This document shows, in pieces, positions 1 through 64,000 of a DNA stretch of 64,000 nucleotides; the stretch's first letter is position 1, and the number at the start of each line of letters is the position of its first letter. The translations under genes were made by a program, and so were the position numbers. The notes under the pieces were generated by a model. That model saw nothing but the letters and a program-made list of their open reading frames with translations. It was not told where the DNA came from and made no database searches. This stretch comes from a virus (lineage: Duplodnaviria; Caudoviricetes), in the IMG/VR virus record IMGVR_UViG_3300028048_000039, positions 192,001 through 256,000 of that record; one strand, written 5' to 3'.

Positions 1-308
1 GGCAGTGAGAGGTCGTTCAGGATGTTCTTGTTGACCAGCTTCATTGCAATCCTCCGGGACTTATTTCTCTGAGAGAATCTTACCGGACCTGAATTAGCCA
101 GTGATATCAGGACGAAGTCATCTTCAGTAATCCATACTCCTAGGTTAACATCGGAACTGTCATCCCTAAACGCTAGGAGCCAGCCATCCTCAGCACCCAT
201 GACATCAATTAATTCGAACTTGTCCAGGTCCAGGGCCCTGAAGAATGCATTCTCATTCAGGAGCATTCCGAGCCTGGTGGTGATATCATATATAAATATC
301 ATTGACAT
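1..308 (-). CDS. Hypothetical protein, partial (runs off the left edge)
   Basis: Manual translation MSMIFIYDITTRLGMLLNENAFFRALDLDKFEL... is open to position 1; absent from the ORF track because it has no stop in the window. Confidence 0.6.
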   Translation of the reverse strand, partial: MSMIFIYDITTRLGMLLNENAFFRALDLDKFELIDVMGAEDGWLLAFRDDSSDVNLGVWITEDDFVLISLANSGPVRFSQRNKSRRIAMKLVNKNILNDLSL

Positions 309-342
309 GACGATTAATGTTATTGTTATTACTGTTCCCATG

Positions 343-428
343 TGTCTCGTGTAGGATTCGAACCTACAAGTCCCCTTCGGAACACTGAGGCTTAAACACA
401 GCGTGTTTACCAATTTCACCAACGAGAC
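343..428 (-). tRNA. tRNA-Leu(UAA)
   Basis: GTCTCGT/ACGAGAC acceptor stem, D-arm with TGG, anticodon loop TT-TAA-GC, long variable arm, GTAGG-TTCGAAT-CCTAC T-arm; no encoded CCA. Confidence 0.9.
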
Positions 429-438
429 ATGTATTTAG

Positions 439-567
439 GAAGGGGGTTCGGAGTCGAACCGATATTTCACGCTCCCAATAATTGTATTAATGATTATTGC
501 TGTATGTTTATCTACTCGATAAACGAAAAATAATGCGTGTGTTTTTCCTATTAAACTATCCCCCTTC
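439..567 (-). ncRNA. tRNA-like RNA (Pro-UGG-like) with 62-nt expanded anticodon loop
   Basis: GAAGGGGG/CCCCCTTC acceptor, GTTT/AAAC D-stem, CACGC/GCGTG anticodon stem, TCGG-TTCGACT-CCGA T-arm; loop 473-534 ends in ATTGGGA. Confidence 0.65.
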
Positions 568-604
568 AAATTAGGTACGCAATTGCGGCCTACAGTATTC
601 GAGA

Positions 605-985
605 TTAAGCCTTAGCCTCAGCTTTCTCTCGCTTCACCTCAGCGGGTGTCTTGTGCCCAAAGAGAGCGTAGAACTGGTCGATGAGGTTGCCAATTGCCTG
701 CCAGTCGTAGAGACCGTTGGAAGCTCCTCCGGCAACGAGACCACAGATTGCACCAAAGATTATATTCCCGGTCATGCTAGCGAACACTGCGAGACCACCA
801 GTCATTGCGATGACCACGCCAGCGAGTACTGCGAGTACCCAGGAGATAAGATGCTTTGCCCAGGCAGCCTGAACATTGAAAGCTCCATTCACGAGACCGG
901 TAAGTACTGTATTACCGGCGATGATTGATGGAACAATTATCATAAGCTGCTGAAGCAATAATGTTACTGTTGTAATAATTTCCAT
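605..985 (-). CDS. Holin-like membrane protein
   Basis: 3-4 hydrophobic segments, GLVAGGASNGLYD motif typical of phage holins, charged C-terminus. Confidence 0.6.
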   Translation of the reverse strand: MEIITTVTLLLQQLMIIVPSIIAGNTVLTGLVNGAFNVQAAWAKHLISWVLAVLAGVVIAMTGGLAVFASMTGNIIFGAICGLVAGGASNGLYDWQAIGNLIDQFYALFGHKTPAEVKREKAEAKA

Positions 986-1053
986 AACACTTTCTTTTTA
1001 ATAAATTATTCTTCTTCTCATAAATATACAAATCTTTTCTTTATTTTCCAAAT

Positions 1054-1290
1054 CTAATCCACGTCATCTTTGTCTGGAATCTTCTTCCAGTAGCCGGCTT
1101 CACTCTTGTCAGGACGCCTATCAAATCCCTTAAAGTAGATGTAGATGACATATGCGAATGCGAACCCGCTGATAATCGTTAGCCAAGCTGTCGCTGCAGC
1201 CTTGAATACTATTCCTATTGGAATCAATGTTGCAATTGTTGCCAACGCCCTGATAATCTCCATTACTATTTTCTTAACACTTTCCTTCAT
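1054..1290 (-). CDS. Small membrane protein (2 TM)
   Basis: Two hydrophobic helices and a charged tail. Confidence 0.7.
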   Translation of the reverse strand: MKESVKKIVMEIIRALATIATLIPIGIVFKAAATAWLTIISGFAFAYVIYIYFKGFDRRPDKSEAGYWKKIPDKDDVD

Positions 1291-1423
1291 TTCCTTCTTT
1301 TCCTCCTATATTTTAAAAGCGGTATCATCCTCCGAGTGATTGGAAGACGACACCGCCAAATTAACTATCTTCTTCACGAATCTCACTCCTCAAAACCTAT
1401 GTAAATAAACCTCTAGAACCTCA

Positions 1424-1777
1424 TTAGCAAATTCCCGTTTTTAAGTAATCACCATCTGGTGTATCAATTGTTATCTCATCGTATTCAAGGAAATGTTTTA
1501 CCTCGCCAATGTAATCAATGACATCCTCCTCCGTCAAGTCCTCTTGCTCATATTGAGTCGTGTTCTCCCAAAGTAGATTGATATACTCACCTTCTTCGTC
1601 TTTCTTAACCTCGTCAATGAATTCCTCTATCGGAATAATCATTCCAGTTCCTTCTACTATTCTCCAAGACTCATCCTCATATTCCCAGATGTAAGCGAGA
1701 AGATGAACAAACCTATTACCATCGTCATCCGTAAAGATGTTGTAGAGTTCGCACTCCATTGCTTTTTCTAATTTCAT
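1424..1777 (-). CDS. Acidic hypothetical protein
   Basis: ORF with SD-like AAGGGAAGGT and sigma54-type promoter at 1833-1848. Confidence 0.85.
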   Translation of the reverse strand: MKLEKAMECELYNIFTDDDGNRFVHLLAYIWEYEDESWRIVEGTGMIIPIEEFIDEVKKDEEGEYINLLWENTTQYEQEDLTEEDVIDYIGEVKHFLEYDEITIDTPDGDYLKTGIC

Positions 1778-1871
1778 ATTGTACCTTCCCTTTTTAAGTT
1801 GTTAAACAATAACTGTGGACATTAATAGGTATAACAAATTCCGTGCCAAACTATCTATTTGATGATATTTT

Positions 1872-2066
1872 TTAGTTAGATAAAATACCATCTTTAATAT
1901 CAAGAAGAAGCGTAATAATTAAGCCAATAGGTGCAGTAAAGAAAAATCCCCACCAAAAAAACTTATGTTTTGTTTTCACTATTGTTTCAACAATGGAAAC
2001 AATAAAAATGTGTAGCACACCAAATAAGATAATCAGTTCAAATATACTCTGCTCCGTCATAGTCAT
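1872..2066 (-). CDS. Small membrane protein
   Basis: Two hydrophobic segments, WWGFFF motif. Confidence 0.65.
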   Translation of the reverse strand: MTMTEQSIFELIILFGVLHIFIVSIVETIVKTKHKFFWWGFFFTAPIGLIITLLLDIKDGILSN

Positions 2067-2072
2067 ATTTTT

Positions 2073-2915
2073 TTATTCATCCTCTTCACTCCACACTGCG
2101 GGTTGCTGCTCTGATTGAATCAGATATTTCTCTGCATACCGTATAATCTTTGCCCAATCATTTTCCTTGAAAGCCTTATCAATGTCTCCGCACTCTCCTT
2201 CAGATAAAGACATCTTTCCTTCTGGACGGTTTTCATCCAGATAGTTCATAAACCTGATTGCAAGGTCGTGCTTGGCGGCTTGATAGATTTTTTTACGAGG
2301 CTGTGGACGGAGTGATTTGAGGAAAGAATCAAGTTCTTCTTTTTCGTCAACACTTACTTCTCTTCCAGATGCAATATGTACTATTTCAAGAATGTGATTT
2401 AACTTATTTTTATCCTCTTCATTCCACTCATTCTTTGGCTGGGGTTTGAGGGATTTAAGCCAAGAAGATAATTTTTCTTTGTACTCATTTGACGGATGCA
2501 AATGGCCCGTACAACTTGGAATATCCATTGGAGGAAGTGTATCAGCGTATTTAATCATCTCAAGTATATCCATTAGTTTGTCTTCATCCTCTTCACTCCA
2601 CTCCGACTTCTGTTCTTTCTGCTTTTCAAGTTGCTCTTTGAGATAATAATTCTCTTCAATCAATTCACCAATTCTTGCATTAGATATTTGCAAGGCTTTC
2701 ATCAAATTACCTTGCTTTTCAAGCCAAACAAAAGCCTTATCCTTTTCTTCAGGTGACATATAACCACCAACCTGAATAATGCGAATAATTTTCTTTCTTA
2801 TCCTCTCATCCTCGCTTTCTTTAAGTTCTGGAATAAACAACTCACAAGCTTTCCGTAAGTCACTACCTGACGTACAATTTCTTTTAATGATTTCTATTGC
2901 CTCTTCTTTTGTCAT
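2073..2915 (-). CDS. Hypothetical protein with W(S/N)EED repeats
   Basis: ESEDERIRK and three W(S/N)EED(E/K) motifs; ATG at 2915 preferred over the track start at 2927. Confidence 0.8.
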   Translation of the reverse strand: MTKEEAIEIIKRNCTSGSDLRKACELFIPELKESEDERIRKKIIRIIQVGGYMSPEEKDKAFVWLEKQGNLMKALQISNARIGELIEENYYLKEQLEKQKEQKSEWSEEDEDKLMDILEMIKYADTLPPMDIPSCTGHLHPSNEYKEKLSSWLKSLKPQPKNEWNEEDKNKLNHILEIVHIASGREVSVDEKEELDSFLKSLRPQPRKKIYQAAKHDLAIRFMNYLDENRPEGKMSLSEGECGDIDKAFKENDWAKIIRYAEKYLIQSEQQPAVWSEEDE

Positions 2916-2917
2916 AA

Positions 2918-3040
2918 TTATTTCCAATTTATATTATTATCACTTTTCCTTGTAAAGTTTACAATGTCTTGCATTATTTCCTCTACTTTTTGCTTATCCC
3001 AGATGAAGACTGAGCCTATATAGTTATTAGGGTCTTCCAT
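2918..3040 (-). CDS. Small hypothetical protein (40 aa)
   Basis: Manual translation MEDPNNYIGSVFIWDKQKVEEIMQDIVNFTRKSDNNINWK; stop lies 2 nt before the next ATG. Confidence 0.45.
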   Translation of the reverse strand: MEDPNNYIGSVFIWDKQKVEEIMQDIVNFTRKSDNNINWK

Positions 3041-3099
3041 AATCTTATTCGTTTTTAGTTTAACAATACATTTTATCTATATACAAATATTGTGCAAAA

Positions 3100-3537
3100 C
3101 TATGCAAGTCCTGAAACAAATGTTGAAATTTCTTCAGCCTCATCCTCCGAGAATAACCTTTCAACCTTCTCACCATTCTTGGAGATTGCCTTCCAGACAG
3201 CGTTCACGTGGCGTTTTTCCTCATAGTAGTCATACCCGAACTCCTCAGCAAAGTCCTCAGCGGAGCTACAATTCTTCCAGTCGTAATATTCGCTGATGAT
3301 ACAATCCAACGCCCCGTTAATCATATCTTCAGTCTCGGTGATGCCTCTTTGATAGTTGTAGATGCTATCGTGGAATTTAAAGTCCTCAGCGACTTCTCCT
3401 CTCTTAATAGTTATTGTATAAGTGTAGTGAGTTGGGTCACCAGAATAACCCCTACCGAAAGCTCTCCTTTCCGTTCTCCTCTTATGTGCAGTTACCGAGA
3501 ACTCAATACCATTGTGCTTGTAATCAACTTTCATCAT
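3100..3537 (-). CDS. Hypothetical phage protein (EDFAEEFGYD motif)
   Basis: ORF with AGGAGGT SD and sigma54-type promoter at 3581. Confidence 0.85.
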   Translation of the reverse strand: MMKVDYKHNGIEFSVTAHKRRTERRAFGRGYSGDPTHYTYTITIKRGEVAEDFKFHDSIYNYQRGITETEDMINGALDCIISEYYDWKNCSSAEDFAEEFGYDYYEEKRHVNAVWKAISKNGEKVERLFSEDEAEEISTFVSGLA

Positions 3538-3608
3538 AATTGTACCTCCTTTCTTTAATTGGTTAAACTACTCTCTTGTATGCAAAAACCATTCCAGACT
3601 GATAAATC

Positions 3609-4133
3609 TTAGAGTTTATTTATCATCTTAAGCTGTAAATCCATACCTAACTCGGAGAAGTCAACGAACTTTTGTTCATTTCCAGAGTCATCGGTAATTA
3701 GGATGCTCATCTTCCTGCTCTTCTTATCAATGAAGACCCCTTCTACCTTAGTATAATTCCCGAAGATAATTTCATCTTCCAGACCCTTCACGAACCAGGC
3801 GTAAAAGTATTCATCGTGCTTTCCCTTCCTGATGACCAAGTCAATTATGTAATTAACAAGTGCATCATAACAATAAGTGAAAAGAAAGTCTTGCTCAGTC
3901 ATTACCTCAATATCTGGAAGGAGATGCCCATCGTCATCCAACCCACCATTCTCGCCAAGCTCATTAAGAACAGCCATTTCGTCACAAAAGATTACTGGCG
4001 ATTTATCGCCCCAGACCATTACTTGACCTTTATCAAATATGACATAGTTAAAATCCGCCTTATTGACATATTCCCCGAATGACATTCCCAAGTCAATGAG
4101 ATGTTTAATGAAATAATTCTTCTTAAAATTCAT
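3609..4133 (-). CDS. Hypothetical protein
   Basis: 174-aa ORF starting 3 nt after the upstream stop. Confidence 0.8.
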   Translation of the reverse strand: MNFKKNYFIKHLIDLGMSFGEYVNKADFNYVIFDKGQVMVWGDKSPVIFCDEMAVLNELGENGGLDDDGHLLPDIEVMTEQDFLFTYCYDALVNYIIDLVIRKGKHDEYFYAWFVKGLEDEIIFGNYTKVEGVFIDKKSRKMSILITDDSGNEQKFVDFSELGMDLQLKMINKL

Positions 4134-4136
4134 AGC

Positions 4137-4523
4137 CTATTCCTCCCAATTATAATAATTCAACCACGATATAATCTCGTCCATTACCTCTATGTCAAAT
4201 TTACTAACCCAAGTGGTCTCGTCAGATACATTAGTGAGTGAATGATGATACTCCTCATCAATCCAACATACATCATCATCAAAATCAACCTCAGCGACAT
4301 TGTACCCACAACAAGCATCAAAGTCCTGAAGAACCCAGTAGAGAACTCCGTCCTTGACATATATGCGTTTAATTCTCTCAGCGGTAAGTTCCTCATCATA
4401 GTACCTATAAACTATCTCGGTCTCTATGCTTCCACCATTTCTATTTACATACTCCTTGATGGTATCTACCATCTCCTTGTAGAGCTTCGTGTAAGCATTG
4501 TTAATCTTCGTCTCGTTAATCAT
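4137..4523 (-). CDS. Acidic hypothetical protein
   Basis: ORF with AGGAGGT SD; N-terminus resembles those of 4632-5561 and 10702-11367 (Y/V-V-x-x-x-GG). Confidence 0.85.
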   Translation of the reverse strand: MINETKINNAYTKLYKEMVDTIKEYVNRNGGSIETEIVYRYYDEELTAERIKRIYVKDGVLYWVLQDFDACCGYNVAEVDFDDDVCWIDEEYHHSLTNVSDETTWVSKFDIEVMDEIISWLNYYNWEE

Positions 4524-4631
4524 AATGTACCTCCTTTTTTCTTATTGTTAAACCTAAGAATACTGGGGGAGTGTCTTTTTCTCCCCCATATTCCGTTAAA
4601 CTAGTCCGCAACTGCGTACTACACCCCCATA

Positions 4632-5561
4632 TTAGACCATTAAAGTCTCTCTGTCAGCAACCTCGTCACCTACGAATGTGGAAACATAGACATTTCCCTT
4701 ATTGTCTTCCCATTCAATCCACTCCTTGTGGTCAGCGAGCTTATTAACCCTAATGCCAGTACCATACTTATTAGAGAGAGCTACAAGTCTCTTGAAAGTG
4801 ATGCACTCAGTCATTGTCATTGACTCATTATAATAATCTTTATTATAATAGGTCTCAGTAAGCTCGATGGTGAATTGATACTCTGGGTCAAGCATACCGA
4901 TAACATTACCATCATAGAACTGATAAGTCCTCGCCTCATTCAAGTCCATTGGGTAAGCACCATCGCAACACACCTGCCCCACGATGTTATCCTCATAGAC
5001 AACATACATAAAGACCTCGTCCATATCATCGGTCTCGTCATCGTACTTAATAACGCCTTGCCAGAGTGATACCTCTTTGCCGTTCACTACCACGCTATCA
5101 ACCTTCTCAAAGATGTCAAAGTCCACATTATCCCAACCACACACTTCGTTAAGGTCACGAACCATATCAAGCACCTTTTCCTTCTCATCCACGATTGGAA
5201 TAGGAGTAAAGTCATCGTCCATAATTCCCTCAGCAATGTTCTTAATCATCATCTCATAGATGTCATTGTGATAAGGACGAACCCAAGTACCATCTTCAGT
5301 ATAGACACCCTCGCCCGGAGCATAAGACAGCATCACCTCCAAGTGACCATCACGAACACGGAGAGCAAGAATGCGTCTCTCCTCATAGACTTCCTTCTCA
5401 CGAAGATAAACCACACTTGTAAATTCAGCGTACTCGCCATTTGGATTATCAACCCTGATAGCACCGCCCCACTCATTTACATAATTAACGATTGCATTAA
5501 CGAGATTGTCATAACCTCTTTCAACGATTGTCATTGCGTAATTGATAAGATTTTTTCCCAT
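4632..5561 (-). CDS. Acidic hypothetical protein
   Basis: 309-aa ORF, SD and sigma54-type promoter at 5614. Confidence 0.85.
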   Translation of the reverse strand: MGKNLINYAMTIVERGYDNLVNAIVNYVNEWGGAIRVDNPNGEYAEFTSVVYLREKEVYEERRILALRVRDGHLEVMLSYAPGEGVYTEDGTWVRPYHNDIYEMMIKNIAEGIMDDDFTPIPIVDEKEKVLDMVRDLNEVCGWDNVDFDIFEKVDSVVVNGKEVSLWQGVIKYDDETDDMDEVFMYVVYEDNIVGQVCCDGAYPMDLNEARTYQFYDGNVIGMLDPEYQFTIELTETYYNKDYYNESMTMTECITFKRLVALSNKYGTGIRVNKLADHKEWIEWEDNKGNVYVSTFVGDEVADRETLMV

Positions 5562-5635
5562 AATATACCTCCTTTTTTAAAATGTTAATAAATCAGTTTC
5601 CATAAATACTACTAACAAGTTCCGTGCCAAACTTC

Positions 5636-5812
5636 TTAGATTATGTAATTTTCTTCAAGTTTTTTGATAAATTCTCTTTCATCCATTTCATAGACCTCGT
5701 CTGCCGGAATGTCCAATGTTCCGATAACTCTTTCATTTTCAGCATCAATTACGATACTTCCACCATTTTCGTTACTTCTAAAGATGTAACCGCCTCTTTC
5801 AAATTCTTCCAT
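5636..5812 (-). CDS. Small acidic protein (58 aa)
   Basis: Manual translation MEEFERGGYIFRSNENGGSIVIDAENERVIGTLDIPADEVYEMDEREFIKKLEENYII; AGGAGGT SD; below the track cutoff. Confidence 0.8.
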   Translation of the reverse strand: MEEFERGGYIFRSNENGGSIVIDAENERVIGTLDIPADEVYEMDEREFIKKLEENYII

Positions 5813-5871
5813 AATGTACCTCCTATTTTAAATTGTTCTCTATTATAATATACTCTCTTTTTCCGAAAATC

Positions 5872-6162
5872 TTACACTTCCAAGTCAAAAAGTTTATCTT
5901 TATCATCATATTGACGAATTAACTCTATGTCGTGAGTTTCTTCCATCCAGATTCTCCTCTTGTCATCAACATTGTCAAAAAGACCACAATCAGTACAAGC
6001 TTCTGCCAAGTTGTCAGTCGTTAATTTTCCATCACTTGAGAAGACCACGAAGGAATCTACTACTGGGTCTTCATCGGATTTAATCATCCCCAACCAAGTG
6101 TGAAAGGAGTTCTCATCCTTTCCTATGTAAATTATGTAAAAACGATTTTTCCAAATGCACAT
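5872..6162 (-). CDS. Hypothetical protein
   Basis: ORF with GGAGGTG SD and sigma54-type promoter at 6203. Confidence 0.8.
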   Translation of the reverse strand: MCIWKNRFYIIYIGKDENSFHTWLGMIKSDEDPVVDSFVVFSSDGKLTTDNLAEACTDCGLFDNVDDKRRIWMEETHDIELIRQYDDKDKLFDLEV

Positions 6163-6225
6163 ATCTCACCTCCTCTTTTAATTGTTCTACACTAATAGTC
6201 CTAACAAAGACCGTGCCAGAATTTA

Positions 6226-6265
6226 AAAAATAAGGGGGAAGAATGAAAAAAAATTCATCTTCCCC
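6226..6265 (-). terminator. Intrinsic terminator (family copies also at about 8135-8173, 11431-11469, 16658-16713)
   Basis: GGGGA(A/G)GATG...TTC(T)CCCC hairpin followed by TTATTTTT on the minus strand. Confidence 0.6.
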
Positions 6266-6292
6266 GCAAAAATCATAATTAGTCTTGGAGTA

Positions 6293-6463
6293 TTACTCGG
6301 CAACAGCGGTGGTATCAACGGCAACGCTATCAACAGCAACAGCGGTGGTGTCTTCAGCAACCTGCTCAAGACCCTGCTCCTCAACTACCTCTGCCTCATT
6401 GTTCTTGCAAGATACAAGTGCAAGGGCAAATACTACCAAGACTGCAAAAAGAATCTTCTTCAT
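6293..6463 (-). CDS. Small Bacteroidota-type lipoprotein (56 aa)
   Basis: Manual translation MKKILFAVLVVFALALVSCKNNEAEVVEEQGLEQVAEDTTAVAVDSVAVDTTAVAE: lipobox LVSC, three D-(S/T)-(T/V) motifs. Confidence 0.85.
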   Translation of the reverse strand: MKKILFAVLVVFALALVSCKNNEAEVVEEQGLEQVAEDTTAVAVDSVAVDTTAVAE

Positions 6464-6503
6464 AGCAAACTTTATTTTTAATAGTTATTATTATTATTTC
6501 TGG

Positions 6504-6535
6504 CAAATATACAAAAATGTTTTCAAAAAAACAAA
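6504..6535 (-). promoter_or_regulatory. Bacteroidota primary-sigma promoter TTTG-N20-TATATTTG (others at 16025-16056, 35083-35113, 37766-37797, 47825-47856)
   Basis: Matches the -33 TTTG / -7 TAnnTTTG consensus with 19-20 nt spacing in all five cases, each upstream of a minus-strand gene. Confidence 0.8.
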
Positions 6536-6668
6536 TCTACCGGAAAAGTCTTACTCATCGTCCAGACTATTATTAAATAGTTCGTACAAGATATACAACA
6601 CAAAAAAAGTACATCCAACCGCACAAACTGATAACAATATCTTTAATAATAAGTAAAGCATCTTTCAT

Positions 6669-6974
6669 TTATTCTTTTATTATTTTTGGGTCATCATTAT
6701 AGTTCTCAAGCACCCACTCTAAAAGCAACTTTCTGTTTGTGGAATCAAGTTCACCATAAAACTTATTCATTCTCGCATATCCATTGTAATCGTATAGAAT
6801 ATAATTCCACTTCCCTATGATATGGTCAAGACTACAAGCCCACTTCACCTCCATAATAAAGGTTGGAAGATAGTCTTGCCTCTTCTCTCCATACATAGTC
6901 GTCCAGTCATAATAGTCGGACTTGTAATTCATACTGAAATAAAACCACTTGTTAATTGCGTTAATGTTGTTCAT
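6669..6974 (-). CDS. Hypothetical protein
   Basis: ORF with SD and sigma54-type promoter at 7025. Confidence 0.8.
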   Translation of the reverse strand: MNNINAINKWFYFSMNYKSDYYDWTTMYGEKRQDYLPTFIMEVKWACSLDHIIGKWNYILYDYNGYARMNKFYGELDSTNRKLLLEWVLENYNDDPKIIKE

Positions 6975-7084
6975 AAATACCTCCTTCTTTAAAAAAGTAA
7001 AAATATGTTTTCTACCTTCTTACTATCAACTATCGTGCCAGAATGCTCCGGAATGCCGGTTTGGGTGAAAAAAGTTTTTCAATG

Positions 7085-7173
7085 CCTTTTTTTTTAAAAA
7101 AGGTGTGACGGAGACTATACTTTAGCTATTGATGTACTACTCTGACTCCGGTTTAACCCGAAACCAAACGGCA
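7085..7173 (-). ncRNA. Structured repeat element, copy 1 (candidate sRNA)
   Basis: Homologous to 10290-10381; GGAG..CTCC stem, inner TAG/CTA pair, CC-Tn-An-GG palindrome. Confidence 0.5.
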
Positions 7174-7203
7174 TCCATTTGTGCCGGTATTTCTACCTAT
7201 CTA

Positions 7204-7233
7204 CTAACCCGGTGACCTTGCTCTCATTTCCAT
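7204..7233 (-). CDS. Minigene MEMRARSPG
   Basis: Full sigma54 promoter, leader and AAGGAGGT SD in front of a 9-codon ORF ending TAG TAG. Confidence 0.35.
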   Translation of the reverse strand: MEMRARSPG

Positions 7234-7300
7234 TGAGACCTCCTTCTTTAAAGTTAAACAATCAGTGAACACTAATAGTATATGCGAATATCGTGCCAGA

Positions 7301-7804
7301 CTACTCATTTCCGGAATCTTTTTTCCAAAATTTTTCCTCCTTGATGCCAACCCTATACCACCAAGACTCATCGTCAGCACCTATAACCCAATCAGTTTCC
7401 GGATTAACATCTGGAACATTCATCGTCTCTGCCATATCAGCAATAAGACTACAAGCACACTCAAAAGCTTCCTCTCCAGACTTGCAAGGATAAACCTCCG
7501 AGTAATAGTACCCATCAGTACCCATAGTTTCCGCAATTACGAAGGTAACCTTCTCATCAGTATCCTCATCCTCCTCTCTCTTGAGAACATTGAGAACATA
7601 ATCCCAAGCATCGTTGATTAAGTCCTCCAACTCATCTTCATAGTAATTCTCTGCATAAACTGCCAACGATACGCCATCTTTGCAGATTTCGCAAGTGTAA
7701 CTGCCATCGTGGCAGTAATCAGTAATCTTAATTTCCTTGCCTACTCTTTTAAGGTCTTTATTTGCTTCAGCAAGTGTATTCTCCCAATCGTTTCTTCTAT
7801 TCAT
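7301..7804 (-). CDS. Acidic hypothetical protein
   Basis: Start moved to ATG 7804 (MNRRND...), which has the AGGAGGT SD. Confidence 0.85.
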   Translation of the reverse strand: MNRRNDWENTLAEANKDLKRVGKEIKITDYCHDGSYTCEICKDGVSLAVYAENYYEDELEDLINDAWDYVLNVLKREEDEDTDEKVTFVIAETMGTDGYYYSEVYPCKSGEEAFECACSLIADMAETMNVPDVNPETDWVIGADDESWWYRVGIKEEKFWKKDSGNE

Positions 7805-7820
7805 ATTATACCTCCTATTT

Positions 7821-8057
7821 TTAATCAAGATTAAAATTCTCCTTGCAAAACTCTTTGCCATCAAAGATTACTGAAAACATTTCGCTGGAATTTGCGAAAC
7901 AATAATAGTCCAAGTCCTCCAATGATAGACCATTTTCCTTTGCGATTTCCTCCAGACGCTTGTCAATGAAAGCGATTTGTTCCGGAGTATAATCGTCTTC
8001 AAAATCGTCAATAAGGCTTGCTCTAATGCTTTGGTAAGTAATTTTAGTATCTTCCAT
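7821..8057 (-). CDS. Small acidic protein
   Basis: SD and sigma54-type promoter at 8111. Confidence 0.85.
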   Translation of the reverse strand: MEDTKITYQSIRASLIDDFEDDYTPEQIAFIDKRLEEIAKENGLSLEDLDYYCFANSSEMFSVIFDGKEFCKENFNLD

Positions 8058-8196
8058 ATTATACCTCCTTTTTTAAGTGTTAGACAATAAGTGTTTCCAT
8101 ATATACTAATAACAAGTTCCGTGCCAGACTTTCAAAAAATAAGGGGGAGAACAAAATTTTTTTCATCCTCCCCACAAACCAAAACACACAAACAAA

Positions 8197-8442
8197 CTAT
8201 GAAACCCTCTTCTTATAATATCTGTCAGCAGAATAAGTATCGCTTCCATCTTCCTCCGTAACCTCAGCATCCTCAAGGGCAAAACCCATCTCACTCATTA
8301 GGTAGTCACAATACAAGTGTTCGTGCTTCCAATCACCCCACTCAATCACAACAAGAACTCCGTCATCGCCATCTGGAACTACATCCTCAAAATAAAGGTC
8401 ACTCTTCCTTAACTTCTCCCTGACTTTATCAACATCTATCAT
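8197..8442 (-). CDS. Small acidic protein (WGDWKHEH motif)
   Basis: SD, operator motif and sigma54-type promoter at 8508. Confidence 0.85.
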   Translation of the reverse strand: MIDVDKVREKLRKSDLYFEDVVPDGDDGVLVVIEWGDWKHEHLYCDYLMSEMGFALEDAEVTEEDGSDTYSADRYYKKRVS

Positions 8443-8528
8443 AGATACCTCCTTTTTTAATAGTTAATAATCTATGTCCGCAACTGCGTACTACACATCC
8501 CTTAATAAGCAACAATTGTTCCAGAATG

Positions 8529-8870
8529 TTAATCTTCGTCAGTTTCTACTCCAACTTCGTTGTAATCAAAGATGTCTTCCTTGTTTTCCTGCATCCATTC
8601 AGCGATGTCCACAAGTGCATCAGTGCCTATGTTAGCATTATCCCACCAATCGCTTCCATCACCACTACTGGCAAAGAAGATAAGTCTTCCATTCTTCTTT
8701 AGCTCAACACTATCAAGTGTGTATATGAAATAGTCATCTTCATTATCCCTAACGATTGGGCAATCATCCAAGTAGCTGACCTCAAGCGTGTCCTTACCGG
8801 ACTCCTTCATTATATTGGTGATTATCTCTATTGCTTCGTTCTCTATTTCTGCAAGTTTTTCTCTCATCAT
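8529..8870 (-). CDS. Acidic hypothetical protein
   Basis: ORF with AGGAGGT SD. Confidence 0.85.
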   Translation of the reverse strand: MMREKLAEIENEAIEIITNIMKESGKDTLEVSYLDDCPIVRDNEDDYFIYTLDSVELKKNGRLIFFASSGDGSDWWDNANIGTDALVDIAEWMQENKEDIFDYNEVGVETDED

Positions 8871-8950
8871 ATTGTACCTCCTTTTTTATAGTGTTAATAA
8901 AATCAGTTATCAGTTTCCGGAAGATGCCGGTGCTTATTCCGGCACTCTCG

Positions 8951-9214
8951 CTACATTTCCTCGTCCTCCGCAATCTCCTTCTCAATTCTCTTCAAGATGT
9001 TCATTGCTTCAGTCTTCGCCATTGCCCTGACCATTTGAGCAACATTTTTACCGAAAGCATCACTCCTGAACTCTTCTACCTCTTTGCTGTACTCTATTAT
9101 GAGCATCGCAAGTTTAAGGTCGTCAATGTTCTTGTTGCTGAACTCTGCAACCTTCTCATCTACTTTGTCCTTTATATCTGCCATAAGGACTCCGGCAACA
9201 TTTAATCCAATCAT
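8951..9214 (-). CDS. Helical hypothetical protein
   Basis: SD and sigma54-type promoter at 9277. Confidence 0.8.
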   Translation of the reverse strand: MIGLNVAGVLMADIKDKVDEKVAEFSNKNIDDLKLAMLIIEYSKEVEEFRSDAFGKNVAQMVRAMAKTEAMNILKRIEKEIAEDEEM

Positions 9215-9316
9215 ATTGTACCTCCTTTTTTAAGTTGTTAGTAAAATCAGTTAATTCGTGTGGACATTAACATACTTGCGAATATCGTGCCAAACTCTTC
9301 ATTTCTGGAAAAAATT

Positions 9317-9577
9317 TTACATTTCTCTCTCAAAAATTTTGCAGATAGTGTGATTTTCACAATAATAGCCGTCCTGATAAATTTCAAAACCTCCGTTCTT
9401 GTACTCATCAATTTTGATTTCATCCGCATCAAAATTCTCTACATAAGTTGTTGTTTCATTTTCCAATGTGGAAGCAACTTCTGCAAGTGCTTCTTCCTTT
9501 GTCTTGAAGACATCAACCTTTAAATTTTCGTCAGTTATATCCCAGACCGATTGTGTTACTACTACAAATACTTTCAT
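9317..9577 (-). CDS. Small acidic protein
   Basis: ORF with AGGAGGT SD. Confidence 0.85.
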   Translation of the reverse strand: MKVFVVVTQSVWDITDENLKVDVFKTKEEALAEVASTLENETTTYVENFDADEIKIDEYKNGGFEIYQDGYYCENHTICKIFEREM

Positions 9578-9598
9578 ATTATACCTCCTTTTTAAGTG

Positions 9599-10120
9599 TT
9601 AATCTACTACTCCATTACCATAATAGAGATTGAAACTTCTTCCTTCTGAAATAAGACATCTCCAAAGATAATAATCTTCTTCCATTTGTTCATCCTGAAA
9701 TTTATGATAACTACCATTACAATAGCGTAACCTATTATTTTCCCTATACATTTTCTCGCACACCTCATCAAATGTACCTTCAAGTTCATAAGTCCTGATA
9801 GTATCCTCCTTATGCGGATAGACGTGATGCCTTACAACGCCATCTTTGTCGGCATATTCCCATACATCGTGTTCATAGTGGCTTTCACAGACTACTTTTA
9901 TTTTTTCGTTCCACTTCTTAACTATGCGAATAATGTTATCAATTTGCTTACAAGCAAGGTCAATAGCATAGTCATCGCTTCTTAAATAAGTCCAACGACT
10001 TTTTTCATACTTGAGTTCCTTTGTAACATAACCAACAAAGTCCTTTTCGTGATACAACGGCATTTTGTCAATGTGATAGAACGCCATCAAATACTTTAAT
10101 TCTTGTTTTGTGTAACTCAT
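9599..10120 (-). CDS. Hypothetical phage protein (LRYCNG...YYGNGVVD)
   Basis: SD, ECF-like promoter at 10166. Confidence 0.85.
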   Translation of the reverse strand: MSYTKQELKYLMAFYHIDKMPLYHEKDFVGYVTKELKYEKSRWTYLRSDDYAIDLACKQIDNIIRIVKKWNEKIKVVCESHYEHDVWEYADKDGVVRHHVYPHKEDTIRTYELEGTFDEVCEKMYRENNRLRYCNGSYHKFQDEQMEEDYYLWRCLISEGRSFNLYYGNGVVD

Positions 10121-10289
10121 AATGTACCTCCTTTTTTAGATGTTAGACAATCGTGTTCATTAAGATATACCTGAGAACTCCGGAAATCTTACAAGGGAAG
10201 GTTTTTTTCAACCCTCCACTCTTCTATATTCAAATTCTATGCCACACTTTCAAAATTCCGGCATTTCCGGCAAAAAAATTTATCAATCT

Positions 10290-10381
10290 CCTTTTTTTTA
10301 AAAAAAGGCGTGACGGAGACTATACTTCAGCGATTTACTTACTGCTTGGTCTCCGGTTTAACCCAGAAACAAAATCCGGCA
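10290..10381 (-). ncRNA. Structured repeat element, copy 2 (candidate sRNA)
   Basis: Begins at the predicted +1 of sigma54 promoter 10394, with no SD or ORF; GGAGAC/GTCTCC stem, inner CAG/CTG pair. Confidence 0.55.
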
Positions 10382-10433
10382 CACTAATACTATTGCAAAT
10401 AGTGTGCCAGACTACTCATTTCCGGAAATTTTT

Positions 10434-10700
10434 TTAATAACACTTCACAACTCTCTCCGGCATTACCTTCTTGGGAAGCTTCCCCTCCAGCGTTGCCCAC
10501 TTCACATCGTGGTCTTCAACATATTCCGGAATAACCCAATCAGTAAATATACCATCGCAGTTTGCTTTCTTCCCATACTTAATCTCGGCAATCTTCGCCT
10601 TGACTATCGGTTTCGTGTCAATCCTCATTGAAAGGGTAAAGCAAACATAATCGCCCTCTTTCAACTCAATACCAAACTTGTCACATACCTTCCTGTCCAT
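10434..10700 (-). CDS. Small SH3/KOW-like beta protein
   Basis: DKFGIELKEGDYV motif; coupled to the upstream gene. Confidence 0.75.
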   Translation of the reverse strand: MDRKVCDKFGIELKEGDYVCFTLSMRIDTKPIVKAKIAEIKYGKKANCDGIFTDWVIPEYVEDHDVKWATLEGKLPKKVMPERVVKCY

Positions 10701-10701
10701 A

Positions 10702-11367
10702 TTATTTCTCCTCCAATGCTTTAAGAATACTCTTTAAGTCCTCAAGTGAAAAGTCAGCAAGTTCGTGCCAATTCTTCTCATTTGTCATAATGTCATCATC
10801 TCCGTAGATGTGGAAATAGATAATGCCTTCTCCCTCCATTTGAAACGCAAGGTCAACCTCCGGTAACTCAAGACTGCTCAAACCACAAGCACCCTCTTCG
10901 CCAATAACGGCAGAAAGTTTCATTGGATGCTCCTCGTCAGTATCCATCAGTATAGCAGAAATCTTTTTCCTGACATCCTCCCACTCTTCAAGGCCATCGT
11001 ACTCATCAATGCTATCAAGGATGGAGATGATAGTATCTGCCTTGTAAGTGAGACCATCGCTACCATCCAAGCAATACCAATTATCCTCGTCAGCAATCAT
11101 TTCCTTTTTCGTTGGGGTTTCAAGATAAGTCCTCATAATAGGAAGGAAATAGCAAAGTATGTCATTATCTACAATGCGAAGGGCATAGCAATAATACTCC
11201 TCCAATCTATCTTCCTCATTGATTGCATAACCATAGATTGTATCAAAGTTATGTTCAGGACTTGTATTCAGGAAACCTCCGTTCCTGATGACTACTTCCT
11301 TAATCGCAACGTAAGCATCGTTAAGGGATTTAAAAATTTCCTTTCTCGTCTTTTCAATTTTGTTCAT
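10702..11367 (-). CDS. Acidic hypothetical protein
   Basis: SD and sigma54-type promoter at 11407. Confidence 0.85.
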   Translation of the reverse strand: MNKIEKTRKEIFKSLNDAYVAIKEVVIRNGGFLNTSPEHNFDTIYGYAINEEDRLEEYYCYALRIVDNDILCYFLPIMRTYLETPTKKEMIADEDNWYCLDGSDGLTYKADTIISILDSIDEYDGLEEWEDVRKKISAILMDTDEEHPMKLSAVIGEEGACGLSSLELPEVDLAFQMEGEGIIYFHIYGDDDIMTNEKNWHELADFSLEDLKSILKALEEK

Positions 11368-11508
11368 AATGTACCTCCTTTTTTAATGATTATCTACTCT
11401 ACTACTAACAAATATCGTTCCAAAAACAACAAAAAAGTGGGGAAGACCAAAAATTTTTTTAATCTCCCCACAATTCGTCTAACACTGGAAACCTCCGGAA
11501 ACCATTGA

Positions 11509-11862
11509 TTACTTGACTATCACTTCATAATTCCTTACCAAGTAGTCAGCAAACCTCTTCATTGTGTCAGTATCAAACTCGTCAATGTCAGTTTCAACCT
11601 CTTCCTCGTCGCCCAATGTGATATCTCCATCCTCATAATAGATGATGTCAAGTTTCCTCCTCTCATTGTACTCGTTCCCCTCGCAATCCTCAACTTCAAC
11701 ATCATACCGGAAACTACCACCCAAGTCAGTCGCATCAATGGTAAAGATACCTTCTGCATCTTCCTCAATGCCCAATGCACTACGGAGCAATTCAATCTCT
11801 CTCTTAATGAAGCCTTTAAGGTCTTCTCTCGCCTTTGTGATAATCGTGTCAGTGTAATTCAT
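11509..11862 (-). CDS. Highly acidic hypothetical protein
   Basis: ORF with SD. Confidence 0.85.
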   Translation of the reverse strand: MNYTDTIITKAREDLKGFIKREIELLRSALGIEEDAEGIFTIDATDLGGSFRYDVEVEDCEGNEYNERRKLDIIYYEDGDITLGDEEEVETDIDEFDTDTMKRFADYLVRNYEVIVK

Positions 11863-11880
11863 AATGTACCTCCTTTCTCT

Positions 11881-12306
11881 TTAATCGTTAGTAATATCGT
11901 AGCAACCAATAATGCCATCCACATCCCCATAGAAGAAACGAACATAAAAAGTCCTCCCCTTGTAAGTGATGTCATAGCACATCTTCATAATGTACTCGTT
12001 AGTACCATCATCGCAACCATCGTCTATTCCGCAATCAACATACACACACTTGTCAATAGCATCCTTTGCCATAAGACTATCAATACAAGCGGAAATCCCT
12101 CTATCGTCATACACATAGTCATCAAGGATGTCCATCAACTCTCTCTTCACTTTCTCGCCATCATCCTCATCTTTCTCGCCATTGAGCAAGTCAAGACACT
12201 CGCCCAACTTCTCAAGGACATCTTCCTCTGCATCAGTAAGACCTTCCTTACTAATAAGGTCGTGATAGATACCGCTAATTCTTTTCAATAAGTCTTTTTT
12301 TATCAT
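11881..12306 (-). CDS. Acidic hypothetical protein
   Basis: SD and sigma54-type promoter at 12358. Confidence 0.85.
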   Translation of the reverse strand: MIKKDLLKRISGIYHDLISKEGLTDAEEDVLEKLGECLDLLNGEKDEDDGEKVKRELMDILDDYVYDDRGISACIDSLMAKDAIDKCVYVDCGIDDGCDDGTNEYIMKMCYDITYKGRTFYVRFFYGDVDGIIGCYDITND

Positions 12307-12434
12307 AATGTACCTCCTTTTTTAGATGTTAGTAATCAAGTGAACTACTTTTTAGTATGCAAATACTTCGCCAAACTTGGTATTTCCGGAAACTTTTTTG
12401 CAAAATATACCGCAATTGCGTACTACTGAACTCG

Positions 12435-12716
12435 TTAGAAGAAATGTATCTCCGCAAAGTCGTTGTCCTTGTCCATCTCCTCCAAGATAGTCTTGCAGAC
12501 CTCCCCGAACTCTTCGTCCTCAAGATGACCTTCCAAGAACTCTCTTCCTAACTCCATATAACCTTCATCCTCCGAGAGCCAATAATCTCCGTTGCTGTCA
12601 TCTCCCACTTCTTTAACCCAAGAAACGAACTCGTCACAATCTCCGTAACTTGATACCGGAACTTTGTCGCTATACTCTACCTTGTAAGTCTTGCAGATGT
12701 GTAAACCATAACTCAT
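12435..12716 (-). CDS. Small acidic protein
   Basis: SD, ECF-like promoter at 12773. Confidence 0.85.
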   Translation of the reverse strand: MSYGLHICKTYKVEYSDKVPVSSYGDCDEFVSWVKEVGDDSNGDYWLSEDEGYMELGREFLEGHLEDEEFGEVCKTILEEMDKDNDFAEIHFF

Positions 12717-12807
12717 ATTATACCTCCTTTTTTAATAGTGTTGAACAATCAAGTGAACTCTCTCTCTTCATTTATACTCCGGAACTCCGGAAACCTTACA
12801 TCAACCT

Positions 12808-12843
12808 TTAAGTTTTTTCATCTTTGTTGTAACTCTTCTTCAT
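12808..12843 (-). CDS. Minigene MKKSYNKDEKT
   Basis: Two promoters, operator, leader and AAGGAGGT SD in front of an 11-codon ORF. Confidence 0.35.
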   Translation of the reverse strand: MKKSYNKDEKT

Positions 12844-13013
12844 ATAGACCTCCTTCTTTAAAGTGTTAGACAAATAAGTGTGAACTATGCCGCAACTGCG
12901 TACTACTGATAACCTCTTAACAAATATCGTTCCGGAATTTAAAATCTCCCAAACTTTTTTTCGTTCCACCAATGATATATACTCATCCTCTCCGGAAATC
13001 TTGCATCATACCT

Positions 13014-13535
13014 TCAGGTTTCTTCATCTTTCTCATCATCATATGGAGTTTCCTCGTTGATGGAAACCTTCGCAGCTTCCTCTGCTTCCTCCTCATTATT
13101 ATAGATAAAGTCACTCTCATCGTACAAGCATCCATCCTCTCCATACACCTCATACCCATACTTCTTCTCATTGTTAGTGATAGTGATGCCGCACTCTTTG
13201 TACTCGGTGGTCTTTACCACGTTCTTGGAGTCATAGATAGTTTCATCATCTCCCTCATACGTAGTGTAAAGATATCCATACATCCCATCAATGTAGCTCT
13301 CAATGGTCACAAGCGTATCGCCTTTCTTCCATACCTGGAAGTTGATGTCATCGGTATCAATTGGGATGAAATGCTCCTTCTCAAAGTATTCCTTAATCTT
13401 CTCATAGCTTTCCAGTTCATAGTAAGCGTGAAGTGCCTCCTGGTTATAGCTGCATCTACTATCAAGACCACCACCTGCTGGTTCAGACTCTTCGGAAATA
13501 TAAGGTTTTCCATACCTATCAACAAATCTACTCAT
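13014..13535 (-). CDS. Highly acidic hypothetical protein
   Basis: SD and perfect sigma54 consensus TTGGCACGGATTTTGCA at 13590. Confidence 0.85.
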   Translation of the reverse strand: MSRFVDRYGKPYISEESEPAGGGLDSRCSYNQEALHAYYELESYEKIKEYFEKEHFIPIDTDDINFQVWKKGDTLVTIESYIDGMYGYLYTTYEGDDETIYDSKNVVKTTEYKECGITITNNEKKYGYEVYGEDGCLYDESDFIYNNEEEAEEAAKVSINEETPYDDEKDEET

Positions 13536-13626
13536 ATGATACCTCCTTTTTTAATGGGTTAAACAATTAAGTGTGGACAATAATATACTTGCAAAATCCG
13601 TGCCAAACTGATAAAAAAAGGGAAGA

Positions 13627-14751
13627 TTAAGTTTTCATCTTCCCCCCTTTCTGCCCATTACACTTTCTACAAATCATCTGCAAATTCTCAAGAATTGTCT
13701 TTCCACCTCGCCACCAAGGAATTATGTGGTCTCCCTCCATCTCTTCAAAGGTATGATGCTCTCCGCATATTGGACAAACCCCCTCTTGTTTCTCATAAGC
13801 CGTTCTCTTGTCCACATTGCTAAATGTCCTCTTGGAAAGCTTCCTTGCAATGTCCTCGCTCTCATTGGAAAGCACGTACTCATAAATGCCCTTCTTGTCA
13901 GTAACTTCCTCGTTCTCCATCAATGAGTGAATTTTCTCCTCCAAGGTCTCGCAATCATACTCATTGCCCTTATAAGTGTCATAGAGCTTTCCCCAGTTTA
14001 AGCCGCACATCTCCTTTCTATAATACTTTCCGGTATTAAACGTCCCCTCAATCCAAGAAATCACATTGTTGAAGTAATCCCAAAGCTCACTGGCATCCTC
14101 ATCGTGCTGATGCTCTGCCATATAGTCAGCAATCTTTCCATCACTTATCCAGGAAAGCGCAGTCTCAAGGTACTCTTGCCTAATCGGACTTCCCTTTACA
14201 AACCTATTACCAATCTTATAGGCCACACAATTGGTCTTGCTGAACTTCTTCTTTGCATCGGTAAGCCACTTTCCGGTATAGTTGATATTAAGCAGCTCCT
14301 GGTCAGTAAGCTTTTCCCCGGCAATGTTAATCGTCCTAAACCAATCCAACCTCTCCTTGTCATTGCCATTGCAGACGTAGATATCCACTGGATAAGATAG
14401 AATTCTCTCCTGCTCAACGTCAGTCAAGTTATGGAAGTACATAGGAACACCCTCAACCTCAACCGAGAAGTCCCCGGAAACGTACTGGCAAAAGGAAATA
14501 GTCCTCTGCTGTCCATCAAGGACTTCATAAGTGCCATCCTCATTTTCCGCCCAGTACATAACGTTAAGCGGAAACCCCTTAAGGATAGTTTCAATCACTG
14601 CTGCCCTTTGCTTGTCCTTATAAACGAACTCCCTTTGATATGCCGGACGGATGTTAAGCTTTCCACTGAAGCCGGAAACTCCACCCTCGGCATTGTCAAC
14701 GTAGTCCTTGCTAATCTCCTTGATTGTGTAATTCTTGTGTTCTATTCTCAT
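13627..14751 (-). CDS. DUF262 (GmrSD-like) + HNH endonuclease
   Basis: RPAYQREFVY, LDGQQR and FRTIN DUF262 motifs; C-terminal CPIC...DHIIPW..GG...NLQMICRKCN..K HNH domain. Confidence 0.9.
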   Translation of the reverse strand: MRIEHKNYTIKEISKDYVDNAEGGVSGFSGKLNIRPAYQREFVYKDKQRAAVIETILKGFPLNVMYWAENEDGTYEVLDGQQRTISFCQYVSGDFSVEVEGVPMYFHNLTDVEQERILSYPVDIYVCNGNDKERLDWFRTINIAGEKLTDQELLNINYTGKWLTDAKKKFSKTNCVAYKIGNRFVKGSPIRQEYLETALSWISDGKIADYMAEHQHDEDASELWDYFNNVISWIEGTFNTGKYYRKEMCGLNWGKLYDTYKGNEYDCETLEEKIHSLMENEEVTDKKGIYEYVLSNESEDIARKLSKRTFSNVDKRTAYEKQEGVCPICGEHHTFEEMEGDHIIPWWRGGKTILENLQMICRKCNGQKGGKMKT

Positions 14752-14854
14752 AATGTACCTCCTACTCTTATTGGGTTAATACTTTATCGTCTATTGACGT
14801 GTATGCAAATTATGTGCCAAACTTTACTTTCTGCAGAAAATTTTAGTCTAATAG

Positions 14855-15097
14855 TACACAATTTGAAATAGTAGGGTTAGATAGGTATGTAGAAGATAAC
14901 CCTCATTATGGACATAGATTTACTATTAGCGGAAAAGAAACTTACGCAAGAATTTTAATTAAGCGGAAAGTTTCTTAATAAGTATTCTTGCATAGACACC
15001 TTTATTATTTACATAGAACTTTACTCTGCCATCGTTTCCATTTATAAGTCCTTCTCCTCTCGCACCACTCATAATTCCCACTATTTCAAATTGTGTA
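14855..15097. mobile_element. Invertible segment (243 bp) bounded by 18-bp perfect inverted repeats
   Basis: TACACAATTTGAAATAGT at 14855-14872 and its exact reverse complement at 15080-15097; both read TQFEIV in frame. Confidence 0.85.
14856..14978 (+). other. Silent alternative C-terminus of the methyltransferase
   Basis: Translates as TQFEIVGLDRYVEDNPHYGHRFTISGKETYARILIKRKVS*, homologous to the expressed TQFEIVG...YARILIKKLSA*; no start codon of its own. Confidence 0.88.
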
Positions 15098-15960
15098 GAA
15101 ATGCTGTTAATCTCTATATGAATAGTACCATCACTCCACAAATATTTCAACCCCGTAATCGGAATACCGATAACTCCGTTATAGTCCATAGGAAATTTCT
15201 CCATCCTACCACACTCAATAGCATCGTAATTATCGTACTTTGGAAAATCTTTCTCGTTGTACTTCTTGTAAGTGTCAAGTGTTTCTCTTTTATTATCATT
15301 TGAAACATTTGTGTACCAACAAATAGAATTTACTTGCTTGTATATTCCATCTGCCTTTGTAATATACCTCTCATTTTCAATAGGATAATTTGCGGGCATT
15401 TTGAAGTATGGCATTTTGCCTGTGAATAAAGTTCTGCCAAGCCAAAGTTGTCCGTTCTTTATAAGTGGAAATATCTCTTTGTAGGTAATTGCGTTGTTAT
15501 TCCCCAAGATAATAAATTTCTTGTTGTACTTCATAAGTTGAGCAACATACTCCCTGAACAAGCTAAATGGTGGGTTGGTAACTACCACGTCAGCTTCCTT
15601 AAGATAAGCAATGCACTCCTCACTCCTGAAGTCCCCATTACCATTAAGATAGGTAACCTTTACCTCTTCATCATCCACTCTCCTATTGCCGTTCTTGTCC
15701 CCCTCATATACCAATACCACACCACGTCCATCTGCCTTATATCCAGTGCTGATGAGCTTCTTCAACCCAAGGTGCTCAAAGTTAAGGGAGAAGTATTTAA
15801 AGAAGTTAGACTCCCTGGCATCATCACAATTACAATAAACCACCTTCCCCCTGAAGAAGTCCTTGTAATGCACCATCTCTTTCTCAATATCTGACAATTG
15901 AGTGTAGAATTCGTCTTGCTTTGCTGTCTTTGCCTTGTGTAAATTAGAGTTCTTTGCCAT
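14959..15960 (-). CDS. Adenine-specific DNA methyltransferase, EcoRI-methylase family
   Basis: DEFYT, VYCNCDD, GDFRSEEC, catalytic TNPPFSLF, PKYDNYDAI motifs. Confidence 0.9.
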   Translation of the reverse strand: MAKNSNLHKAKTAKQDEFYTQLSDIEKEMVHYKDFFRGKVVYCNCDDARESNFFKYFSLNFEHLGLKKLISTGYKADGRGVVLVYEGDKNGNRRVDDEEVKVTYLNGNGDFRSEECIAYLKEADVVVTNPPFSLFREYVAQLMKYNKKFIILGNNNAITYKEIFPLIKNGQLWLGRTLFTGKMPYFKMPANYPIENERYITKADGIYKQVNSICWYTNVSNDNKRETLDTYKKYNEKDFPKYDNYDAIECGRMEKFPMDYNGVIGIPITGLKYLWSDGTIHIEINSISTQFEIVGIMSGARGEGLINGNDGRVKFYVNNKGVYARILIKKLSA

Positions 15961-16208
15961 AATGTACCTCCTTTTTTAAAGTGTTAAACATAATGATACC
16001 TCACAAAAACCATACCGCACTCATCAAATATATAGAAAAAAATTGAAAAAAGCAAAAAAATCAACCCCTCAATCCCACCAGGAAACCGGAAACCCGGTTA
16101 ATAATAGCCGCATTTGCGTACTACACCAGGTTTCGGAAAGCGGCAGTCCCAACTGACAAATTGTCCACTCTTTCAGCCAGGAACCGCCGGAAACCTGGAT
16201 GCTACTCG

Positions 16209-16586
16209 TTACTTGATGGCGGCAATTGCCTTATAAACCTCTTCCACCGCCTTGTTGACCTGCTCAATTGTCTCATAGACCTTCGCAATGACCTCGTCAG
16301 CTACCTCGTCCCTCTCGTCTTCCTCCTCTTCCTCGTCATCATAGCCAACCTCATAGTCATACCAGTCCACGTAGCCAAGCCACTTCGCAATCTCGTCCTT
16401 TTCGTACCACAAGATGTCGTTCACTTCCTCTTCAGTGAGCGCTTCTACGCCCTCTCTATCCTCGATGTACTCCTCCACCTCATCGCAGTCGCCCTTTTCC
16501 TTGAGGACTTCAAGTGTGTCAAGTCCGCCACCCCAAGCCGGGAATTCATTGAGGGACACTTCCTCATACTTCTTAATTTCTACCAT
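16209..16586 (-). CDS. Highly acidic phage protein (FPAWGGG...NDILW)
   Basis: ORF with SD; first protein gene of the leftward block. Confidence 0.85.
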   Translation of the reverse strand: MVEIKKYEEVSLNEFPAWGGGLDTLEVLKEKGDCDEVEEYIEDREGVEALTEEEVNDILWYEKDEIAKWLGYVDWYDYEVGYDDEEEEEDERDEVADEVIAKVYETIEQVNKAVEEVYKAIAAIK

Positions 16587-16787
16587 AATTACCTCCTTCT
16601 TTAAAATTAGACAATCTAGTTAACTATGTACACTTGCATGCATGCATAAGTACTTTCAAAAATAAGGGGATGAACCATGGACTGCTAACTACCAAACCCC
16701 ACAATTCATCCCCACACACTTACATGGTAACAAAAACCATGCCAAACACTAAAAAAGGATATATAAACCTCAAAAAAAAAATAATGC

Positions 16788-16939
16788 ATGTTCATGAAGC
16801 TATTTCCTGGACTACCATGGGAGCTAGTTACTCTCTCACTTCATCTACTTCGCAAGCCAACATTGGCCCCTAGCTCCCGGTGTCACTCCCCTCTCGCTTT
16901 CTCCTCCTTTAACACTAAAAATGGAAAATACATGAACAC
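16788..16939 (-). ncRNA. Candidate structured RNA (about 150 nt)
   Basis: Starts at the predicted +1 of sigma54 promoter 16951; nested stems GUGUUCAUG/CAUGAACAU, UAUUUUCC/GGAAAUA, GGGAGCUAG/CUAGCUCCC, GCCAA/UUGGC. Confidence 0.5.
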
Positions 16940-16979
16940 ACTAATACTCTTGCAAAGACCATGCCAAACTTTACGGAAA

Positions 16980-17460
16980 ACCCATGATAGATAAAAAATA
17001 TTTACAATTGGGGAGCTATACCTATATTATATATAGAGAGGGAAGCTCATGTACATGCATGATAGGCCTAGAAACCATGGGAGCTTCCGGGTATAGACCC
17101 AGGGATAGCCGGGGTACCCGGTGGTGTAGTCCCCCTCCCATAGTCCCCCTGGCACTTTTGAAGGAATATGGGGGCACAGTTGCTTCCGACAAATCTCCCT
17201 ATTTTTTTCGTCATTTTCCATTAGGGGGGTACCCTTTCCCATCAAAAGGTACTACTTTTCCAAAAATTTTTCCACCTAAAATTTCCATCATTTCCCAAAC
17301 CTCACTTTCCTCTCAAAAACCATCGTCACCCAAATTTCATCTTTCCGAGAAAAAAAAAATCCCTAATGGATTACACTTCAAAAGCCATTTTCCATTAGGG
17401 GGGGGGGTCTAAAAATTGAGTAGGTACTACTTTCGGAATAAATTTTTCCCAGAATTTTTT
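16980..17460. repeat. Non-coding junction with short direct and inverted repeats
   Basis: TCCATTAGGG twice plus an inverted copy at 17361; AGGTACTACTTT twice; TAGTCCCC twice; GGGAGCT repeats; G and A homopolymers. Confidence 0.55.
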
Positions 17461-17529
17461 TCATCTTTTCCAACAAAATATATCTTGACTTTCACCCACA
17501 AAATATGTAAATTATTAGAAAAAGACAAT

Positions 17530-17832
17530 ATGTTGATGAATTTAAAAAATGAGGAAGAATCCATAAAGAAATATTTGGCTGAAGATATTTCGCCTGAAAT
17601 AAAAACATCCCCTGCAAAAATTGCTTGGATGGCGCTATCTAACGCTCTTTTCAATATTCAGCAGTATATGAAACATCGGGAAAACGAGTTAATCCCGAAT
17701 CCCAATAATCCAAAGGAAGGAAAAAGGCACCCGATAACTACAGAAGATGTTAAAAAATTGCTTGAGTATATTGATACGACTATCAATAACTGTATATCAG
17801 CAACCATTCCAAATATAAGAAAACAAGGATAA
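17530..17832 (+). CDS. Hypothetical protein
   Basis: ATG 17530 preferred over the upstream TTG start; TTGACT promoter-like sequence upstream; hairpin terminator at about 17851-17890. Confidence 0.65.
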   Translation: MLMNLKNEEESIKKYLAEDISPEIKTSPAKIAWMALSNALFNIQQYMKHRENELIPNPNNPKEGKRHPITTEDVKKLLEYIDTTINNCISATIPNIRKQG

Positions 17833-17911
17833 CTTTATGAAATACTAAAAAGAGGCCACAGAAAATTTTTAATCAACTGTGGCTTCTCTCTCACTTTAAA
17901 AGAAGTTTTTT

Positions 17912-19186
17912 CTATGCATTAACAATCACTTCCATCATGTCTGAAGAATATTCTTCCCCGTCAATGCTAAGGTAAGCGATAATTGGCTGTTCATAGTCTG
18001 GATGGGTTCCGGTGTTGATATACTTTTCTATTTCCTGACGATTGTGTTGTGCGACATTTGCTATTTCACTTGGTGATACTTCTGTGATGGCATATGCCTT
18101 CGGGCTGTAAGGGTTCGTCCATACGCTGCTGTCAAAACCATCATCATCGGCAACCCAAAGATAATATGTACCTCCGTCATAATCTATTCTATCCACATAC
18201 CAATATCCGTGATTCTCTGTCAACCCTTCACCTTCATAGTAGTTGTCGATATCTTCTTCATCGTAGTCTTCCACGCCGAAATATTCTCTCGTCTGGGTAT
18301 TATGACTTTTCACTTCAACGGTATTGAAATTAGTGTTAACACCAACGGATTCAGTTTCTGTTGACGAGATAAAACCGTCACAAGAGTCACAAATCAGATA
18401 ATCTATTGTTCCTGGAACATCAGAAGAATATTCTGAAAGCAAAGGAGAACCACCATTCCATTGATTTGGACTTGGTGCGACAGCCCCAAAGTCAACTCTT
18501 TTCACCTTAGAACACCCGTGAAAAATACTGTTTAATTCAATTCCGTGACCTATCGGATGGTAAATCTTAGGTGCCTTTACCATATTACTGCAATTATAAA
18601 ACATTGATTCAAATACGGATGAAGAATCGCTGGTTGATTTCATCGCCTTCGGTGGATATACAAGGCTGGTACAACCATAAAACATATAGTCAAATGTAAT
18701 ACCAATAGTCCCTTGCGTCGTTGGCAGGATAAGGTTTTCAGCATTAACCACTGCGCTTTGTCGGAATAAACTCGACAAAGGTACATTAACGCTTGTCAGC
18801 GATGAATAATTTGTCTTATTAATGATAGACAGCATATTTCCTTCAACATTAAATGGCGTTGAACATTGTATCCTGGTACTATAAGAGTAAGCGGTGTTTG
18901 TTGTTCTCCTGAAGGAAATCTTATCATCTTTAACAACACTGACTGTTCCGGGCCAAGACGCCCAATCACCGTCGTTTTTCCTGTATTCCATTCCGCTTAC
19001 ACTACTCCATGTAATTGTACCTGCGGAGAGCATGACCAGTGTCAAGGGCTTCTTTTCATATCCGCTATCCATAATTGTCTGATGCATGTCAGCGATATAG
19101 GCAACAAGCGGATAACAGGTGTCATCACAAGTGCTGATATAGGCGTTATATTCTGCTACTGTTGCGAATTTCCTTAATTTCTTCAT
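17912..19186 (-). CDS. BspA/DUF285-like leucine-rich repeat protein
   Basis: Repeats MFYGCTSL, MFYNCSNM, IFHGCSKV; late motif at 19205-19212. Confidence 0.75.
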   Translation of the reverse strand: MKKLRKFATVAEYNAYISTCDDTCYPLVAYIADMHQTIMDSGYEKKPLTLVMLSAGTITWSSVSGMEYRKNDGDWASWPGTVSVVKDDKISFRRTTNTAYSYSTRIQCSTPFNVEGNMLSIINKTNYSSLTSVNVPLSSLFRQSAVVNAENLILPTTQGTIGITFDYMFYGCTSLVYPPKAMKSTSDSSSVFESMFYNCSNMVKAPKIYHPIGHGIELNSIFHGCSKVKRVDFGAVAPSPNQWNGGSPLLSEYSSDVPGTIDYLICDSCDGFISSTETESVGVNTNFNTVEVKSHNTQTREYFGVEDYDEEDIDNYYEGEGLTENHGYWYVDRIDYDGGTYYLWVADDDGFDSSVWTNPYSPKAYAITEVSPSEIANVAQHNRQEIEKYINTGTHPDYEQPIIAYLSIDGEEYSSDMMEVIVNA

Positions 19187-19350
19187 AATTTTCTATTTTT
19201 TTACATAAATAGCGCTTTTTCCTGAATAATTTTTTATAAGAAAACATTAAATAACGACCGAGGTTGGCTTCCGCCAACCTTTTTTTATCATCGGGCCTAA
19301 CTTATTTGGTTAAATAAACTATTTATAAAGAAATTACCTTTTAGTTAGAA

Positions 19351-21294
19351 ATGACATTATTTGAAAATATATGCCTCGACCTACTCCTTGAGGGAAAGAC
19401 CCCTGAGGAAATCCTTGCTGCGCTTAAGTACAAGTTTAAGGACGTTCCTGAGGAAGTAATCCTCAAGTTGTTCGAGATGGATACAACGAAGAAGAAGTCT
19501 TATACCCAGTGGGTATTGTCCCATTGGGCTGAGGAGGGTGCGGAGATTGAACAACTCATCGTCAGTGGGAAAATGAAAGAGGTCTTTGACTTCATTAAGG
19601 AAACCCATGACATACAGATACAGGGTTATAAGTCAGTTAAGGAACTCGTTGAGGACCTTAAGTATAAGATGAGCAGCGGGCTTGACCTCCTTGAGAAAAA
19701 TGGAACTGGGTCTGAAAACGACTTTACAATCCTCTACAATAGCCCTGAATGGGTGGTCGTCACCCCTAATACTTATGAAGCGTCACATAAGCTTGGTGTC
19801 GGAACTTCATGGTGTACTGCTGGATGGAGATATAATAATGGAAAGTATTATTATGACAGGTATCTTAATGACTACGGTGGGAAGTATTACATTAACTTTG
19901 ATAAACGAGGTGGGGAGAAGGATTGTGCTGGGGTTGAACGTCCGTATAAGAGATATCAATTCCACTTCGAGTCAAACCAATTTATGAACATCTTGGATAG
20001 ACCAATAAGCCTCGTCAGCATAAACATGCCGGAAGATGTCATTGAGTTTTATGAGAAAGTTGAACCCGTCAAAATGGAAAAACTTGTCAATTCAGCAAAA
20101 CATGAGAAGAGAAAGCAAGCTTACCTTGCTGCAAGACGTGAATATGCAATTCATGTTAGTGGAGATTATTCAATTCTTCCTAAATATGATGATACTCTTA
20201 ATCCCGAAAACTTACCTAACATAAGGGAATTCGGTCTCTATGATATGGAATACGATGAGGTTGACCCTATTTCGCTTGATTATTTCAATAAAAATATCTT
20301 ATTCTACGGAGAAATTAATAATTACTTTGTCCTAATTGTTAATACTAACGTTGATGACACAACTGACTATGGCGGAAATTTGAAAACATATTTTAAAGGC
20401 GAATACCCATGTAATCCGACATTTTATGTTTCTAGGGGTGACGGCCCCTTCGGTAGGTGGTATGGCTTTGATAGGTGTGACAATGCCTTTTATAGCGTCT
20501 TAGAAAATAACTTATTTGTTATCACTGGGGATAGAGTTTGTGACCTTCTAACTAACATCGAAAATCCATTTGATGATGAAGCCACACCACAAAAAGCTTT
20601 TTTAAATTGTGAAATTGACGGTAAACAGTATTTTGAAGTAGTTTGGGAAAATGGTTTCCATTCTCTCTATTGTTCCAATACTAATTTTTCTAATGCCTTT
20701 TCACGAGATTATAGTCACCGAGAAAGGTTTTACCCTATAATTTCTTTGGACCTGCCACCAGAAGGTAAGGAAAAATTTGAGGTTACAATGAATTCAGCTA
20801 AAGGTAAGCTCATACACAATTATGATATATCACCCAATAACAATAATTTCAAAATCATAAAACAGCTATACGACAATTTTTATGTTGCCACGACTCTGAA
20901 GGATAGTAACTACCGTATGGTTTATGACATTACAGAACAATGTGAATGTTTTTTTACTAACAACGCTGGTAGTAGCCAGGTTAGAGATTTTGACTGGATA
21001 ACAAAAATACCAGACCGCCCATTTTTTATTGGTTCATTGGGGAGTTATTCGTTTTTATTTTCTTTACCATTAAGAAAGATGGCTTCTGCTGTGCTTTATG
21101 AATATGAAATCGATTATGAAGAAGGCAAAGTTTATGATTATGATAACAATAAAGTAACCATCCTACATGATAATGGTGAATATGAGATAAAAGATTGGAA
21201 TGAGGACGAAGGAGAGGGTGAGGAAATGACCAGCAAGGCAATCTCAGAGAACTTTAGCAGATTCTTGAAACGAATAAATGATGTAAAGTTCTAA
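19351..21294 (+). CDS. Putative internal virion protein with WCT domain
   Basis: LLLE leader, SWCTAG...YQFHFESNQFM domain, C-terminal ISENFSRFLKRI tag, late motif. Confidence 0.75.
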   Translation: MTLFENICLDLLLEGKTPEEILAALKYKFKDVPEEVILKLFEMDTTKKKSYTQWVLSHWAEEGAEIEQLIVSGKMKEVFDFIKETHDIQIQGYKSVKELVEDLKYKMSSGLDLLEKNGTGSENDFTILYNSPEWVVVTPNTYEASHKLGVGTSWCTAGWRYNNGKYYYDRYLNDYGGKYYINFDKRGGEKDCAGVERPYKRYQFHFESNQFMNILDRPISLVSINMPEDVIEFYEKVEPVKMEKLVNSAKHEKRKQAYLAARREYAIHVSGDYSILPKYDDTLNPENLPNIREFGLYDMEYDEVDPISLDYFNKNILFYGEINNYFVLIVNTNVDDTTDYGGNLKTYFKGEYPCNPTFYVSRGDGPFGRWYGFDRCDNAFYSVLENNLFVITGDRVCDLLTNIENPFDDEATPQKAFLNCEIDGKQYFEVVWENGFHSLYCSNTNFSNAFSRDYSHRERFYPIISLDLPPEGKEKFEVTMNSAKGKLIHNYDISPNNNNFKIIKQLYDNFYVATTLKDSNYRMVYDITEQCECFFTNNAGSSQVRDFDWITKIPDRPFFIGSLGSYSFLFSLPLRKMASAVLYEYEIDYEEGKVYDYDNNKVTILHDNGEYEIKDWNEDEGEGEEMTSKAISENFSRFLKRINDVKF

Positions 21295-21367
21295 GGTAAA
21301 GAAAATGCCGTAGGGAAAAAATATCTCTACGGCAAATATTTTAAACTTTTTAGTACTCATTTCATCT

Positions 21368-23464
21368 TTAAGCCCCGAAAAGGCTATTCCTATTACGAAT
21401 TCTTCTTAACATGTCAGCATCGACCATTATCCATCCCCAATAATCATTGCTCCTATTCATGTTAAAGTGGAAATCATTATCTTCTTTTCTAATTGTTTCC
21501 CTATAATGTGCATTATTTGAGCGGCCATTATATGTTACTTGCACCCTAAAGTGTCCATCGCAAAAGTCTTTGTTAGCAGTTAATATATAAGCACGTCTGT
21601 CGAAATCATATCTATCTCTCAGTTTATTAAGTTCTTCGCTAGTTATGCACAACTTAGGGCTTGTAAAGTTACAAATATATTCTCCCGGAGAGAAATTCAT
21701 CTTAGTTCTATCCATGATGATATCCCAGGCATCTTCCTTGGTAAATGTTGACAAGAATTGTTTCTCTTGCTCTTCCCAAGAGCGTTCAGTTTCATTAAGG
21801 GCTTCGTTTACATATTCTACTTTCTTTCTTAAACCACCTTTCAACGAAGATTCATCTACACGCCTAACACCAATGTACTGGTCATTTTCATCATAGCATT
21901 CAAAGTCTGGGGTAACCTTGGCAAAATTGGTATCAGGGTCAATCTTAACGGTAAATGTAATACTCTTATAATTTGCATCTATTACAATAGTGCGCTTCTC
22001 GTTTATATCATATTCATTAAATTGATTGCAAAGCATGAAATTACCATTTTTAAGTATCTCCTTTACTTCCTCTAAGGTCTTTCCATTGAACATTCTCTGT
22101 ACTTCGCTATAATCTCGATAACATTGCATCTCAGACTTAAGGCCCCTCTTTAAACTGTTTTCATCAAGCTTTTTCTTCAAGAACTTCCTCAATGAGCCGC
22201 TTTCTGGCCTATTAAGATTATCACCATCAATTTTTCCGAAGCAATACATTGCATCGCCATAGGTTATTCCGTCTGTTCTTGCCCATTCGTCACCATATCT
22301 TTCCGTCATGAATTCCCTAATACGTTTATTAAGTTCTTCATCTGCAGATATTTCTGAAAGTTTTGGATATGTAATTGTTATTTCTTTAGGAGAATTTTCA
22401 TAACCGCCAGTATAACTGTTGCTTCCTTCTGTTGCCTCTAAGTTAAACTGTCCAGTAGCATGCCCATCATAACAAATAACATCATAGACACGTGGTTTGG
22501 AATTGCCAAAAAAGCGTTTATCCACAAATCCAACTTCCGTTTCATAATTAGAAGTTTCTTCATTTAACTCTTTCTTCTTCAGGAAATCTCTTAATGAACC
22601 CTTCTGCGGAACATAACCAAGTGATACTTTCTTACGATTTTTCATTTCTTCCCCATTGGAAATCTCTATATTCTTAGGGTCCCATAATGCAATCATGACA
22701 TCAGCATAATCTACTTTGTCCTCGTCCATATCATCATAATTTTCATAATGGACATTCAGAACATTTTTCTTCATTTCCTCATCAGATAATACTTCCGCTA
22801 ACTTAGGATATGTCATCTTTAAATATTCTGGGCCATTATCATCTGGCTCCCTCTTAAACCCAAATGCCACTCCGTCATAACATTCCCAGTAATATGTATG
22901 ATAATAACTCCCGCCATCCCTAAAAATCTTTGGGGAAAGGACGTCAAAATCAGCCCAAGTTACTTTACTATCATTGCCTATTTCTTCGTTCAATTCTTTC
23001 TTTTTCATAAAATCCTTCAATGAACCCTTTGTTGGTTGTTTATTTGACGATTGGTTCTTTGGTGGCCTTCCATCAATAATTGCTCGCAAATTTTCATACT
23101 CTTCTAAGGTAATTGCTTCTATGTTTGGGAACGTGCGCATTATGTCACCATAATTTATCTGTTCTGGCTGGTCTTTTTCAAGATTATAATAATCACATGT
23201 GCTGAGAACTTCTCTCGTCATTTTCTCATCTGCTAATACCTCACTTAATTTAGGGTATTCTGCCTTTACTATGTAGCGCACTCCATTTGGACCTTTAAAA
23301 TTTTTTATAGAAAAGGCCGTTCCGTCATAACACAAGAAGTCAGACCAGAAATCATCTGGAATACCATCACCATATACATCCATACCATAATGAATTGGTT
23401 CCCCCAGGCTGACCTCGTTCAATTCCTTCTTTTTCATATTTCGCTTAGCAGTTAAAGAACCCAT
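21368..23464 (-). CDS. Modular repeat (poly)protein with GSL..F.KKKELNE linkers
   Basis: Three CYDG...YPKL(S/A)E...Y(G/A)D modules plus two unrelated modules separated by repeated linkers. Confidence 0.8.
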   Translation of the reverse strand: MGSLTAKRNMKKKELNEVSLGEPIHYGMDVYGDGIPDDFWSDFLCYDGTAFSIKNFKGPNGVRYIVKAEYPKLSEVLADEKMTREVLSTCDYYNLEKDQPEQINYGDIMRTFPNIEAITLEEYENLRAIIDGRPPKNQSSNKQPTKGSLKDFMKKKELNEEIGNDSKVTWADFDVLSPKIFRDGGSYYHTYYWECYDGVAFGFKREPDDNGPEYLKMTYPKLAEVLSDEEMKKNVLNVHYENYDDMDEDKVDYADVMIALWDPKNIEISNGEEMKNRKKVSLGYVPQKGSLRDFLKKKELNEETSNYETEVGFVDKRFFGNSKPRVYDVICYDGHATGQFNLEATEGSNSYTGGYENSPKEITITYPKLSEISADEELNKRIREFMTERYGDEWARTDGITYGDAMYCFGKIDGDNLNRPESGSLRKFLKKKLDENSLKRGLKSEMQCYRDYSEVQRMFNGKTLEEVKEILKNGNFMLCNQFNEYDINEKRTIVIDANYKSITFTVKIDPDTNFAKVTPDFECYDENDQYIGVRRVDESSLKGGLRKKVEYVNEALNETERSWEEQEKQFLSTFTKEDAWDIIMDRTKMNFSPGEYICNFTSPKLCITSEELNKLRDRYDFDRRAYILTANKDFCDGHFRVQVTYNGRSNNAHYRETIRKEDNDFHFNMNRSNDYWGWIMVDADMLRRIRNRNSLFGA

Positions 23465-23472
23465 AACTTCAA

Positions 23473-23799
23473 TTATCTCTTCTTATAAAATTCAACGACG
23501 GTTTCCTCGTCCTCATCATCTTCTTGCCAATTATAACCAAGTCTATCCATGACATCATTGCAAATCTGGACGTCTTCCCAATCCTTTCCGTAGATGTTGA
23601 TTGCAACCATGTCATAACCAAATCCTATGACATCATCATCGTCAAGGTCCAATCCAGCAGCTTGAAGCTTAATTCTTATATTATTACGTTCATTAATATC
23701 AATAAACTCATTAAGTGCCTTACGTTCTCCATAAATTGCCTCGTTGATTGCACTCATGATAAGTCTCTTTAATTTATTTTCGCTTAATGTAATTTTCAT
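23473..23799 (-). CDS. Small putative internal head protein
   Basis: N-terminal KITLSENKLKRLI..AINE tag, LNE site, late motif at 23817. Confidence 0.75.
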   Translation of the reverse strand: MKITLSENKLKRLIMSAINEAIYGERKALNEFIDINERNNIRIKLQAAGLDLDDDDVIGFGYDMVAINIYGKDWEDVQICNDVMDRLGYNWQEDDEDEETVVEFYKKR

Positions 23800-23894
23800 A
23801 AAAATGATATTTCTTTATAAATAGTTTAAAACCCACTAAAACATTGACAAAATCATGGCTTTAGTTTATTTTATTTATAAATTACACATGAATT

Positions 23895-24335
23895 ATGAAG
23901 GAAAAAGTTAAGTTTAATATGGGTTCATCATATTTTTTTGAGGGCCTTGAGGGTTATAAGGCAAAGGACCACGATGAGCTTTGCATAATGGAGGGTTTCT
24001 CTGAGAGAATTAAGAGTAACGTCTTGAATATGAAATTGAACGGAAATGACGTATTCTTCTTCAGGGATATGGATAAGGATGGCTTCATTAATGATACAAT
24101 TAGCTGCAAAGTACCAATGCGTGTCGGAAAGTTCCTAATCCCGGAATTTTGCAAGTATATTAACTTTAAGGTGGAAGATTATGAGAGACTGAAGGAATGC
24201 TTTGATGCTCTTGATGAAAAGCACCAATACGAGAAGCTGATTAGGGATTATTACATTGAAAATGGTGATTTCACGCTTACTGATGAACAAAGGAAAAACG
24301 CCTATGAACTTTACAAGAAGGAGAGGGATAAGTAA
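23895..24335 (+). CDS. Hypothetical protein
   Basis: 146-aa ORF, TTGACA upstream, hairpin terminator at about 24357-24389. Confidence 0.8.
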   Translation: MKEKVKFNMGSSYFFEGLEGYKAKDHDELCIMEGFSERIKSNVLNMKLNGNDVFFFRDMDKDGFINDTISCKVPMRVGKFLIPEFCKYINFKVEDYERLKECFDALDEKHQYEKLIRDYYIENGDFTLTDEQRKNAYELYKKERDK

Positions 24336-24423
24336 AAACCGCATTAAATGGTAAAAAAGGGGCTGTTTCATAATGAGAAATGGCCCCTTCATACTATTTA
24401 TAAAAAAATATACTTTAACAATT

Positions 24424-26952
24424 ATGATATTAAATGAGTCAAGTAGGGATAACCTATTATTACCATACTTAGAATTGTACAACAGCAAGGTTGGGGAAGG
24501 AGAGAAGAGGACTCTTCCTGATATGAAGAAGGCGTTGTTAAGGAAATTTGTTAACGAGGCCCTAATGAGGAACCTTTCCCTTGAATCAAATTATTACCTT
24601 GCCGGAGTTGCCAGATATTACTTCAATGGGGACCTTACAACGAATAAGGTTGACATCCTTAATGTATTTAGCGGAGAGGCTGGAAGTACTGACCAGTTTA
24701 ATCAGGAAATATGCCAGAGGCTTAATGCTCTCATATTGGTGTTGAGAAATGCTTATATTGACAGCGTTGGAACCCAGTTTGAACAACCAGAGGATTTTGG
24801 AACATTATCAATCGCTAAGTTGCTGAGGAAATATAACAAGGCAATCAATGCTGAACTTGGCATTGAAACCCCAAAGAAGGGAAAGAAAGTAAAACCTGTC
24901 GAAGAAATTGATAGAAATGACAGTGTTGGTAACGGTTATACTTTCGATATCCTTTATTCATATGATGAGGCAAGGAAGTACCATTCCGCAACAGAACCTG
25001 GTGCATGGTGTATCACATACGGAGAACATCACTATAATTATTACATTAAGCAACTTGGCATCCATTATGTTATATTCAGGAAAGATGGTTATGAAAATGT
25101 TGAGAGGAAGAAGGGGCCTAATTGGACCCGTCAGAAACCACAGGATGAATATGGAAATTCGCTCATTGCCTTTCTCCAAAGTAATAAGACAGGAGAACCA
25201 GTTTACATAACATCAAGGTGGAACCACGGGGCTTATGGCGATGATAGTAGTTGTGAGGCCGACCATGCTTACACTAAGGAAGAATTCATGGAGAAGACTG
25301 GTGTAACGGAAGCCGACATTCAGAGAATTTTTAAGATTTGGAAAACCGATAAACCAAAGAAAGATGCTGAAGGTGGTGGGGTTGATAGGAAGGCAATAAA
25401 TGCAGCGAAGCTTAAGGCTTCTAGAATAATTAAATATACACAAATGCTGTTAGCTCAGGGTGCAGACATTGAGTCGGCCCTTATGCCACATAAAGACAAT
25501 TTATCTTCAATGGTGTTGACAAATAATGATAAATTAGCCGAATTAAGGAATAGTATTTACAAGGCAACTGATGAAGCAACAAAGGAAAGTCTTAGGAAAT
25601 CTGTACGTAAACTCTTAAGAAAGTCAAGTGTTGGCTGTCTATTAACCGTTGATAATAGGAAGTTTGCATTCTTAATTGATGGCGGAAAAATTTCAATTGA
25701 TACCATAACAGACTTCGGTGATTATTCTGGCCGTGCTAGTTGGCTGTTTAATAAGGGTAATGAAAATGTTATATTGTTCGGTACTGATAAACATGGTTGG
25801 GTTGTCTATGATAAAATTAGAAAGACGCCATTAGTTGTTGATGGGAAAAAGAAGTTTAAATATGTGTCTTTTAGCTTACCTTGGGAAGTTAAGAATGAGA
25901 GGACGAGTGATAATGGTGAATATGTCGTAAATAAACCAGATTACTATGTGGTTGGCACGTCAACAACATCATACGCCCTCATTAATTATAGGACAAATGA
26001 ACCATTCTTATTGCCAAATGGCTCTCCATGGTTTGAAAAAGTTGTTTCTGAGAACACTCACTTAGTTGACCATGGCTACGGTAATGATTATGCTATTAAA
26101 CTTGACCATTATTTAGCCTTGGGGTTCACGTATGACTCAGCTAGAAATGAATATTATGTCTATGACGTAAAGACTAGGTCATTCCTTGACCTTCCTAATA
26201 CTAGCTATTTTTTATATTGCGGTGGAATAGGAAACTTAGTAGAACAAGGATGTTATGTTATACATGGTTATACAAATAATGATTATAATAGCGGGGTTGA
26301 CCTCATATATAAGGATGGTAAGCGTTCCAGTGAATTTCCTGACATGTATAGCATGCTTAATTTTGAAGATGACGAGTTTACCGTCATGAGGACAGTAAAT
26401 GGCGAAGACTACATTAACATACGTGACGAACATTCAGGATTGGCCACAACACTTAAAGTGACTATACCAGAAGAAATCCTTCAAGACAAAACCCCTTATT
26501 TTAGATTTGCCGAAAAAATTGGGACAAACCGAGTTATTGTATTTTCACTCACGAATAAAGATAGGGATAACTACGGTTACAGAACTGCCTTTGGTTATGT
26601 TGTATTAGTATATGATGGTAATGGGATAAGATTGTTAAAGAATGGGGTTGATAGGAATGGCGGATATATATTCCCTAAGGTTACCAATTGGTATTATAGC
26701 GGTAATGATTTTGATGGATACTTGCTTATTGGATTTTTTCGTGGCAATGGCGGCATTTATAAAATAGCCAATTCAAATACTAACAGCCTTGTTCCTTGTA
26801 AAATCGACAATGATACATTGGTAATTGATAGAGAAGCACAAGTTCAACAAGTTCGTGAAAGTAAGAAGAGTGTTGGTCTCACTGCTGGTGACGTAAAGAC
26901 TATGGTTTCAGAATGTGTTAAGAGAATAATTGAAAGAAAATTATTAAAGTAA
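24424..26952 (+). CDS. Putative internal virion protein, paralog 1 of 3
   Basis: Start at MILNESSRD by alignment to paralogs; AWCITYG, DEYG.SLIA, SRWNHG motifs; C-terminal tag. Confidence 0.85.
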   Translation: MILNESSRDNLLLPYLELYNSKVGEGEKRTLPDMKKALLRKFVNEALMRNLSLESNYYLAGVARYYFNGDLTTNKVDILNVFSGEAGSTDQFNQEICQRLNALILVLRNAYIDSVGTQFEQPEDFGTLSIAKLLRKYNKAINAELGIETPKKGKKVKPVEEIDRNDSVGNGYTFDILYSYDEARKYHSATEPGAWCITYGEHHYNYYIKQLGIHYVIFRKDGYENVERKKGPNWTRQKPQDEYGNSLIAFLQSNKTGEPVYITSRWNHGAYGDDSSCEADHAYTKEEFMEKTGVTEADIQRIFKIWKTDKPKKDAEGGGVDRKAINAAKLKASRIIKYTQMLLAQGADIESALMPHKDNLSSMVLTNNDKLAELRNSIYKATDEATKESLRKSVRKLLRKSSVGCLLTVDNRKFAFLIDGGKISIDTITDFGDYSGRASWLFNKGNENVILFGTDKHGWVVYDKIRKTPLVVDGKKKFKYVSFSLPWEVKNERTSDNGEYVVNKPDYYVVGTSTTSYALINYRTNEPFLLPNGSPWFEKVVSENTHLVDHGYGNDYAIKLDHYLALGFTYDSARNEYYVYDVKTRSFLDLPNTSYFLYCGGIGNLVEQGCYVIHGYTNNDYNSGVDLIYKDGKRSSEFPDMYSMLNFEDDEFTVMRTVNGEDYINIRDEHSGLATTLKVTIPEEILQDKTPYFRFAEKIGTNRVIVFSLTNKDRDNYGYRTAFGYVVLVYDGNGIRLLKNGVDRNGGYIFPKVTNWYYSGNDFDGYLLIGFFRGNGGIYKIANSNTNSLVPCKIDNDTLVIDREAQVQQVRESKKSVGLTAGDVKTMVSECVKRIIERKLLK

Positions 26953-26953
26953 T

Positions 26954-29398
26954 ATGTGGGTATTAAATGAATCAACGAGAGATAACTTGTTAATTCCATA
27001 TGTAGAATTATATAATAGCAAGGTAGAAAAGCCTGAGGAAAAGACAAATGTTTCGCAGATGAAACAGTTCTTATTGAAGAAATTCGTGAATGAAGCATCA
27101 ATGAGAAATCTCTCCCTTGAGTCAAATTATTATCTTGCTGGTGTTGCGAGATACTATTTCAATGGCGACCTTACAAAGAATAAGGTTCTTAATATCTTTG
27201 ATAATAGTATTACAGATGAGTTTATTGAAGAAATATGCCAGAGGCTTAATGCTCTCATATTAGTATTAAGGAACGCCTATATTGATACCATCGGAACTGA
27301 ATTTCCACAACCAGAAGATTTCGGAACATTGTCAATTAAGAAACTTCTTAGGAAATATAACAAGGCAATTAACGCAGAGCTTGGCGAGGAAGAAAAGAAA
27401 AACGGTGAGGAAGAGGAGGAGAATAAGCTAGATACAAGTGATAGGGTTGGAAATGGTTATAGCTTTGACATTCTCTATTCATTTAATGACGCAACAAGAT
27501 ATAATAAAGCCACCGAGCCAGGCGCTTGGTGTATTACTTACGGTTCAGGACACTTTGAATACTACACTAGAAACTTGGATGGCCACTTTGTAGTCTTTAA
27601 GAAAGATGGCTATGAAAGAGTTAAGAGAAAGAAAGGCGAGGGTTTTCCTCGTGATGAGTACGGTAGTTCACTCATCGCATATCTCCAAAGTAATACCGGA
27701 ATAGCACCAAAACAAATCACTTCGAGATGGAACCATGGGGCTGGTGACGTTGATTGTCGTGAAGGTGACCATGCATTTAATAAAGAACAATTCCAACAAA
27801 TTACAGGGGTTTCAGATGCAGACCTCAAGAGAATCTTTGAGATTTGGAGAGCAAATACCAACGAAAAATTAAAGAGAGATGCATTGACCAGGAAGGAGAA
27901 AAACCTTGAAATGAAGAAGGTAACAAGAATTCTTAAGTATGCCCAAATGTTGCTTAATGAAGGAATGTCTATTGAGGAGGCATTTAAGGAATTTGCAAAG
28001 GATAAACATAAGAATGTCGAAGACATATTAAATACGACAATGTTAACGAACTCTGATAGAGCTAGCGACCCTAATACAACACCAAAGGCATTAAGAAAGT
28101 TAATGAGAAATTCGGTCATTGGTGTAGCATTAAATGTATCAGAAGGCGTTGATTATTCATTCTTAATTGACAGGAATAAGATTATATTTGAAAGCGTTGT
28201 CGAAGGGAAAAATTCATTCAATACATATGACGGGTTATCGTTAATTGAATTTTCTAGGGAGATAGGTGGTAGAATGCAATATACCTTCTATGATACAATA
28301 AATCATAAGATATTGAACATTGACGGAGTAACTAAGTTTAAAGTTGCAAGATTTAATTCTAACTCCACAAATAACAGTGCGTCTAGAATATTATGTATAG
28401 GAGAAAACAACGTAAAATGGGCCGCAATTGATGCTGAGACAAATAAACCGATAACACTTCCAAATGGACGGGTATGGTCCGAATGTATTAAGGAAAATGG
28501 TGATAAGATGTATTATAGGTCAACTAGATATGGTACAGAAACAATAAAAAGAGATACTTCTATAATTACATTTACCTATGATAGTTCTGCTCGTATTTTC
28601 TACACTTATGACGTTAAGAGTAAGAAGTTCATTGATATTCCAGATGGCTGGAATGTGTATCAATATCAGCCTCGTTGTTTTGGTCTTGTTATGCTAACTG
28701 ACGCCAGTTGGCAATTTAGCGAGATTATGTTCTATGAAAATGGTGAGAGGAGTAAGATACTCCCAGGGATTTATGCGGCTAGAGATAAGCTGATATACAA
28801 TTATTATTCAGCATTCCAAGTTAAAAATTATATAGCACTTGAGGATAGTGAAACCCGTGAATGCTTTATCTTTAATACGGAGACAAAGGAAAAGACTGAG
28901 ATACCATTTGTGGGTGGGTGTAATAAATATGAAATTGAAAGCGAGAAAATTTGTCGTAGTAGTGGCGTACTTAAATATCCGCATAGTAATGGCATTGGTT
29001 TCATCCTTTTCAAAAGAGTTAATAATAATCAGTACGGAATGAGAGATTGTCCAATACTGTTTTTCTCAACGGCTGCTGGGCGTTTCTTAAAAAACCCACT
29101 TGATAATTCATTATCATTTGCTACTCTCAGACAAAGTTATTGCTGGGGGGAAGAAGAATTACGACAAGTGTTGGAAAATTGTAGCTTTTTATACAATCCT
29201 TATGATGATATCTTTTACCTCAACAAAAAGCCATACAGACTTAATGTAGATGGTAGTGAGCTTGTTCCTCTTTACGCAAGGGAGGAGGCCCAGTCCGCAG
29301 CAGTAAATGAAATGAGAGTTAAAATTACCGAAACCGATATCAATAAGATGGTAACGGAGAGTGTTAAGAGAATAATTAGAAAACGATTATTAAAGTAA
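26954..29398 (+). CDS. Putative internal virion protein, paralog 2 of 3
   Basis: Highly similar N-terminal ~300 aa to its neighbours, divergent C-terminal half. Confidence 0.85.
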   Translation: MWVLNESTRDNLLIPYVELYNSKVEKPEEKTNVSQMKQFLLKKFVNEASMRNLSLESNYYLAGVARYYFNGDLTKNKVLNIFDNSITDEFIEEICQRLNALILVLRNAYIDTIGTEFPQPEDFGTLSIKKLLRKYNKAINAELGEEEKKNGEEEEENKLDTSDRVGNGYSFDILYSFNDATRYNKATEPGAWCITYGSGHFEYYTRNLDGHFVVFKKDGYERVKRKKGEGFPRDEYGSSLIAYLQSNTGIAPKQITSRWNHGAGDVDCREGDHAFNKEQFQQITGVSDADLKRIFEIWRANTNEKLKRDALTRKEKNLEMKKVTRILKYAQMLLNEGMSIEEAFKEFAKDKHKNVEDILNTTMLTNSDRASDPNTTPKALRKLMRNSVIGVALNVSEGVDYSFLIDRNKIIFESVVEGKNSFNTYDGLSLIEFSREIGGRMQYTFYDTINHKILNIDGVTKFKVARFNSNSTNNSASRILCIGENNVKWAAIDAETNKPITLPNGRVWSECIKENGDKMYYRSTRYGTETIKRDTSIITFTYDSSARIFYTYDVKSKKFIDIPDGWNVYQYQPRCFGLVMLTDASWQFSEIMFYENGERSKILPGIYAARDKLIYNYYSAFQVKNYIALEDSETRECFIFNTETKEKTEIPFVGGCNKYEIESEKICRSSGVLKYPHSNGIGFILFKRVNNNQYGMRDCPILFFSTAAGRFLKNPLDNSLSFATLRQSYCWGEEELRQVLENCSFLYNPYDDIFYLNKKPYRLNVDGSELVPLYAREEAQSAAVNEMRVKITETDINKMVTESVKRIIRKRLLK

Positions 29399-29399
29399 T

Positions 29400-31856
29400 A
29401 TGTGGTTAAACGAATCAAGTAGAGACAACTTACTTCAACCTTATGTAGATTTATACAATTCAAGGGTTGGGGCACCTGAGGAGAAGGCAACAGTATCGCA
29501 AATGAAACAGTTCTTGCTGAGGAAGTTTGTGAATGAGGCTTATATCAGGAACTTATCAATGGAATCAAATTATTATCTTGCTGGTGTGGCGAGGTATTAC
29601 TTCAATGGTGACCTTACAACGAACAAAGTCCTTAACGTCTTTGATAAGAATGTAACCGATGAATTCATCCAAGAAATATGTCAAAGACTTAATGCATTGA
29701 TACTTGTGTTAAGGAATGCTTATATTGATACGGTAGGTACACAATTTGAACAACCAGAAGACTTTGGGACATTGTCGATTAAGAAACTTCTTAGGAAATA
29801 TAACAAGGCAATTAATGCTGAATTGGGGGTAGAGGAGAAACCGAAGGAAGAAAAACCAAAGGAAGAACTCAATAGAGATGATAGGGTTGGAAATGGTTAT
29901 ACGTTTGATATTCTCTACTCATTTGAAGATGCAAGAAAATACAATAAATATACAGAGCCAGGTGCTTGGTGTATCACTTATGGCCAACAGCATTATGATG
30001 GTTATGTAAAGAGACTCGGTATCCATTACGTCATCTTCCGTAAGGACGGGTATGAAAGCCTTGATAGGAAGAAAGGACAGGATTTTCCACGTGATGAATA
30101 TGGTAGTTCACTCATTGCGCTCCTCCAAAGTAATAGAACAGGAAATCCAACTTACATAACATCAAGATGGAATCATGGTGCTAATGATTGTGGTTGGTGT
30201 GAAGCCGACCATGCGTTTACTAAGGAACAATTCATGGCAAAGACTGGGGTAACAGACGAAGACCTTCAAAGGATTTTCAAGATTTGGAAGACTGATACCG
30301 ACCAGAGAAGCGAAAGGGACATGATAAGTCGTAAGGAGCGTAATGCTGAGGTTAAAAAGGTGACAAGAATTCTTAAGTATGTTCAGATGCTTATGAATGA
30401 GGGTAACTTTGAAACTCAGTTTGGCGATTATGCTGACGGAAAACAGGAAGTTCTCTTAACGAACAGGGAAAGATATAACCAGCTTAGGGACACTGATGAA
30501 AACGGAAGTAACAAGAAGGCGATGAAGAAAGTATGGAAAAATTCGCTTGTTGGCGTCAGTCTTAAGATAAGTGATGGTGTATATTATGCTTTCCTAATTG
30601 ATAGGGGAAAGGTAATTTTCAATTCAATGGTAGATAATAGTAATTCAGTTAATAATATTTTTATAAATGTTGGAAATTTAAATATTGTAGCCATCAGGTG
30701 CGGAGAAAAGAATATGTATTATGACTTGGTGCATCATAAGATAATTGATATTGATGGCGTTACTAAGTTTAAACACATTTCAAACACGTCAAGACGAGAT
30801 GATTATCATGATACGAGATTAGGTTTACAAGCAACTCAAGAGGTACCATATTACCTGCTTGGCGATAAACTTAATAAGTGGGCCATGCTTGATGCTAAGA
30901 CTAACGATGTCATTGTCCTACCTAACGGTTCTTCGTGGGCCGAGGATATTCAACCATATGGAAATAGACGTTATAGTACAAGGGATAAACTTTTTGCAAT
31001 AGATGATGGTGATAACGTCATAAGATTTGTCTATGATAGTGCTTCTGGCGAGGAATATTATTATGAAAGAGACCTTAAAAAATTCATTGATATCCCTGAT
31101 GGTTGGATACTTAACCCAAGTGGTATTGGAAGAGTAAATGGGGTTTATACGTTAATACGTAGGCATCCTGATTATGGTTATTATTATACCGGAGCTACTG
31201 CCATTGAAATGAAGTTTTATAAAAACGGTGAACCTTATCAAGCACTTCCTGGCATTTATGATGGAATGATTAAATATAGTTATTACTGGGATAATGAAAG
31301 TGACCCATCTAGCAAATTTTTACTTATTAAAGAATATAATAGCCATGTTGCCTTTATGTTTGATTTTAATACTGAAGAAAAAATTCCACTACCAGAAGGT
31401 ACGTTAAGCAGTAATGACGTTTATATTTCTTCAATTCGTGTTCAAGAAGATGCAAAAGACGAAGCTTTGAGGGATAACTTACTTATCATTGCAATGAATA
31501 GGAGTTATAATAGATATAATGGCAGCAAAAACAGAAGTCTTCTCTTCTCCGTTAAGAATAAAAAATTCTTGATAAACCCTTATAATAATCAGTATATATT
31601 CAAGAATTTTATTACATCTTGGGGTAACCAGTGGCAGGTCAGCTCATACGATAAATTTGTATACTTTACAAGTGTAGAAAATTTCAAATGTGAAGGTCAC
31701 ACTTATTTCTTAGATAGTTCTGGTGAATTTAAGCGTGGTGACGTTGAATTAAAGAGAAATGAAGTAAATGAAATAAGGAAGGTTAATATTACAGAAAGGG
31801 ATATCAAGAAGATGGTTTCTGAATGCATTAAGAATGTCCTCTTGGAAATAATTTAA
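29400..31856 (+). CDS. Putative internal virion protein, paralog 3 of 3
   Basis: Same architecture as paralogs 1 and 2. Confidence 0.85.
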   Translation: MWLNESSRDNLLQPYVDLYNSRVGAPEEKATVSQMKQFLLRKFVNEAYIRNLSMESNYYLAGVARYYFNGDLTTNKVLNVFDKNVTDEFIQEICQRLNALILVLRNAYIDTVGTQFEQPEDFGTLSIKKLLRKYNKAINAELGVEEKPKEEKPKEELNRDDRVGNGYTFDILYSFEDARKYNKYTEPGAWCITYGQQHYDGYVKRLGIHYVIFRKDGYESLDRKKGQDFPRDEYGSSLIALLQSNRTGNPTYITSRWNHGANDCGWCEADHAFTKEQFMAKTGVTDEDLQRIFKIWKTDTDQRSERDMISRKERNAEVKKVTRILKYVQMLMNEGNFETQFGDYADGKQEVLLTNRERYNQLRDTDENGSNKKAMKKVWKNSLVGVSLKISDGVYYAFLIDRGKVIFNSMVDNSNSVNNIFINVGNLNIVAIRCGEKNMYYDLVHHKIIDIDGVTKFKHISNTSRRDDYHDTRLGLQATQEVPYYLLGDKLNKWAMLDAKTNDVIVLPNGSSWAEDIQPYGNRRYSTRDKLFAIDDGDNVIRFVYDSASGEEYYYERDLKKFIDIPDGWILNPSGIGRVNGVYTLIRRHPDYGYYYTGATAIEMKFYKNGEPYQALPGIYDGMIKYSYYWDNESDPSSKFLLIKEYNSHVAFMFDFNTEEKIPLPEGTLSSNDVYISSIRVQEDAKDEALRDNLLIIAMNRSYNRYNGSKNRSLLFSVKNKKFLINPYNNQYIFKNFITSWGNQWQVSSYDKFVYFTSVENFKCEGHTYFLDSSGEFKRGDVELKRNEVNEIRKVNITERDIKKMVSECIKNVLLEII

Positions 31857-31932
31857 TGAATATTTTGTTTTCTCAAATAAATTTTATATATTTACTCTAG
31901 AAGTTTAATTAAAATTTTGGAGGAAATAATTT

Positions 31933-32367
31933 ATGTGTTTGTATTCAAAGAAAAGAAAGAAGCTGATTGCTGAGGAAGACATACATTGTTGCAAGGTCCT
32001 TATCATTAATCTTAATGAAGGGAAATGCCGTTTCTTAACTCCATATATGAAAAATGAAGTGGAAAGTGGTGTAGTTTATGGTTCAGAAAAAACAAAGGAA
32101 ACCTGGGGAGAAACATACCTAGCTGAAGATGGCTCTCTATATTATACAGTTGGAAAGGGTTTTCACCATTCTTTCAAGAACCGTAGTGATGCGGAAAAGC
32201 AATGGGTATTTTCTAAGCGAATAGCTATCGTTGACGCCTATATTCCAAAGGGAAGTGAATACTTCGTTGGTTCTTCTGGACCCGGTAAGGATGAAGTGGT
32301 CTATGCATCAAGTGCAATTAGATACGACTTTGACAAGGATAAAATTCTTGCAGGAATAGATAAGTAA
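31933..32367 (+). CDS. Hypothetical phage protein (GFHHSF...IPKGSEY)
   Basis: 144-aa ORF; bidirectional terminator at about 32377-32400. Confidence 0.8.
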   Translation: MCLYSKKRKKLIAEEDIHCCKVLIINLNEGKCRFLTPYMKNEVESGVVYGSEKTKETWGETYLAEDGSLYYTVGKGFHHSFKNRSDAEKQWVFSKRIAIVDAYIPKGSEYFVGSSGPGKDEVVYASSAIRYDFDKDKILAGIDK

Positions 32368-32435
32368 AAAAAAAAGAACCCAGACTAATAATCTGGGTTT
32401 TTTTATTTCCTCTTAAACAGTTGTTTAAACACCAT

Positions 32436-32582
32436 TCACTCTATAATCATCTTGTACATATCCCAAATTTTCTCCTTCCATTCATCAGACAAGTCATCAG
32501 TCTCAAGATATTCTTGACACTCTTCAAGCTCTTTCTTAATAGCTTCAGCCATTTGATATAAAACCTTTGTTTTTTCGTCCAT
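32436..32582 (-). CDS. Small hypothetical protein
   Basis: Likely start MDEKTK at 32582, avoiding overlap with the upstream gene. Confidence 0.55.
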   Translation of the reverse strand: MDEKTKVLYQMAEAIKKELEECQEYLETDDLSDEWKEKIWDMYKMIIE

Positions 32583-32610
32583 GATACCAGTACCCCCTTC
32601 TTTTCTCTTA

Positions 32611-32847
32611 TTAGAAATCGCCATCTTCGTCATTAAAAGATTTATCCTTGAATTGGTTGATGCGCCCATCAGCATACTCTTTCATTGCGCTGATAATTGT
32701 TACTGGTTGGAATGTAAGACCAACCATTAGACCATAGAATGCGTCAAGAAATTCTTCCATCGTGCAATCTGGATTGTCCGACTCCCAAGTGTAAGTGTGC
32801 CCATACATGCTAGCTGACATTTTGCAGTTTTCTTCGTATCTACCCAT
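32611..32847 (-). CDS. Small hypothetical protein
   Basis: Likely start MGRYEE at 32847. Confidence 0.65.
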   Translation of the reverse strand: MGRYEENCKMSASMYGHTYTWESDNPDCTMEEFLDAFYGLMVGLTFQPVTIISAMKEYADGRINQFKDKSFNDEDGDF

Positions 32848-32909
32848 AATTCGTTGCTGTTTTTCTTCTCTTCTTATTTTTATAAAAAATATAAATTTTT
32901 TTCTTATTT

Positions 32910-35063
32910 TCAAAATAAATCTTCATTTAAAAGCCATTCTTTCAGCATAGTATTTCTCTTACTGTAAGAAGTGTCGGCGACAGCCTGTTGTAGTGCCCTC
33001 TTATCCCCAACAATTATGCAAATGTCCTTTGCTCTTGTTATTGCTGTGTAGATTAGGTTTCGTTTCAACATGATTGAAAAGCTCCTCAAGAGCGGAATTA
33101 CCACTATTGGGTACTCAGAACCCTGTGACTTATGCACCGTGCTTGCATATGCGAGAATTACTTCATCCATATCAGCAATTTCATAGACGACCTTGTTCCC
33201 ATAGTAATCAACAACCATAATTTTTTCATCTGGGTCTAGGTCGACTATATAACCCATATCACCATTAAAAATTTCCTTATCATAGTTGTTCTTAATCTGC
33301 ATAACCTTGTCACCAAGTCTAAATGTAGTATTACCGTATTGTATTTCAAGCGTGTTCTTGTTAAGTTTTTCCTGAAGTATTCTACTAAGTTCATTTGCAC
33401 AACAAGATACGTTTCTCCTCCTCGGAGAAATAACCTGTATATCCGTTGGTTTAATGCCATAAGCCTTTGGTAGTCTGTCAGTTACCAATTTTCCAATTGT
33501 TTCTTCGACCATCAATGGGTCCCTCTGTTCAATGAAAAAGAAGTCATTATCCTTCTTGCTATTATCAAAGACAAGTGGTTTATTGTTTATCATGTTATGG
33601 GCATTCCTTATAATATAACTACCCTCAGCCTGGCGGAATATCTCAGTCAATGTAGTAACGTGTATTGTTCCAGACTCAATTACATCATGCAAGATGTTTC
33701 CTGGGCCAATTGCTGGTAACTGGTTTTCGTCGCCAACCAAGATAAGTTTTGCCGATGGTCTCACAGCCTTGAGAAGCGAACTCATAAGGAGAACATTTAC
33801 CATTGATATTTCATCAATAATTACAACATCCTCCATTAGCGGATTGCTCTCATCCCTCGTAAAACCCTCTCCTGGTCTATATTCCAGTAATCTGTGTATT
33901 GTCTTCGCTGGTCTCCCGGTAACCTCTGACATCCTCTTTGCCGCCATTGCTGTTGGTGCGGCACATGCAATTGAAAGACCGATTAACCTCATGGCAGTAA
34001 TCATACCAAGCAGTGCAGTTGTCTTGCCAGTTCCTGGACCACCAGTTAATACGATGACATTCTTCGTTAAACTAGCCGTAATAGCTTCCCTTTGTCTATC
34101 ATTATACTTCACACCTAACTGTCTTTCAAGGTCCTCGATGGACACATTAAATAACGCACCATAAGAAGATGAAGAGTTTAATGTTTTCAACTTCCTTGCA
34201 ATCTGCTTCTCTGCATAATATAAGTTTTGTGAAAATACTTCTTCTCCAGTAAATGTCTTGAGTGAGCCTTCCGTCACGTGGTCATCAATTATACCACTGA
34301 TGTAGGTTTTTTCAACTTCGTGGTCCAACATTTCCCACGATGCGTCAAGCAACTGATTTTTATAAAGAAATGTATGCCCATCTTCGCCACTTTCAGTGAG
34401 AACAAAGTCAAGACAGGCACCAATTCTCTCAGGATTGTACTTATCAACGCCAAATTTAAGAGCCATGGCATCGGCTTTCTTGAAACCAATTCCATCGACT
34501 TCATAGCAGAGGCGATATGGATTTTCCTTTACCTTATCAATGACTTCTCCACCATAAACACGATACATTTTCATTATCATGGTAATGGAAATACCATGTA
34601 CGGAGAAAAATTCAACAATTCTCTGGATTTCCTTGTGTTCCTTTACACCGTTAATAAGTGCCTCAGCCTTCTTCTTGCCAACGCCCTTTATCTGAGTAAC
34701 CCTTTCAGGCTCATTTTCTATTATACTAAGTGCGTTCTCCCCAAGAGCGTCAACGATTTTCCTTGCAAACTTTTCGCCAATGCCCTTAAAGATACCACAG
34801 GACAGATATGCAATCACACCAGCCTTTCCCCTCGGCTCTGCCTCAGCATAACGCTCAACAACAAATTGAAGACCATATTTATCAGTATCTTTCCACTCGC
34901 CATCAATTTCAATGGTAATACCCCTTTTTGGGTTTAGAATTCCATTCCGAAAAACGGCAGTAAATTCTGTGTTAAGGTCATTATCCGTTGCTGCTATAAC
35001 TGCATATCCGCTTTCATCATTCTTGTAAATTACATTATCTATTGTACAATTAATCCTTATCAT
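32910..35063 (-). CDS. recD2: RecD2-like SF1B helicase
   Basis: N-terminal OB and HhH motifs (GIGEKFA, GVGKKKA, GIGFKKAD), GGPGTGKTT, DEISM, GDENQL, HKSQGSEY, YTAITRAK. Confidence 0.92.
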   Translation of the reverse strand: MIRINCTIDNVIYKNDESGYAVIAATDNDLNTEFTAVFRNGILNPKRGITIEIDGEWKDTDKYGLQFVVERYAEAEPRGKAGVIAYLSCGIFKGIGEKFARKIVDALGENALSIIENEPERVTQIKGVGKKKAEALINGVKEHKEIQRIVEFFSVHGISITMIMKMYRVYGGEVIDKVKENPYRLCYEVDGIGFKKADAMALKFGVDKYNPERIGACLDFVLTESGEDGHTFLYKNQLLDASWEMLDHEVEKTYISGIIDDHVTEGSLKTFTGEEVFSQNLYYAEKQIARKLKTLNSSSSYGALFNVSIEDLERQLGVKYNDRQREAITASLTKNVIVLTGGPGTGKTTALLGMITAMRLIGLSIACAAPTAMAAKRMSEVTGRPAKTIHRLLEYRPGEGFTRDESNPLMEDVVIIDEISMVNVLLMSSLLKAVRPSAKLILVGDENQLPAIGPGNILHDVIESGTIHVTTLTEIFRQAEGSYIIRNAHNMINNKPLVFDNSKKDNDFFFIEQRDPLMVEETIGKLVTDRLPKAYGIKPTDIQVISPRRRNVSCCANELSRILQEKLNKNTLEIQYGNTTFRLGDKVMQIKNNYDKEIFNGDMGYIVDLDPDEKIMVVDYYGNKVVYEIADMDEVILAYASTVHKSQGSEYPIVVIPLLRSFSIMLKRNLIYTAITRAKDICIIVGDKRALQQAVADTSYSKRNTMLKEWLLNEDLF

Positions 35064-35142
35064 ATAGCCTTTTTATGCCTTACAAATATACAAAATTTTT
35101 GTCACAATTCAAAATGAAACTATTTATAAAAAAATATGTTTT

Positions 35143-35958
35143 ATGAAACGTTTATTTGAAATAATTGCGAAATTCTTTAGAAAAATGTTTGGAAAAGAAG
35201 AAGAGGTCATTGTTAATGACCAGGAAGCCATAATTCCAGAAAATGAAGTAATTGAGGAAGAGGCTGAAGTTACCGAGACTGAGGGACCAGTAGATACTGG
35301 TGAAACTGAAAGTGTAGTGGCTGGAACTCCAGTTAGTACCGTGAAGATATTAATAGATAATGGCCATGGGTTTGATACCCCAGGCAAGAAGAGCCCTTAT
35401 TCATGTTATGGTGTTAAACCAGAACTTGCATTTGAGGAATGGGAATGGAATAGAGAGATTGCAAAACCGCTTGTTGAAAAGCTTGTTGCGTTAGGGTATA
35501 ATGCTGAGTTGCTTGTTCCTGAAAAGAATGATATATCACTTAGTGAACGTTCAAAGAGAGTAAATGACATCTGCCAGAAACTTGGAAGGGATAATGTCAT
35601 ACTTATTTCAATTCATGCTAATGCCGCCGGTAACGGTAAGGAGTGGATGAATGCAAAGGGATGGTCAGCATTTACAACCAAGGGAATAACTAAGAGTGAC
35701 AAACTTGCTAATTGCCTCTACTCTGCTGCTGAGGTATTTTTTAAGGATAGGAAGATTAGAGTGGATTACTCAGATGGTGACCCAGATTGGGAAGAAAACT
35801 TCTATATAATAAGGAAGACCTTGTGCCCAGCAGTTCTTACTGAGAATTTCTTCTATGACAATGTTGATGATGTGAAATACATACTTTCAGATGAAGGAAG
35901 AGAAGCGGTGATTAATACACACATTGACGGAATAATGAAGTATTTGGGTGACGTTTAA
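35143..35958 (+). CDS. N-acetylmuramoyl-L-alanine amidase (Amidase_3), probable endolysin
   Basis: IDNGHG, E..WN, SIHANA, PAVLTE motifs; acidic N-terminal extension; late motif. Confidence 0.9.
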   Translation: MKRLFEIIAKFFRKMFGKEEEVIVNDQEAIIPENEVIEEEAEVTETEGPVDTGETESVVAGTPVSTVKILIDNGHGFDTPGKKSPYSCYGVKPELAFEEWEWNREIAKPLVEKLVALGYNAELLVPEKNDISLSERSKRVNDICQKLGRDNVILISIHANAAGNGKEWMNAKGWSAFTTKGITKSDKLANCLYSAAEVFFKDRKIRVDYSDGDPDWEENFYIIRKTLCPAVLTENFFYDNVDDVKYILSDEGREAVINTHIDGIMKYLGDV

Positions 35959-36033
35959 AAAATTTTTATTTGACATAATGAAAAAAACCGCAAGAAGTTA
36001 ATTCCTGCGGTTTTCTTTTTGTTATTGATGAAA

Positions 36034-36399
36034 TTACTTTTTGTAATTTACGTCAATACGCTTTGGTGTTTTCTTTTCGGGTTTTTGTGGAACCCTGACG
36101 GTAAGCGTTTCACCATCCAACTCTGCCTCTACAGATGTCATATCAGCATCCTCAGGAAGTGTCTCGCTCGATGCAGCAGAAAACTTAGAGCCCTTGTCTG
36201 CATACTTGTAAGCCACCGTTACCACATTTCCTTCGACATCAACGTCGATGTCTTCTTTCTTTACTCTCTTGTCAAGAGTAACTTCAAATACATAAGCCCC
36301 GTCTTTCAACTCAAAACCATTGATATAAACCTCTGGCTTTGGGAATTCATACTTAAATGGGTCTACGAAATGAAAATAATCATCAATTAAATCAAACAT
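36034..36399 (-). CDS. Hsp20/alpha-crystallin small heat-shock protein
   Basis: KEDIDVDVEGNVVTV, LPEDAD...VEAELDGETLTVRVP, C-terminal I-x-V motif. Confidence 0.85.
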   Translation of the reverse strand: MFDLIDDYFHFVDPFKYEFPKPEVYINGFELKDGAYVFEVTLDKRVKKEDIDVDVEGNVVTVAYKYADKGSKFSAASSETLPEDADMTSVEAELDGETLTVRVPQKPEKKTPKRIDVNYKK

Positions 36400-36424
36400 A
36401 ACCTTAAATTTTTAAAAATTATTA

Positions 36425-36640
36425 TTAAATCCTTGCGATGATTCTGCCTTTAGAAAGGTCGTAAGGTGAAATTTCAATCTTAACATTATCCCCTTCAATG
36501 ATTTTTATCTTGTTCTTCCTCATTTTTCCGCAAATGACGCATAATATATTTGCACCATTTTTAATGTCTACCCTAAACATTGCGTTTGGTAGTGCTTGTG
36601 TTACTGTTCCTTCTGTTAAAATTAGCTCTTGTTTTGCCAT
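36425..36640 (-). CDS. infA: Translation initiation factor IF-1
   Basis: [20 protein letters not shown]...[26 protein letters not shown] is canonical IF-1. Confidence 0.95.
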
Positions 36641-36641
36641 A

Positions 36642-37754
36642 TTAAATTATCGATTTTATTTTTGTTTCATAACTATCTTCTCCATAGTGGAAGATATCTG
36701 CAAGTGAAAGCGGCTTTGTGAGCTTAGCCTCAACACCTCTTTCCTTAAGTACCTTCTCGGCCTTCTCAATGCAAAGCGGACGGAACTCATACTTGGACAC
36801 TAACCTTCCCTTCCTTAGAAGCGCTGGGTCAATGGTTTTCATATCATCATTGAACGTACAAATGAACTTCATTGAGAGGTCATCGGAAAGAATGCCATCA
36901 GTCATATTCAAGAGCAATGATACTGATGATGCTCCCTCGTTAAGTTTCCTGTTCTTAATGATGTTCTCACAATCTTCGAGTACGATGATGTCATTGTTCA
37001 ATGATGTGAGGAACGAACCAAATGATGGGTCACCAAAAAGAGGTACAAGGTGTGCTGGAATATACACAAACTTCTTGTCACGATACTTGCTTACAAGGTG
37101 CTTAATATATGTGCTCTTTCCGGTACCCTTCTCTCCATGAAGTATCACGAGTCCACTTTTCTCGTCTTCCTCAAGGAACTTGCATATCTTTTCATCTTCC
37201 TTTTTAAAATCATCATTGTAAAGATTTTCAAGGACAAAGTTTTGTGGGCATTTAACCTTACCCTTATCAAGATAATAACCCCCTTGCGAACTACATACTC
37301 TCCAATAAACGTCTTTTGTACTTTCTGGCATGATGTAGAACTGAAGCATATCTTCAATAAACTTCTCAACATCTTCTATATTCTCGTTCCCGAAGAGCAC
37401 ATATGACTCACTTACTGACTTTTCAAAACGAGCATAAATGTTACTCTTCTTCAAGATAACACAGAAACCAATCTCAAGTTTATCCTCGTCCTTTCCGAGC
37501 ACCTTTGTAAAGTAAGGTATAAGTTCAAGTTCGTCCTTATACTCACTCTCATTCAAGAAGTTTAGCATTTTCTTTGTGTCAAAGATGTAATCTCCATTGG
37601 TCCTGGCCTCATAATCAAACATATAACATGACGGAAAGAAACCATTGTTGGTATAGAACAGGTTTTGTAATGAAAGCCCGTCAACCCTTCCGTAGGTATC
37701 AACTTTGTCATAAGGCATGCTTATGTTAGGTATGTTCTTAATCTCTTTACTCAT
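36642..37754 (-). CDS. AAA+ ATPase (BCS1-like)
   Basis: HGEKGTGKS Walker A, VLEDCE Walker [18 protein letters not shown] arginine finger. Confidence 0.88.
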
Positions 37755-37790
37755 ATTTTTTTCTCCAAATATATAAAAAATAAAACTATT

Positions 37791-38003
37791 TTACAAAAAA
37801 TTTTCAAATATAAAGTCACCAACATTCTCAATTTCCGGGAAATTCTGCTTCTTAAGCCGGTCTGTGCTGTTCTTTTGGTAGTTAATCTTACCCATATAAC
37901 TTGTCGAGGTATGGAACGACGTTGACTGCTTTGCTCCGTGATTAAACTGGTACATAACCCCTATTCCTGGCGACTCACTTGCTCTGTCTCTCTTTTTACT
38001 CAT
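37791..38003 (-). CDS. Small hypothetical protein
   Basis: Overlaps the upstream stop (coupled). Confidence 0.5.
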   Translation of the reverse strand: MSKKRDRASESPGIGVMYQFNHGAKQSTSFHTSTSYMGKINYQKNSTDRLKKQNFPEIENVGDFIFENFL

Positions 38004-38190
38004 AATCAAAAAATTCTATCACACTATCTAATAAACAATACATATAATTTTCATAGTCAGATATCATTGGTGGCTTATCTGAACCGAAATAATCCTTCAG
38101 GAAGTAACTAGGAAGCTTATCGTGAAATGTCCCGGTCCCTGGATTAAGAGAGGGCGCATCCGATTTATCTAACCAATTTTTCTTACTCAT
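37996..38190 (-). CDS. Small hypothetical protein
   Basis: Starts 1 nt after the upstream stop. Confidence 0.55.
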   Translation of the reverse strand: MSKKNWLDKSDAPSLNPGTGTFHDKLPSYFLKDYFGSDKPPMISDYENYMYCLLDSVIEFFDYE

Positions 38191-38191
38191 C

Positions 38192-38398
38192 TTATTTTAT
38201 GCTCTTTAAGCTACCATTCTTTTTACTTATCAATGGTTTATTTGACATTTGGATATTTACCTTACAACTGTCAGTAATGTGTTTAATATAATACCATTGC
38301 GATAATTCTAATAGGTACATTGAACCACCGCAAAATGTAAGCCACGGTGACCTGCTGTCAATGTGTGGGGAATCCAAGTCTTTAAAGTGAAATTTCAT
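38192..38398 (-). CDS. Small hypothetical protein
   Basis: Overlaps the helicase 3' end. Confidence 0.45.
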   Translation of the reverse strand: MKFHFKDLDSPHIDSRSPWLTFCGGSMYLLELSQWYYIKHITDSCKVNIQMSNKPLISKKNGSLKSIK

Positions 38399-39956
38399 CT
38401 TTTATTTCATTTAACTCCTTATATAAATATTTTGAACCAAGAAATGCCGCTGTTGGTTTAATTTCTTCTTCATCAACAAACCTCAATGATGACTTCGGCC
38501 TCGTACACATCACATATTGCAAGTGACGTTCCTCCTCAATCTGCCAAGGAAGCTTCGCCAGCTTGCTAGGAATCAATGACGGGCATACGATATAGACATT
38601 ATCAGCCTCAAGACCCTTTGCCTTATGAATTGTTGAAAGCATAATTCCTTCCTTTTTCTCAGAAAAGACATCATTGATAAATGTCAGCATATCCTGTCTA
38701 GTCTTAATGAATTTAGGAAAGAAATCCAATGTTCTTATGGCATCCAATCCACTAACGATATATTCATTGAACATTGTTTCCTTAGGGTCTGCGCCTTCCT
38801 CAGCATTTAACCTATTCCATTGCTCGATTACAGACTTTTTCATGTTCTTTGAAATTTCTTCAACGGTATCACCCTCAGTGATTAAGATACTGGATTCAAT
38901 TTCCCTCTTAAGGTCCTCACCAACAAAGTACATCTTCTTTCCACTTTCAATTCCTTTCTTATAAACCTGCATAAGCGGTGCTGCGTTTCTACACAATATC
39001 ATATCCCCATCCTTAGCGGTCCTGATGTGGTCGTTGAATACTACCTCGCCATCTGGCGCATTATCCATTGCATGAATATTGCTATTAGTGTATTGCTTTG
39101 CGTATTCAATAATCTTCTTTCCGCAACGATAATTCGTCGTAAGTGTAAGTTCCTGTGCTGGTCGTCTAAATTCAGTTGCATCCGATAAATGTTCAAATAC
39201 TTCGCCATCACTACCACACCACGAGTTTATCATCTGGTCCTTGTCACCAAATGCAAATAACCTCGTCTGCCGTCCAAAACACCTTTTTAGTACATCCTCT
39301 TGGGCTACTGAGACGTCCTGCGCTTCATCAAGCATGATTACATCATAAATGTGTGCCTTTGTAAAGTAGCCAAATTCATATGGAAAGACAAGGAGGTCAA
39401 GGAAATCAACTTTATTTCGGTTCTCCCTTCCCCATTCAAGTATCTTTGCTGCTGAGGCACACTCATCTGCAACTAGGCTAATTCCATACTTCTTGACCGC
39501 CATCTTCCTTATCTCCTTCTCCGTCTGTTTAAGGTTCTGTCTTGCCCTGTCAATTAGAGTTAGGAGGTTTGCCTTATAAATTCTCTTCTTCTCGGTTGAG
39601 AGATTGCTATATTCCTCTGGCGCATCATTCAAGAATATCTTTGTAATGTAATTCTTATACTTATGCTCATCATCAAGTTCAGGTGTAACCCCGAAGTGTT
39701 CGGTGTATAACCTCCAAGCAAGTCCGTGAAGAGTGTAGATGCTTACATTCTTTGCATCACCCATCCTCTCCTTGAGAGTGTCCCTTGTTGACCTATTATG
39801 TGCTACGAGGAGTATCCTCTTGTTCGGGCCTATTCTCTTTGCGCACTCAATAAGTGTAGTTGTCTTTCCAGCACCAGCTACGGCCTGGACAATGAGATTT
39901 TTAATGCCCTTCTCAGCAAATTCAAATATGTCTTTCTGTTCTTGACTATATTCCAT
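38382..39956 (-). CDS. UvrD/Rep-family SF1A helicase
   Basis: AVAGAGKTT, LDEAQD, GDKDQ, LTTNYRC, STIHKAKGLE, YVMCTR. Confidence 0.9.
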   Translation of the reverse strand: MEYSQEQKDIFEFAEKGIKNLIVQAVAGAGKTTTLIECAKRIGPNKRILLVAHNRSTRDTLKERMGDAKNVSIYTLHGLAWRLYTEHFGVTPELDDEHKYKNYITKIFLNDAPEEYSNLSTEKKRIYKANLLTLIDRARQNLKQTEKEIRKMAVKKYGISLVADECASAAKILEWGRENRNKVDFLDLLVFPYEFGYFTKAHIYDVIMLDEAQDVSVAQEDVLKRCFGRQTRLFAFGDKDQMINSWCGSDGEVFEHLSDATEFRRPAQELTLTTNYRCGKKIIEYAKQYTNSNIHAMDNAPDGEVVFNDHIRTAKDGDMILCRNAAPLMQVYKKGIESGKKMYFVGEDLKREIESSILITEGDTVEEISKNMKKSVIEQWNRLNAEEGADPKETMFNEYIVSGLDAIRTLDFFPKFIKTRQDMLTFINDVFSEKKEGIMLSTIHKAKGLEADNVYIVCPSLIPSKLAKLPWQIEEERHLQYVMCTRPKSSLRFVDEEEIKPTAAFLGSKYLYKELNEIKDEISL

Positions 39957-40091
39957 TTTTCACTAATTTTTAGTAATATACAAATAATTTTTGTATTTCG
40001 CAAAAAATCACTCTATTTAATATAAAACCCAGAGTTGATTGAGCACATATAATAAAGAGACAGAGTGCCTTCTCCTTCGTGTGGTTTTTGG

Positions 40092-40113
40092 GGGCGTTTT
40101 TACGCCCTTTTTT
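40092..40113 (+). terminator. Intrinsic terminator
   Basis: GGGCGT-TTTT-ACGCCC followed by a T run. Confidence 0.7.
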
Positions 40114-40153
40114 GTTTAGAGAACTATTTATTGTAAATTAAGAATTTTATAAC

Positions 40154-43100
40154 ATGAAACTTATTATATCAGAAGAACAGGAAAAGCATTTAGCAAAAAA
40201 TATATTATTAATTGAAAATCGTTTCGGAACAGCGAAGAAACGTGTTGCTGCTGTTATTGAACAATATTTTAACAAGGCACCGTGGCTTTATGAAACATAC
40301 CTTTCACAAACTAATCCTCGTGGATTGGACGGTTTAACGTATAAACGTGATGCTTTCCTCAATGACTTTTATCATGATTCAAATAGGAAGGAGTCGTCTG
40401 CTGCAAGATTGGCCCCATTGTTTGCTAGACTTGCATTTGAGGCTGGTTACGGAACGGTAGTAGCTGACGAAACTAAGATTAATAAGCTTAGGATGATTCT
40501 TAAGTATGTCTATGAAAATGCCGAGAGAATTGTACTGAATAAGGCTTTCCCAGAGGAGTCTCTTTACACAATGACCTATGATGAATTAAACAGGACCTAT
40601 GGCGAGGCGGTTGATAGACAAGAAGCCGAGGAAATGGAGAGGCTAAAAAATACCAAGTTTGCTGGTGAGTCAGATTATGAAATTCTTAGAGACGTTGATT
40701 ATAAGACGGCACATGAAATAGGAAACTACTCAAGTGACAAGGGCCGTGGCGCACTCTGCTACACCCAAAGTGATGGGACATGGAAAAGCTACAAGTCAAA
40801 TGATGTAAACAAAGTTTATATACTTTTGAAACCGGGATGGAAAGAAATGGAGCCAGTCCACGATAATGGTTCTACTGGTCCTGATGGCGATGCGTATGAT
40901 GCTTATGGTTTAAGTATGATTTATATCTTCGTTGGCCCGCCAGAGGTTGAGGGAGGGGTTGGTACATTAGCATACTGTAATGTTAGATGGAACCACCTTG
41001 CGACGTATGAAAAGGCCGAGGTGGACCATGCGCTTACAAAGGAACAAATTAGTAGACTTATTCAGGCTAACTTTGATAGCGTGTTTACGCCATATACAAC
41101 TGAAGAATTGGTTGCCAAGGGCTATGAACCAATTGACGAAGAAAAAATAATTAATGCTATAAAAGACGGGACAAAGAACACACATCGAGTTGGTGGTAGT
41201 GACTTATATACTGTCAGTGCCAGAAACCATAAAGAAAATATATATGATAGCAGAACGGATACCTTTGTTCTAAAGATGTGGGTTTATAGTATAAACAGTA
41301 TTAGTCTAGGCGAATCTGGTCAAAAATACATTCATATTGTCACGGATTCTAACAAGAGAAACCTCGTCGACACTAAGGGTAACTTACTATTTGGAAATCC
41401 TATTGACCCTGATGCATGGCCTATTCACATACAGACCCCGTATGGCTCCTCTACTAGTAATCTTATTCAGGTAATATATAGGTTAGGAGACCATGTTAAA
41501 TTTAATGTATTTAATCTTGGTACCAATTCTTTCTTATTTAGCCAAAAGAACGGAATGTTATTGCCAGATGAAGTAGCAATTAAGAACAACGGTTATGTAA
41601 CATACATATTAAAAACCGAAGACGGCATGAAACTTGGCGCTGTGGACATAAATGGTGAAGAAGTTGAAGTTGATACTGACTTTATCATGGATAATTCGAA
41701 AGAAATTGGTCGTGACGGTAACCTCATTGCTGTTAGATATGCTGGAGTATCTAATATTTTTGACAATAGTGAAGGACGTTTCTACTTTGATACTTGGGTT
41801 AATAATGTAAGCTTGTTTGATAAAAGTGACTTAGGTGAAACCTGTTATGTAATAACAGAAGCGGTTGGTGATAGAAATCGCCATAATTTAGGTTTCGTTG
41901 GTGGAAGAACATTATTCCCGATGGATGATAAGAGTGTTTGGGCTGATGGTTATGGGCGTTTATACGGAAGGAATGTAATAGCATTTTACTTTAGGGATGG
42001 AGCAGAAGAAGGTTATTGGAACCATGAAAATGGTTTCAAGATGTTAAGGGATATAGCAGATAATGTAGAAGAATTGAAATACTATTATCATGACGCATTT
42101 GTTTATGAACAGACTCCGAATTTATTGATATTAACGGAAGGAGATAATTCGTATAAGATTTTTAACAAGACCACTAAGACGACCTTTGAACGTGGAAGAT
42201 GGTTTGACATTGTAAGACCATTCAAACATAACGAAAATTATCTTTGGGCCGCTGATTGTGATAATTATGGGCATTTCATTGACAATGATATGAATTCTGT
42301 CTTTGGTAGTTACGTCTGGATAGATGATACTAGGACATTACAAGGCTTTACTCATGCAGTAAATGATAGTCCAGAAAATGATTTACACATATTAGTTGAT
42401 TATAACTTTAAACCTTTATTCGGAAAAGTAGATAATCAAAGAACTTGGTCAACTACTTTTAAAAAGTACAATGATTATACCGTCGTGATAGAGGTGGATA
42501 GTAAGTTTAATGTAATTTACGGTGGTAGGAAACTCTTATTTGGCGATGTTGATAATATAGATAATTGGGCAACCAGCGTATCTTTATTCAATGGTGCTCA
42601 GGAAGTTAGTGCTACTTTCGAGAATGGTCAGCATAAAGTATATAATTTATCTAGTGGTAGTCAGTATGATGTTAATAAAGAGTCATTGACAAATAGATTT
42701 AACGTTTTGAAAACACTTAATGATGGTAGGTTTTCTATAATATCATTAAAAAATGACCCTAAGGCGGTTAATATATATGATGCAGAAAATAACAGGATGG
42801 CATTAGATACATTTTTCACAAAGGCATTCTTGAAATTTGCTGGAAATGGTGTAATTGTCTTACTGTCTGAAGGTGAGGAAGGGGGTAGTTTTTATAGTAT
42901 GTACAACTTGAATGCCAATAAATTATATGCTACTCAGGGAATTAAGAAGTTCAAAAGGGTTGTTGGCGGAAATAATTGCTTAATTGTGTTCATAACGGAG
43001 AATCCTAGATACACATCCTTTAACGTCATTGACTTTAGGAGGGGACCAGAGTTTTTCTTGGATTATCCATTAACTATCAATGGGCAGTCAGCATATTACA

Positions 43101-44203
43101 AATCAAAGAATGAGTTAGGCTTCAATCTATGGCGAAACAGTACTAAATATAAATATATTTTCAGTTTAACCGAAGGTATAAAAGAACTCAACGGGTCAAC
43201 ACCGCAGAACACCGACGATGATGAGCCAGAACCACTATTTGAAGGGAAGAAGCTCGTAATTTCTAAGGACCAGGAAAATTATCTCATTGATAAGTTAAAT
43301 GAAGAGGTTTATCAAATGCCGGTTCCTAAGAAGGCAAATAAGCCTTATTGCATAAATCCTGAGAAAGTGCTGATTGTTAAGAAGTTCCTTGATAATACAT
43401 TTACGAAACATGATTATGAGAAGATAGGTCCTAATGGGCTTCCAACTATAATTAAGATTGTTTCAATGAACGCAAGCAATGGTGAGCCATTGAAGTATAT
43501 GTATCAGGACCAGCTCTTAGACCTCTTAATTGACAAGTTCCAGAAGATGTTTCTAGATGTTGATGAAAGACAAAGCTTCCTCCAGCAAGTGATGAATGAT
43601 TGGTTTGGGGACAAGATAAGCGCTTATGGCGGTCTTTCAGTTAATAGCCTCAATGAAATAACCTCAAAGGAAGTTACGGATGAGGCTAATAACGCTAATG
43701 TAGAACCAACCGACCCTCAATTAGAAGCAGGAAACTACAAGAAAGGACACATCTCTATCAAAGGAATGAGGATTGCGATAGAAAACCCAAAGGGGAGTAA
43801 GAGAAGCTATGTAGATAAAGATGGTAAGAGGAAATATAATGTAATGAAGAACCATTATGGCTACTTTAATGTGACAAAGGGAAAAGACGGTGATGCAGTT
43901 GATGTATTCCTTGGTCCAAATGTCGAGGATTTTGAGACGGTTTATTGCATTGACCAAAAGAATTTCCACGGTGACTTTGATGAAACAAAGGTAATGCTTG
44001 GTTTCAAGTCAAAAGAAGCCGCTAAGAAGGCTTACTTGAGGAATTATAGCCCAGATTGGAGAGGTTTTATGTATATTACTGCGGTTTCAATACCAGTATT
44101 TAAGAAGTGGCTCTACAGGGGAAGGAAGCAGAGAATCCCATTTGCTAAGTATGTAGAGATTAAGAAGAATAAGATAAGGGAAATTAATAAGGCAGTTAAG
44201 TAA
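40154..44203 (+). CDS. Polyvalent virion protein: Cys/RWNH domain, beta-repeat region, C-terminal InPase-like domain
   Basis: LCYTQ, DAYGLSMI, VRWNH; C-terminal PT..QLEAGNYKKGH...IENPKGS.R...HYGY...DGDAVDVFLGP...FDETKVMLGF matches the inorganic-pyrophosphatase-like domain of polyvalent proteins. Confidence 0.8.
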   Translation: MKLIISEEQEKHLAKNILLIENRFGTAKKRVAAVIEQYFNKAPWLYETYLSQTNPRGLDGLTYKRDAFLNDFYHDSNRKESSAARLAPLFARLAFEAGYGTVVADETKINKLRMILKYVYENAERIVLNKAFPEESLYTMTYDELNRTYGEAVDRQEAEEMERLKNTKFAGESDYEILRDVDYKTAHEIGNYSSDKGRGALCYTQSDGTWKSYKSNDVNKVYILLKPGWKEMEPVHDNGSTGPDGDAYDAYGLSMIYIFVGPPEVEGGVGTLAYCNVRWNHLATYEKAEVDHALTKEQISRLIQANFDSVFTPYTTEELVAKGYEPIDEEKIINAIKDGTKNTHRVGGSDLYTVSARNHKENIYDSRTDTFVLKMWVYSINSISLGESGQKYIHIVTDSNKRNLVDTKGNLLFGNPIDPDAWPIHIQTPYGSSTSNLIQVIYRLGDHVKFNVFNLGTNSFLFSQKNGMLLPDEVAIKNNGYVTYILKTEDGMKLGAVDINGEEVEVDTDFIMDNSKEIGRDGNLIAVRYAGVSNIFDNSEGRFYFDTWVNNVSLFDKSDLGETCYVITEAVGDRNRHNLGFVGGRTLFPMDDKSVWADGYGRLYGRNVIAFYFRDGAEEGYWNHENGFKMLRDIADNVEELKYYYHDAFVYEQTPNLLILTEGDNSYKIFNKTTKTTFERGRWFDIVRPFKHNENYLWAADCDNYGHFIDNDMNSVFGSYVWIDDTRTLQGFTHAVNDSPENDLHILVDYNFKPLFGKVDNQRTWSTTFKKYNDYTVVIEVDSKFNVIYGGRKLLFGDVDNIDNWATSVSLFNGAQEVSATFENGQHKVYNLSSGSQYDVNKESLTNRFNVLKTLNDGRFSIISLKNDPKAVNIYDAENNRMALDTFFTKAFLKFAGNGVIVLLSEGEEGGSFYSMYNLNANKLYATQGIKKFKRVVGGNNCLIVFITENPRYTSFNVIDFRRGPEFFLDYPLTINGQSAYYKSKNELGFNLWRNSTKYKYIFSLTEGIKELNGSTPQNTDDDEPEPLFEGKKLVISKDQENYLIDKLNEEVYQMPVPKKANKPYCINPEKVLIVKKFLDNTFTKHDYEKIGPNGLPTIIKIVSMNASNGEPLKYMYQDQLLDLLIDKFQKMFLDVDERQSFLQQVMNDWFGDKISAYGGLSVNSLNEITSKEVTDEANNANVEPTDPQLEAGNYKKGHISIKGMRIAIENPKGSKRSYVDKDGKRKYNVMKNHYGYFNVTKGKDGDAVDVFLGPNVEDFETVYCIDQKNFHGDFDETKVMLGFKSKEAAKKAYLRNYSPDWRGFMYITAVSIPVFKKWLYRGRKQRIPFAKYVEIKKNKIREINKAVK

Positions 44204-44205
44204 AT

Positions 44206-45021
44206 ATGACACAAAAGAAGCAACAGCAGAAAGACATGATACCAACCGAAGAGTGGATTAGTGCAGTATATGATTTCTTCAATGAAAAATATTTTAATGG
44301 AGAGTTAAGGTTCCCCCTATTCTATGCGGAAAAGAATTGTGTGTGGCAAGGGCAGGAAGCTTTTGGTTATTTTAAACCATATATTGAGTTTAATAATATT
44401 ACAGGAAGGGTTACGTGTGTTAAATCACCAGTTGGAAAGCTGGTATTGTCAACTAAATATGCTCGGCCAGTGAAGGCTGTTCAGGAAACGCTTCTACATG
44501 AAATGATACATGTATATGTTAACACGGTATTAAAAATAGTACCAAGGAATCCACATGGAAAGGCATTTATGGAGAAGGCAAAAGAAATAAATGCAGATGG
44601 CTGGAATATAACTGAACAGTCCGAAAGGCTTGATACTGACAGATTAGCTGGTGATGATGAACAGGGGGTAACAGATTTTGTTGGCGCCGAGGATGCTGTA
44701 TGCATTTATTATCAATATAATAATAAATGGTATTTTATAAAAGTTGATGCTAACGATACTAACTTTTCTGAAAGAAACTTAAAGGCCCATGGTGCTAAGT
44801 TTGTGAATATACTAAAGTTAAACCATGGCGGCCTGGATTTCTTTCCAACATCAACAGCACAAAACATAATTGGACTTGAAGCTAATGTGGTTAAAGACAA
44901 CGCCAATGACCTAGCTCCGATTAAACAATGCCTTAGAAATTTTCTTGGTAGTACAGAAACAGAAATAGAAGCTGGTTATAAAATTCGTAAAGCTAGACCA
45001 ACAAGACAGCCACAAAACTAA
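44206..45021 (+). CDS. SprT-like zinc metalloprotease
   Basis: FNEKYFNGEL, TLLHEMIH, HGKAF. Confidence 0.85.
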   Translation: MTQKKQQQKDMIPTEEWISAVYDFFNEKYFNGELRFPLFYAEKNCVWQGQEAFGYFKPYIEFNNITGRVTCVKSPVGKLVLSTKYARPVKAVQETLLHEMIHVYVNTVLKIVPRNPHGKAFMEKAKEINADGWNITEQSERLDTDRLAGDDEQGVTDFVGAEDAVCIYYQYNNKWYFIKVDANDTNFSERNLKAHGAKFVNILKLNHGGLDFFPTSTAQNIIGLEANVVKDNANDLAPIKQCLRNFLGSTETEIEAGYKIRKARPTRQPQN

Positions 45022-45056
45022 TGAAAAAGCCACAATCACTTGTGGCTTCTTCTTTT

Positions 45057-47807
45057 TTATCTTACAACAACGTGTTTCATCTTTTTGTCGGTTGTTGCCT
45101 TGAATTTATAACCATTGTCATAATCCTTTTCAAGGAGTAAGTCGGTTATTGTATCTTCGATGTTCTCCTGAATTGCTCTCATAATTGGTCTTGCTCCAAA
45201 TTCCTTTTGTTCTGTTACTATATTGAATAGGAAATCAACCACCTTATCATCATAAGAACATTTATAGCCAATGCCACCAAGATTCTTGATAAACTTATCC
45301 AATTCAAGTCTTATGATTTGCTTGAGGTTATCATCAGAAAGACTGTTAAAATAGATGATATTATCAAGTCTATTTAAGAATTCTGGTGGAAACTTGCCCT
45401 TAAGCTGTTTCATGAGTATTTTCTTTGAATTCTTGCCTTCATCCTCAGAGAAACCAATGCCCTTTGAGAATTCGGTTGCTGCCTTTGTACCGATGTTAGA
45501 AGTAAAGAGAACAATCACATTCTTAAAATCAACCCTCATTCCTGAATTATCTGACAAGAAACCCTCATCAAGCACTTGAAGGAAAATGTTATAGACCTCA
45601 GGGTCTGCCTTCTCAATTTCGTCAAGCAAGAGGACGCAGTGTTTCTTATTCTTAATTGTTTCAGTAAGCTGACCACCTTCCTCATAACCTACATATCCTG
45701 GGTTTGAACCAATCAGCTTATTGACTGATACCTTATCAGAATATTCAGACATGTCAAAACGGACAAGATTATTTTCGTCGCCAAAGAGTTCTTTCGCAAG
45801 TTTCTTAGCAATGAGGGTCTTTCCAACACCACTCTTGCCAATCATTATCGCACTATACATGCAACCACCCTTATGAAGTCCAATTCTATTCCTCTTTAAT
45901 GCCTTGCATATCGTGTCAATAGCTTCATCCTGACCAATTACCTCGGATTTAAGCCTATCATTCATAGTAACAAGTCGTTCCTTATCATCAGACGTCAAAT
46001 TATTTACTGGTATTCCTGTCTTAATTGACACAATGTTGAGGATGTCGTCCTTTGTAATGTGTGGTGGGTTCTTCTTCCTGTCAGAAGCATCTTTCTTCTT
46101 GATGCTGTTATACTCCTTCTTGAGCGCTTTCTCATTTTCCATGAGTTCATCCACCTTATCATACTCTTTCTCAACCTTAGCTTTCTCAATATCCTTCTCA
46201 ACATTAACAATTTCACTTCTCTTCTTCTTCAATGCGTCGCTTTCCCACATTGTACCAATCATGGCGCCTATTTCATCAAGAATATCAATTGCTGAGTCTG
46301 GGAGATTTCTCTCCTTAATATACCTGTCAGCTAGATATACGCAAGCATCAACGGCTTCATCGTCATACTTTACTACGTGGAAATCTTCATATGACGCCTT
46401 TAATGCTCTCAAGATTTCAAGGCTCTCATTGACGGTTGGTGCTTCTACTACTATCTTCTGGAAACGTCTTGCGAGGCTAGGGTCCTTATCAAATGTCTTC
46501 CTGTATGATGCAAAGTCAGATGTACCAATTACCTGTATTTCCCCACTTTCAAGTGCTCGTGACAACATTGCAGAAATTTCATAATCATTCTTCCCCTTAT
46601 CAGCAAGCATGGCACCAATGTTATCCATAAAGAGAATATAGTTCTTGTCAGCTTTCACTTCATCAAGCACACCCTTAACTCTTTCCTCGAACATGCCTCT
46701 GAGTGTTGTTCCTGCCATGAGAGCAGTCATATCAAGGGAAACCAATACCTTGTTTGAGAGGAATTCCGGTACTTCCTTGTTGATTATCTTATTTGCAAGC
46801 GCCTCAGCGATGGCTGTCTTTCCAACACCTTCTCCACCAACAAGTATCATATTATTCTTCTTTTTCCTGCCGAGGATTCTTATAATCTCATTGGTTTCCT
46901 TTTCCCTCCCAACAAGCGGCTCAATCTTACCTTGTTCAGCAAGTTCGTTAAGATTAACACAATATTGTGATATAAACTTAGACCTTCCACCATGCTTTGG
47001 CCTGCCTGGGTCATTGACATCTATGCTACCATCAAATATGCCTGAGAGGAAATCTTCAGCGCTCTTCTTATCCTTGAAATTAAAGACTCTCGCCCTTGTC
47101 TTTCCCAGACCATCAATATTAATCTCTCCATTTGGAACTCTATCCATTGATTCGTATGGCCTCCAAGCACCAACATTGTTCTCTACTGTCCAGCTAAATA
47201 ACATATTTTCGCTTAATACAAGCCCGCTTTCTCCGACATTTCCGGTTGGTCTGCTCTTGATTAAGTCATCTAGAGTGTCAAAAATTCCAATGAATGCACG
47301 TAATGTTTGCTTCTTAGCATTACTCTCAATTTTATCATTTCCGTCAGAAAGCATCTTACTCCTTAATATATTATATGTAATACCAGCCTTGTTAAATGCT
47401 TTTTTTACTTTGTTATTGTCCTCATTATTGTTAAGGATAGCCAAGAAAACATGCTCGGTGGTGATTTCGTCACTTCCCATATCCTTGGCAATATCTTCGG
47501 AGTCGATGAACATCTTTGCTAACTTTCCATCAATGGTTGGTATCCTGTTCGCCTTTACAGCAGTAAGTGCCTTAGATGACACAGTGCTATACCACGTCGA
47601 ATAAAATTGGTCAATCGTCGTTGAAAGCATGGACATATTCAATCTCCTGAATATATTCGATTTTCTCTCAACAAAGATACCAAGTATAAAATAATCAATG
47701 TCAATGTTCAATGTAGGAAGTTCCTTTGAAAGGTTTTCCCTGATAAATGTCATTAAGTTATTAAATTCATTTGAAAACGCTAATTTCTTTTCCTCTTGCT
47801 GTTCCAT
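45057..47807 (-). CDS. clpC: ClpC/ClpA-like AAA+ unfoldase
   Basis: Clp N-domain (EHVFLAIL), GVGKT in both NBDs, LPDSAIDILDE, short M-domain, PGYVGYEEGG, IGF loop, FGARP. Confidence 0.85.
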   Translation of the reverse strand: MEQQEEKKLAFSNEFNNLMTFIRENLSKELPTLNIDIDYFILGIFVERKSNIFRRLNMSMLSTTIDQFYSTWYSTVSSKALTAVKANRIPTIDGKLAKMFIDSEDIAKDMGSDEITTEHVFLAILNNNEDNNKVKKAFNKAGITYNILRSKMLSDGNDKIESNAKKQTLRAFIGIFDTLDDLIKSRPTGNVGESGLVLSENMLFSWTVENNVGAWRPYESMDRVPNGEINIDGLGKTRARVFNFKDKKSAEDFLSGIFDGSIDVNDPGRPKHGGRSKFISQYCVNLNELAEQGKIEPLVGREKETNEIIRILGRKKKNNMILVGGEGVGKTAIAEALANKIINKEVPEFLSNKVLVSLDMTALMAGTTLRGMFEERVKGVLDEVKADKNYILFMDNIGAMLADKGKNDYEISAMLSRALESGEIQVIGTSDFASYRKTFDKDPSLARRFQKIVVEAPTVNESLEILRALKASYEDFHVVKYDDEAVDACVYLADRYIKERNLPDSAIDILDEIGAMIGTMWESDALKKKRSEIVNVEKDIEKAKVEKEYDKVDELMENEKALKKEYNSIKKKDASDRKKNPPHITKDDILNIVSIKTGIPVNNLTSDDKERLVTMNDRLKSEVIGQDEAIDTICKALKRNRIGLHKGGCMYSAIMIGKSGVGKTLIAKKLAKELFGDENNLVRFDMSEYSDKVSVNKLIGSNPGYVGYEEGGQLTETIKNKKHCVLLLDEIEKADPEVYNIFLQVLDEGFLSDNSGMRVDFKNVIVLFTSNIGTKAATEFSKGIGFSEDEGKNSKKILMKQLKGKFPPEFLNRLDNIIYFNSLSDDNLKQIIRLELDKFIKNLGGIGYKCSYDDKVVDFLFNIVTEQKEFGARPIMRAIQENIEDTITDLLLEKDYDNGYKFKATTDKKMKHVVVR

Positions 47808-47910
47808 TCTTCTCTATTTTTATACAAATATACGAAAATTTTTCGATTTTTCCAAAATAAGGCTTGACAATCTTCTCCAATACATTTATTTTTTAATAAA
47901 TCAGTTTATT

Positions 47911-48627
47911 ATGGTACTTAAGAAGATTTATGACGAGGAAACCAAGACCCAGAAGGTTTGGTATGACTCCTCAATGATAGTTTATTCTGAAATGGTAGAA
48001 GATGCTAACGAAAATGTTGGTGACCTCTATATTGTCTTTAAAAATGGAAGCAAATATAAGTATTCTAAGGTAAAATTTGAAGATTATCTCATCTTCATTG
48101 GTGGTGGAACCGATGCATCACAAGGAAAGGCGCTTAATAAGGTTATTAAGGGAAAGTATGAGTACGAAAACGTTGGTACTGCTGACCTGGTTAAGATAAT
48201 GGCTGAATTGCAGGAAGCTAACAATGAGGCGGACAAGATAAAGGACACGTATTTCATATCTGGGCATAGGGATATTACTGAGAACGAGTTTGAGTACAAT
48301 TATAAACCAGTCTTGGAAGCATTGGCTTCATTGGACGTATATTTCGTCATTGGCGACTATCACGGCGCTGACATTATGGCGCAAAATTACCTCTTAGACG
48401 TGCTTCAGGTGGCCCCTGAGAGGGTTACTGTCTATCATATGCTGGAAGAACCGAAGAATAAGAACCCTAAGGTGGTTAATCTCGTTGGTGGTTTCAAGAC
48501 TGACGATGAACGTGATGAAGCAATGACCGCAAATTCCACCTATGATATTGCATTTGTTAGGAATATTAAGGAAAATTCCGGAACGGCACAAAACATACTA
48601 AGGCGCCACATTCTCAAAACTTTCTAA
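47911..48627 (+). CDS. KTSC + SLOG (YspA-like) fusion protein
   Basis: Start at ATG 47911; SSMI...LYIVFKNGSKYKY...SQGKALNKVIK (KTSC); ISGHR, GDYHGAD, RDEAM, SGTAQNI (SLOG). Confidence 0.75.
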   Translation: MVLKKIYDEETKTQKVWYDSSMIVYSEMVEDANENVGDLYIVFKNGSKYKYSKVKFEDYLIFIGGGTDASQGKALNKVIKGKYEYENVGTADLVKIMAELQEANNEADKIKDTYFISGHRDITENEFEYNYKPVLEALASLDVYFVIGDYHGADIMAQNYLLDVLQVAPERVTVYHMLEEPKNKNPKVVNLVGGFKTDDERDEAMTANSTYDIAFVRNIKENSGTAQNILRRHILKTF

Positions 48628-48681
48628 TTTTTGGTACTATTTATTGTTAAATAAAAATAACGATAAATATATCAAATAATC

Positions 48682-50241
48682 ATGACTGAAAATAACGAAT
48701 TGAAAAATTATGACTTCATCGAAGGTACCGAGTTTGATGGACTCATGCCAGAAGCGATGAAGACCGCCCCAGGTACTATTGGTAAATCTGACGTTGGCGT
48801 ACATTTCTTCTTTGGCGGTCATAGAGGTGCTGATTCAATGGAAGCAATAGATATTGAGGCATTCTATGGTGATAACCCAGGTCCAGAGCCAACTCCAGGT
48901 CCAGAACCAGCACCAGAGCCAACCCCAAATACCCCTGAGCAGCAAGAAACAGCCAACAATATTGCTGACGCTGCTGCTGGTGGAAGTGGTTATACCGCAG
49001 GAGAAGGTGAAACAATTAACAATTTCACAATTCCAGCAGAAGCGCCTAAGACCACGACAGTGACTGGTCCAATTCAGAGTGGTGCAACCATTACAAATAA
49101 TAGTTCTAAGGGCTTAACTCTTATTAATACAAGCGAAGAACCAACTACAATCGTTGTTGATTCTCCAAATGCAGTTATCTATCCAAGAGGAGAATATGAA
49201 GATATCTATGTAACTGGTAAGGGAATTAGTGCAGCATCTGGCCAATATGCACAGTTACACGGTGACGTAAACATCGAGCCTGAGACAACAGGAAACGTAA
49301 GCGTGTCCGTAAGTTTCGTTGGTGACGAACCTCAGCAGATTAACTATGCTGGCACTAACACTGTTGATATCTCTAATGCAAACACTACAGAGACATCTCA
49401 GGTTGAGATAAACGCACCTAACGGAAGTGTTAAGATTGGTGGCAAGTATGATGAGGTTACCGCAAGTGTTTCAGATAACACCTTAGAGTTAAAGAATGGC
49501 TTCCATGCTAAGAAACTCGTTGTTAAGAAAGGACGTGTTATCTTCAATGGCATTGATGTTAATGACTTCGCAAACGAAATCGAGTTAGCAGAAGGTGTCG
49601 TAATGGAACCTGTAAGTTATGAGATTACCAATGCTTCAATCGCTGGCTTCTCAAAGAATGGTGTTTCAAACGTTGTCGAGGACGTAGTAAGCAACAGTAG
49701 AGTTGGTTTCGGAATGTTTGCTAATGGTAAGTACAGATATAACCTTAACGGACACAGCGTCTCATTGAAGGGTGGTAACGTAGCAGCAATGCTCCTTAGA
49801 GGTAACAGCCCTTACATCGAGATAAATGGTCCTGGTAAGATTGTTGAGTCAAGTGGAACCTATGGAATATGGGCTTCTAAGACTGGTACAACCGTTGTTA
49901 TCAATGGTGGCGATTATGAAGCATACACTCACGTTCTCTATGCTGAGTATGGTACTATCATAGTAAACGGTGGCTCATTCAAGATGCTTGATGAGAACCC
50001 AGAACTCGACCCTAAGGGACACTGCAAGTTCCTTCTTAACTGTCTTGACGCAAATTATCAGAGTGGAGACGCAAAGATAATTGTACGTGGTGGTAAGTTC
50101 TATAACTACAACCCTGCTGAATCATACAGTGAGCCAGGTGGACCTGTAAGTTTCGTAGATGCAGGATACAAGGTAATTGATTCAGTTGAAGATGGCGTTC
50201 CTGTATTCACAGTAGTTCCAGATAATGGTGAAGGCGAATAA
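48682..50241 (+). CDS. Putative virion structural/decoration protein with PE linker and beta-helix-like repeats
   Basis: PGPEPTPGPEPAPEP linker, Thr/Gly-rich, repeated INGG/VNGG/VRGG; late motif. Confidence 0.7.
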   Translation: MTENNELKNYDFIEGTEFDGLMPEAMKTAPGTIGKSDVGVHFFFGGHRGADSMEAIDIEAFYGDNPGPEPTPGPEPAPEPTPNTPEQQETANNIADAAAGGSGYTAGEGETINNFTIPAEAPKTTTVTGPIQSGATITNNSSKGLTLINTSEEPTTIVVDSPNAVIYPRGEYEDIYVTGKGISAASGQYAQLHGDVNIEPETTGNVSVSVSFVGDEPQQINYAGTNTVDISNANTTETSQVEINAPNGSVKIGGKYDEVTASVSDNTLELKNGFHAKKLVVKKGRVIFNGIDVNDFANEIELAEGVVMEPVSYEITNASIAGFSKNGVSNVVEDVVSNSRVGFGMFANGKYRYNLNGHSVSLKGGNVAAMLLRGNSPYIEINGPGKIVESSGTYGIWASKTGTTVVINGGDYEAYTHVLYAEYGTIIVNGGSFKMLDENPELDPKGHCKFLLNCLDANYQSGDAKIIVRGGKFYNYNPAESYSEPGGPVSFVDAGYKVIDSVEDGVPVFTVVPDNGEGE

Positions 50242-50278
50242 AAATAACGAATAATAACAAGAATAAAAATATAAGACA

Positions 50279-50518
50279 ATGAATACCGATTTAAGAAATT
50301 ATGATTTTGTTGAGGGCACTGAATTTACAGCCCTTATGCCAAAAGTTCTTGAGCAGGCACCAGGAACCGTAGGACTTCCTGAATCAGCAGTAGCCGTACC
50401 TTACATGGGAATGAAGGTTAATGGTAACGAGCCAATGGAGGTTGTTGATGTTGAGAAGTTCTTCGAAGGTGAAGGTGGAAATGAAGGCGGAGAAGGTGGT
50501 AACACTGACGAGCCATAA
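50279..50518 (+). CDS. Small paralog of the N-terminus of 48682-50241
   Basis: L.NYDF.EGTEF..LMP.....APGT.G shared; terminator hairpin at about 50543-50570. Confidence 0.75.
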   Translation: MNTDLRNYDFVEGTEFTALMPKVLEQAPGTVGLPESAVAVPYMGMKVNGNEPMEVVDVEKFFEGEGGNEGGEGGNTDEP

Positions 50519-50639
50519 TAAGAATACGATTTCTTAGAATGAAATCCCCGATGGAAAACCATTGGGGATTTTTCTTTTAATGAGAAAGCCGCTTTTTTCA
50601 TTTGAAAAACTATTTATGAAATAGTATAAATGTGTACTT

Positions 50640-53600
50640 ATGAAAGCAAAAAAACTGAGCAGGCAACATATTATTAAAGAGTCTCGTGAAGGGAAGAACA
50701 TAGCAAAAGCAAGGCATTATCTCGAATCTAATGGGTTAAGCAGAAGGGAATCTTGGGAAAAGGTTGATGATATTCGTACAAAGATACCTAACGTGAGAGG
50801 CGCACAATGTAAATTCCTTATCGGCGTTGCAAGATTATATATTAATGGTGAATTGGAAGACAGCATGGTTGTTTCTAATCTTAATAAAACACTTAAATAT
50901 GTAACTTCTGAAGCTCATGTTAATGAATATGATGAAAATCTGAATGGCATGTCTGCCAAGGACCTTATTGAACGTTTTAAGGGTGTTGCCGCTTCAGACC
51001 TGGATGCTGAAATCGAAAAAAGTAATGCAAGAAATTTAACTAGAAACGAGGATTACGTCATCATTCCAATTGACACCCCAGAAGAGGCTGTAAAATATAG
51101 AAAATACACAAGCTGGTGCGTAACTCGTTCTTCAAATATGTATAATAACTATACATCTGATGGCCTTGGAAGATTTTACTTCTGTCTCAGAAAAGGATTT
51201 GAAAACGAGCCAAAAGCAAGGGGTGATGGCTGCCCACTTGATAGTTATGGCCTTTCAATGATAGCTGTTTCCATAAACATGGATGGTAGCGTTAATACGA
51301 TTACTTGCCGTTGGAACCATGACAATGGTGGAAATGACAATATTATGACCGTTGAACAGCTTGAGGATATCCTAGGATTAAATTTCTACCAAACATTTAA
51401 GCCTTATTCAAGGGAAGAACTTCACGCAAAAGGTGTTATCTTTTTTGATGAAGTACAAGGACTTCTCGATTCCGGAAAGAAACCTAAAGATATTTTTGAT
51501 TGGGCTGGTTATTTCTATAATGGATTTGCATGTGTGCAATTAAATAGAAAATGGAATTTCTTAGACACTGAAGGAAAGCTCCTTAGCAATGTCTGGTTTG
51601 ATTGGGTTGGTGATTTCAACAAGGATGGATTTGCAAAGGTAGAATTAAATGGAAATTGGAATTTCTTAGACACTGAAGGAAAAATCATTAGTGATAAGTG
51701 GTTTAATTTGGCTGGTGATTTCTATAATAGAGTTGCAAGGGTTAAATTAAATGAAAAATGGAATCTCATAAACACCGAAGGAAAATTCATTAGTGATACA
51801 TGGTTTGAATGGATTGGTGAATTCCTTAAAGGACTTGCATGTGTGGTATTAAATAATAAATACAATTTTATAAACACCGAAGGAAAACCTATTAGTGATA
51901 CATGGTATAATAGTGCTGCTGATTTCCATGAAGGATATGCAATTGTAGGATTAAATGAAAAATATAATTTTATAAACTCCGAAGGAAAGCTCATTAGTGA
52001 TACGTGGTTTGATAGAGCTTGGGCTTTCCAGGATGGGTTTGCACTGGTGGAATTAAATGGAAAATGTAATTACATAAACACTGAAGGAAAGCTCATTAGT
52101 GATACGTGGTTTGATAGAGTTTGGGCTTTCCAGGATGGGTTTGCAGTTGTAGGATTAAATGGAAAATGTAATTACATAAACACTGAAGGAAAACTCCTTA
52201 GTGATACGTGGTTTAATTTGGCTGCTGATTTCCATGAAGGATATGCACAGGTGAGATTAAATGGGAAATTGTGTAAATTAGATAAGGAAGGAAATTTATA
52301 TGATTATTTTACAGGAGAATTAGTGAAAAAAGCAACTCTCCAAGAAAGCCATAAGACACTTTATATAACTGAAACACAACTTTCTGAAATAAAGAAAAGG
52401 CATAAGAAGAAAAAGAAAGACTGTTCTGCAATGGCACAAGTACATAATAAAGTAAATGCAGGAATTATGGATGGAATTACCTGTGGAGGAATGATGGAAG
52501 CCGCCGAACCAGAATCAAATGAATATAAAATTGGTAGTGAAGGTGGAAATAACGAATATTTCCATGCAATCAATGAAAGCCCAGAAGTTGTAAATGTATC
52601 TGGTTATGATTTATCATTCCAAAGCAAAGACTCCCACACATTCTTATGTATAGATGGTTATAATGATGTCTTTGTTTCAGATGGCCCTATAACCCACGGT
52701 GACTTTGTTGAAGAACTCCTTGATAGCGGTAAATTACCGGAAGAGGTATATGACATTATTATTGACAATGGAATAAAAATCCCTTACAATAATAAGAAAA
52801 CTGGACGTTATTGGGAAGAAGAGAATATACTGTCATTTTGGAAAACACCGTTGAAAAAGGCCGATAGAAACAACATCTTAGATGTCATTGATGCATTGAG
52901 GGAAAAATTAGAGGTTGATACAAATACTTTACTAATTGAATATTGGGATAATACGATTAAATCAATGTTGGTACCATATGCTTGGTTTTTCAATAACACA
53001 TTAGATATTTATATTGATAGACTGCGTGACCTTAGACCAATAGATAAAAATAGAACACTCTTTATGATGAAGTTAGATAATGGGGTGTGGTGCATAAATA
53101 GAACTGGTAGTGAGATTGAAGAGTTTAGTAAAATGAATATGATGGCGATTAGGGAAAATAAGATGTTAAATGAGGGTCTTTCCTCAAAGGACTATGACTT
53201 TAAGAAAGATTTTAAATCAATCCTAAAGTTCATGAGAAAGGAAGGACTCAAGGTTTATCCATACCCTAAGGTAAAGCTTAATTGGGAAGACCAAGATGGT
53301 TTATTCATTAGAACTGGTTACTATCTCCCTGATGAAAAGACCGTTGTCATATTCTGTAAGGACAGACACCCAAAGGACATTCTTCGTTCATTCTGCCATG
53401 AAATGATACATCACATGCAAAACCTTGAAGGAAAGGACCTTAACTTTACAACAACCAATGTAAAGGACGATGGTCGCTTGGAGAAAATTGAAAGCGAGGC
53501 ATACGTTAAAGGTAATATCTATTTTAGGAAATGGACGGAACATAAGAACAAGAAGGAGATGCTTAACGAAGGAAGAAAGAATAAAGTAGTAAAGAATGAT

Positions 53601-56600
53601 GAAGGTGAAGTTGTTCCTGAAAAGTGTGATAAATGTGGCGGTGAGGTGGTTTTACAAATACATGGCGAGCCAATATACTTATGCCGTAAGTGCAAAAAAT
53701 ACTTTGGCACAATGCCATTCCCCGAAAATCTTAATGAGGAACTTGAAACTGAGATAAGTTCTGATGAGGTTGACCTTTCATCATTTAACATTAAACACAA
53801 CCTAAATCCTAAATTCTGGAAAGATGGTCACCTTGACTCAAGAATAAGACTGAAGCTTCTTGACATTTCCGATGACTTTATTGATACACTTAACGTTGAT
53901 TGGGTAAAACCGGTAGATACAATCATTACTGGCTCAATAGCAAATTTCAACTGGCATAAAGACTATTCTGACATTGACCTGCACGTACTCTATGACTTCT
54001 CTGAGATTGATGAGAATACTGACTTTGTAAAGGAATACTTTGATTCAAAGAAGAAGCTTTGGAACGAGGAACATGAGGACCTTAACGTCTATGGTTTTCC
54101 TGTTGAGGTATATGTACAGGACGTTAATGAGAAGCATGCTTCCTCTGGCGTCTATTCACTTGATAAGAATGAATGGATTACCAAGCCAGAACGTGATAAA
54201 CTTGCTAAATCCAAGATAAATAAGGAATATATTAAGGAAAAGGTTGCTCACTACGTAAATCTCATTGATATCTTAAAGTCTGATTACGAAAAAGCAAATG
54301 GTGACGAATATAAGATAAGGAAGACAAGTGAGAGAGCAGAAAAACTCTTTAAGAAGATAAAGTCTGAAAGGACAAATGAATTTGATAAGGGTAAGGGAGA
54401 GATTTCCAATGGTAACATCATCTTCAAGACATTAAGGAGAATGGACTACATTGGTGACTTGTTAGACCTAAGGAGAAAGTGCTATGACAGTCTTAATTCA
54501 ATAAATGAAGGGAAGCTCTTGACCGAGAACACACAGTCAAAGGCAAAGGAAAGGACACTTAAGGTTATCCGTGACTTCTTTGAAAACTCTCCATTTCTTG
54601 ATGCTGAATTGGGTACTGAACAGGAAAGCAAACTTTACATAATGCAAATTCTTCGTAACTTTGAAGACGTCTTCTATCATGGGGAGATTAAGGACAGTAA
54701 AGTTAGAAGGCTTGAACCAATGATTGCATTGATAGCATTGAAAGCTGGGTTTGGAAGCCCTCTTGTCGATAGGAAGAAGATAGATAGGCTTAGGGAAATA
54801 CTCAATTATATCTACATTGCAGATATGAAGGGAATAATTAATGCTTCAAATATCTCCTTAGACACTACATTTGAACAACTTGAAAATCAATTTGGGAAGG
54901 CAATAGACTCTGAATCCGCTGAGGAAAAAGAAGTCAGGAAAAAACAACAATTCGCAATAAGAAATGATTATAAGGTAGTTCAGATAAAGAACTTTAAAGA
55001 GGCAAACAAGTACGGAAATCACTCTTGTCCAGAATCTAAGCTTTGTTATACACAAGGTGAGCATACTTGGAATAACTATACCAACAATGGTCGAAATAGT
55101 GCATACGTAATTCTAAAGGATGGGTGGGAAAACATTGAGCCAGTACATGATGACAGAAGCAACTCTCCTTATGATACTTATGGCCTTTCAATGATATTTG
55201 TATTTGTTGCTCCAAATGGAAGGATAGCATACTCTAATACGAGGTGGAATCATAAGGCAGACTACGGAAAATTCCACAAGACTTGTGACCAAGCATTTAA
55301 TGAAGGTGAAATAAGCAAACTAATAGGAGTTAACTTTGAAGATGTCTTTAAGCCCGCCAATTTAAGTAGTTATATAACAGTTAAAGAAATACAGAAAAAG
55401 ATTGATAATGGTGCAAAAATAAGTGATTATCTTTACATCTCAGAAGAAAGATTTGGTAAAAGATATTGTACTGTTAGACTTATAGTGGAAGGTGAACATG
55501 AGTGGGCCCCTGGTTATTCTAATATTTTTGACAAGGAAGAGAAAAAGTTGTTGTTTGATGATTGGCTTTATAGTGCCTATGGCGTTATGCAAAATAGATA
55601 TATTGTGGTTAAGGCCGATAATGAACATTATAATATATTTGACCCAAAAAACGGTATACTTATGTTTAAGTTTTGGGTAGAACAAATGGATTATGTCGGT
55701 GCTAACAATTTACTTGGAATAAAATTATCTGGAAAATTTAATATTCTAAATCTTTTAACCGGTAATTTTATAAGTAAACAGTGGTTCGATAATGAATACA
55801 TTAATAGCTTCTATGATGGTTTATTAAAGGTAAAGTTAAATAATAAGGAAAACTTTATAAATGAACAAGGAAAATTATTCTCAGAACAATGGTTTGATGA
55901 AATTCATGGTATCTTTTATCACAATAATGTTGTTTCAGTTAAATTGAACAAGAAGTGGAATTTTATGGATAAAAACGGCAAATGTTTGTCTGAAACATGG
56001 TTTAATAGTGTAGATAAATGGGATATTCATGGTTTTAGAAGGGTTAAACTAAAAGAAAAAGGATTCAATTTCTTCAATTGTGAAACAAGAGAACTCATTT
56101 CAAAACAATGGTTTGACAAGGTTTACGCATTTAAGGCAAATGGCCTTGCTCAAGTAGTGAAAAATGGAAAATATAATTTACTTAGAAGAAACGGAACGCT
56201 CGTGTCAAACGATTGGTACGATTATATGGGAGAACGTAAGGGAAATATCTTTGTTAAAAAGAACGGAAAGTATAATATTATTAATGATAATAACGAATTA
56301 TTATTTGATGAGTGGTTTGCATCAATTACAATTATAACTAAGACACTTATTGCCCTTTATGATGTTAATACTTGGAGTGACAGCCATTGTAAATTATTTG
56401 ATAAGGCCACAAATCAGATTGTTGGTGAATATGATTATGTTTCCCCATGGAAGATGAATGGGGCTTACTATGTAAAAAAAGGCAATAGATACAACATCAT
56501 CGACGGAAAAGGAAAACTCTTATCAAAGGTTTGGTTTGATAAATATAATGATTATTACAAAGAAGGGAAAAATATATCTATTAAGATAAACAATGAATGG

Positions 56601-56639
56601 TATAGACTCGATAAAGATGGAAATATTATAAGAAATTAA
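50640..56639 (+). CDS. Giant polyvalent virion (poly)protein: two Cys/RWNH domains, WG-type repeats, HExxH zincin, Zn ribbon, Pol-beta nucleotidyltransferase
   Basis: SWCVT..CRWNH; 37-aa repeats; CHEMIHH; CDKC..CRKC; TGSIAN..SDIDLH..VEVYVQD; LCYTQ..TRWNH; modules separated by xxE sites. Confidence 0.85.
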   Translation: MKAKKLSRQHIIKESREGKNIAKARHYLESNGLSRRESWEKVDDIRTKIPNVRGAQCKFLIGVARLYINGELEDSMVVSNLNKTLKYVTSEAHVNEYDENLNGMSAKDLIERFKGVAASDLDAEIEKSNARNLTRNEDYVIIPIDTPEEAVKYRKYTSWCVTRSSNMYNNYTSDGLGRFYFCLRKGFENEPKARGDGCPLDSYGLSMIAVSINMDGSVNTITCRWNHDNGGNDNIMTVEQLEDILGLNFYQTFKPYSREELHAKGVIFFDEVQGLLDSGKKPKDIFDWAGYFYNGFACVQLNRKWNFLDTEGKLLSNVWFDWVGDFNKDGFAKVELNGNWNFLDTEGKIISDKWFNLAGDFYNRVARVKLNEKWNLINTEGKFISDTWFEWIGEFLKGLACVVLNNKYNFINTEGKPISDTWYNSAADFHEGYAIVGLNEKYNFINSEGKLISDTWFDRAWAFQDGFALVELNGKCNYINTEGKLISDTWFDRVWAFQDGFAVVGLNGKCNYINTEGKLLSDTWFNLAADFHEGYAQVRLNGKLCKLDKEGNLYDYFTGELVKKATLQESHKTLYITETQLSEIKKRHKKKKKDCSAMAQVHNKVNAGIMDGITCGGMMEAAEPESNEYKIGSEGGNNEYFHAINESPEVVNVSGYDLSFQSKDSHTFLCIDGYNDVFVSDGPITHGDFVEELLDSGKLPEEVYDIIIDNGIKIPYNNKKTGRYWEEENILSFWKTPLKKADRNNILDVIDALREKLEVDTNTLLIEYWDNTIKSMLVPYAWFFNNTLDIYIDRLRDLRPIDKNRTLFMMKLDNGVWCINRTGSEIEEFSKMNMMAIRENKMLNEGLSSKDYDFKKDFKSILKFMRKEGLKVYPYPKVKLNWEDQDGLFIRTGYYLPDEKTVVIFCKDRHPKDILRSFCHEMIHHMQNLEGKDLNFTTTNVKDDGRLEKIESEAYVKGNIYFRKWTEHKNKKEMLNEGRKNKVVKNDEGEVVPEKCDKCGGEVVLQIHGEPIYLCRKCKKYFGTMPFPENLNEELETEISSDEVDLSSFNIKHNLNPKFWKDGHLDSRIRLKLLDISDDFIDTLNVDWVKPVDTIITGSIANFNWHKDYSDIDLHVLYDFSEIDENTDFVKEYFDSKKKLWNEEHEDLNVYGFPVEVYVQDVNEKHASSGVYSLDKNEWITKPERDKLAKSKINKEYIKEKVAHYVNLIDILKSDYEKANGDEYKIRKTSERAEKLFKKIKSERTNEFDKGKGEISNGNIIFKTLRRMDYIGDLLDLRRKCYDSLNSINEGKLLTENTQSKAKERTLKVIRDFFENSPFLDAELGTEQESKLYIMQILRNFEDVFYHGEIKDSKVRRLEPMIALIALKAGFGSPLVDRKKIDRLREILNYIYIADMKGIINASNISLDTTFEQLENQFGKAIDSESAEEKEVRKKQQFAIRNDYKVVQIKNFKEANKYGNHSCPESKLCYTQGEHTWNNYTNNGRNSAYVILKDGWENIEPVHDDRSNSPYDTYGLSMIFVFVAPNGRIAYSNTRWNHKADYGKFHKTCDQAFNEGEISKLIGVNFEDVFKPANLSSYITVKEIQKKIDNGAKISDYLYISEERFGKRYCTVRLIVEGEHEWAPGYSNIFDKEEKKLLFDDWLYSAYGVMQNRYIVVKADNEHYNIFDPKNGILMFKFWVEQMDYVGANNLLGIKLSGKFNILNLLTGNFISKQWFDNEYINSFYDGLLKVKLNNKENFINEQGKLFSEQWFDEIHGIFYHNNVVSVKLNKKWNFMDKNGKCLSETWFNSVDKWDIHGFRRVKLKEKGFNFFNCETRELISKQWFDKVYAFKANGLAQVVKNGKYNLLRRNGTLVSNDWYDYMGERKGNIFVKKNGKYNIINDNNELLFDEWFASITIITKTLIALYDVNTWSDSHCKLFDKATNQIVGEYDYVSPWKMNGAYYVKKGNRYNIIDGKGKLLSKVWFDKYNDYYKEGKNISIKINNEWYRLDKDGNIIRN
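51490..52290 (+). repeat. Intragenic tandem repeat, about 111-nt (37-aa) unit, about 7 copies
   Basis: K(W/Y/C)N(F/Y)INTEGK.ISDTWF...F..G.A.V.LN; two units near 51980-52200 are almost identical at the DNA level. Confidence 0.85.
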
Positions 56640-56732
56640 GCAATATAATGATTTTTGGTGATTTTTTCACTTTTCTATACTATTTATTAAAAAAATATTG
56701 AAAATAATTTTATTACAAAAAAATAAAAGAAT

Positions 56733-58451
56733 ATGGCAAGTTTCAATGAAACTCTAGAAAGAATGAAGGCTCTCTACACCTATGGTAATGAGGTAAATGA
56801 GAACAAAAACGTGAGTACACATTCACTTGAATATCATACTATAGGTGCTGATGGTAAGGCTTATGGTATTATAAGAGAGAACAATAAGTACTATATCAAG
56901 ACCGCTCCTAAGAACAAGGAGATGATTGCTGAGGCTTACGATTATATCGGTGGCTTCAATAATAAGTCTGACTATGAATACAAGAGCTATTCAAATGCCT
57001 TTAAGAATATTGCACTTAAGATGGCTTCAGTCAATGAGGCTTGTGAGGCTAATGTGAATATCACTACTTTGGACCCATTCAAGAAGAATGAGTTCCTTGT
57101 AGAGGGTACTGAGGCTATGAAGAATGAGATTGCACGTCAGCGTCAAATTATGTACAACACTTCAATGCTTATGAACGAGGCAACTGAGATAGGTGCTGCT
57201 CGTAAGCCTAGCGGAGTTGTTATGTTTGACGGAAAACAGCCAGAGGCTGAAACCGGAAAGAAGGGTGACGAGGGTTACAAGAAGACCAACGCAGCACCTG
57301 ACTACAAGGGCTCAAAGACTGGTGGTGTTAAGAAGAATGCAGTTCCATTTGAGAAAGGCGCAAAGGTAAATGAAGCTTGCGATGCTGCTGGATGCGACCG
57401 TGAAAAGAAGGACTGGGGTTCAGTAGGAATTGGTAAGGGTGAAGACCCTAAGACCGTTGGTTGGGACATGGAAGGACAAACTAAGGTAAACGAAGGCGAA
57501 GCATGCCCTAAGTGCGGTTGCGAACCTTGCAAGTGTGAAAAAGTGAATGAAAATGAAGATTGGGCTTCTCAGGGACTTCCTTCAACCCCTGGAGTTGGTG
57601 AGGCAGATACTGACCATAACAACGACCCATTCAACAAGGCTATCAATGAGGATGACTTCGACGATGAATTGAATTCAGACCCAGAGGATGGCGAATTTGA
57701 GGATACTGATGACTTTGATACTGATGAGCCAGATGTAGAAGGTGACGCTGAATTTGAGCTTTCTTCTGATGATGAGGAAAAACCAGAAATGGACGACATT
57801 GATGATGAGGAAGATTTCCCAGAGGATGATGAGGAACCTGAAATGGATGATGACCTCGAAGACGAGGATGACCTTGATGACGAAGATTTTGAGGATGAGC
57901 CAGAAATGGATGATGACCTCGAAGGTAGCGAAGACCTCGAAGGTAGCGAAGACTTCGAAGATGAGGATGACTTTGACGTAGAGGACGACTTTGAAGACGA
58001 CGAAGAAGATTTCGACGATGACGAAGACATTGATGCAGAAGGCGAAATTGATGACGAGCCAGAGAGTGACTTCCCCGAAGATGATGAGGAAATGGATAAT
58101 GAACTTGATTCAGAAAACGATTTCCCTGAAGATGATGAGAAAGAAGAACTTAATGAAGCTAAGAGACGCCTTATGGAAAAGACCGTTAAGAGCGTTACTT
58201 CCAAGATACTCAAGGAAGACGAGCTTCACGTGTTTGGAAAGCACCCAGGATATCGCAAGAAACCTATGGAGCTTCCTTCAACTGGTGAGGACAAGAATCA
58301 GTGGGGTGAAGATTGGAATGACGAAAGTGCACATTCCGAAGAGCCATTTGGAAGCAAGATTGGCGATGGTAACCCATTTAACGTATTAGTTAATTCAATT
58401 ACTAAGAACGTTATGAACAAGCTTATGGAAGGTAAAAAAAAAGTGAAATAA
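56733..58451 (+). CDS. Acidic prohead core/internal protein
   Basis: YGIIRENNKYYIK domain, repeated VNE/INE/LNE sites, long D/E tract; in the head-assembly cluster. Confidence 0.8.
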   Translation: MASFNETLERMKALYTYGNEVNENKNVSTHSLEYHTIGADGKAYGIIRENNKYYIKTAPKNKEMIAEAYDYIGGFNNKSDYEYKSYSNAFKNIALKMASVNEACEANVNITTLDPFKKNEFLVEGTEAMKNEIARQRQIMYNTSMLMNEATEIGAARKPSGVVMFDGKQPEAETGKKGDEGYKKTNAAPDYKGSKTGGVKKNAVPFEKGAKVNEACDAAGCDREKKDWGSVGIGKGEDPKTVGWDMEGQTKVNEGEACPKCGCEPCKCEKVNENEDWASQGLPSTPGVGEADTDHNNDPFNKAINEDDFDDELNSDPEDGEFEDTDDFDTDEPDVEGDAEFELSSDDEEKPEMDDIDDEEDFPEDDEEPEMDDDLEDEDDLDDEDFEDEPEMDDDLEGSEDLEGSEDFEDEDDFDVEDDFEDDEEDFDDDEDIDAEGEIDDEPESDFPEDDEEMDNELDSENDFPEDDEKEELNEAKRRLMEKTVKSVTSKILKEDELHVFGKHPGYRKKPMELPSTGEDKNQWGEDWNDESAHSEEPFGSKIGDGNPFNVLVNSITKNVMNKLMEGKKKVK

Positions 58452-59047
58452 GCGAGAAGAAAGTCATAAAGATTCCGAAGAAAAAAGCATCAACGGAGGG
58501 TCCAGATAATGCACCTTCTGCTGATGCTTCTTCTTTACCTCCAGAGGACTCAAATATGGGTGGTAATGACCCAGCAATGAACCCAGAACCACCAATGAAT
58601 GACGATGGAATGGATAATCCTGCACCAGCAGATGATGGAATGAACAACTCTGCCCCAATGGACGGCGGAATGAATAACGAACCGCCAATGGATGAACCTA
58701 TGGGTGATGAACCTATGAATGATAACCCAGAAATGGGTGGTGGTGAAGGTGACGACAGCACAATGTCAATCATTAATCAGCTTAGCCCTAAGGATAAAGA
58801 GGCTGTTCGTGCTTATGCTGAGAGTATGCTTTCAAGAGATGAAAGTCAGAATGGCATTGGTGATGAACCAATACAGGAGTCATTTATTTTTACAAAGAAA
58901 CAACTTGCCCATATAAACGAGAATTTTGGGCCAATGGCAGATGAACTTAATGATAAAGAAAAAAACGTTAGGCGGATGCCCGCAAAGAAGGAGAAGGGAA
59001 AGCTTAGTAATAAGTCACCATTTTCTTCACCAAAATTCAAAAAATAA
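58436..59047 (+). CDS. -1 frame extension of the upstream gene (track ORF starts at ATG 58556)
   Basis: Frame is open from the A9 run at 58434-58442; Pro/Met/Asp-rich linker, FTKKQL..INE tag, KSPF end. Confidence 0.65.
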   Translation, partial: KKSEISEKKVIKIPKKKASTEGPDNAPSADASSLPPEDSNMGGNDPAMNPEPPMNDDGMDNPAPADDGMNNSAPMDGGMNNEPPMDEPMGDEPMNDNPEMGGGEGDDSTMSIINQLSPKDKEAVRAYAESMLSRDESQNGIGDEPIQESFIFTKKQLAHINENFGPMADELNDKEKNVRRMPAKKEKGKLSNKSPFSSPKFKK

Positions 59048-59115
59048 CAAGAAACCCCTTTAAAAAAAGGGGTTTTTTAATTTTAATACCTATTTATTAT
59101 AAATACATTTTTATT

Positions 59116-59766
59116 ATGAAGGTAAGAAGAATTATCATCACGAACAAGCAATTGAATGAAGTGATGAAAAGGACTAAAAATGATATAAATGAAGAGAGCA
59201 CCGTTACCATTGCAGCAAAGGCTAAGGGTAACTCACTTACAGATTATTCAACAGCAGCGACAAGTCCTAACACATTGAGTGATATAGAAAAAGCAAAGGC
59301 TGTTGGTGATGTAAATTTAAAGGTTACTGGGCCTAAGGAAGATGATAGCCAGCCAACACAGGAAATTGATGTGGCTGCTGGTGATACTGTGCAGAACGCC
59401 ATATCAACACAAGGTAATACCGCATTAGTACAAAATGGTGGTGCTATTAAGATTACCGGCGATAACTTCGGTGAAGGAAAGGTTTATACAAAGAAGTCTA
59501 TTGAGGAAGCAAGATTGAAGAAGATGAGAATGGAAGGAAAGACATTCACCAAGAAACAACTTAATGAAACATTCCTTCTTGAAGGCTTTATTGAGGATAA
59601 ACTTGACCGTGTCCCAGTTAGAAAAGCCCTTAAAGGGTATGAGGCACTTGGTGGTGTTCCACAAGACTTGGCAACAGAACCAGATATGGCTGCTGTAATA
59701 ATAAGAAAGTATAATGAAGCAACTCCTGAATTACAAAAAGCCTTCATGAATATAATTAATTCTTAA
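59116..59766 (+). CDS. Putative prohead core/internal protein
   Basis: IIITNKQLNE, FTKKQLNE tags; late motif at 59090. Confidence 0.8.
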   Translation: MKVRRIIITNKQLNEVMKRTKNDINEESTVTIAAKAKGNSLTDYSTAATSPNTLSDIEKAKAVGDVNLKVTGPKEDDSQPTQEIDVAAGDTVQNAISTQGNTALVQNGGAIKITGDNFGEGKVYTKKSIEEARLKKMRMEGKTFTKKQLNETFLLEGFIEDKLDRVPVRKALKGYEALGGVPQDLATEPDMAAVIIRKYNEATPELQKAFMNIINS

Positions 59767-61145
59767 TGAGTAAGAGAGGCAATATAGTTAATGAAAACCT
59801 TCTTAAGAGTGGTTTACCTTCTGATATAATGCATTCAATTTATCAGAACCATACTTCCATTGGTAATAATCCTGCAATACCCGATATCTACGGGGTTCCA
59901 TTCTTATATATGGTTGTTAAAAAAGCATTTGATGAAGCAAAGGAAACATTGAAGGAAATTGGGACAATTGATGATGTTGATGGAAAAGGGCCAAAGGAAG
60001 TGCTTTCACAGCTTATAATATTATGTCAGAAGGAGGAAAGGCCGTTCCGTGATAGACTTGAAAAGATTTGTCTTGACCACCTTATTGACATGTTTGGAAT
60101 TCCTGAGGACTCAATGGAGATGACTTTGGAATTGAAAGATAGGATTGAAATCAATAACGAAGTAGTAAATCTTGACCCATCTGATGGCAGCGAAGAAATA
60201 GAATTTAAAGATGTAACCGATGCAAAGGCAATTAAGAAGGATGTGTTTAAGAGGAGAATACTTGACGTCCTCGCAATGGGTTGCGCAATGAACGTTTCTT
60301 CCAACATAAATAACTATAAGGAGGACATTTCCAATGTAAATCCTAAGTTATTGGACCTTTATCATAAGATAATTTCACTTAACACATACCTGCTTTTCGA
60401 GGGTGAAGTTGAATTAACCAATGAAGATAATAAGCAAATTGGAACATGTGAGGTTTTCCTTGGAAGTGAAGAAAATAAGGTAAAATTAATTGCTCAAGGA
60501 ACAATATTTCCGGTACTCCTCTCAGAGGCAATTCGAGGTTGCATCGAACTTTTCATATCACACGGACTTCCAGATGATAAGGATAGGGCGGCGGCCATAT
60601 TAAGTAAGTCAGATTACCTCAAGGCAGAACCTTGGGATATGAGAATTGGGCCTGGATTGTGGAAATTGTTAGAAAATTCATTTAATGACATATCTTTGGA
60701 AGAATTGCCCTATTTATTAAAGAGAATATCTTGTCTTGAACCACAGAAATTTAATTTCTTAATGAAAGAGGTTTTTGCTAAGACAAGGAAGGGAAAAGAT
60801 TTAATGTCAATACTTTGCAAGAAGGCTAAACATGACATTGAGTATGATAAGTTCCTTGATAAGATGGACAAGATGAATAAGGATAAAGGAGTTATAACTG
60901 ACGAATTTATCCACGAAGAAGAACTTTGTTCTATGAAAGAGTCACATGGAGGAAAGAAGCACAATGGCCCAAAGGATGCTGTTGCTGCAATGAAACACGG
61001 TGAGTGGGAAAAGAGAAAGGATTATGTGGGGGATGGTTTTAAATCAAGCGATTCCACTTACAAGAACAGAAAGAACAAGAGAGAAAAGAAAATAAATAAA
61101 AATAATTACGAAGAATTCATTGATGAAGTAATCAGTGAGTTATAA
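59766..61145 (+). CDS. Conserved-looking head-cluster protein (FPVLLSE...AEPWDMRIGP)
   Basis: 459-aa ORF coupled by TAATG. Confidence 0.8.
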   Translation: MSKRGNIVNENLLKSGLPSDIMHSIYQNHTSIGNNPAIPDIYGVPFLYMVVKKAFDEAKETLKEIGTIDDVDGKGPKEVLSQLIILCQKEERPFRDRLEKICLDHLIDMFGIPEDSMEMTLELKDRIEINNEVVNLDPSDGSEEIEFKDVTDAKAIKKDVFKRRILDVLAMGCAMNVSSNINNYKEDISNVNPKLLDLYHKIISLNTYLLFEGEVELTNEDNKQIGTCEVFLGSEENKVKLIAQGTIFPVLLSEAIRGCIELFISHGLPDDKDRAAAILSKSDYLKAEPWDMRIGPGLWKLLENSFNDISLEELPYLLKRISCLEPQKFNFLMKEVFAKTRKGKDLMSILCKKAKHDIEYDKFLDKMDKMNKDKGVITDEFIHEEELCSMKESHGGKKHNGPKDAVAAMKHGEWEKRKDYVGDGFKSSDSTYKNRKNKREKKINKNNYEEFIDEVISEL

Positions 61146-61166
61146 TAAATAATAAGGAGAAATATT

Positions 61167-61394
61167 ATGAAAAAAATGAACGAAAACGGCAACAATTGGA
61201 AAGATAGCAAGTTTGAGGATGAAAGAATAAGAGGGAAAAAGCTTCAGAAACAGGCAAAAGCTCGTGCTCAGAAGAAGAGTGATAAGAACATGAAGAACAA
61301 GTTTAAGGATGAGGCTGATGAGGATAAACTCAATGAGGCTATTAATGAAGCAGTAAGGCAAGTAATAAATAAGTATAAGAAATTGCTTGGATAA
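61167..61394 (+). CDS. Small basic internal head protein
   Basis: Lys-rich, MNE site, LNEAINEAVRQVI tag. Confidence 0.7.
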   Translation: MKKMNENGNNWKDSKFEDERIRGKKLQKQAKARAQKKSDKNMKNKFKDEADEDKLNEAINEAVRQVINKYKKLLG

Positions 61395-61407
61395 TATATA
61401 AAGGACT

Positions 61408-62139
61408 ATGGCAACGAAGGTTAGAGATAATATAGTTGAAATCAAGAAGGGCCAAGAAGGACATGGTCTCCTTATTGAACGAGATGGGTATGTCTCTTCC
61501 GAAGTTGGCAACAATAAACAACTCTTTGAAGCATATAATAAGATGAATGAGGCAGAGGGTGGTGAATTTCATTGCCCATACCCATTTATCGTTGATGCAG
61601 TTTTCCAGAAGTTCGGGATTGAGAACGCTAACGGTAGAATTTATCCCGAAAAGGTACTTAAGAGGGAAGTGGAGAGGTATATGGCCAACGTTAAGGAAAA
61701 GAGAGCCATGGGAGAACTTAATCACCCGCAAGAGCAGGTGATTGACCTTTCACGTGTGGCAATAAATATCGTTGAACTTCATTGGGAAAACCATACACTT
61801 GTTGGTAAATTAGAGGTTATTACAAGCCCAGGTTTTAGAAAGCATGGAATCATTTCATGTCAAGGTGACCAGGTTGCAAACCTCTTACTTCAAGGTTATA
61901 AGATTGGTGTCAGCAGTAGAGGGCTTGGAACCGTTACAAATAACATGGGAGTACTCTATGTTGCTGATGATTATGAGATTGTTTGCTGGGATGTGGTTAG
62001 TGACCCTAGTACGCCAAATGCATGGATTACTGATAGCTATGAGAAGCTTCAACCATTCATTGAAAGCAAAGAAACTGATGATTCAAAACCAAAATTATTT
62101 GAAGAACTTGACAAGTTTAATGAGTGGTTAAGTGATTAA
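61408..62139 (+). CDS. Prohead core protease (T4 gp21-like)
   Basis: NANGRIYP, GELNHP, GVSSRGLG, WDVVSDPSTPNAW are hallmark gp21 motifs. Confidence 0.93.
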   Translation: MATKVRDNIVEIKKGQEGHGLLIERDGYVSSEVGNNKQLFEAYNKMNEAEGGEFHCPYPFIVDAVFQKFGIENANGRIYPEKVLKREVERYMANVKEKRAMGELNHPQEQVIDLSRVAINIVELHWENHTLVGKLEVITSPGFRKHGIISCQGDQVANLLLQGYKIGVSSRGLGTVTNNMGVLYVADDYEIVCWDVVSDPSTPNAWITDSYEKLQPFIESKETDDSKPKLFEELDKFNEWLSD

Positions 62140-62268
62140 ACATCTAAGATTTCTTAAAAATCTAGCAATAATTGTGATAAAATAACACTTTTATTGTGAT
62201 AAAAATAGATTTTTTTGAAATTGAATGATATTTATAAAAAAATAATTTGGAATAATTGTTTTATTGCA

Positions 62269-64000
62269 ATGAAATCAGAAAAGAAAAGCATAGCTTCTCA
62301 GGCCCTAATGGAGATGGATAACATTATATCCACAATAAGGGAAGAGAGCAAGAAGTCACTCGGTAACGTTCTTAAGGAATCTGTAAAGGATGCCCTTAGA
62401 GAGGAATGTGAAGAAGATGACGAAAAGGATTATGAAGTAATAGACGATAAAGATACAAAGAAGAAATCCAAGAAAGATTCTGACGTTGATGAACAAGACC
62501 AGAATGTGGAGGGCGAGGAAGAGGAAATGCCACAGGCAGAACCTCAGCAACCAGCCGCCCCTCAGCAAGCACCTCAAGGACAGGAGGAGACTCCTGCCGA
62601 AGGAGAAGGTGAAGAGGAAGGATGGGATGACTACTCTCAGTATCAAGTAGGTAATGGCGCATATGACCTCACAGGTGAGAATGACTACGACAATGTAGTA
62701 AAGGTTTATAAGCTCCTGAAACCAGAAGACCAGGTTGTTGTCAGAAAAGAAGGCGACACCATTCAGTTGCAGGATACAGCTAATGACACCGAATATGTAA
62801 TCGACCTCGGTGACGAGGACGAGGAGCCAACCGCAGAAGAAGTTGGTGGTGAGGAAGAAAATGAAGCCCCTGTAAATGAATCAACATTACTCGGTCCTGA
62901 TTCAGAGGATTTCGGAGATGAAGACCCTGAGGAACCTGAATTCGATGACGAAGAAGAATTCGATGACGAAGAAGAATTCGACGATGATGAAGACTTTGAC
63001 GACGACGAGGAGTTCGATGATGACCAGGAAGATTACAATGTTGACGACGAGAACTTCGGTTCAGACTTCGACATGTATGAAGGCGCTGCAACTCCAATTG
63101 GTTTCCCAGAGGATGACTTTGAGAATGACGATGATTCAGAATTTGATGATGACGAAGAATTCGACGATGATGAAGACTTTGACGACGACGAGGAGTTCGA
63201 TGATGAACCTGAGAACGACTTTGATAACGAAGAAGAATTCGATGATAATATCGACGATGAAACCTTCGGCTCAGAATATGACTGGGATGAAGATGAACAG
63301 GGAATTTATGAAAACAAAAAATCAAGAAAAGTTATGAAAGAAAACAAAAAGAAACAAGAGGTATTATTCGAGGTAGACCTTGGCTATACCGACAACTACC
63401 AAGATAAGGATGTTATCTCAGGTCTTTCAAACGATGAACCAGCTAAGAGTGGTAAGTCTTGGCATAAGGGCGTTCCTACCGGAACAAAGAAGCCTTGGGC
63501 TGGTCCTTCAGAAAAAGAAGGTAACCCATTTGACAAGACTGTTGATGAATGTGGTGCATTTAGTATGGACAATGCTCCTATTCAGGAAGAAAATGTTCCG
63601 GGAATGGATGGCGAAATGCCGGTAGAGGAGGGTGCAACAACTGTAAGCACTCAGCCGTCAAGAAAGGCTACTAAGCAACACGCCCCTAATGAAAGGAAAA
63701 ACTATCTTCCACAGAAGTCAAAGAAAATTTCTACCGCAGCAGATGGTTATGAAGCCGAAATCAACGAAAGTAAGAAAGTAAAGGCTATAAAGAAAGAAAA
63801 TAAGGAACTGAAAGAAGCTGTCATAGCACTCCGCAAGAACCTTAATGAGGCTTATATTACAAATGTAAACCTTGGCAAGATAACAAAACTTTTCTTGGAA
63901 AACACAACTTCTCATGCTGAGAAGGTAGACATCGTCAATCGCTTCTCAAATGAAGCTAAGACAGTAGAAGACTCTAAGAAACTTTATGAGTCAATAAGCA
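62269..64000 (+). CDS. Prohead scaffold/core protein (gp22-like), partial
   Basis: Reads MKSEKKSIASQAL... at the start and a coiled coil ENKELKEAVIALRKNLNE..N.NL near the edge, with acidic repeats between; directly follows gp21; not in the track because it has no stop in the window. Confidence 0.8.
   Translation, partial: MKSEKKSIASQALMEMDNIISTIREESKKSLGNVLKESVKDALREECEEDDEKDYEVIDDKDTKKKSKKDSDVDEQDQNVEGEEEEMPQAEPQQPAAPQQAPQGQEETPAEGEGEEEGWDDYSQYQVGNGAYDLTGENDYDNVVKVYKLLKPEDQVVVRKEGDTIQLQDTANDTEYVIDLGDEDEEPTAEEVGGEEENEAPVNESTLLGPDSEDFGDEDPEEPEFDDEEEFDDEEEFDDDEDFDDDEEFDDDQEDYNVDDENFGSDFDMYEGAATPIGFPEDDFENDDDSEFDDDEEFDDDEDFDDDEEFDDEPENDFDNEEEFDDNIDDETFGSEYDWDEDEQGIYENKKSRKVMKENKKKQEVLFEVDLGYTDNYQDKDVISGLSNDEPAKSGKSWHKGVPTGTKKPWAGPSEKEGNPFDKTVDECGAFSMDNAPIQEENVPGMDGEMPVEEGATTVSTQPSRKATKQHAPNERKNYLPQKSKKISTAADGYEAEINESKKVKAIKKENKELKEAVIALRKNLNEAYITNVNLGKITKLFLENTTSHAEKVDIVNRFSNEAKTVEDSKKLYESIS

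Follow-up and report, generated by a model that had tools for sequence, protein, structure and literature searches.

Putative sigma-54-type promoters arrayed across an accessory gene block of an uncultured rumen jumbo phage

Introduction

The sigma-54 promoter is characterised by GG at -24/-25 and G(C) at -13/-12 with exactly 10 bp between them (TGGCAC-N5-TTGC), where transcription starts about 11–13 nt past the -12 GC and requires a GAFTGA-loop enhancer-binding protein of the AAA+ family. Barrios et al. reportedly gave the bacterial consensus in 1999 as YTGGCACGrNNNTTGCW. The sites described here, from an uncultured 345-kb rumen jumbo phage, share with bacterial sigma-54 promoters the two-box sequence, the fixed spacing, the position upstream of genes and the invariant G at -24/-25 and -13, but differ in that about 20 copies fall within 21 kb of a virus with no RpoN or activator gene found, no distant enhancer is seen, and only about one site in two has C at -12.

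Sigma-54-type promoters have been predicted earlier for chaperone and quality-control genes of Bacteroidales, with phylum-wide regulons (PMC12316311). The phage sites resemble these promoters in the core, in the TT before TGGCAC, in the mixture of C and T at -12 and in the TCGC variant of the -12 box, which is common to phage and host groES sites; however, host groES carries TGTCA repeats upstream, whereas the phage has TTTCCGGAAA palindromes instead.

Among phages, the development of Pseudomonas phage YuA is described as dependent on host sigma-54 (Ceyssens et al. 2008 via PMC5053324; PMC10914365), and one sigma-54-like promoter start has been mapped by ONT-cappable-seq (PMC10914365). As far as these accounts describe YuA, the likeness lies in a virulent phage relying on host sigma-54 and encoding no sigma-54, but YuA is a 58-kb siphovirus of a proteobacterium, and PMC10914365 ties one promoter region, not a block-wide array, to sigma-54. 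T7 Gp2, T7 Ocr and Xp10 P7 inhibit the sigma-54 holoenzyme (PMC3778932, PMC7064336, PMC5053324), thus blocking the route that the present phage seems to use. One conserved promoter per small accessory gene is also the arrangement of the T4 early promoters with their PeSL cassettes, the T4 late TATAAATA promoters and the early, middle and late motifs of phiKZ, all similar to the present block in their modular terminator-promoter-leader cassettes; these sets, however, are read by host sigma70, phage sigma-like factors or phage polymerases, and none is of the -24/-12 type. That no phage programme of such scale has been described, as originally predicted, holds within the literature searchable.

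The motif array

The window, which is the whole stretch of 64,000 nucleotides analysed, contains 17 co-oriented intergenic sites, TGG(C/A)AY-N5-T(T/C)G(C/T/A), all of them at 1833–16966 of the minus strand, which is the coding strand here (Table 1). This count is made up of matches to the relaxed pattern TGG(C/A)AY-N5-T(T/C)G and one TGGCGA site found with TGG-N9-TGC. The original prediction of 18 intergenic sites of invariant spacing on the coding strand thus stands as to the array, its orientation and its spacing, but 17 sites were counted, and the literal pattern TGGCACG-N4-TTGYW accounts for only 5 of them (0 in 100 shuffles). Allowing one mismatch, TGGCAC-N5-TTGC gives 13 matches, as against a shuffle mean of 2.3 and maximum of 7, and 12 of the 13 lie on the minus strand at 1834–16966. 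The array is real, with counts far above those of shuffles.

The TGG-N9-T(T/C)G spacing is identical in 17/17 sites and sets the two boxes one helical turn apart, about 11 bp centre to centre and 5 bp edge to edge. The base at -12 is C in nine sites, T in six and A in two, so that about half of them do not have C here, as had been claimed, and weak -24 or -12 boxes are present in 6/17. Information content is highest at AGTyTGGCACGG and TTTG, and a semi-conserved TA(A/G)TGT, with a 1-nt offset between sites, lies where the start is expected (about 11–13 nt past the -12 GC).

The right 47 kb, where no such site had been noticed, contains a single relaxed match at 42904–42917 (-). It falls within a 1349-aa gene of the plus strand without showing the flanking signature, and is therefore probably due to chance. 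To the left of the window, further sites are found at genome positions 190603 and 190672, with an ambiguous one at 188188, and an isolated family member occurs at genome position 102604 (+); 20 of the 21 family members fall in 6% of the genome.

Every site aims at the next minus-strand gene, the ATG being mostly about 45–80 nt downstream, and two sites head short structured RNAs. This placement bears on a reading in which the sites would bind the sigma-54 holoenzyme chiefly as decoys or roadblocks that titrate host sigma-54 or insulate the cassettes. No activator is needed for this holoenzyme to form stable closed complexes, which, together with the number of copies that a replicating genome carries and the lack of an activator gene, speaks for such a role; yet each site faces the following gene at a promoter-like distance, often after a prior terminator, and for most of the Shine-Dalgarno-led block genes no other promoter is seen. 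We regard a decoy function as very improbable.

Table 1. Positions of the candidate promoters and other features in the window (promoter sites are 16-mers)
Feature	Position (strand)	Sequence	Context
Leftward block	1..16966 (-)		about 30 small genes, mostly ORFan; from ORF lists and own gene calls
Site	1833..1848 (-)	TGGCACGGAATTTGTT	upstream of 117-aa gene 1424-1777
Weaker site	3581..3596 (-)	TGGAATGGTTTTTGCA	upstream of 145-aa gene 3100-3537
Site	5614..5629 (-)	TGGCACGGAACTTGTT	upstream of 309-aa gene 4632-5561
Site	6203..6218 (-)	TGGCACGGTCTTTGTT	upstream of 96-aa gene 5872-6162
Site, A at -12	7025..7040 (-)	TGGCACGATAGTTGAT	upstream of 101-aa gene 6669-6974
Site, TCGC form of -12 box	7283..7298 (-)	TGGCACGATATTCGCA	followed by Shine-Dalgarno-led 9-codon mini-ORF or short RNA
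Site	8111..8126 (-)	TGGCACGGAACTTGTT	upstream of 78-aa gene 7821-8057; terminator hairpin directly upstream of site
Weaker site	8508..8523 (-)	TGGAACAATTGTTGCT	upstream of 81-aa gene 8197-8442
Site	9277..9292 (-)	TGGCACGATATTCGCA	upstream of 87-aa gene 8951-9214; TTTCCAGAAA before site
Site	10229..10244 (-)	TGGCATAGAATTTGAA	upstream of 173-aa gene 9599-10120; GCCGGAAATGCCGGAA before site
Site	10394..10409 (-)	TGGCACACTATTTGCA	TTTCCGGAAA before site; predicted RNA of about 85 nt ending in U-run, not ORF
Weaker site	11407..11422 (-)	TGGAACGATATTTGTT	upstream of 221-aa gene 10702-11367; terminator hairpin directly upstream of site
Weaker site	12358..12373 (-)	TGGCGAAGTATTTGCA	TTTCCGGAAA before site; upstream of 141-aa gene 11881-12306
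Canonical site	13590..13605 (-)	TGGCACGGATTTTGCA	upstream of 173-aa gene 13014-13535
Site	14804..14819 (-)	TGGCACATAATTTGCA	upstream of GmrSD_N + HNH nuclease gene 13627-14751
Site	16729..16744 (-)	TGGCATGGTTTTTGTT	precedes 125-aa gene 16209-16586
First block site	16951..16966 (-)	TGGCATGGTCTTTGCA	divergent junction with plus-strand gene 16984-17412
sigmaA-type -7 box	1022..1030 (-)	TGTATATTT	precedes 126-aa gene 605-985, no Shine-Dalgarno; contrast class in block
Second sigmaA-type -7 box in block	6505..6513 (-)		precedes 56-aa gene 6293-6463, no Shine-Dalgarno
EcoRI-type adenine methyltransferase gene, within block	14959..15960 (-)		PF13651, E 3.8e-111
ClpB-like two-ring AAA+ chaperone	45057..47807 (-)		AAA_2, AAA_lid_9, ClpB_D2-small and Clp_N domains; phrog_4871

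Block layout and promoter classes

The block does not stop where the window begins but extends leftward to about position 188.2 kb of the phage genome (344,580 bp, 93% complete), some 21 kb in all. Its units are arranged as terminator, promoter, leader and gene, and about 20 small accessory genes sit behind the sigma-54-type promoters. PHROGs and Pfam searches with the block proteins return almost nothing beyond the EcoRI-type methylase and the GmrSD/HNH nuclease. The predicted transcript from site 16729 starts with a strong hairpin and U-run, which may be an attenuator or a small RNA. At its downstream end the block closes with a gene for a 283-aa sigma70-family factor (genome 189619–190470), one of two sigma70-family genes in the phage.

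Three promoter classes are present in the phage, namely a host sigmaA-type (TTTG ... TAnnTTTG) with about 43 intergenic members, a CTATTTAT class which looks late, and the -24/-12 class, restricted but for its isolated member to the 21-kb block. The remaining promoters of this genome belong to the Bacteroidota sigmaA type, so the host is a member of the Bacteroidota; it is probably one of the Bacteroidales.

Conservation in related phages

The neighbouring sigma gene served as a marker to find relatives, whose versions of the protein are 28–49% identical to that of the phage. The two-box core and its fixed spacing recur in these huge phages, where TGGCAC(G)-N4-TTG(C/T)A arrays are kept at 31–49% marker identity and the flanks differ. 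Strict main-strand sites number 14–15 in G001, 22 each in G005 and G439, 36 in G440, 16 in G441 and 11 in G445, as compared with 0–3 matches for a reversed-pattern control; most of those in each relative lie in a single block of 13–28 kb, and some relatives hold 14–36 in one block. The sites thus fit the sigma-54 -24/-12 architecture originally proposed, are placed like promoters and have been retained as one unit by diverged relatives.

The same neighbourhood admits the alternative that the 283-aa factor, possibly with a co-factor, reads the motif, the likeness to sigma-54 being convergent. Two motif copies precede the sigma gene here and in relatives, in several lineages a phage sigma70-family gene closes the array, as this gene does in G001 and G439, and the phage, with its two sigma70-family genes, has more promoter classes than host sigmaA alone explains. 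However, the conserved boxes are about 11 bp apart, while regions 4 and 2 of the sigma70 family need a 16–19 bp spacer, and the core has stayed identical to the sigma-54 consensus, both universal and host, even though the sigma proteins share only 31–49% identity. A -35/-10 reading (GTTTGG-N17-TATTAG) works for some phage sites, but nothing is conserved there in relatives; a sigma70 promoter was rejected, as no element at 16–19 bp spacing is conserved across them. In addition, the 283-aa protein matches RpoD/SigA-type models best, its gene has a sigmaA-type promoter of its own, and the smaller phages G442 and G443 carry such promoters, with upstream repeats, without this sigma gene. Reading of the motif by the phage factor is therefore unlikely.

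Comparison with Bacteroidales promoters

The strict motif is scarce in Bacteroidales, with only 2–4 occurrences per 2.3–3 Mb in five genomes, where the downstream genes are htpG, grpE, trx, clpB, groES-groEL, lon and efflux genes. RpoN is present in 31/31 sampled Prevotellaceae genomes, true activators (1–5 each) in 12 of the 13 sampled, and the motif lies upstream of 27 of 29 Prevotellaceae groES genes. The base frequencies of these groES sites are close to those of the phage at -12 (C 52% and T 48%; phage 53 and 32, plus 16 A), at box position 6 (C 74% in both) and at box position 7 (G 63% and A 33%; phage 68 and 32), a match partly constrained because both site sets were gathered with similar regular expressions. 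A TTGCATATA extension is common to the Bacteroidales host promoters and the phage relatives.

The upstream regions differ. TGTCA/TGACA is about 6-fold enriched within about 100 nt upstream of host groES (1.78 per 100 nt vs a background of 0.30) and about 3-fold in the relative G005 (1.6 vs 0.55), whereas upstream of the sites of the studied phage TGTCA repeats number 0 in 16 x 100 nt (background 0.24 per 100 nt). The phage sites thus lack the repeats that characterise promoters of the Bacteroidales chaperone-regulon type. No host-type enhancer element is seen at the phage sites, and the intergenic spaces of the block are short for a classical distant enhancer. Instead, the 10-bp palindrome TTTCCGGAAA and its variants abut the -24 box at 7–8 phage sites; beside sigma-54-type boxes this palindrome was found in none of 401 Bacteroidales genomes.

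Search for a phage-encoded reader

Whole-genome HMM searches of the 93%-complete phage with PF04552, PF04963 and TIGR02395 give no credible RpoN match, and neither a GAFTGA loop nor an RpoN box is found. Two AAA+ proteins were examined in the window, one ClpB-like and one proteasome-Rpt-like. The sole Sigma54_activat (PF00158) match of the phage genome is the ClpB-like protein, which was rejected as an enhancer-binding protein since its domains are those of a chaperone (Table 1); in five relatives, PF00158 matches are limited to an 850-aa open frame (2/5), likewise ClpB-like. Nor did any of 13 related records that were searched, including two complete ones, yield an RpoN. The absence of RpoN and of a true activator from the window is therefore borne out, and the proposal of a sigma-54 or activator gene in another part of the phage finds no support. 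For RNA polymerase, the beta and beta-prime models PF00562 and PF00623 match nothing in the phage (controls did match), PF00940 has no match in the phage or in its control, and no DxDGD-type motif occurs in long phage ORFs; a very divergent polymerase could have escaped these searches. As neither sigma-54 nor an activator nor an RNA polymerase was found in it, the phage probably makes use of a transcription route of its host that has seldom been observed in phages.

An unrecognised phage activator, bypass factor or sigma-54 analogue would make the block self-contained, with no gating by host signals. In its favour are the palindrome abutting -24, the lack of a host-type enhancer element and the fact that most block proteins are ORFans; but no activator-clade AAA+ protein and no RpoN box were found in the phage, and no factor of this kind is known to us from any system, so that this alternative is decidedly unlikely.

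Proposed mechanism

The sites are best explained as working promoters read by the host sigma-54 (RpoN) RNA polymerase holoenzyme, to which we assign a probability of about 0.6. We infer initiation by this holoenzyme, the position of the transcript start and the activator used from sequence. Each unit would consist of the terminator or palindrome of the prior gene, followed by AGTyTGGCAC(G)-N4-TTG(C/T) and, about 12 nt further on, the start region; then would come a conserved leader (ATTGTTTAAC...), a strong Shine-Dalgarno sequence and ATG. As no RpoN, GAFTGA-type AAA+ activator or RNA polymerase was found in the phage, the open complex would have to be formed with the help of an enhancer-binding protein of the host or of an unrecognised factor from the phage. 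The negative searches for phage RpoN and a GAFTGA activator leave a host activator as the best reading, under which the block may be signal-gated, as originally proposed.

More doubtful is the broader proposal that the host sigma-54 holoenzyme fires an entire class of phage genes without a canonical phage activator, for which two routes can be envisaged. A host enhancer-binding protein may be switched on by the stress of infection, which would make the viral programme stress-gated, or weak -12 boxes and a phage factor at the TTTCCGGAAA palindrome may permit activator-independent opening. The latter route, if true, would be a new way of starting sigma-54 transcription.

The -24/-12 class of this phage is coupled to Shine-Dalgarno-led translation. 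The host phylum, Bacteroidota, mostly avoids Shine-Dalgarno sites.

Sigma-54-type sites in the phage genome

The window covers bases 192001-256000 of the virus record (344,580 bp; estimated completeness 93%). The gene calls show about 30 small genes in one block that runs leftward, and the flagged stretch makes up its right-hand three quarters. The literal pattern TGGCACG-N4-TTGYW occurs five times in the window and in none of 100 shuffles, and TGGCAC-N5-TTGC with one mismatch allowed gives 13 matches in the window (mean of 2.3 and maximum of 7 in the shuffles), 12 of which lie on the minus strand at 1834-16966. Relaxed forms yield 17 sigma-54-type (-24/-12) sites in 1833-16966, all on the minus strand, intergenic and directed at the next gene. 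The whole genome contains 21 members of this family, 20 on the minus strand at 188188-208966 and one at 102604(+); site 188188 is ambiguous, as it shares bases with a sigmaA-type box. Information content is highest at AGTyTGGCACGG and TTTG, and a weaker TA(A/G)TGT follows about 12 nt past -12, shifted by 1 nt between sites. An isolated TGGCATTCAAGTTGTA at window 42904-42917 (minus strand), within a plus-strand gene of 1349 aa, is without the family flanks and is probably a chance match.

The TTTG was rejected as the -33 element of a Bacteroidota promoter, as no TAnnTTTG that could act as the -7 box lies at a fitting distance, and a T4 MotA-box reading was rejected because of its wrong spacing. 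A canonical sigma70 promoter scan is uninformative when the host belongs to the Bacteroidota. K-mers enriched in front of the genes that lie outside the block point to two other promoter classes. The class CTATTTAT, i.e. (A)ACTATTTAT, comprises 67 intergenic sites scattered across the structural regions and is probably late, and TTTG-N~20-TTTTGTATATTTG is the established promoter type of Bacteroidota sigmaA (-33/-7, TAnnTTTG); its 43 intergenic sites lie mostly at 80-185 kb on the plus strand.

Structure and gene content of the block

Upstream of the sigma-54-type sites lies either the terminator hairpin of the preceding gene or a 10-bp palindrome similar to TTTCCGGAAA. This palindrome is found at seven to eight sites, including the variants TTCCAGAA and TTCTGCAGAA, ends 9-11 nt before the TGG of the -24 box, and is a candidate regulator site; TTCCGAAAAGGAA occupies the equivalent position in the related locus L014. 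Its role as a host enhancer was rejected, the pattern TTCCRGAA-N10-TGGCAY having about 105 matches in 401 Bacteroidales genomes vs about 50 in the reversed-pattern control. Recurrent matches of this pattern sit in coding sequence, one of the 30 fetched matches has a sigma-54-like box, apparently by chance, and the phage palindrome was not found beside sigma-54-type boxes in the 401 genomes.

Downstream of the sites, the leader ATTGTTTAAC ... AAAAAGGAGGTAcAtTATG is conserved. The genome contains 47 copies of AGGAGGT, 23 of them on the minus strand of the block, and a Shine-Dalgarno-like sequence precedes 23 of the 33 block genes vs 54 of 353 genes elsewhere; its scarcity outside the block fits a Bacteroidota host. 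Strong Shine-Dalgarno leaders (AAAAAGGAGGTAcAtTATG after ATTGTTTAAC) are nearly restricted to genes behind sigma-54-type sites (window 600-16600, minus strand; genome 188-209 kb), and the few block genes behind sigmaA-type promoters have no Shine-Dalgarno sequence, promoter class and translation signal therefore being coupled in this phage.

Sites 16729 and 10394 are predicted to head short RNAs ending in a hairpin plus U-run, one with a 16-bp hairpin followed by UUAUUUUU and the other with about 85 nt ahead of a U7 run; small RNAs or attenuators are possible roles. The Shine-Dalgarno-led gene of the next unit comes after each of them, with a further sigma-54-type site at 10229. The Rfam search returned a tRNA-Leu as its sole match. 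Site 7283 has a complete leader and Shine-Dalgarno sequence followed by a 9-codon ORF only (MEMRARSPG; window 7204-7282, minus strand), possibly a leader peptide or what is left of a decayed cassette.

The block encodes an EcoRI-type methylase, a GmrSD_N+HNH nuclease and, left of the window, a 283-aa sigma70-family factor and a DUF3310 protein, the remaining genes being ORFans. The phage has two sigma70-family genes, at 69 kb and 189.6-190.5 kb, the latter preceded by two tandem sigma-54-type sites and then a sigmaA-type box (TTGACA-N17-TATATT, readable also as TTTTGTATATTA). This arrangement suggests that the next-stage sigma factor would be under dual, sigma-54-type and sigmaA-type, control.

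Coordinates of features associated with the sigma-54-type sites
Feature	Location	Strand
TTTCCGGAAA-type palindromes	window 9302-9311, 10419-10428, 12383-12392; genome 190695-190704	
Short structured RNAs behind sigma-54-type sites	window 16590-16728 and 10250-10393	minus
Phage sigma70-family gene and upstream region	genome 189619-190685 (L004:1003-1854 and upstream)	minus

Search for a phage-encoded reader

The original prediction offered, as one of two options, a phage-encoded sigma-54 or activator elsewhere in the genome, which the whole-genome HMM search does not bear out. Sigma54_DBD, Sigma54_CBD and the full-length rpoN model have no credible match in the phage genome, and a weak TIGR02395 match at genome 153.5 kb (9.7 bits; a 243-aa protein without RpoN features) is regarded as noise, since RpoN-free control genomes also give scores of that level. 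Sigma54_activat (PF00158) matches only a 916-aa ClpB-like chaperone, which was rejected as an activator on account of its ClpB domain set and its lack of a GAFTGA loop. A 370-aa AAA+ protein (36642-37754) was likewise rejected, its nearest solved relatives being proteasomal Rpt ATPases. In a six-frame scan of the phage, no plausible protein contained a GAFTGA loop and the RpoN box was not found, and neither an RNA polymerase beta nor a beta-prime subunit was found in the phage. The search for a T7-like polymerase in the phage was negative, with its control silent too. It is improbable that an unrecognised phage activator or analogue acts at the sites.

Sigma-54-type promoters in Bacteroidales hosts

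When species genomes were scanned for TTGGCACG-N4-TTGCATATA, matches came from many phyla, with rumen Bacteroidales represented. Five Bacteroidales genomes contain two to four strict motifs per 2.3-3 Mb, located upstream of htpG, grpE, thioredoxin, clpB, groES-groEL, lon, secA and efflux genes, the last of which have an additional GTGTCCGAAA-N-CGGACAC enhancer. Sigma-54 control of Bacteroidota chaperone genes has been predicted (PMC12316311), and the motif matches at chaperone genes in these sequences agree with that prediction. RpoN is encoded once in each of 31 sampled Prevotellaceae genomes, and one to five true activators are present in 12 of 13 sampled.

The motif lies 41-108 nt before the ATG in 27 of 29 Prevotellaceae groES genes, and TGGCAY-N5-nTGn is present at 19 of 20 Bacteroidales groES genes with a locatable start (8 by automatic pattern, 11 by eye). 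The oddity originally described, T instead of C at -12 in about half of the sites, has its counterpart in host groES promoters, which have a similar mix (C in 52% vs 53% in the phage). C occupies box position 6 in 74% of both host groES and phage sites, G/A at position 7 stand at 63/33 in host groES vs 68/32 in the phage, and the TCGC variant of the -12 box is common to both. As these letter frequencies are alike, T at -12 is normal for this host group.

By direct counting, the promoters of groES and other chaperone genes of Bacteroidales are of the sigma-54 type, their -12 box being degenerate and accompanied by TGTCA repeats. In the groES upstream regions (L161-L189, L302-L330), the -12 box is very degenerate and several TGTCA/TGACA repeats lie directly upstream, which look like the operator or enhancer of this order's chaperone regulon. 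The repeats reach 1.78 per 100 nt at host groES promoters vs a background of 0.30, and 1.6 vs 0.55 in the related phage G005; none was found at 16 sites of the present phage.

Arrays in related phages and reading of the sites

A single-protein scan of viral contigs found no close relatives; an alignment-based scan was successful. Relatives of the block's sigma factor are located on Logan contigs (49% and 31% identity) and IMG/VR contigs (28-36%). Nearly all of them, those at 31-49% identity, contain TGGCAC(G)-N4-TTG(C/T)A sites that share one orientation and precede small genes as well as the sigma gene; the 20 kb fetched of L021 (28% identity) contains none. The flanks have changed in the relatives, a TATA extension replacing AGTAT, and Shine-Dalgarno sequences are missing altogether from the IMG/VR relatives. 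Strict sites on the main strand of whole related records number 15 in G001 (of which an 18-kb block holds 14), 14 in G002, 22 each in G005 and G439, 36 in G440, 16 in G441 and 11 in G445, compared with 0-3 for the reversed-pattern control; a single block of 13-28 kb holds all those of G005, G439, G440 and G441 and ten of those in G445. G440 (IMG/VR 3300021399_000099) has the densest array among the records examined here, with its strict sites on one strand over 28 kb (30027-57624) and a few divergent ones at 28.0-29.6 kb. The RpoN DNA-binding domain was found in none of 13 related records searched, two of them complete, and PF00158 matches in five related records were limited to an 850-aa open frame in two of the five.

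Reading by host sigma-54 holoenzyme is preferred, at a probability of roughly 0.6, because of the box geometry, the constancy of the core and the host-specific quirks of the phage motif. Boxes one helical turn apart suit sigma-54, unlike the geometry of the sigma70 family; the core is held at the universal and host consensus while the phage sigma diverges to 31-49% identity; and the phage motif carries quirks specific to the host motif. The first two points stand against the phage sigma itself as reader, which we regard as unlikely; its ortholog lies at the array end in G001 and G439, not in G440, and the smaller phages G442 and G443, in which the ortholog is absent, still have sigma-54-type promoters with upstream repeats. 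A decoy function of the sites is rated as very improbable.

Sigma-54 promoters do not fire unless an ATP-driven activator acts on them. Because sigma-54 is structurally unrelated to sigma70, a phage that shuts off host sigmaA transcription would still be able to use the route through host sigma-54. With 20-36 viral genes behind such promoters, timing would be ceded to a host signal, or a novel opening route would be used. No phage sigma-54 promoter array was found in the literature searched; a published case of a phage dependent on host sigma-54 is the Pseudomonas phage YuA (PMC5053324, PMC10914365). Many huge phages of Bacteroidota from gut and rumen have such arrays, which would represent a transcription strategy so far known from a single Pseudomonas phage, and the sites could serve as compact, portable and tightly off promoters for Bacteroidales genetics.

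Two smaller, sigma-less phages (L290 and L297; IMG/VR 3300031976_000208 and 3300030095_000822) have three tandem sigma-54-type sites in 200 bp, alternating with inverted repeats of the GAGAATGATTATCA type that resemble an enhancer array. In L231 (G446, a complete 210-kb record), four sigma-54-type sites form two divergent pairs in 250 bp at about 49.4-49.6 kb, where the repeat TTGTCAAGAAAAATCGACA abuts the -24 box upstream of both plus-strand sites.

What the first reader, a model, noticed from the sequence alone, without database searches (positions are those of the whole stretch)
14855..15097. Invertible C-terminal switch in a phage EcoRI-family methyltransferase (two-state shufflon)
Seen: perfect 18-bp inverted repeats TACACAATTTGAAATAGT (14855-14872, 15080-15097) flank 243 bp. 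The minus strand encodes the expressed end TQFEIVG-IMSGARGEGLINGNDGRVKFYVNNKGV-YARILIKKLSA*. The plus strand encodes an intact start-less alternative TQFEIVG-LDRYVEDNPHYGHRFTISGKET-YARILIKRKVS*, overlapping tail-to-tail by 20 nt. Inversion gives an in-frame 328-aa enzyme instead of 333 aa and leaves the nuclease promoter untouched. The in-gene site is a dyad, ATTTCTA-CACAAT-TTGAAAT, like a tyrosine-recombinase core; no recombinase is adjacent. Established: inversion-driven specificity switching occurs in bacterial type I hsdS loci, and Bacteroidota are rich in invertases. Inference: the variable loop is a target-recognition element, so the phage population flips between two methylomes or restriction specificities using a recombinase in trans. 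I know of no description of this for a phage or this family.
Basis: partly seen in the sequence, partly recalled or inferred. Interest (0 to 1): 0.95.

Follow-up and report, generated by a model that had tools for sequence, protein, structure and literature searches.

The report
Flip-switch tail on phage DNA methylase
A giant phage's DNA-methylating enzyme keeps a spare, backwards copy of its last ~35 amino acids. Short inverted repeats could flip this copy into the gene, and related phages show that such flips do happen, so the phage can probably change which DNA sequence it marks.

Summary
A perfect 18-bp inverted repeat (14855-14872 / 15080-15097) brackets the 3' end of a 333-aa PF13651 (EcoRI-type) adenine methyltransferase gene and a start-less antisense cassette. 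In-silico inversion gives an in-frame 328-aa enzyme.

It is not chance. At least 12 other loci have the same layout, all on phage, phage-like or unassigned metagenome contigs and none in 80 bacterial or archaeal genome loci. Arms of 15-58 nt always sit on the xQF(E/R/Q)I codons. The arms are identical within a locus but differ between loci, whereas the equally conserved Y.RILI motif is no more alike within loci than between them. Silent cassettes show the same purifying selection as expressed ones (pN/pS about 0.1 at pS about 0.8). Two pairs of about 95% identical phage contigs carry the same cassette DNA in opposite orientations, with breakpoints at the repeat.

No reads could be obtained, so flipping of this particular locus is inferred. 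No invertase was found in the 93%-complete phage genome. That the loop sets target specificity is also an inference. The adjacent DUF262-HNH nuclease does not co-vary with the cassette, and a model docks it on the conserved methylase body.

I class it as a new variant of a known kind, the programmed gene-altering inversion. Earlier scan notes covered the methylase-nuclease pair on other DNA, but not this switch.

The parts
14959..15960 (-). Adenine DNA methyltransferase gene, 333 aa, EcoRI_methylase family, with catalytic TNPPFS at residues 128-133
   Evidence: Pfam PF13651, E 3.8e-111, profile positions 1-344 of 345. PADLOC MTase_II, E 1.8e-104. It is the only PF13651 gene in the genome.
15080..15097 (.). 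Inner repeat arm, inside the gene on codons (S)TQFEIV
   Evidence: Perfect 18-nt inverted repeat. The arm sits on the same codons in 12 other loci.
14855..14872 (.). Outer repeat arm, at the start of the silent cassette
14873..15079 (.). 207-bp interior of the invertible segment. It holds only the two variable cassettes with their own stop codons.
14856..14978 (+). Silent, start-less alternative C-terminus TQFEIVG-LDRYVEDNPHYGHRFTISGKET-YARILIKRKVS*
   Evidence: Translation. The same cassette type is expressed in P0031/L267, one residue different in the core, and in L002, L003, L168 and bacterial loci. pN/pS against expressed copies is 0.17.
14959..15079 (-). Currently expressed variable cassette G-IMSGARGEGLINGNDGRVKFYVNNKGV-YARILIKKLSA*
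   Evidence: This is the commonest cassette type among the homologues.
14959..14978 (.). 20-nt tail-to-tail overlap of the two cassette reading frames
   Evidence: Similar overlaps occur in L002 and L260.
14845..14852 (+). AGTCTAAT motif abutting the outer arm. GTCTAA(T/C) holds this position in 7 of 13 loci. Its role is unknown.
   Evidence: The expected count is 0.004 per 25-nt flank.
14805..14819 (-). -24/-12 (sigma54-type) promoter-like site TGGCAC-N5-TTGC before the nuclease gene, outside the switch
   Evidence: 3 matches in the window against 0.05 expected.
13627..14751 (-). DUF262 (GmrSD_N) + HNH nuclease, 374 aa, the conserved partner of the methyltransferase
   Evidence: Pfam PF03235 and PF01844. 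PADLOC REase_II, E 3.3e-126. A homologue of the nuclease is found in 217 of about 255 fetched loci, mostly directly downstream of the methyltransferase. The median spacer is 8 nt in the 103 loci measured. Predicted complex with the methyltransferase: ipSAE 0.62 against a best control of 0.00.

Best explanation
Window 14855-15097 is a gene-altering DNA inversion switch in the methyltransferase of a phage-borne two-gene restriction-modification-type module (PF13651 adenine methyltransferase plus DUF262-HNH nuclease).

Recombination between the two 18-bp arms reverses 243 bp. One arm lies on the conserved TQFEIV codons inside the gene. The other lies at the head of a promoter-less, start-less antisense cassette. 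After inversion the conserved body (residues 1-294) is joined in frame to LDRYVEDNPHYGHRFTISGKET-YARILIKRKVS instead of IMSGARGEGLINGNDGRVKFYVNNKGV-YARILIKKLSA. Each cassette brings its own conserved last strand and stop codon, so one crossover site is enough and no intermediate is non-functional.

Shown: the anatomy, its recurrence, concerted evolution of the arms, purifying selection on silent cassettes, and inversions between related phage genomes.

Inferred:
1. This locus itself still flips within the population.
2. The swapped loop is part of the target-recognition region, so the two forms methylate different motifs.
3. The nuclease, which has no co-varying part and is modelled on the conserved methylase body, follows the methylase's specificity. 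Methylation and restriction would then switch together.
4. The catalyst. I lean (about 55:45) to homology-dependent recombination by general recombination functions, since the phage encodes a RecA-like protein, rather than an unidentified site-specific recombinase supplied in trans.

Likely benefit: bet-hedging of the phage's DNA-marking and DNA-cutting specificity against variable hosts or competing phages.
For: (1) Anatomy is exact.

(2) Recurrence. Of 244 homologous genes scanned without regard to protein motifs, 231 have no inverted repeat of 12 nt or more between the gene's end and the 450 nt downstream. Ten have arms of 16-58 nt, all on the QFxI codons and all with an antisense cassette. 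Further cases are L010, L247 and L267. None was found in the 80 bacterial or archaeal genome loci.

(3) Internal control. The 5' motif is 14.6/15 nt identical within loci against 10.7/15 between loci, and no pair of motifs from different loci is identical. The equally conserved 3' Y.RILI motif is 12.1/18 within loci against 12.3/18 between.

(4) Selection on silent cassettes. For silent-silent pairs of the KFRKG type, pS is 0.87 and pN 0.074, so pN/pS is 0.085. Expressed-expressed pairs give 0.118. The LDRY type gives 0.12-0.19. No silent cassette found carries an internal stop or frameshift.

(5) Natural inversions.
- L260 versus L266: the body is colinear at 95.5% and the downstream flank is colinear. 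A 243-bp segment bounded by the TCAATTTGAAATAATTGG sites is inverted, with 6 mismatches inverted against 157 direct.
- L251 versus L166: colinearity ends at the arm. The same cassette is 97.3% identical but inverted, silent in one contig and expressed in the other.

(6) Bodies 95-98.6% identical in protein sequence carry unrelated cassettes.

(7) Specificity inference.
- There are more than 55 cassette types in 170 loci, shared between phage, bacterial and archaeal genes.
- Body residues 173-252 co-vary with cassette type.
- The enzyme has a class-I methyltransferase fold resembling M.TaqI, MmeI and EcoKI-M, with the variable part C-terminal.
- M.BanLI, which its authors aligned with M.EcoRI, methylates one strand of RTCAGG (PMC3990576). 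Its homology to the window's enzyme was not tested here.

(8) Nuclease. It has no hypervariable block and does not co-vary with cassette type. The predicted complex has ipSAE 0.62 against a best control of 0.00. That mark was reached by 58 of 80 solved complexes and 2 of 110 mismatched pairs. The runs agree in at least 72% of contacts and the partner's pLDDT is at least 85. The interface is on methylase residues 22-30, 55-63, 92-94 and 224-226, not on the cassette. A sequence search found no solved relative of the methylase, so recall of a known complex is unlikely.

(9) Catalyst.
- No Resolvase, Phage_integrase, OrfB_IS605, DEDD_Tnp_IS110, Y1_Tnp or Transposase_31 was found in the 93%-complete genome.
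- No Resolvase or Phage_integrase was found in the 95%-complete L033 genome.
- A RecA-like ORF is present.
- Arm sequences differ between phages, and only arm-to-arm identity is conserved.
- Deletions between direct copies of the same site also occur in nature.
Against: - No read-level or population evidence exists for this locus.
- The two natural inversion pairs are about 95% identical genomes that also differ by a cassette deletion or replacement. They show inversions on an evolutionary scale, not the switching rate.
- The arms (15-21 nt in 12 of the 13 loci) are short for RecA-type recombination.
- A conserved GTCTAA(T/C) motif beside the outer arm hints at a site-specific system that was not identified. 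So do the four identical sites in two diverged paralogous loci of one phage.
- No member of the family has a solved structure, and the C-terminal domain found no structural match. DNA contact by the loop is therefore unproven.
- Body residues 173-252 co-vary with cassette type, so a cassette swap alone might not give a fully new or fully active specificity.
- The window's closest relative (L255, 77% identity) pairs the same expressed cassette type with a different silent type. This shows cassette turnover as well as flipping.
Confidence: 0.75

Rival explanations
1. Evolutionary reservoir rather than a switch. The antisense cassette is a stored spare that is exchanged only rarely, by occasional recombination over evolutionary time. 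Any one phage population would be effectively fixed in one orientation, with no phase variation.
For: - No invertase was found, and the arms are short.
- The observed inversions are between genomes about 5% diverged and come with cassette loss or replacement.
- Some lineages have lost the spare cassette or keep only a remnant: L250, L253, L254 and L167.
Against: - The arms are perfect in all 13 loci while synonymous sites elsewhere in the cassettes are saturated (pS about 0.8). This needs frequent interaction between the arms or continuing selection for arm identity.
- Silent cassettes are as constrained as expressed ones, so each must spend a good share of time expressed.
- Several short contigs break 58-87 nt after the gene, as expected if structural variants coexist in one sample.
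Confidence: 0.17
2. The locus does flip, but the variable loop does not set DNA sequence specificity. It might instead be a surface that varies to escape an inhibitor or a sensor of the methylase. The two forms would then write the same methylome.
For: - No structure or biochemistry links the loop to DNA.
- The loop has lower model confidence, with pLDDT 65-79 over residues 301-320.
- The nuclease does not co-vary with it.
Against: - The diversity is discrete: more than 55 types of 18-64 residues between two conserved strands, and each type recurs on distant bodies in bacteria, archaea and phages. This is the pattern of target-recognition modules.
- The loop co-varies with the adjacent variable C-terminal domain.
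- In gamma-class adenine methylases the part after the NPPF motif carries target recognition (established knowledge).
Confidence: 0.2
3. The antisense cassette is the stump of a second, convergent methyltransferase gene or of a separately translated C-terminal mini-gene. It is not part of a switch.
For: Relatives do carry convergent or tandem mini-ORFs of 55-102 aa with their own ATG (MK(I/V)RIKNP..GVPITFL..QFEII plus a cassette), split methylases, and a 148-155-aa antisense fragment. These occur in L004, L252, L260, L261 and L266.
Against: - In the window the antisense frame opens only 4 codons before TQFEIV. It has no start codon and no ribosome-binding site, and it abuts the nuclease promoter.
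- Homology to the gene begins exactly at the arm.
- A stump would not keep perfect arms or purifying selection.
Confidence: 0.04
4. Chance repeat or assembly artefact.
For: None found.
Against: - The repeat is unique in the window and nearly unique in the genome.
- The distribution across 244 genes is bimodal.
- The layout was found in independent assemblies from IMG/VR, ENA, JGI and Logan, with different cassette pairs.
Confidence: 0.01

Closest known systems
Gene-altering programmed inversions of restriction-modification methyltransferases in bacteria (BREX PglX, DISARM DrmMI-like, Cj0031-like Type IIG enzymes; Milman et al., NAR 2023, PMC9881135)
   Same: Inverted repeats join an expressed gene to an inverted, promoter-less partial copy. 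Inversion replaces the C-terminal, specificity-bearing part, with asymmetry between the gene and its pseudogene. The target is a DNA methyltransferase of a defence-type module.
   Different: - Those are large fused enzymes in bacterial chromosomes, usually with a tyrosine or serine invertase nearby and longer repeats.
- This is a 333-aa PF13651 enzyme on phage genomes.
- The swapped unit is only 30-50 residues, the arms are 15-21 nt in 12 of 13 loci, the cassettes overlap tail to tail, and no invertase is found.
- PF13651 is not among the targets listed in that paper.
Type I hsdS invertons (S. pneumoniae SpnD39III/ivr with CreX/PsrA, Mycoplasma pulmonis hsd, Bacteroides; PMC7672463, PMC4948785)
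   Same: Inversion shuffles target-recognition modules, so one methylase (and its nuclease) acquires alternative specificities. The result is population bet-hedging. The nuclease subunit needs no change.
   Different: There is no HsdS subunit here, because the variable module is part of the methylase itself. The host is a phage. There is one short repeat pair and no cognate recombinase gene.
Phage invertible segments (Mu G/Gin, P1 C/Cin, e14 Pin)
   Same: A phage-borne inversion swaps alternative C-termini of one protein, using a constant N-terminal part outside the segment.
   Different: Those switch tail-fibre host range, use 26-34-bp sites with an adjacent serine invertase and an enhancer, and span 3-4 kb. 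This one switches a DNA methylase across 243 bp and has no invertase.
R64 shufflon (Rci and sfx sites)
   Same: Several alternative C-terminal segments sit behind one constant gene. Relatives L260/L261 hold 3-5 cassettes at repeated 17-21-nt sites.
   Different: There is no Rci-type recombinase. The site sequence is not conserved between loci. Deletions between direct sites occur, which Rci does not catalyse.
BanLI-type restriction-modification pair (EcoRI-family methylase plus a 43.5-kDa restriction subunit; PMC3990576)
   Same: The gene pair and order match what earlier scan notes describe. M.BanLI methylates one strand of an asymmetric motif, RTCAGG, which fits a methylase-led system.
   Different: BanLI is a fixed chromosomal system with no spare cassette. 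Its homology to the window's proteins was not tested here, because the sequence was not at hand.
Multispecific cytosine methyltransferases of Bacillus phages (SPR, phi3T, rho11s); from my own knowledge
   Same: A phage methylase covers several target sequences by means of short modular recognition domains of about 40 residues.
   Different: Those carry the modules in tandem in one polypeptide and use them all at once. This one keeps them as alternative DNA cassettes, one expressed at a time.

Membership tests
Gene-altering programmed inversion (intragenic inverton / C-terminal swap) | A pair of inverted repeats, with one arm inside the coding sequence | tested here: met
   18/18 nt at 14855-14872 and 15080-15097.
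Gene-altering programmed inversion (intragenic inverton / C-terminal swap) | An inverted, unexpressed alternative segment that becomes in-frame after inversion | tested here: met
   The cassette 14856-14978 has no start codon, and in-silico inversion gives 328 aa.
Gene-altering programmed inversion (intragenic inverton / C-terminal swap) | Both orientations occur in nature | tested here: inconclusive
   Met for relatives: L260 versus L266 and L251 versus L166, with breakpoints at the arms.
Gene-altering programmed inversion (intragenic inverton / C-terminal swap) | A site-specific invertase acting on the repeats | tested here: inconclusive
   None of six recombinase or transposase Pfam families was found in the 93%-complete phage genome. 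No conserved neighbour other than the nuclease was found. A host enzyme or a novel one is not excluded.
R64-type shufflon | An Rci-family tyrosine recombinase and conserved sfx core sites | tested here: not met
   No Phage_integrase domain was found in the genome. Arm sequences differ between loci.
Gin/Hin/Cin serine-invertase switches | An adjacent serine invertase and 26-bp gix/hix-type sites | tested here: not met
   No Resolvase domain was found in the genome. One relative has a resolvase about 50 kb away from its locus.
Type I hsdS inverton | The invertible unit is an hsdS specificity gene of a Type I system | tested here: not met
   The gene is a PF13651 methyltransferase, and its only partner is a DUF262-HNH nuclease.
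Pfam PF13651 EcoRI_methylase | A full-length profile match above the gathering score, and an NPPF catalytic motif | tested here: met
   E 3.8e-111, 372 bits against a cut-off of 26.4, profile positions 1-344 of 345. TNPPFSL is invariant in the alignment.
Type II restriction-modification pair of the EcoRI-methylase plus DUF262-HNH kind (BanLI-like) | Methylase and nuclease genes adjacent and co-oriented, both matching the catalogued models | tested here: met
   PADLOC MTase_II at 1.8e-104 and REase_II at 3.3e-126, both full length. A nuclease homologue is found in 217 of about 255 fetched loci, mostly directly downstream of the methyltransferase.
Type II restriction-modification pair of the EcoRI-methylase plus DUF262-HNH kind (BanLI-like) | Sequence-specific methylation, and restriction that this methylation blocks | not testable with these tools
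   For BanLI itself: RTCAGG methylation and about 10-fold restriction (PMC3990576). Direct homology of BanLI to the window's proteins was not tested.

The most novel reading that the evidence does not exclude
A clade of large gut and rumen phages carries a methylase-led restriction-modification weapon whose DNA specificity is reprogrammed by mini-shufflons of 30-50-residue recognition cassettes. The inversion needs no dedicated invertase. It runs on 15-21-bp microhomology through the phage's own recombination machinery, perhaps guided by the GTCTAAY element beside the outer arm. The generic DUF262-HNH nuclease docks on the constant methylase body, so every flip retargets cutting as well as marking. 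This would be the first specificity-switching restriction-modification system on the virus side of the arms race.
Probability: 0.3. Interest if true: 0.88.

Novelty: new variant of a known kind. Interest (0 to 1): 0.72.

Why it matters
Switching of methylase specificity by DNA inversion is known as a bacterial bet-hedging device (Type I hsdS, BREX PglX, DISARM). Here the same logic appears on phage genomes, in a small Type II-style methylase, in its most compact form yet: a 243-bp segment with 18-bp arms.

If the two forms write different motifs, three things follow:
- Phage populations diversify their own epigenetic mark, and probably the target of their own nuclease. That bears on host range, on escape from host restriction and on competition between phages.
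- The 30-50-residue cassette would be a portable specificity module for engineering adenine methylases.
- The absence of any invertase makes these loci a test case for how short repeats are recombined in phage genomes.

My searches of the open literature found no description of such a switch.

Tried and rejected
- **Flipped copy of this locus.** Exact-match scans of IMG/VR for body-plus-arm junctions of the window, L003 and L002 found only the source contigs. The protein search found no protein more than 77% identical to the window's enzyme. The genome search does not draw relatives for a virus record.
- **Structure.** A sequence search of the PDB found no relative. Foldseek and VIA-align matched only the N-terminal Rossmann-type methylase fold, so the loop's position relative to DNA could not be read from a homologous complex.
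- **Recombinase hunt.** Six Pfam families were absent from the genome. No shared neighbouring gene other than the nuclease was found in 12 cassette loci. No other inverted-repeat system with the same core was found in the genome.
- **Dyad symmetry as a recombinase core.** Rejected, because it is present in only some loci and is explained by codon choice.
- **GTCTAAT as a nuclease promoter element.** Rejected. The usual methylase-nuclease spacer is 8 nt and lacks the motif. The motif also occurs where the nuclease is absent from the fetched locus (L010) or lies upstream (L014).
- **GTCTAAT as an in-frame stop guard.** Rejected, because it is in frame in only some loci (read from the sequences).
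- **Cultured phage model.** GenBank phages hold only homologues of 49% identity or less.
- **Metagenome scan.** It added L247 and L248.
Full report
**1. The observation**

The window carries a minus-strand ORF, 14959-15960 (333 aa). It is a full-length member of Pfam PF13651, the EcoRI_methylase family (E 3.8e-111), and has the catalytic TNPPFS motif.

A perfect 18-nt inverted repeat lies at 14855-14872 and 15080-15097. The inner arm covers codons (S)TQFEIV of the gene. The outer arm heads a plus-strand frame reading TQFEIVGLDRYVEDNPHYGHRFTISGKETYARILIKRKVS*. That frame has a stop 4 codons upstream and contains no start codon.

The two frames overlap tail to tail by 20 nt. Reverse-complementing 14855-15097 joins the body in frame to the alternative end and gives 328 aa.

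The repeat is the only one of 14 nt or more within 2 kb in the window. It is the second longest within 5 kb in the whole 344,580-bp phage genome.

**2. It is a recurrent, specific architecture**

*Mosaic homologues.* Homologues are mosaic exactly here. The stretch between QFEI(V/I)G and Y(A/F/S/R)RILIK is replaced by unrelated sequences of 18-64 residues on otherwise similar bodies. There are more than 55 types in 170 loci. Bodies 95-98.6% identical in protein sequence carry different types.

*Protein-pattern scan.* I fetched loci from IMG/VR, GTDB genomes, JGI metagenomes and ENA/Logan contigs. A six-frame protein-pattern scan found an expressed cassette followed tail to tail by a start-less antisense cassette of a different type in these loci:
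- L002, L003, L014, L033, L166, L247, L248, L266 and L267;
- L010 and L012, which are two paralogues on one contig;
- L251, where the contig cuts the cassette off;
- L255, the window's closest relative at 77% identity;
- L260, L261 and L263.

*Inverted-repeat scan.* A scan that ignores protein motifs gave a bimodal result. Of 244 genes, 231 have no repeat of 12 nt or more, 3 have short palindromes, and 10 have arms of 16-58 nt. All ten lie on the QFxI codons and all have an antisense cassette.

*Distribution.* All cases are on phage, phage-like or unassigned metagenome contigs. None was among the 80 bacterial and archaeal genome loci.

**3. Evidence that the arms recombine and the spare is used**

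(a) *Concerted evolution of the arms.* Across 11 loci the 15 nt from the Gln codon are 14.6/15 identical between the two arms of a locus. Between loci they are 10.7/15 identical, and no pair of motifs from different loci is identical. The equally conserved Y.RILI motif at the other end of the cassettes is 12.1/18 identical within loci and 12.3/18 between. Protein constraint therefore does not explain the arm identity. Only the 5' motif evolves in concert.

(b) *Purifying selection on silent cassettes.* For the KFRKG type, silent-silent pairs have pS 0.87 and pN 0.074, so pN/pS is 0.085. Expressed-expressed pairs give 0.118. For the LDRY type, which is the window's spare, silent-expressed pairs give 0.17 and expressed-expressed pairs 0.19. 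At saturated synonymous divergence an unused fragment would be destroyed. None of the silent cassettes found has an internal stop or frameshift.

(c) *Natural inversions.*
- L260 and L266 are phage contigs from two samples of one study. They are colinear through the methylase body (95.5%) and through the downstream flank. The 243 bp between two TCAATTTGAAATAATTGG sites are inverted, with 6 mismatches when inverted against 157 when direct.
- L251 and L166 are colinear (95.4%) up to the last base of the arm. After that point the same cassette, 97.3% identical, is antisense and silent in L251 but sense and expressed in L166.
- Both pairs also differ by loss or replacement of another cassette. L261 and L262 differ from L260 by a deletion or insertion between direct copies of the site.
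- These rearrangements are shufflon-like, but they were seen between related genomes, not within one population.

(d) *Contig breaks.* Four short contigs (L250, L251, L264, L265) end 58-87 nt after the methylase stop codon. That is where an assembly graph would branch if variants coexist in a sample. This is suggestive only.

**4. What the switch changes**

*The fold.* The AlphaFold model (pLDDT 83) puts the variable residues 295-322 in a mostly coil excursion between two strands, 287-297 and 326-330. The N-terminal half has the class-I fold of gamma-type adenine methylases such as M.TaqI, MmeI, DrdV, M.BseCI and EcoKI-M. The C-terminal beta-rich half found no structural match.

*Evidence for a recognition role.* That the loop belongs to the target-recognition region is inferred from four things:
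- the domain order;
- the discrete, reusable cassette types shared by phage, bacterial and archaeal genes;
- co-variation of cassette type with the neighbouring variable residues 173-252;
- M.BanLI, which its authors aligned with M.EcoRI and which methylates one strand of RTCAGG (PMC3990576). Earlier scan notes gave me this lead. I did not test its homology to the window's enzyme.

*The nuclease partner.* The downstream gene 13627-14751 encodes a DUF262(GmrSD_N)-HNH protein. PADLOC lists the pair as a Type II methylase and restriction enzyme.
- A homologue of the nuclease is found in 217 of about 255 fetched loci, mostly directly downstream of the methylase. The median spacer is 8 nt in the 103 loci measured.
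- The nuclease is uniformly conserved and has no hypervariable block. Its similarity does not track the methylase cassette type once body similarity is controlled for.
- A complex prediction gave ipSAE 0.62 against 0.00 for the best of three controls. That mark was reached by 58 of 80 solved complexes and 2 of 110 mismatched pairs. The runs agree in at least 72% of contacts, and the partner's pLDDT is at least 85. The contacts are on conserved methylase residues 22-30, 55-63, 92-94 and 224-226 and on nuclease residues 20-22, 46 and 93-110. None is on the cassette. The model supports binding but does not show it.

Together these results fit a methylase-led system in which a flip retargets both marking and cutting, as in Type I and Type III systems. 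This remains an inference.

**5. How the inversion is catalysed**

No Resolvase, Phage_integrase, OrfB_IS605, DEDD_Tnp_IS110, Y1_Tnp or Transposase_31 domain was found in the 93%-complete genome. Neither a Resolvase nor a Phage_integrase domain was found in the 95%-complete genome of L033. One of five relatives has a resolvase about 50 kb from its locus. Cassette loci share no neighbouring gene other than the nuclease.

*For a homology-driven mechanism:*
- Only arm-to-arm identity is conserved, not a site sequence (CAATTTGAAAT, CAGTTTAGAAT, CAATTTAGGAT and others).
- Deletions between direct copies of the site also occur.
- The phage encodes a RecA-like protein and RecD-like and Dda-like helicases.

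*For a site-specific mechanism:*
- The arms are 15-21 nt in 12 of 13 loci and have a sharp, conserved outer boundary.
- GTCTAA(T/C) abuts the outer arm, and never the inner arm, in 7 of 13 loci. The expected count is 0.004 per flank.
- Two diverged paralogous loci of one phage share the identical 16-nt site in all four arms, plus 23 nt of outer flank.

I lean slightly towards homology-driven recombination and regard the catalyst as open.

**6. Context**

The genome is a jumbo-phage record of 344,580 bp (CheckV completeness 93%, 37% G+C). It carries helicases, a Lon-like protease and a RecD-like nuclease. The switch lies in an island of short genes driven by -24/-12-type promoters and strong Shine-Dalgarno sites, which earlier scan notes also recorded.

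**7. Comparison with what is known**

Programmed inversions that replace the C-terminal, specificity-bearing part of restriction-modification methylases are established in bacteria. Examples are Type I hsdS and, from Milman et al. 2023 (PMC9881135), BREX PglX, DISARM-like and Cj0031-like Type IIG enzymes. Phages are known to invert tail-fibre segments.

Five literature searches and four papers read gave no description of such a switch in a phage methylase or in PF13651. The finding is therefore a new variant of a known kind. It is new in host (virus), in enzyme family, in scale (243 bp, 18-bp arms, cassettes of 30-50 residues overlapping tail to tail) and in the apparent lack of an invertase.

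**8. Verdict**

Three things remain unproven: flipping of this very locus within a population, the change of methylated motif, and the catalyst.

Noticed in passing
L260:1294-4144, L261:420-4404, L004:4976-6225, L252:1557-1724: Related phages hold arrays of PF13651 pieces. These include a methylase split into 267-aa and 102-aa ORFs. There are also tandem mini-ORFs of 55-102 aa with their own ATG, of the form MK(I/V)RIKNP..GVPITFL..QFEII plus a cassette. These mini-ORFs may supply recognition modules as separate subunits, which would be a second route to multi-specificity beside inversion.
   Followed up: partly
L252:1714-2172 (-): An HNH/NUMOD-type homing-endonuclease-like ORF sits directly upstream of the antisense C-terminal mini-ORF of a methylase locus.
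   Followed up: no
L089:5975-6330 (Fibrobacter intestinalis ATCC 43854); P0045; L247:1299-1499: Extra C-terminal cassettes lie in direct orientation, in other frames, just after the methylase stop in a cultured bacterium. Some proteins contain two fused cassettes (..FRKG..DLSY/VFTRERERES.. followed by a second cassette). These may be products of recombination between direct sites.
   Followed up: no
window 14845-14852 and the outer flanks of L002, L010, L012, L014, L033, L166: A GTCTAA(T/C) motif abuts only the outer repeat arm and resembles the phage's 5' leader TGTYTAAC. It is strongly enriched and unexplained.
   Followed up: partly
window 10395-10409, 13591-13605, 14805-14819 (-): Exact TGGCAC-N5-TTGC (-24/-12, sigma54-type) sites lie before minus-strand genes: 3 found against 0.05 expected. 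Earlier first-stage notes on this genome also recorded them.
   Followed up: partly
window 13627-15960 and about 217 fetched loci: The PF13651 methylase and the DUF262-HNH nuclease travel as a tight pair (median spacer 8 nt) through bacteria, archaea and phages. The nuclease has no part that co-varies with the methylase's specificity region. A model docks it on the conserved methylase body (ipSAE 0.62 against a best control of 0.00).
   Followed up: partly
window 19315-19334 and 23809-23828: A 20-nt perfect inverted repeat, TAAACTATTTATAAAGAAAT, brackets two convergent genes (647 aa and 698 aa) of unknown function. It is the longest inverted repeat within 5 kb in the genome.
   Followed up: no
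L166:4127-5284, L254:2541-3695: TnpB (OrfB_IS605) genes lie 0.5-2 kb from the methylase in two related phage contigs. None is present in the window's genome.
   Followed up: no
L250, L251, L264, L265 (contig ends): Four short metagenome contigs end 58-87 nt after the methylase stop, inside the cassette region. This is as expected if structural variants coexist in those samples.
   Followed up: no
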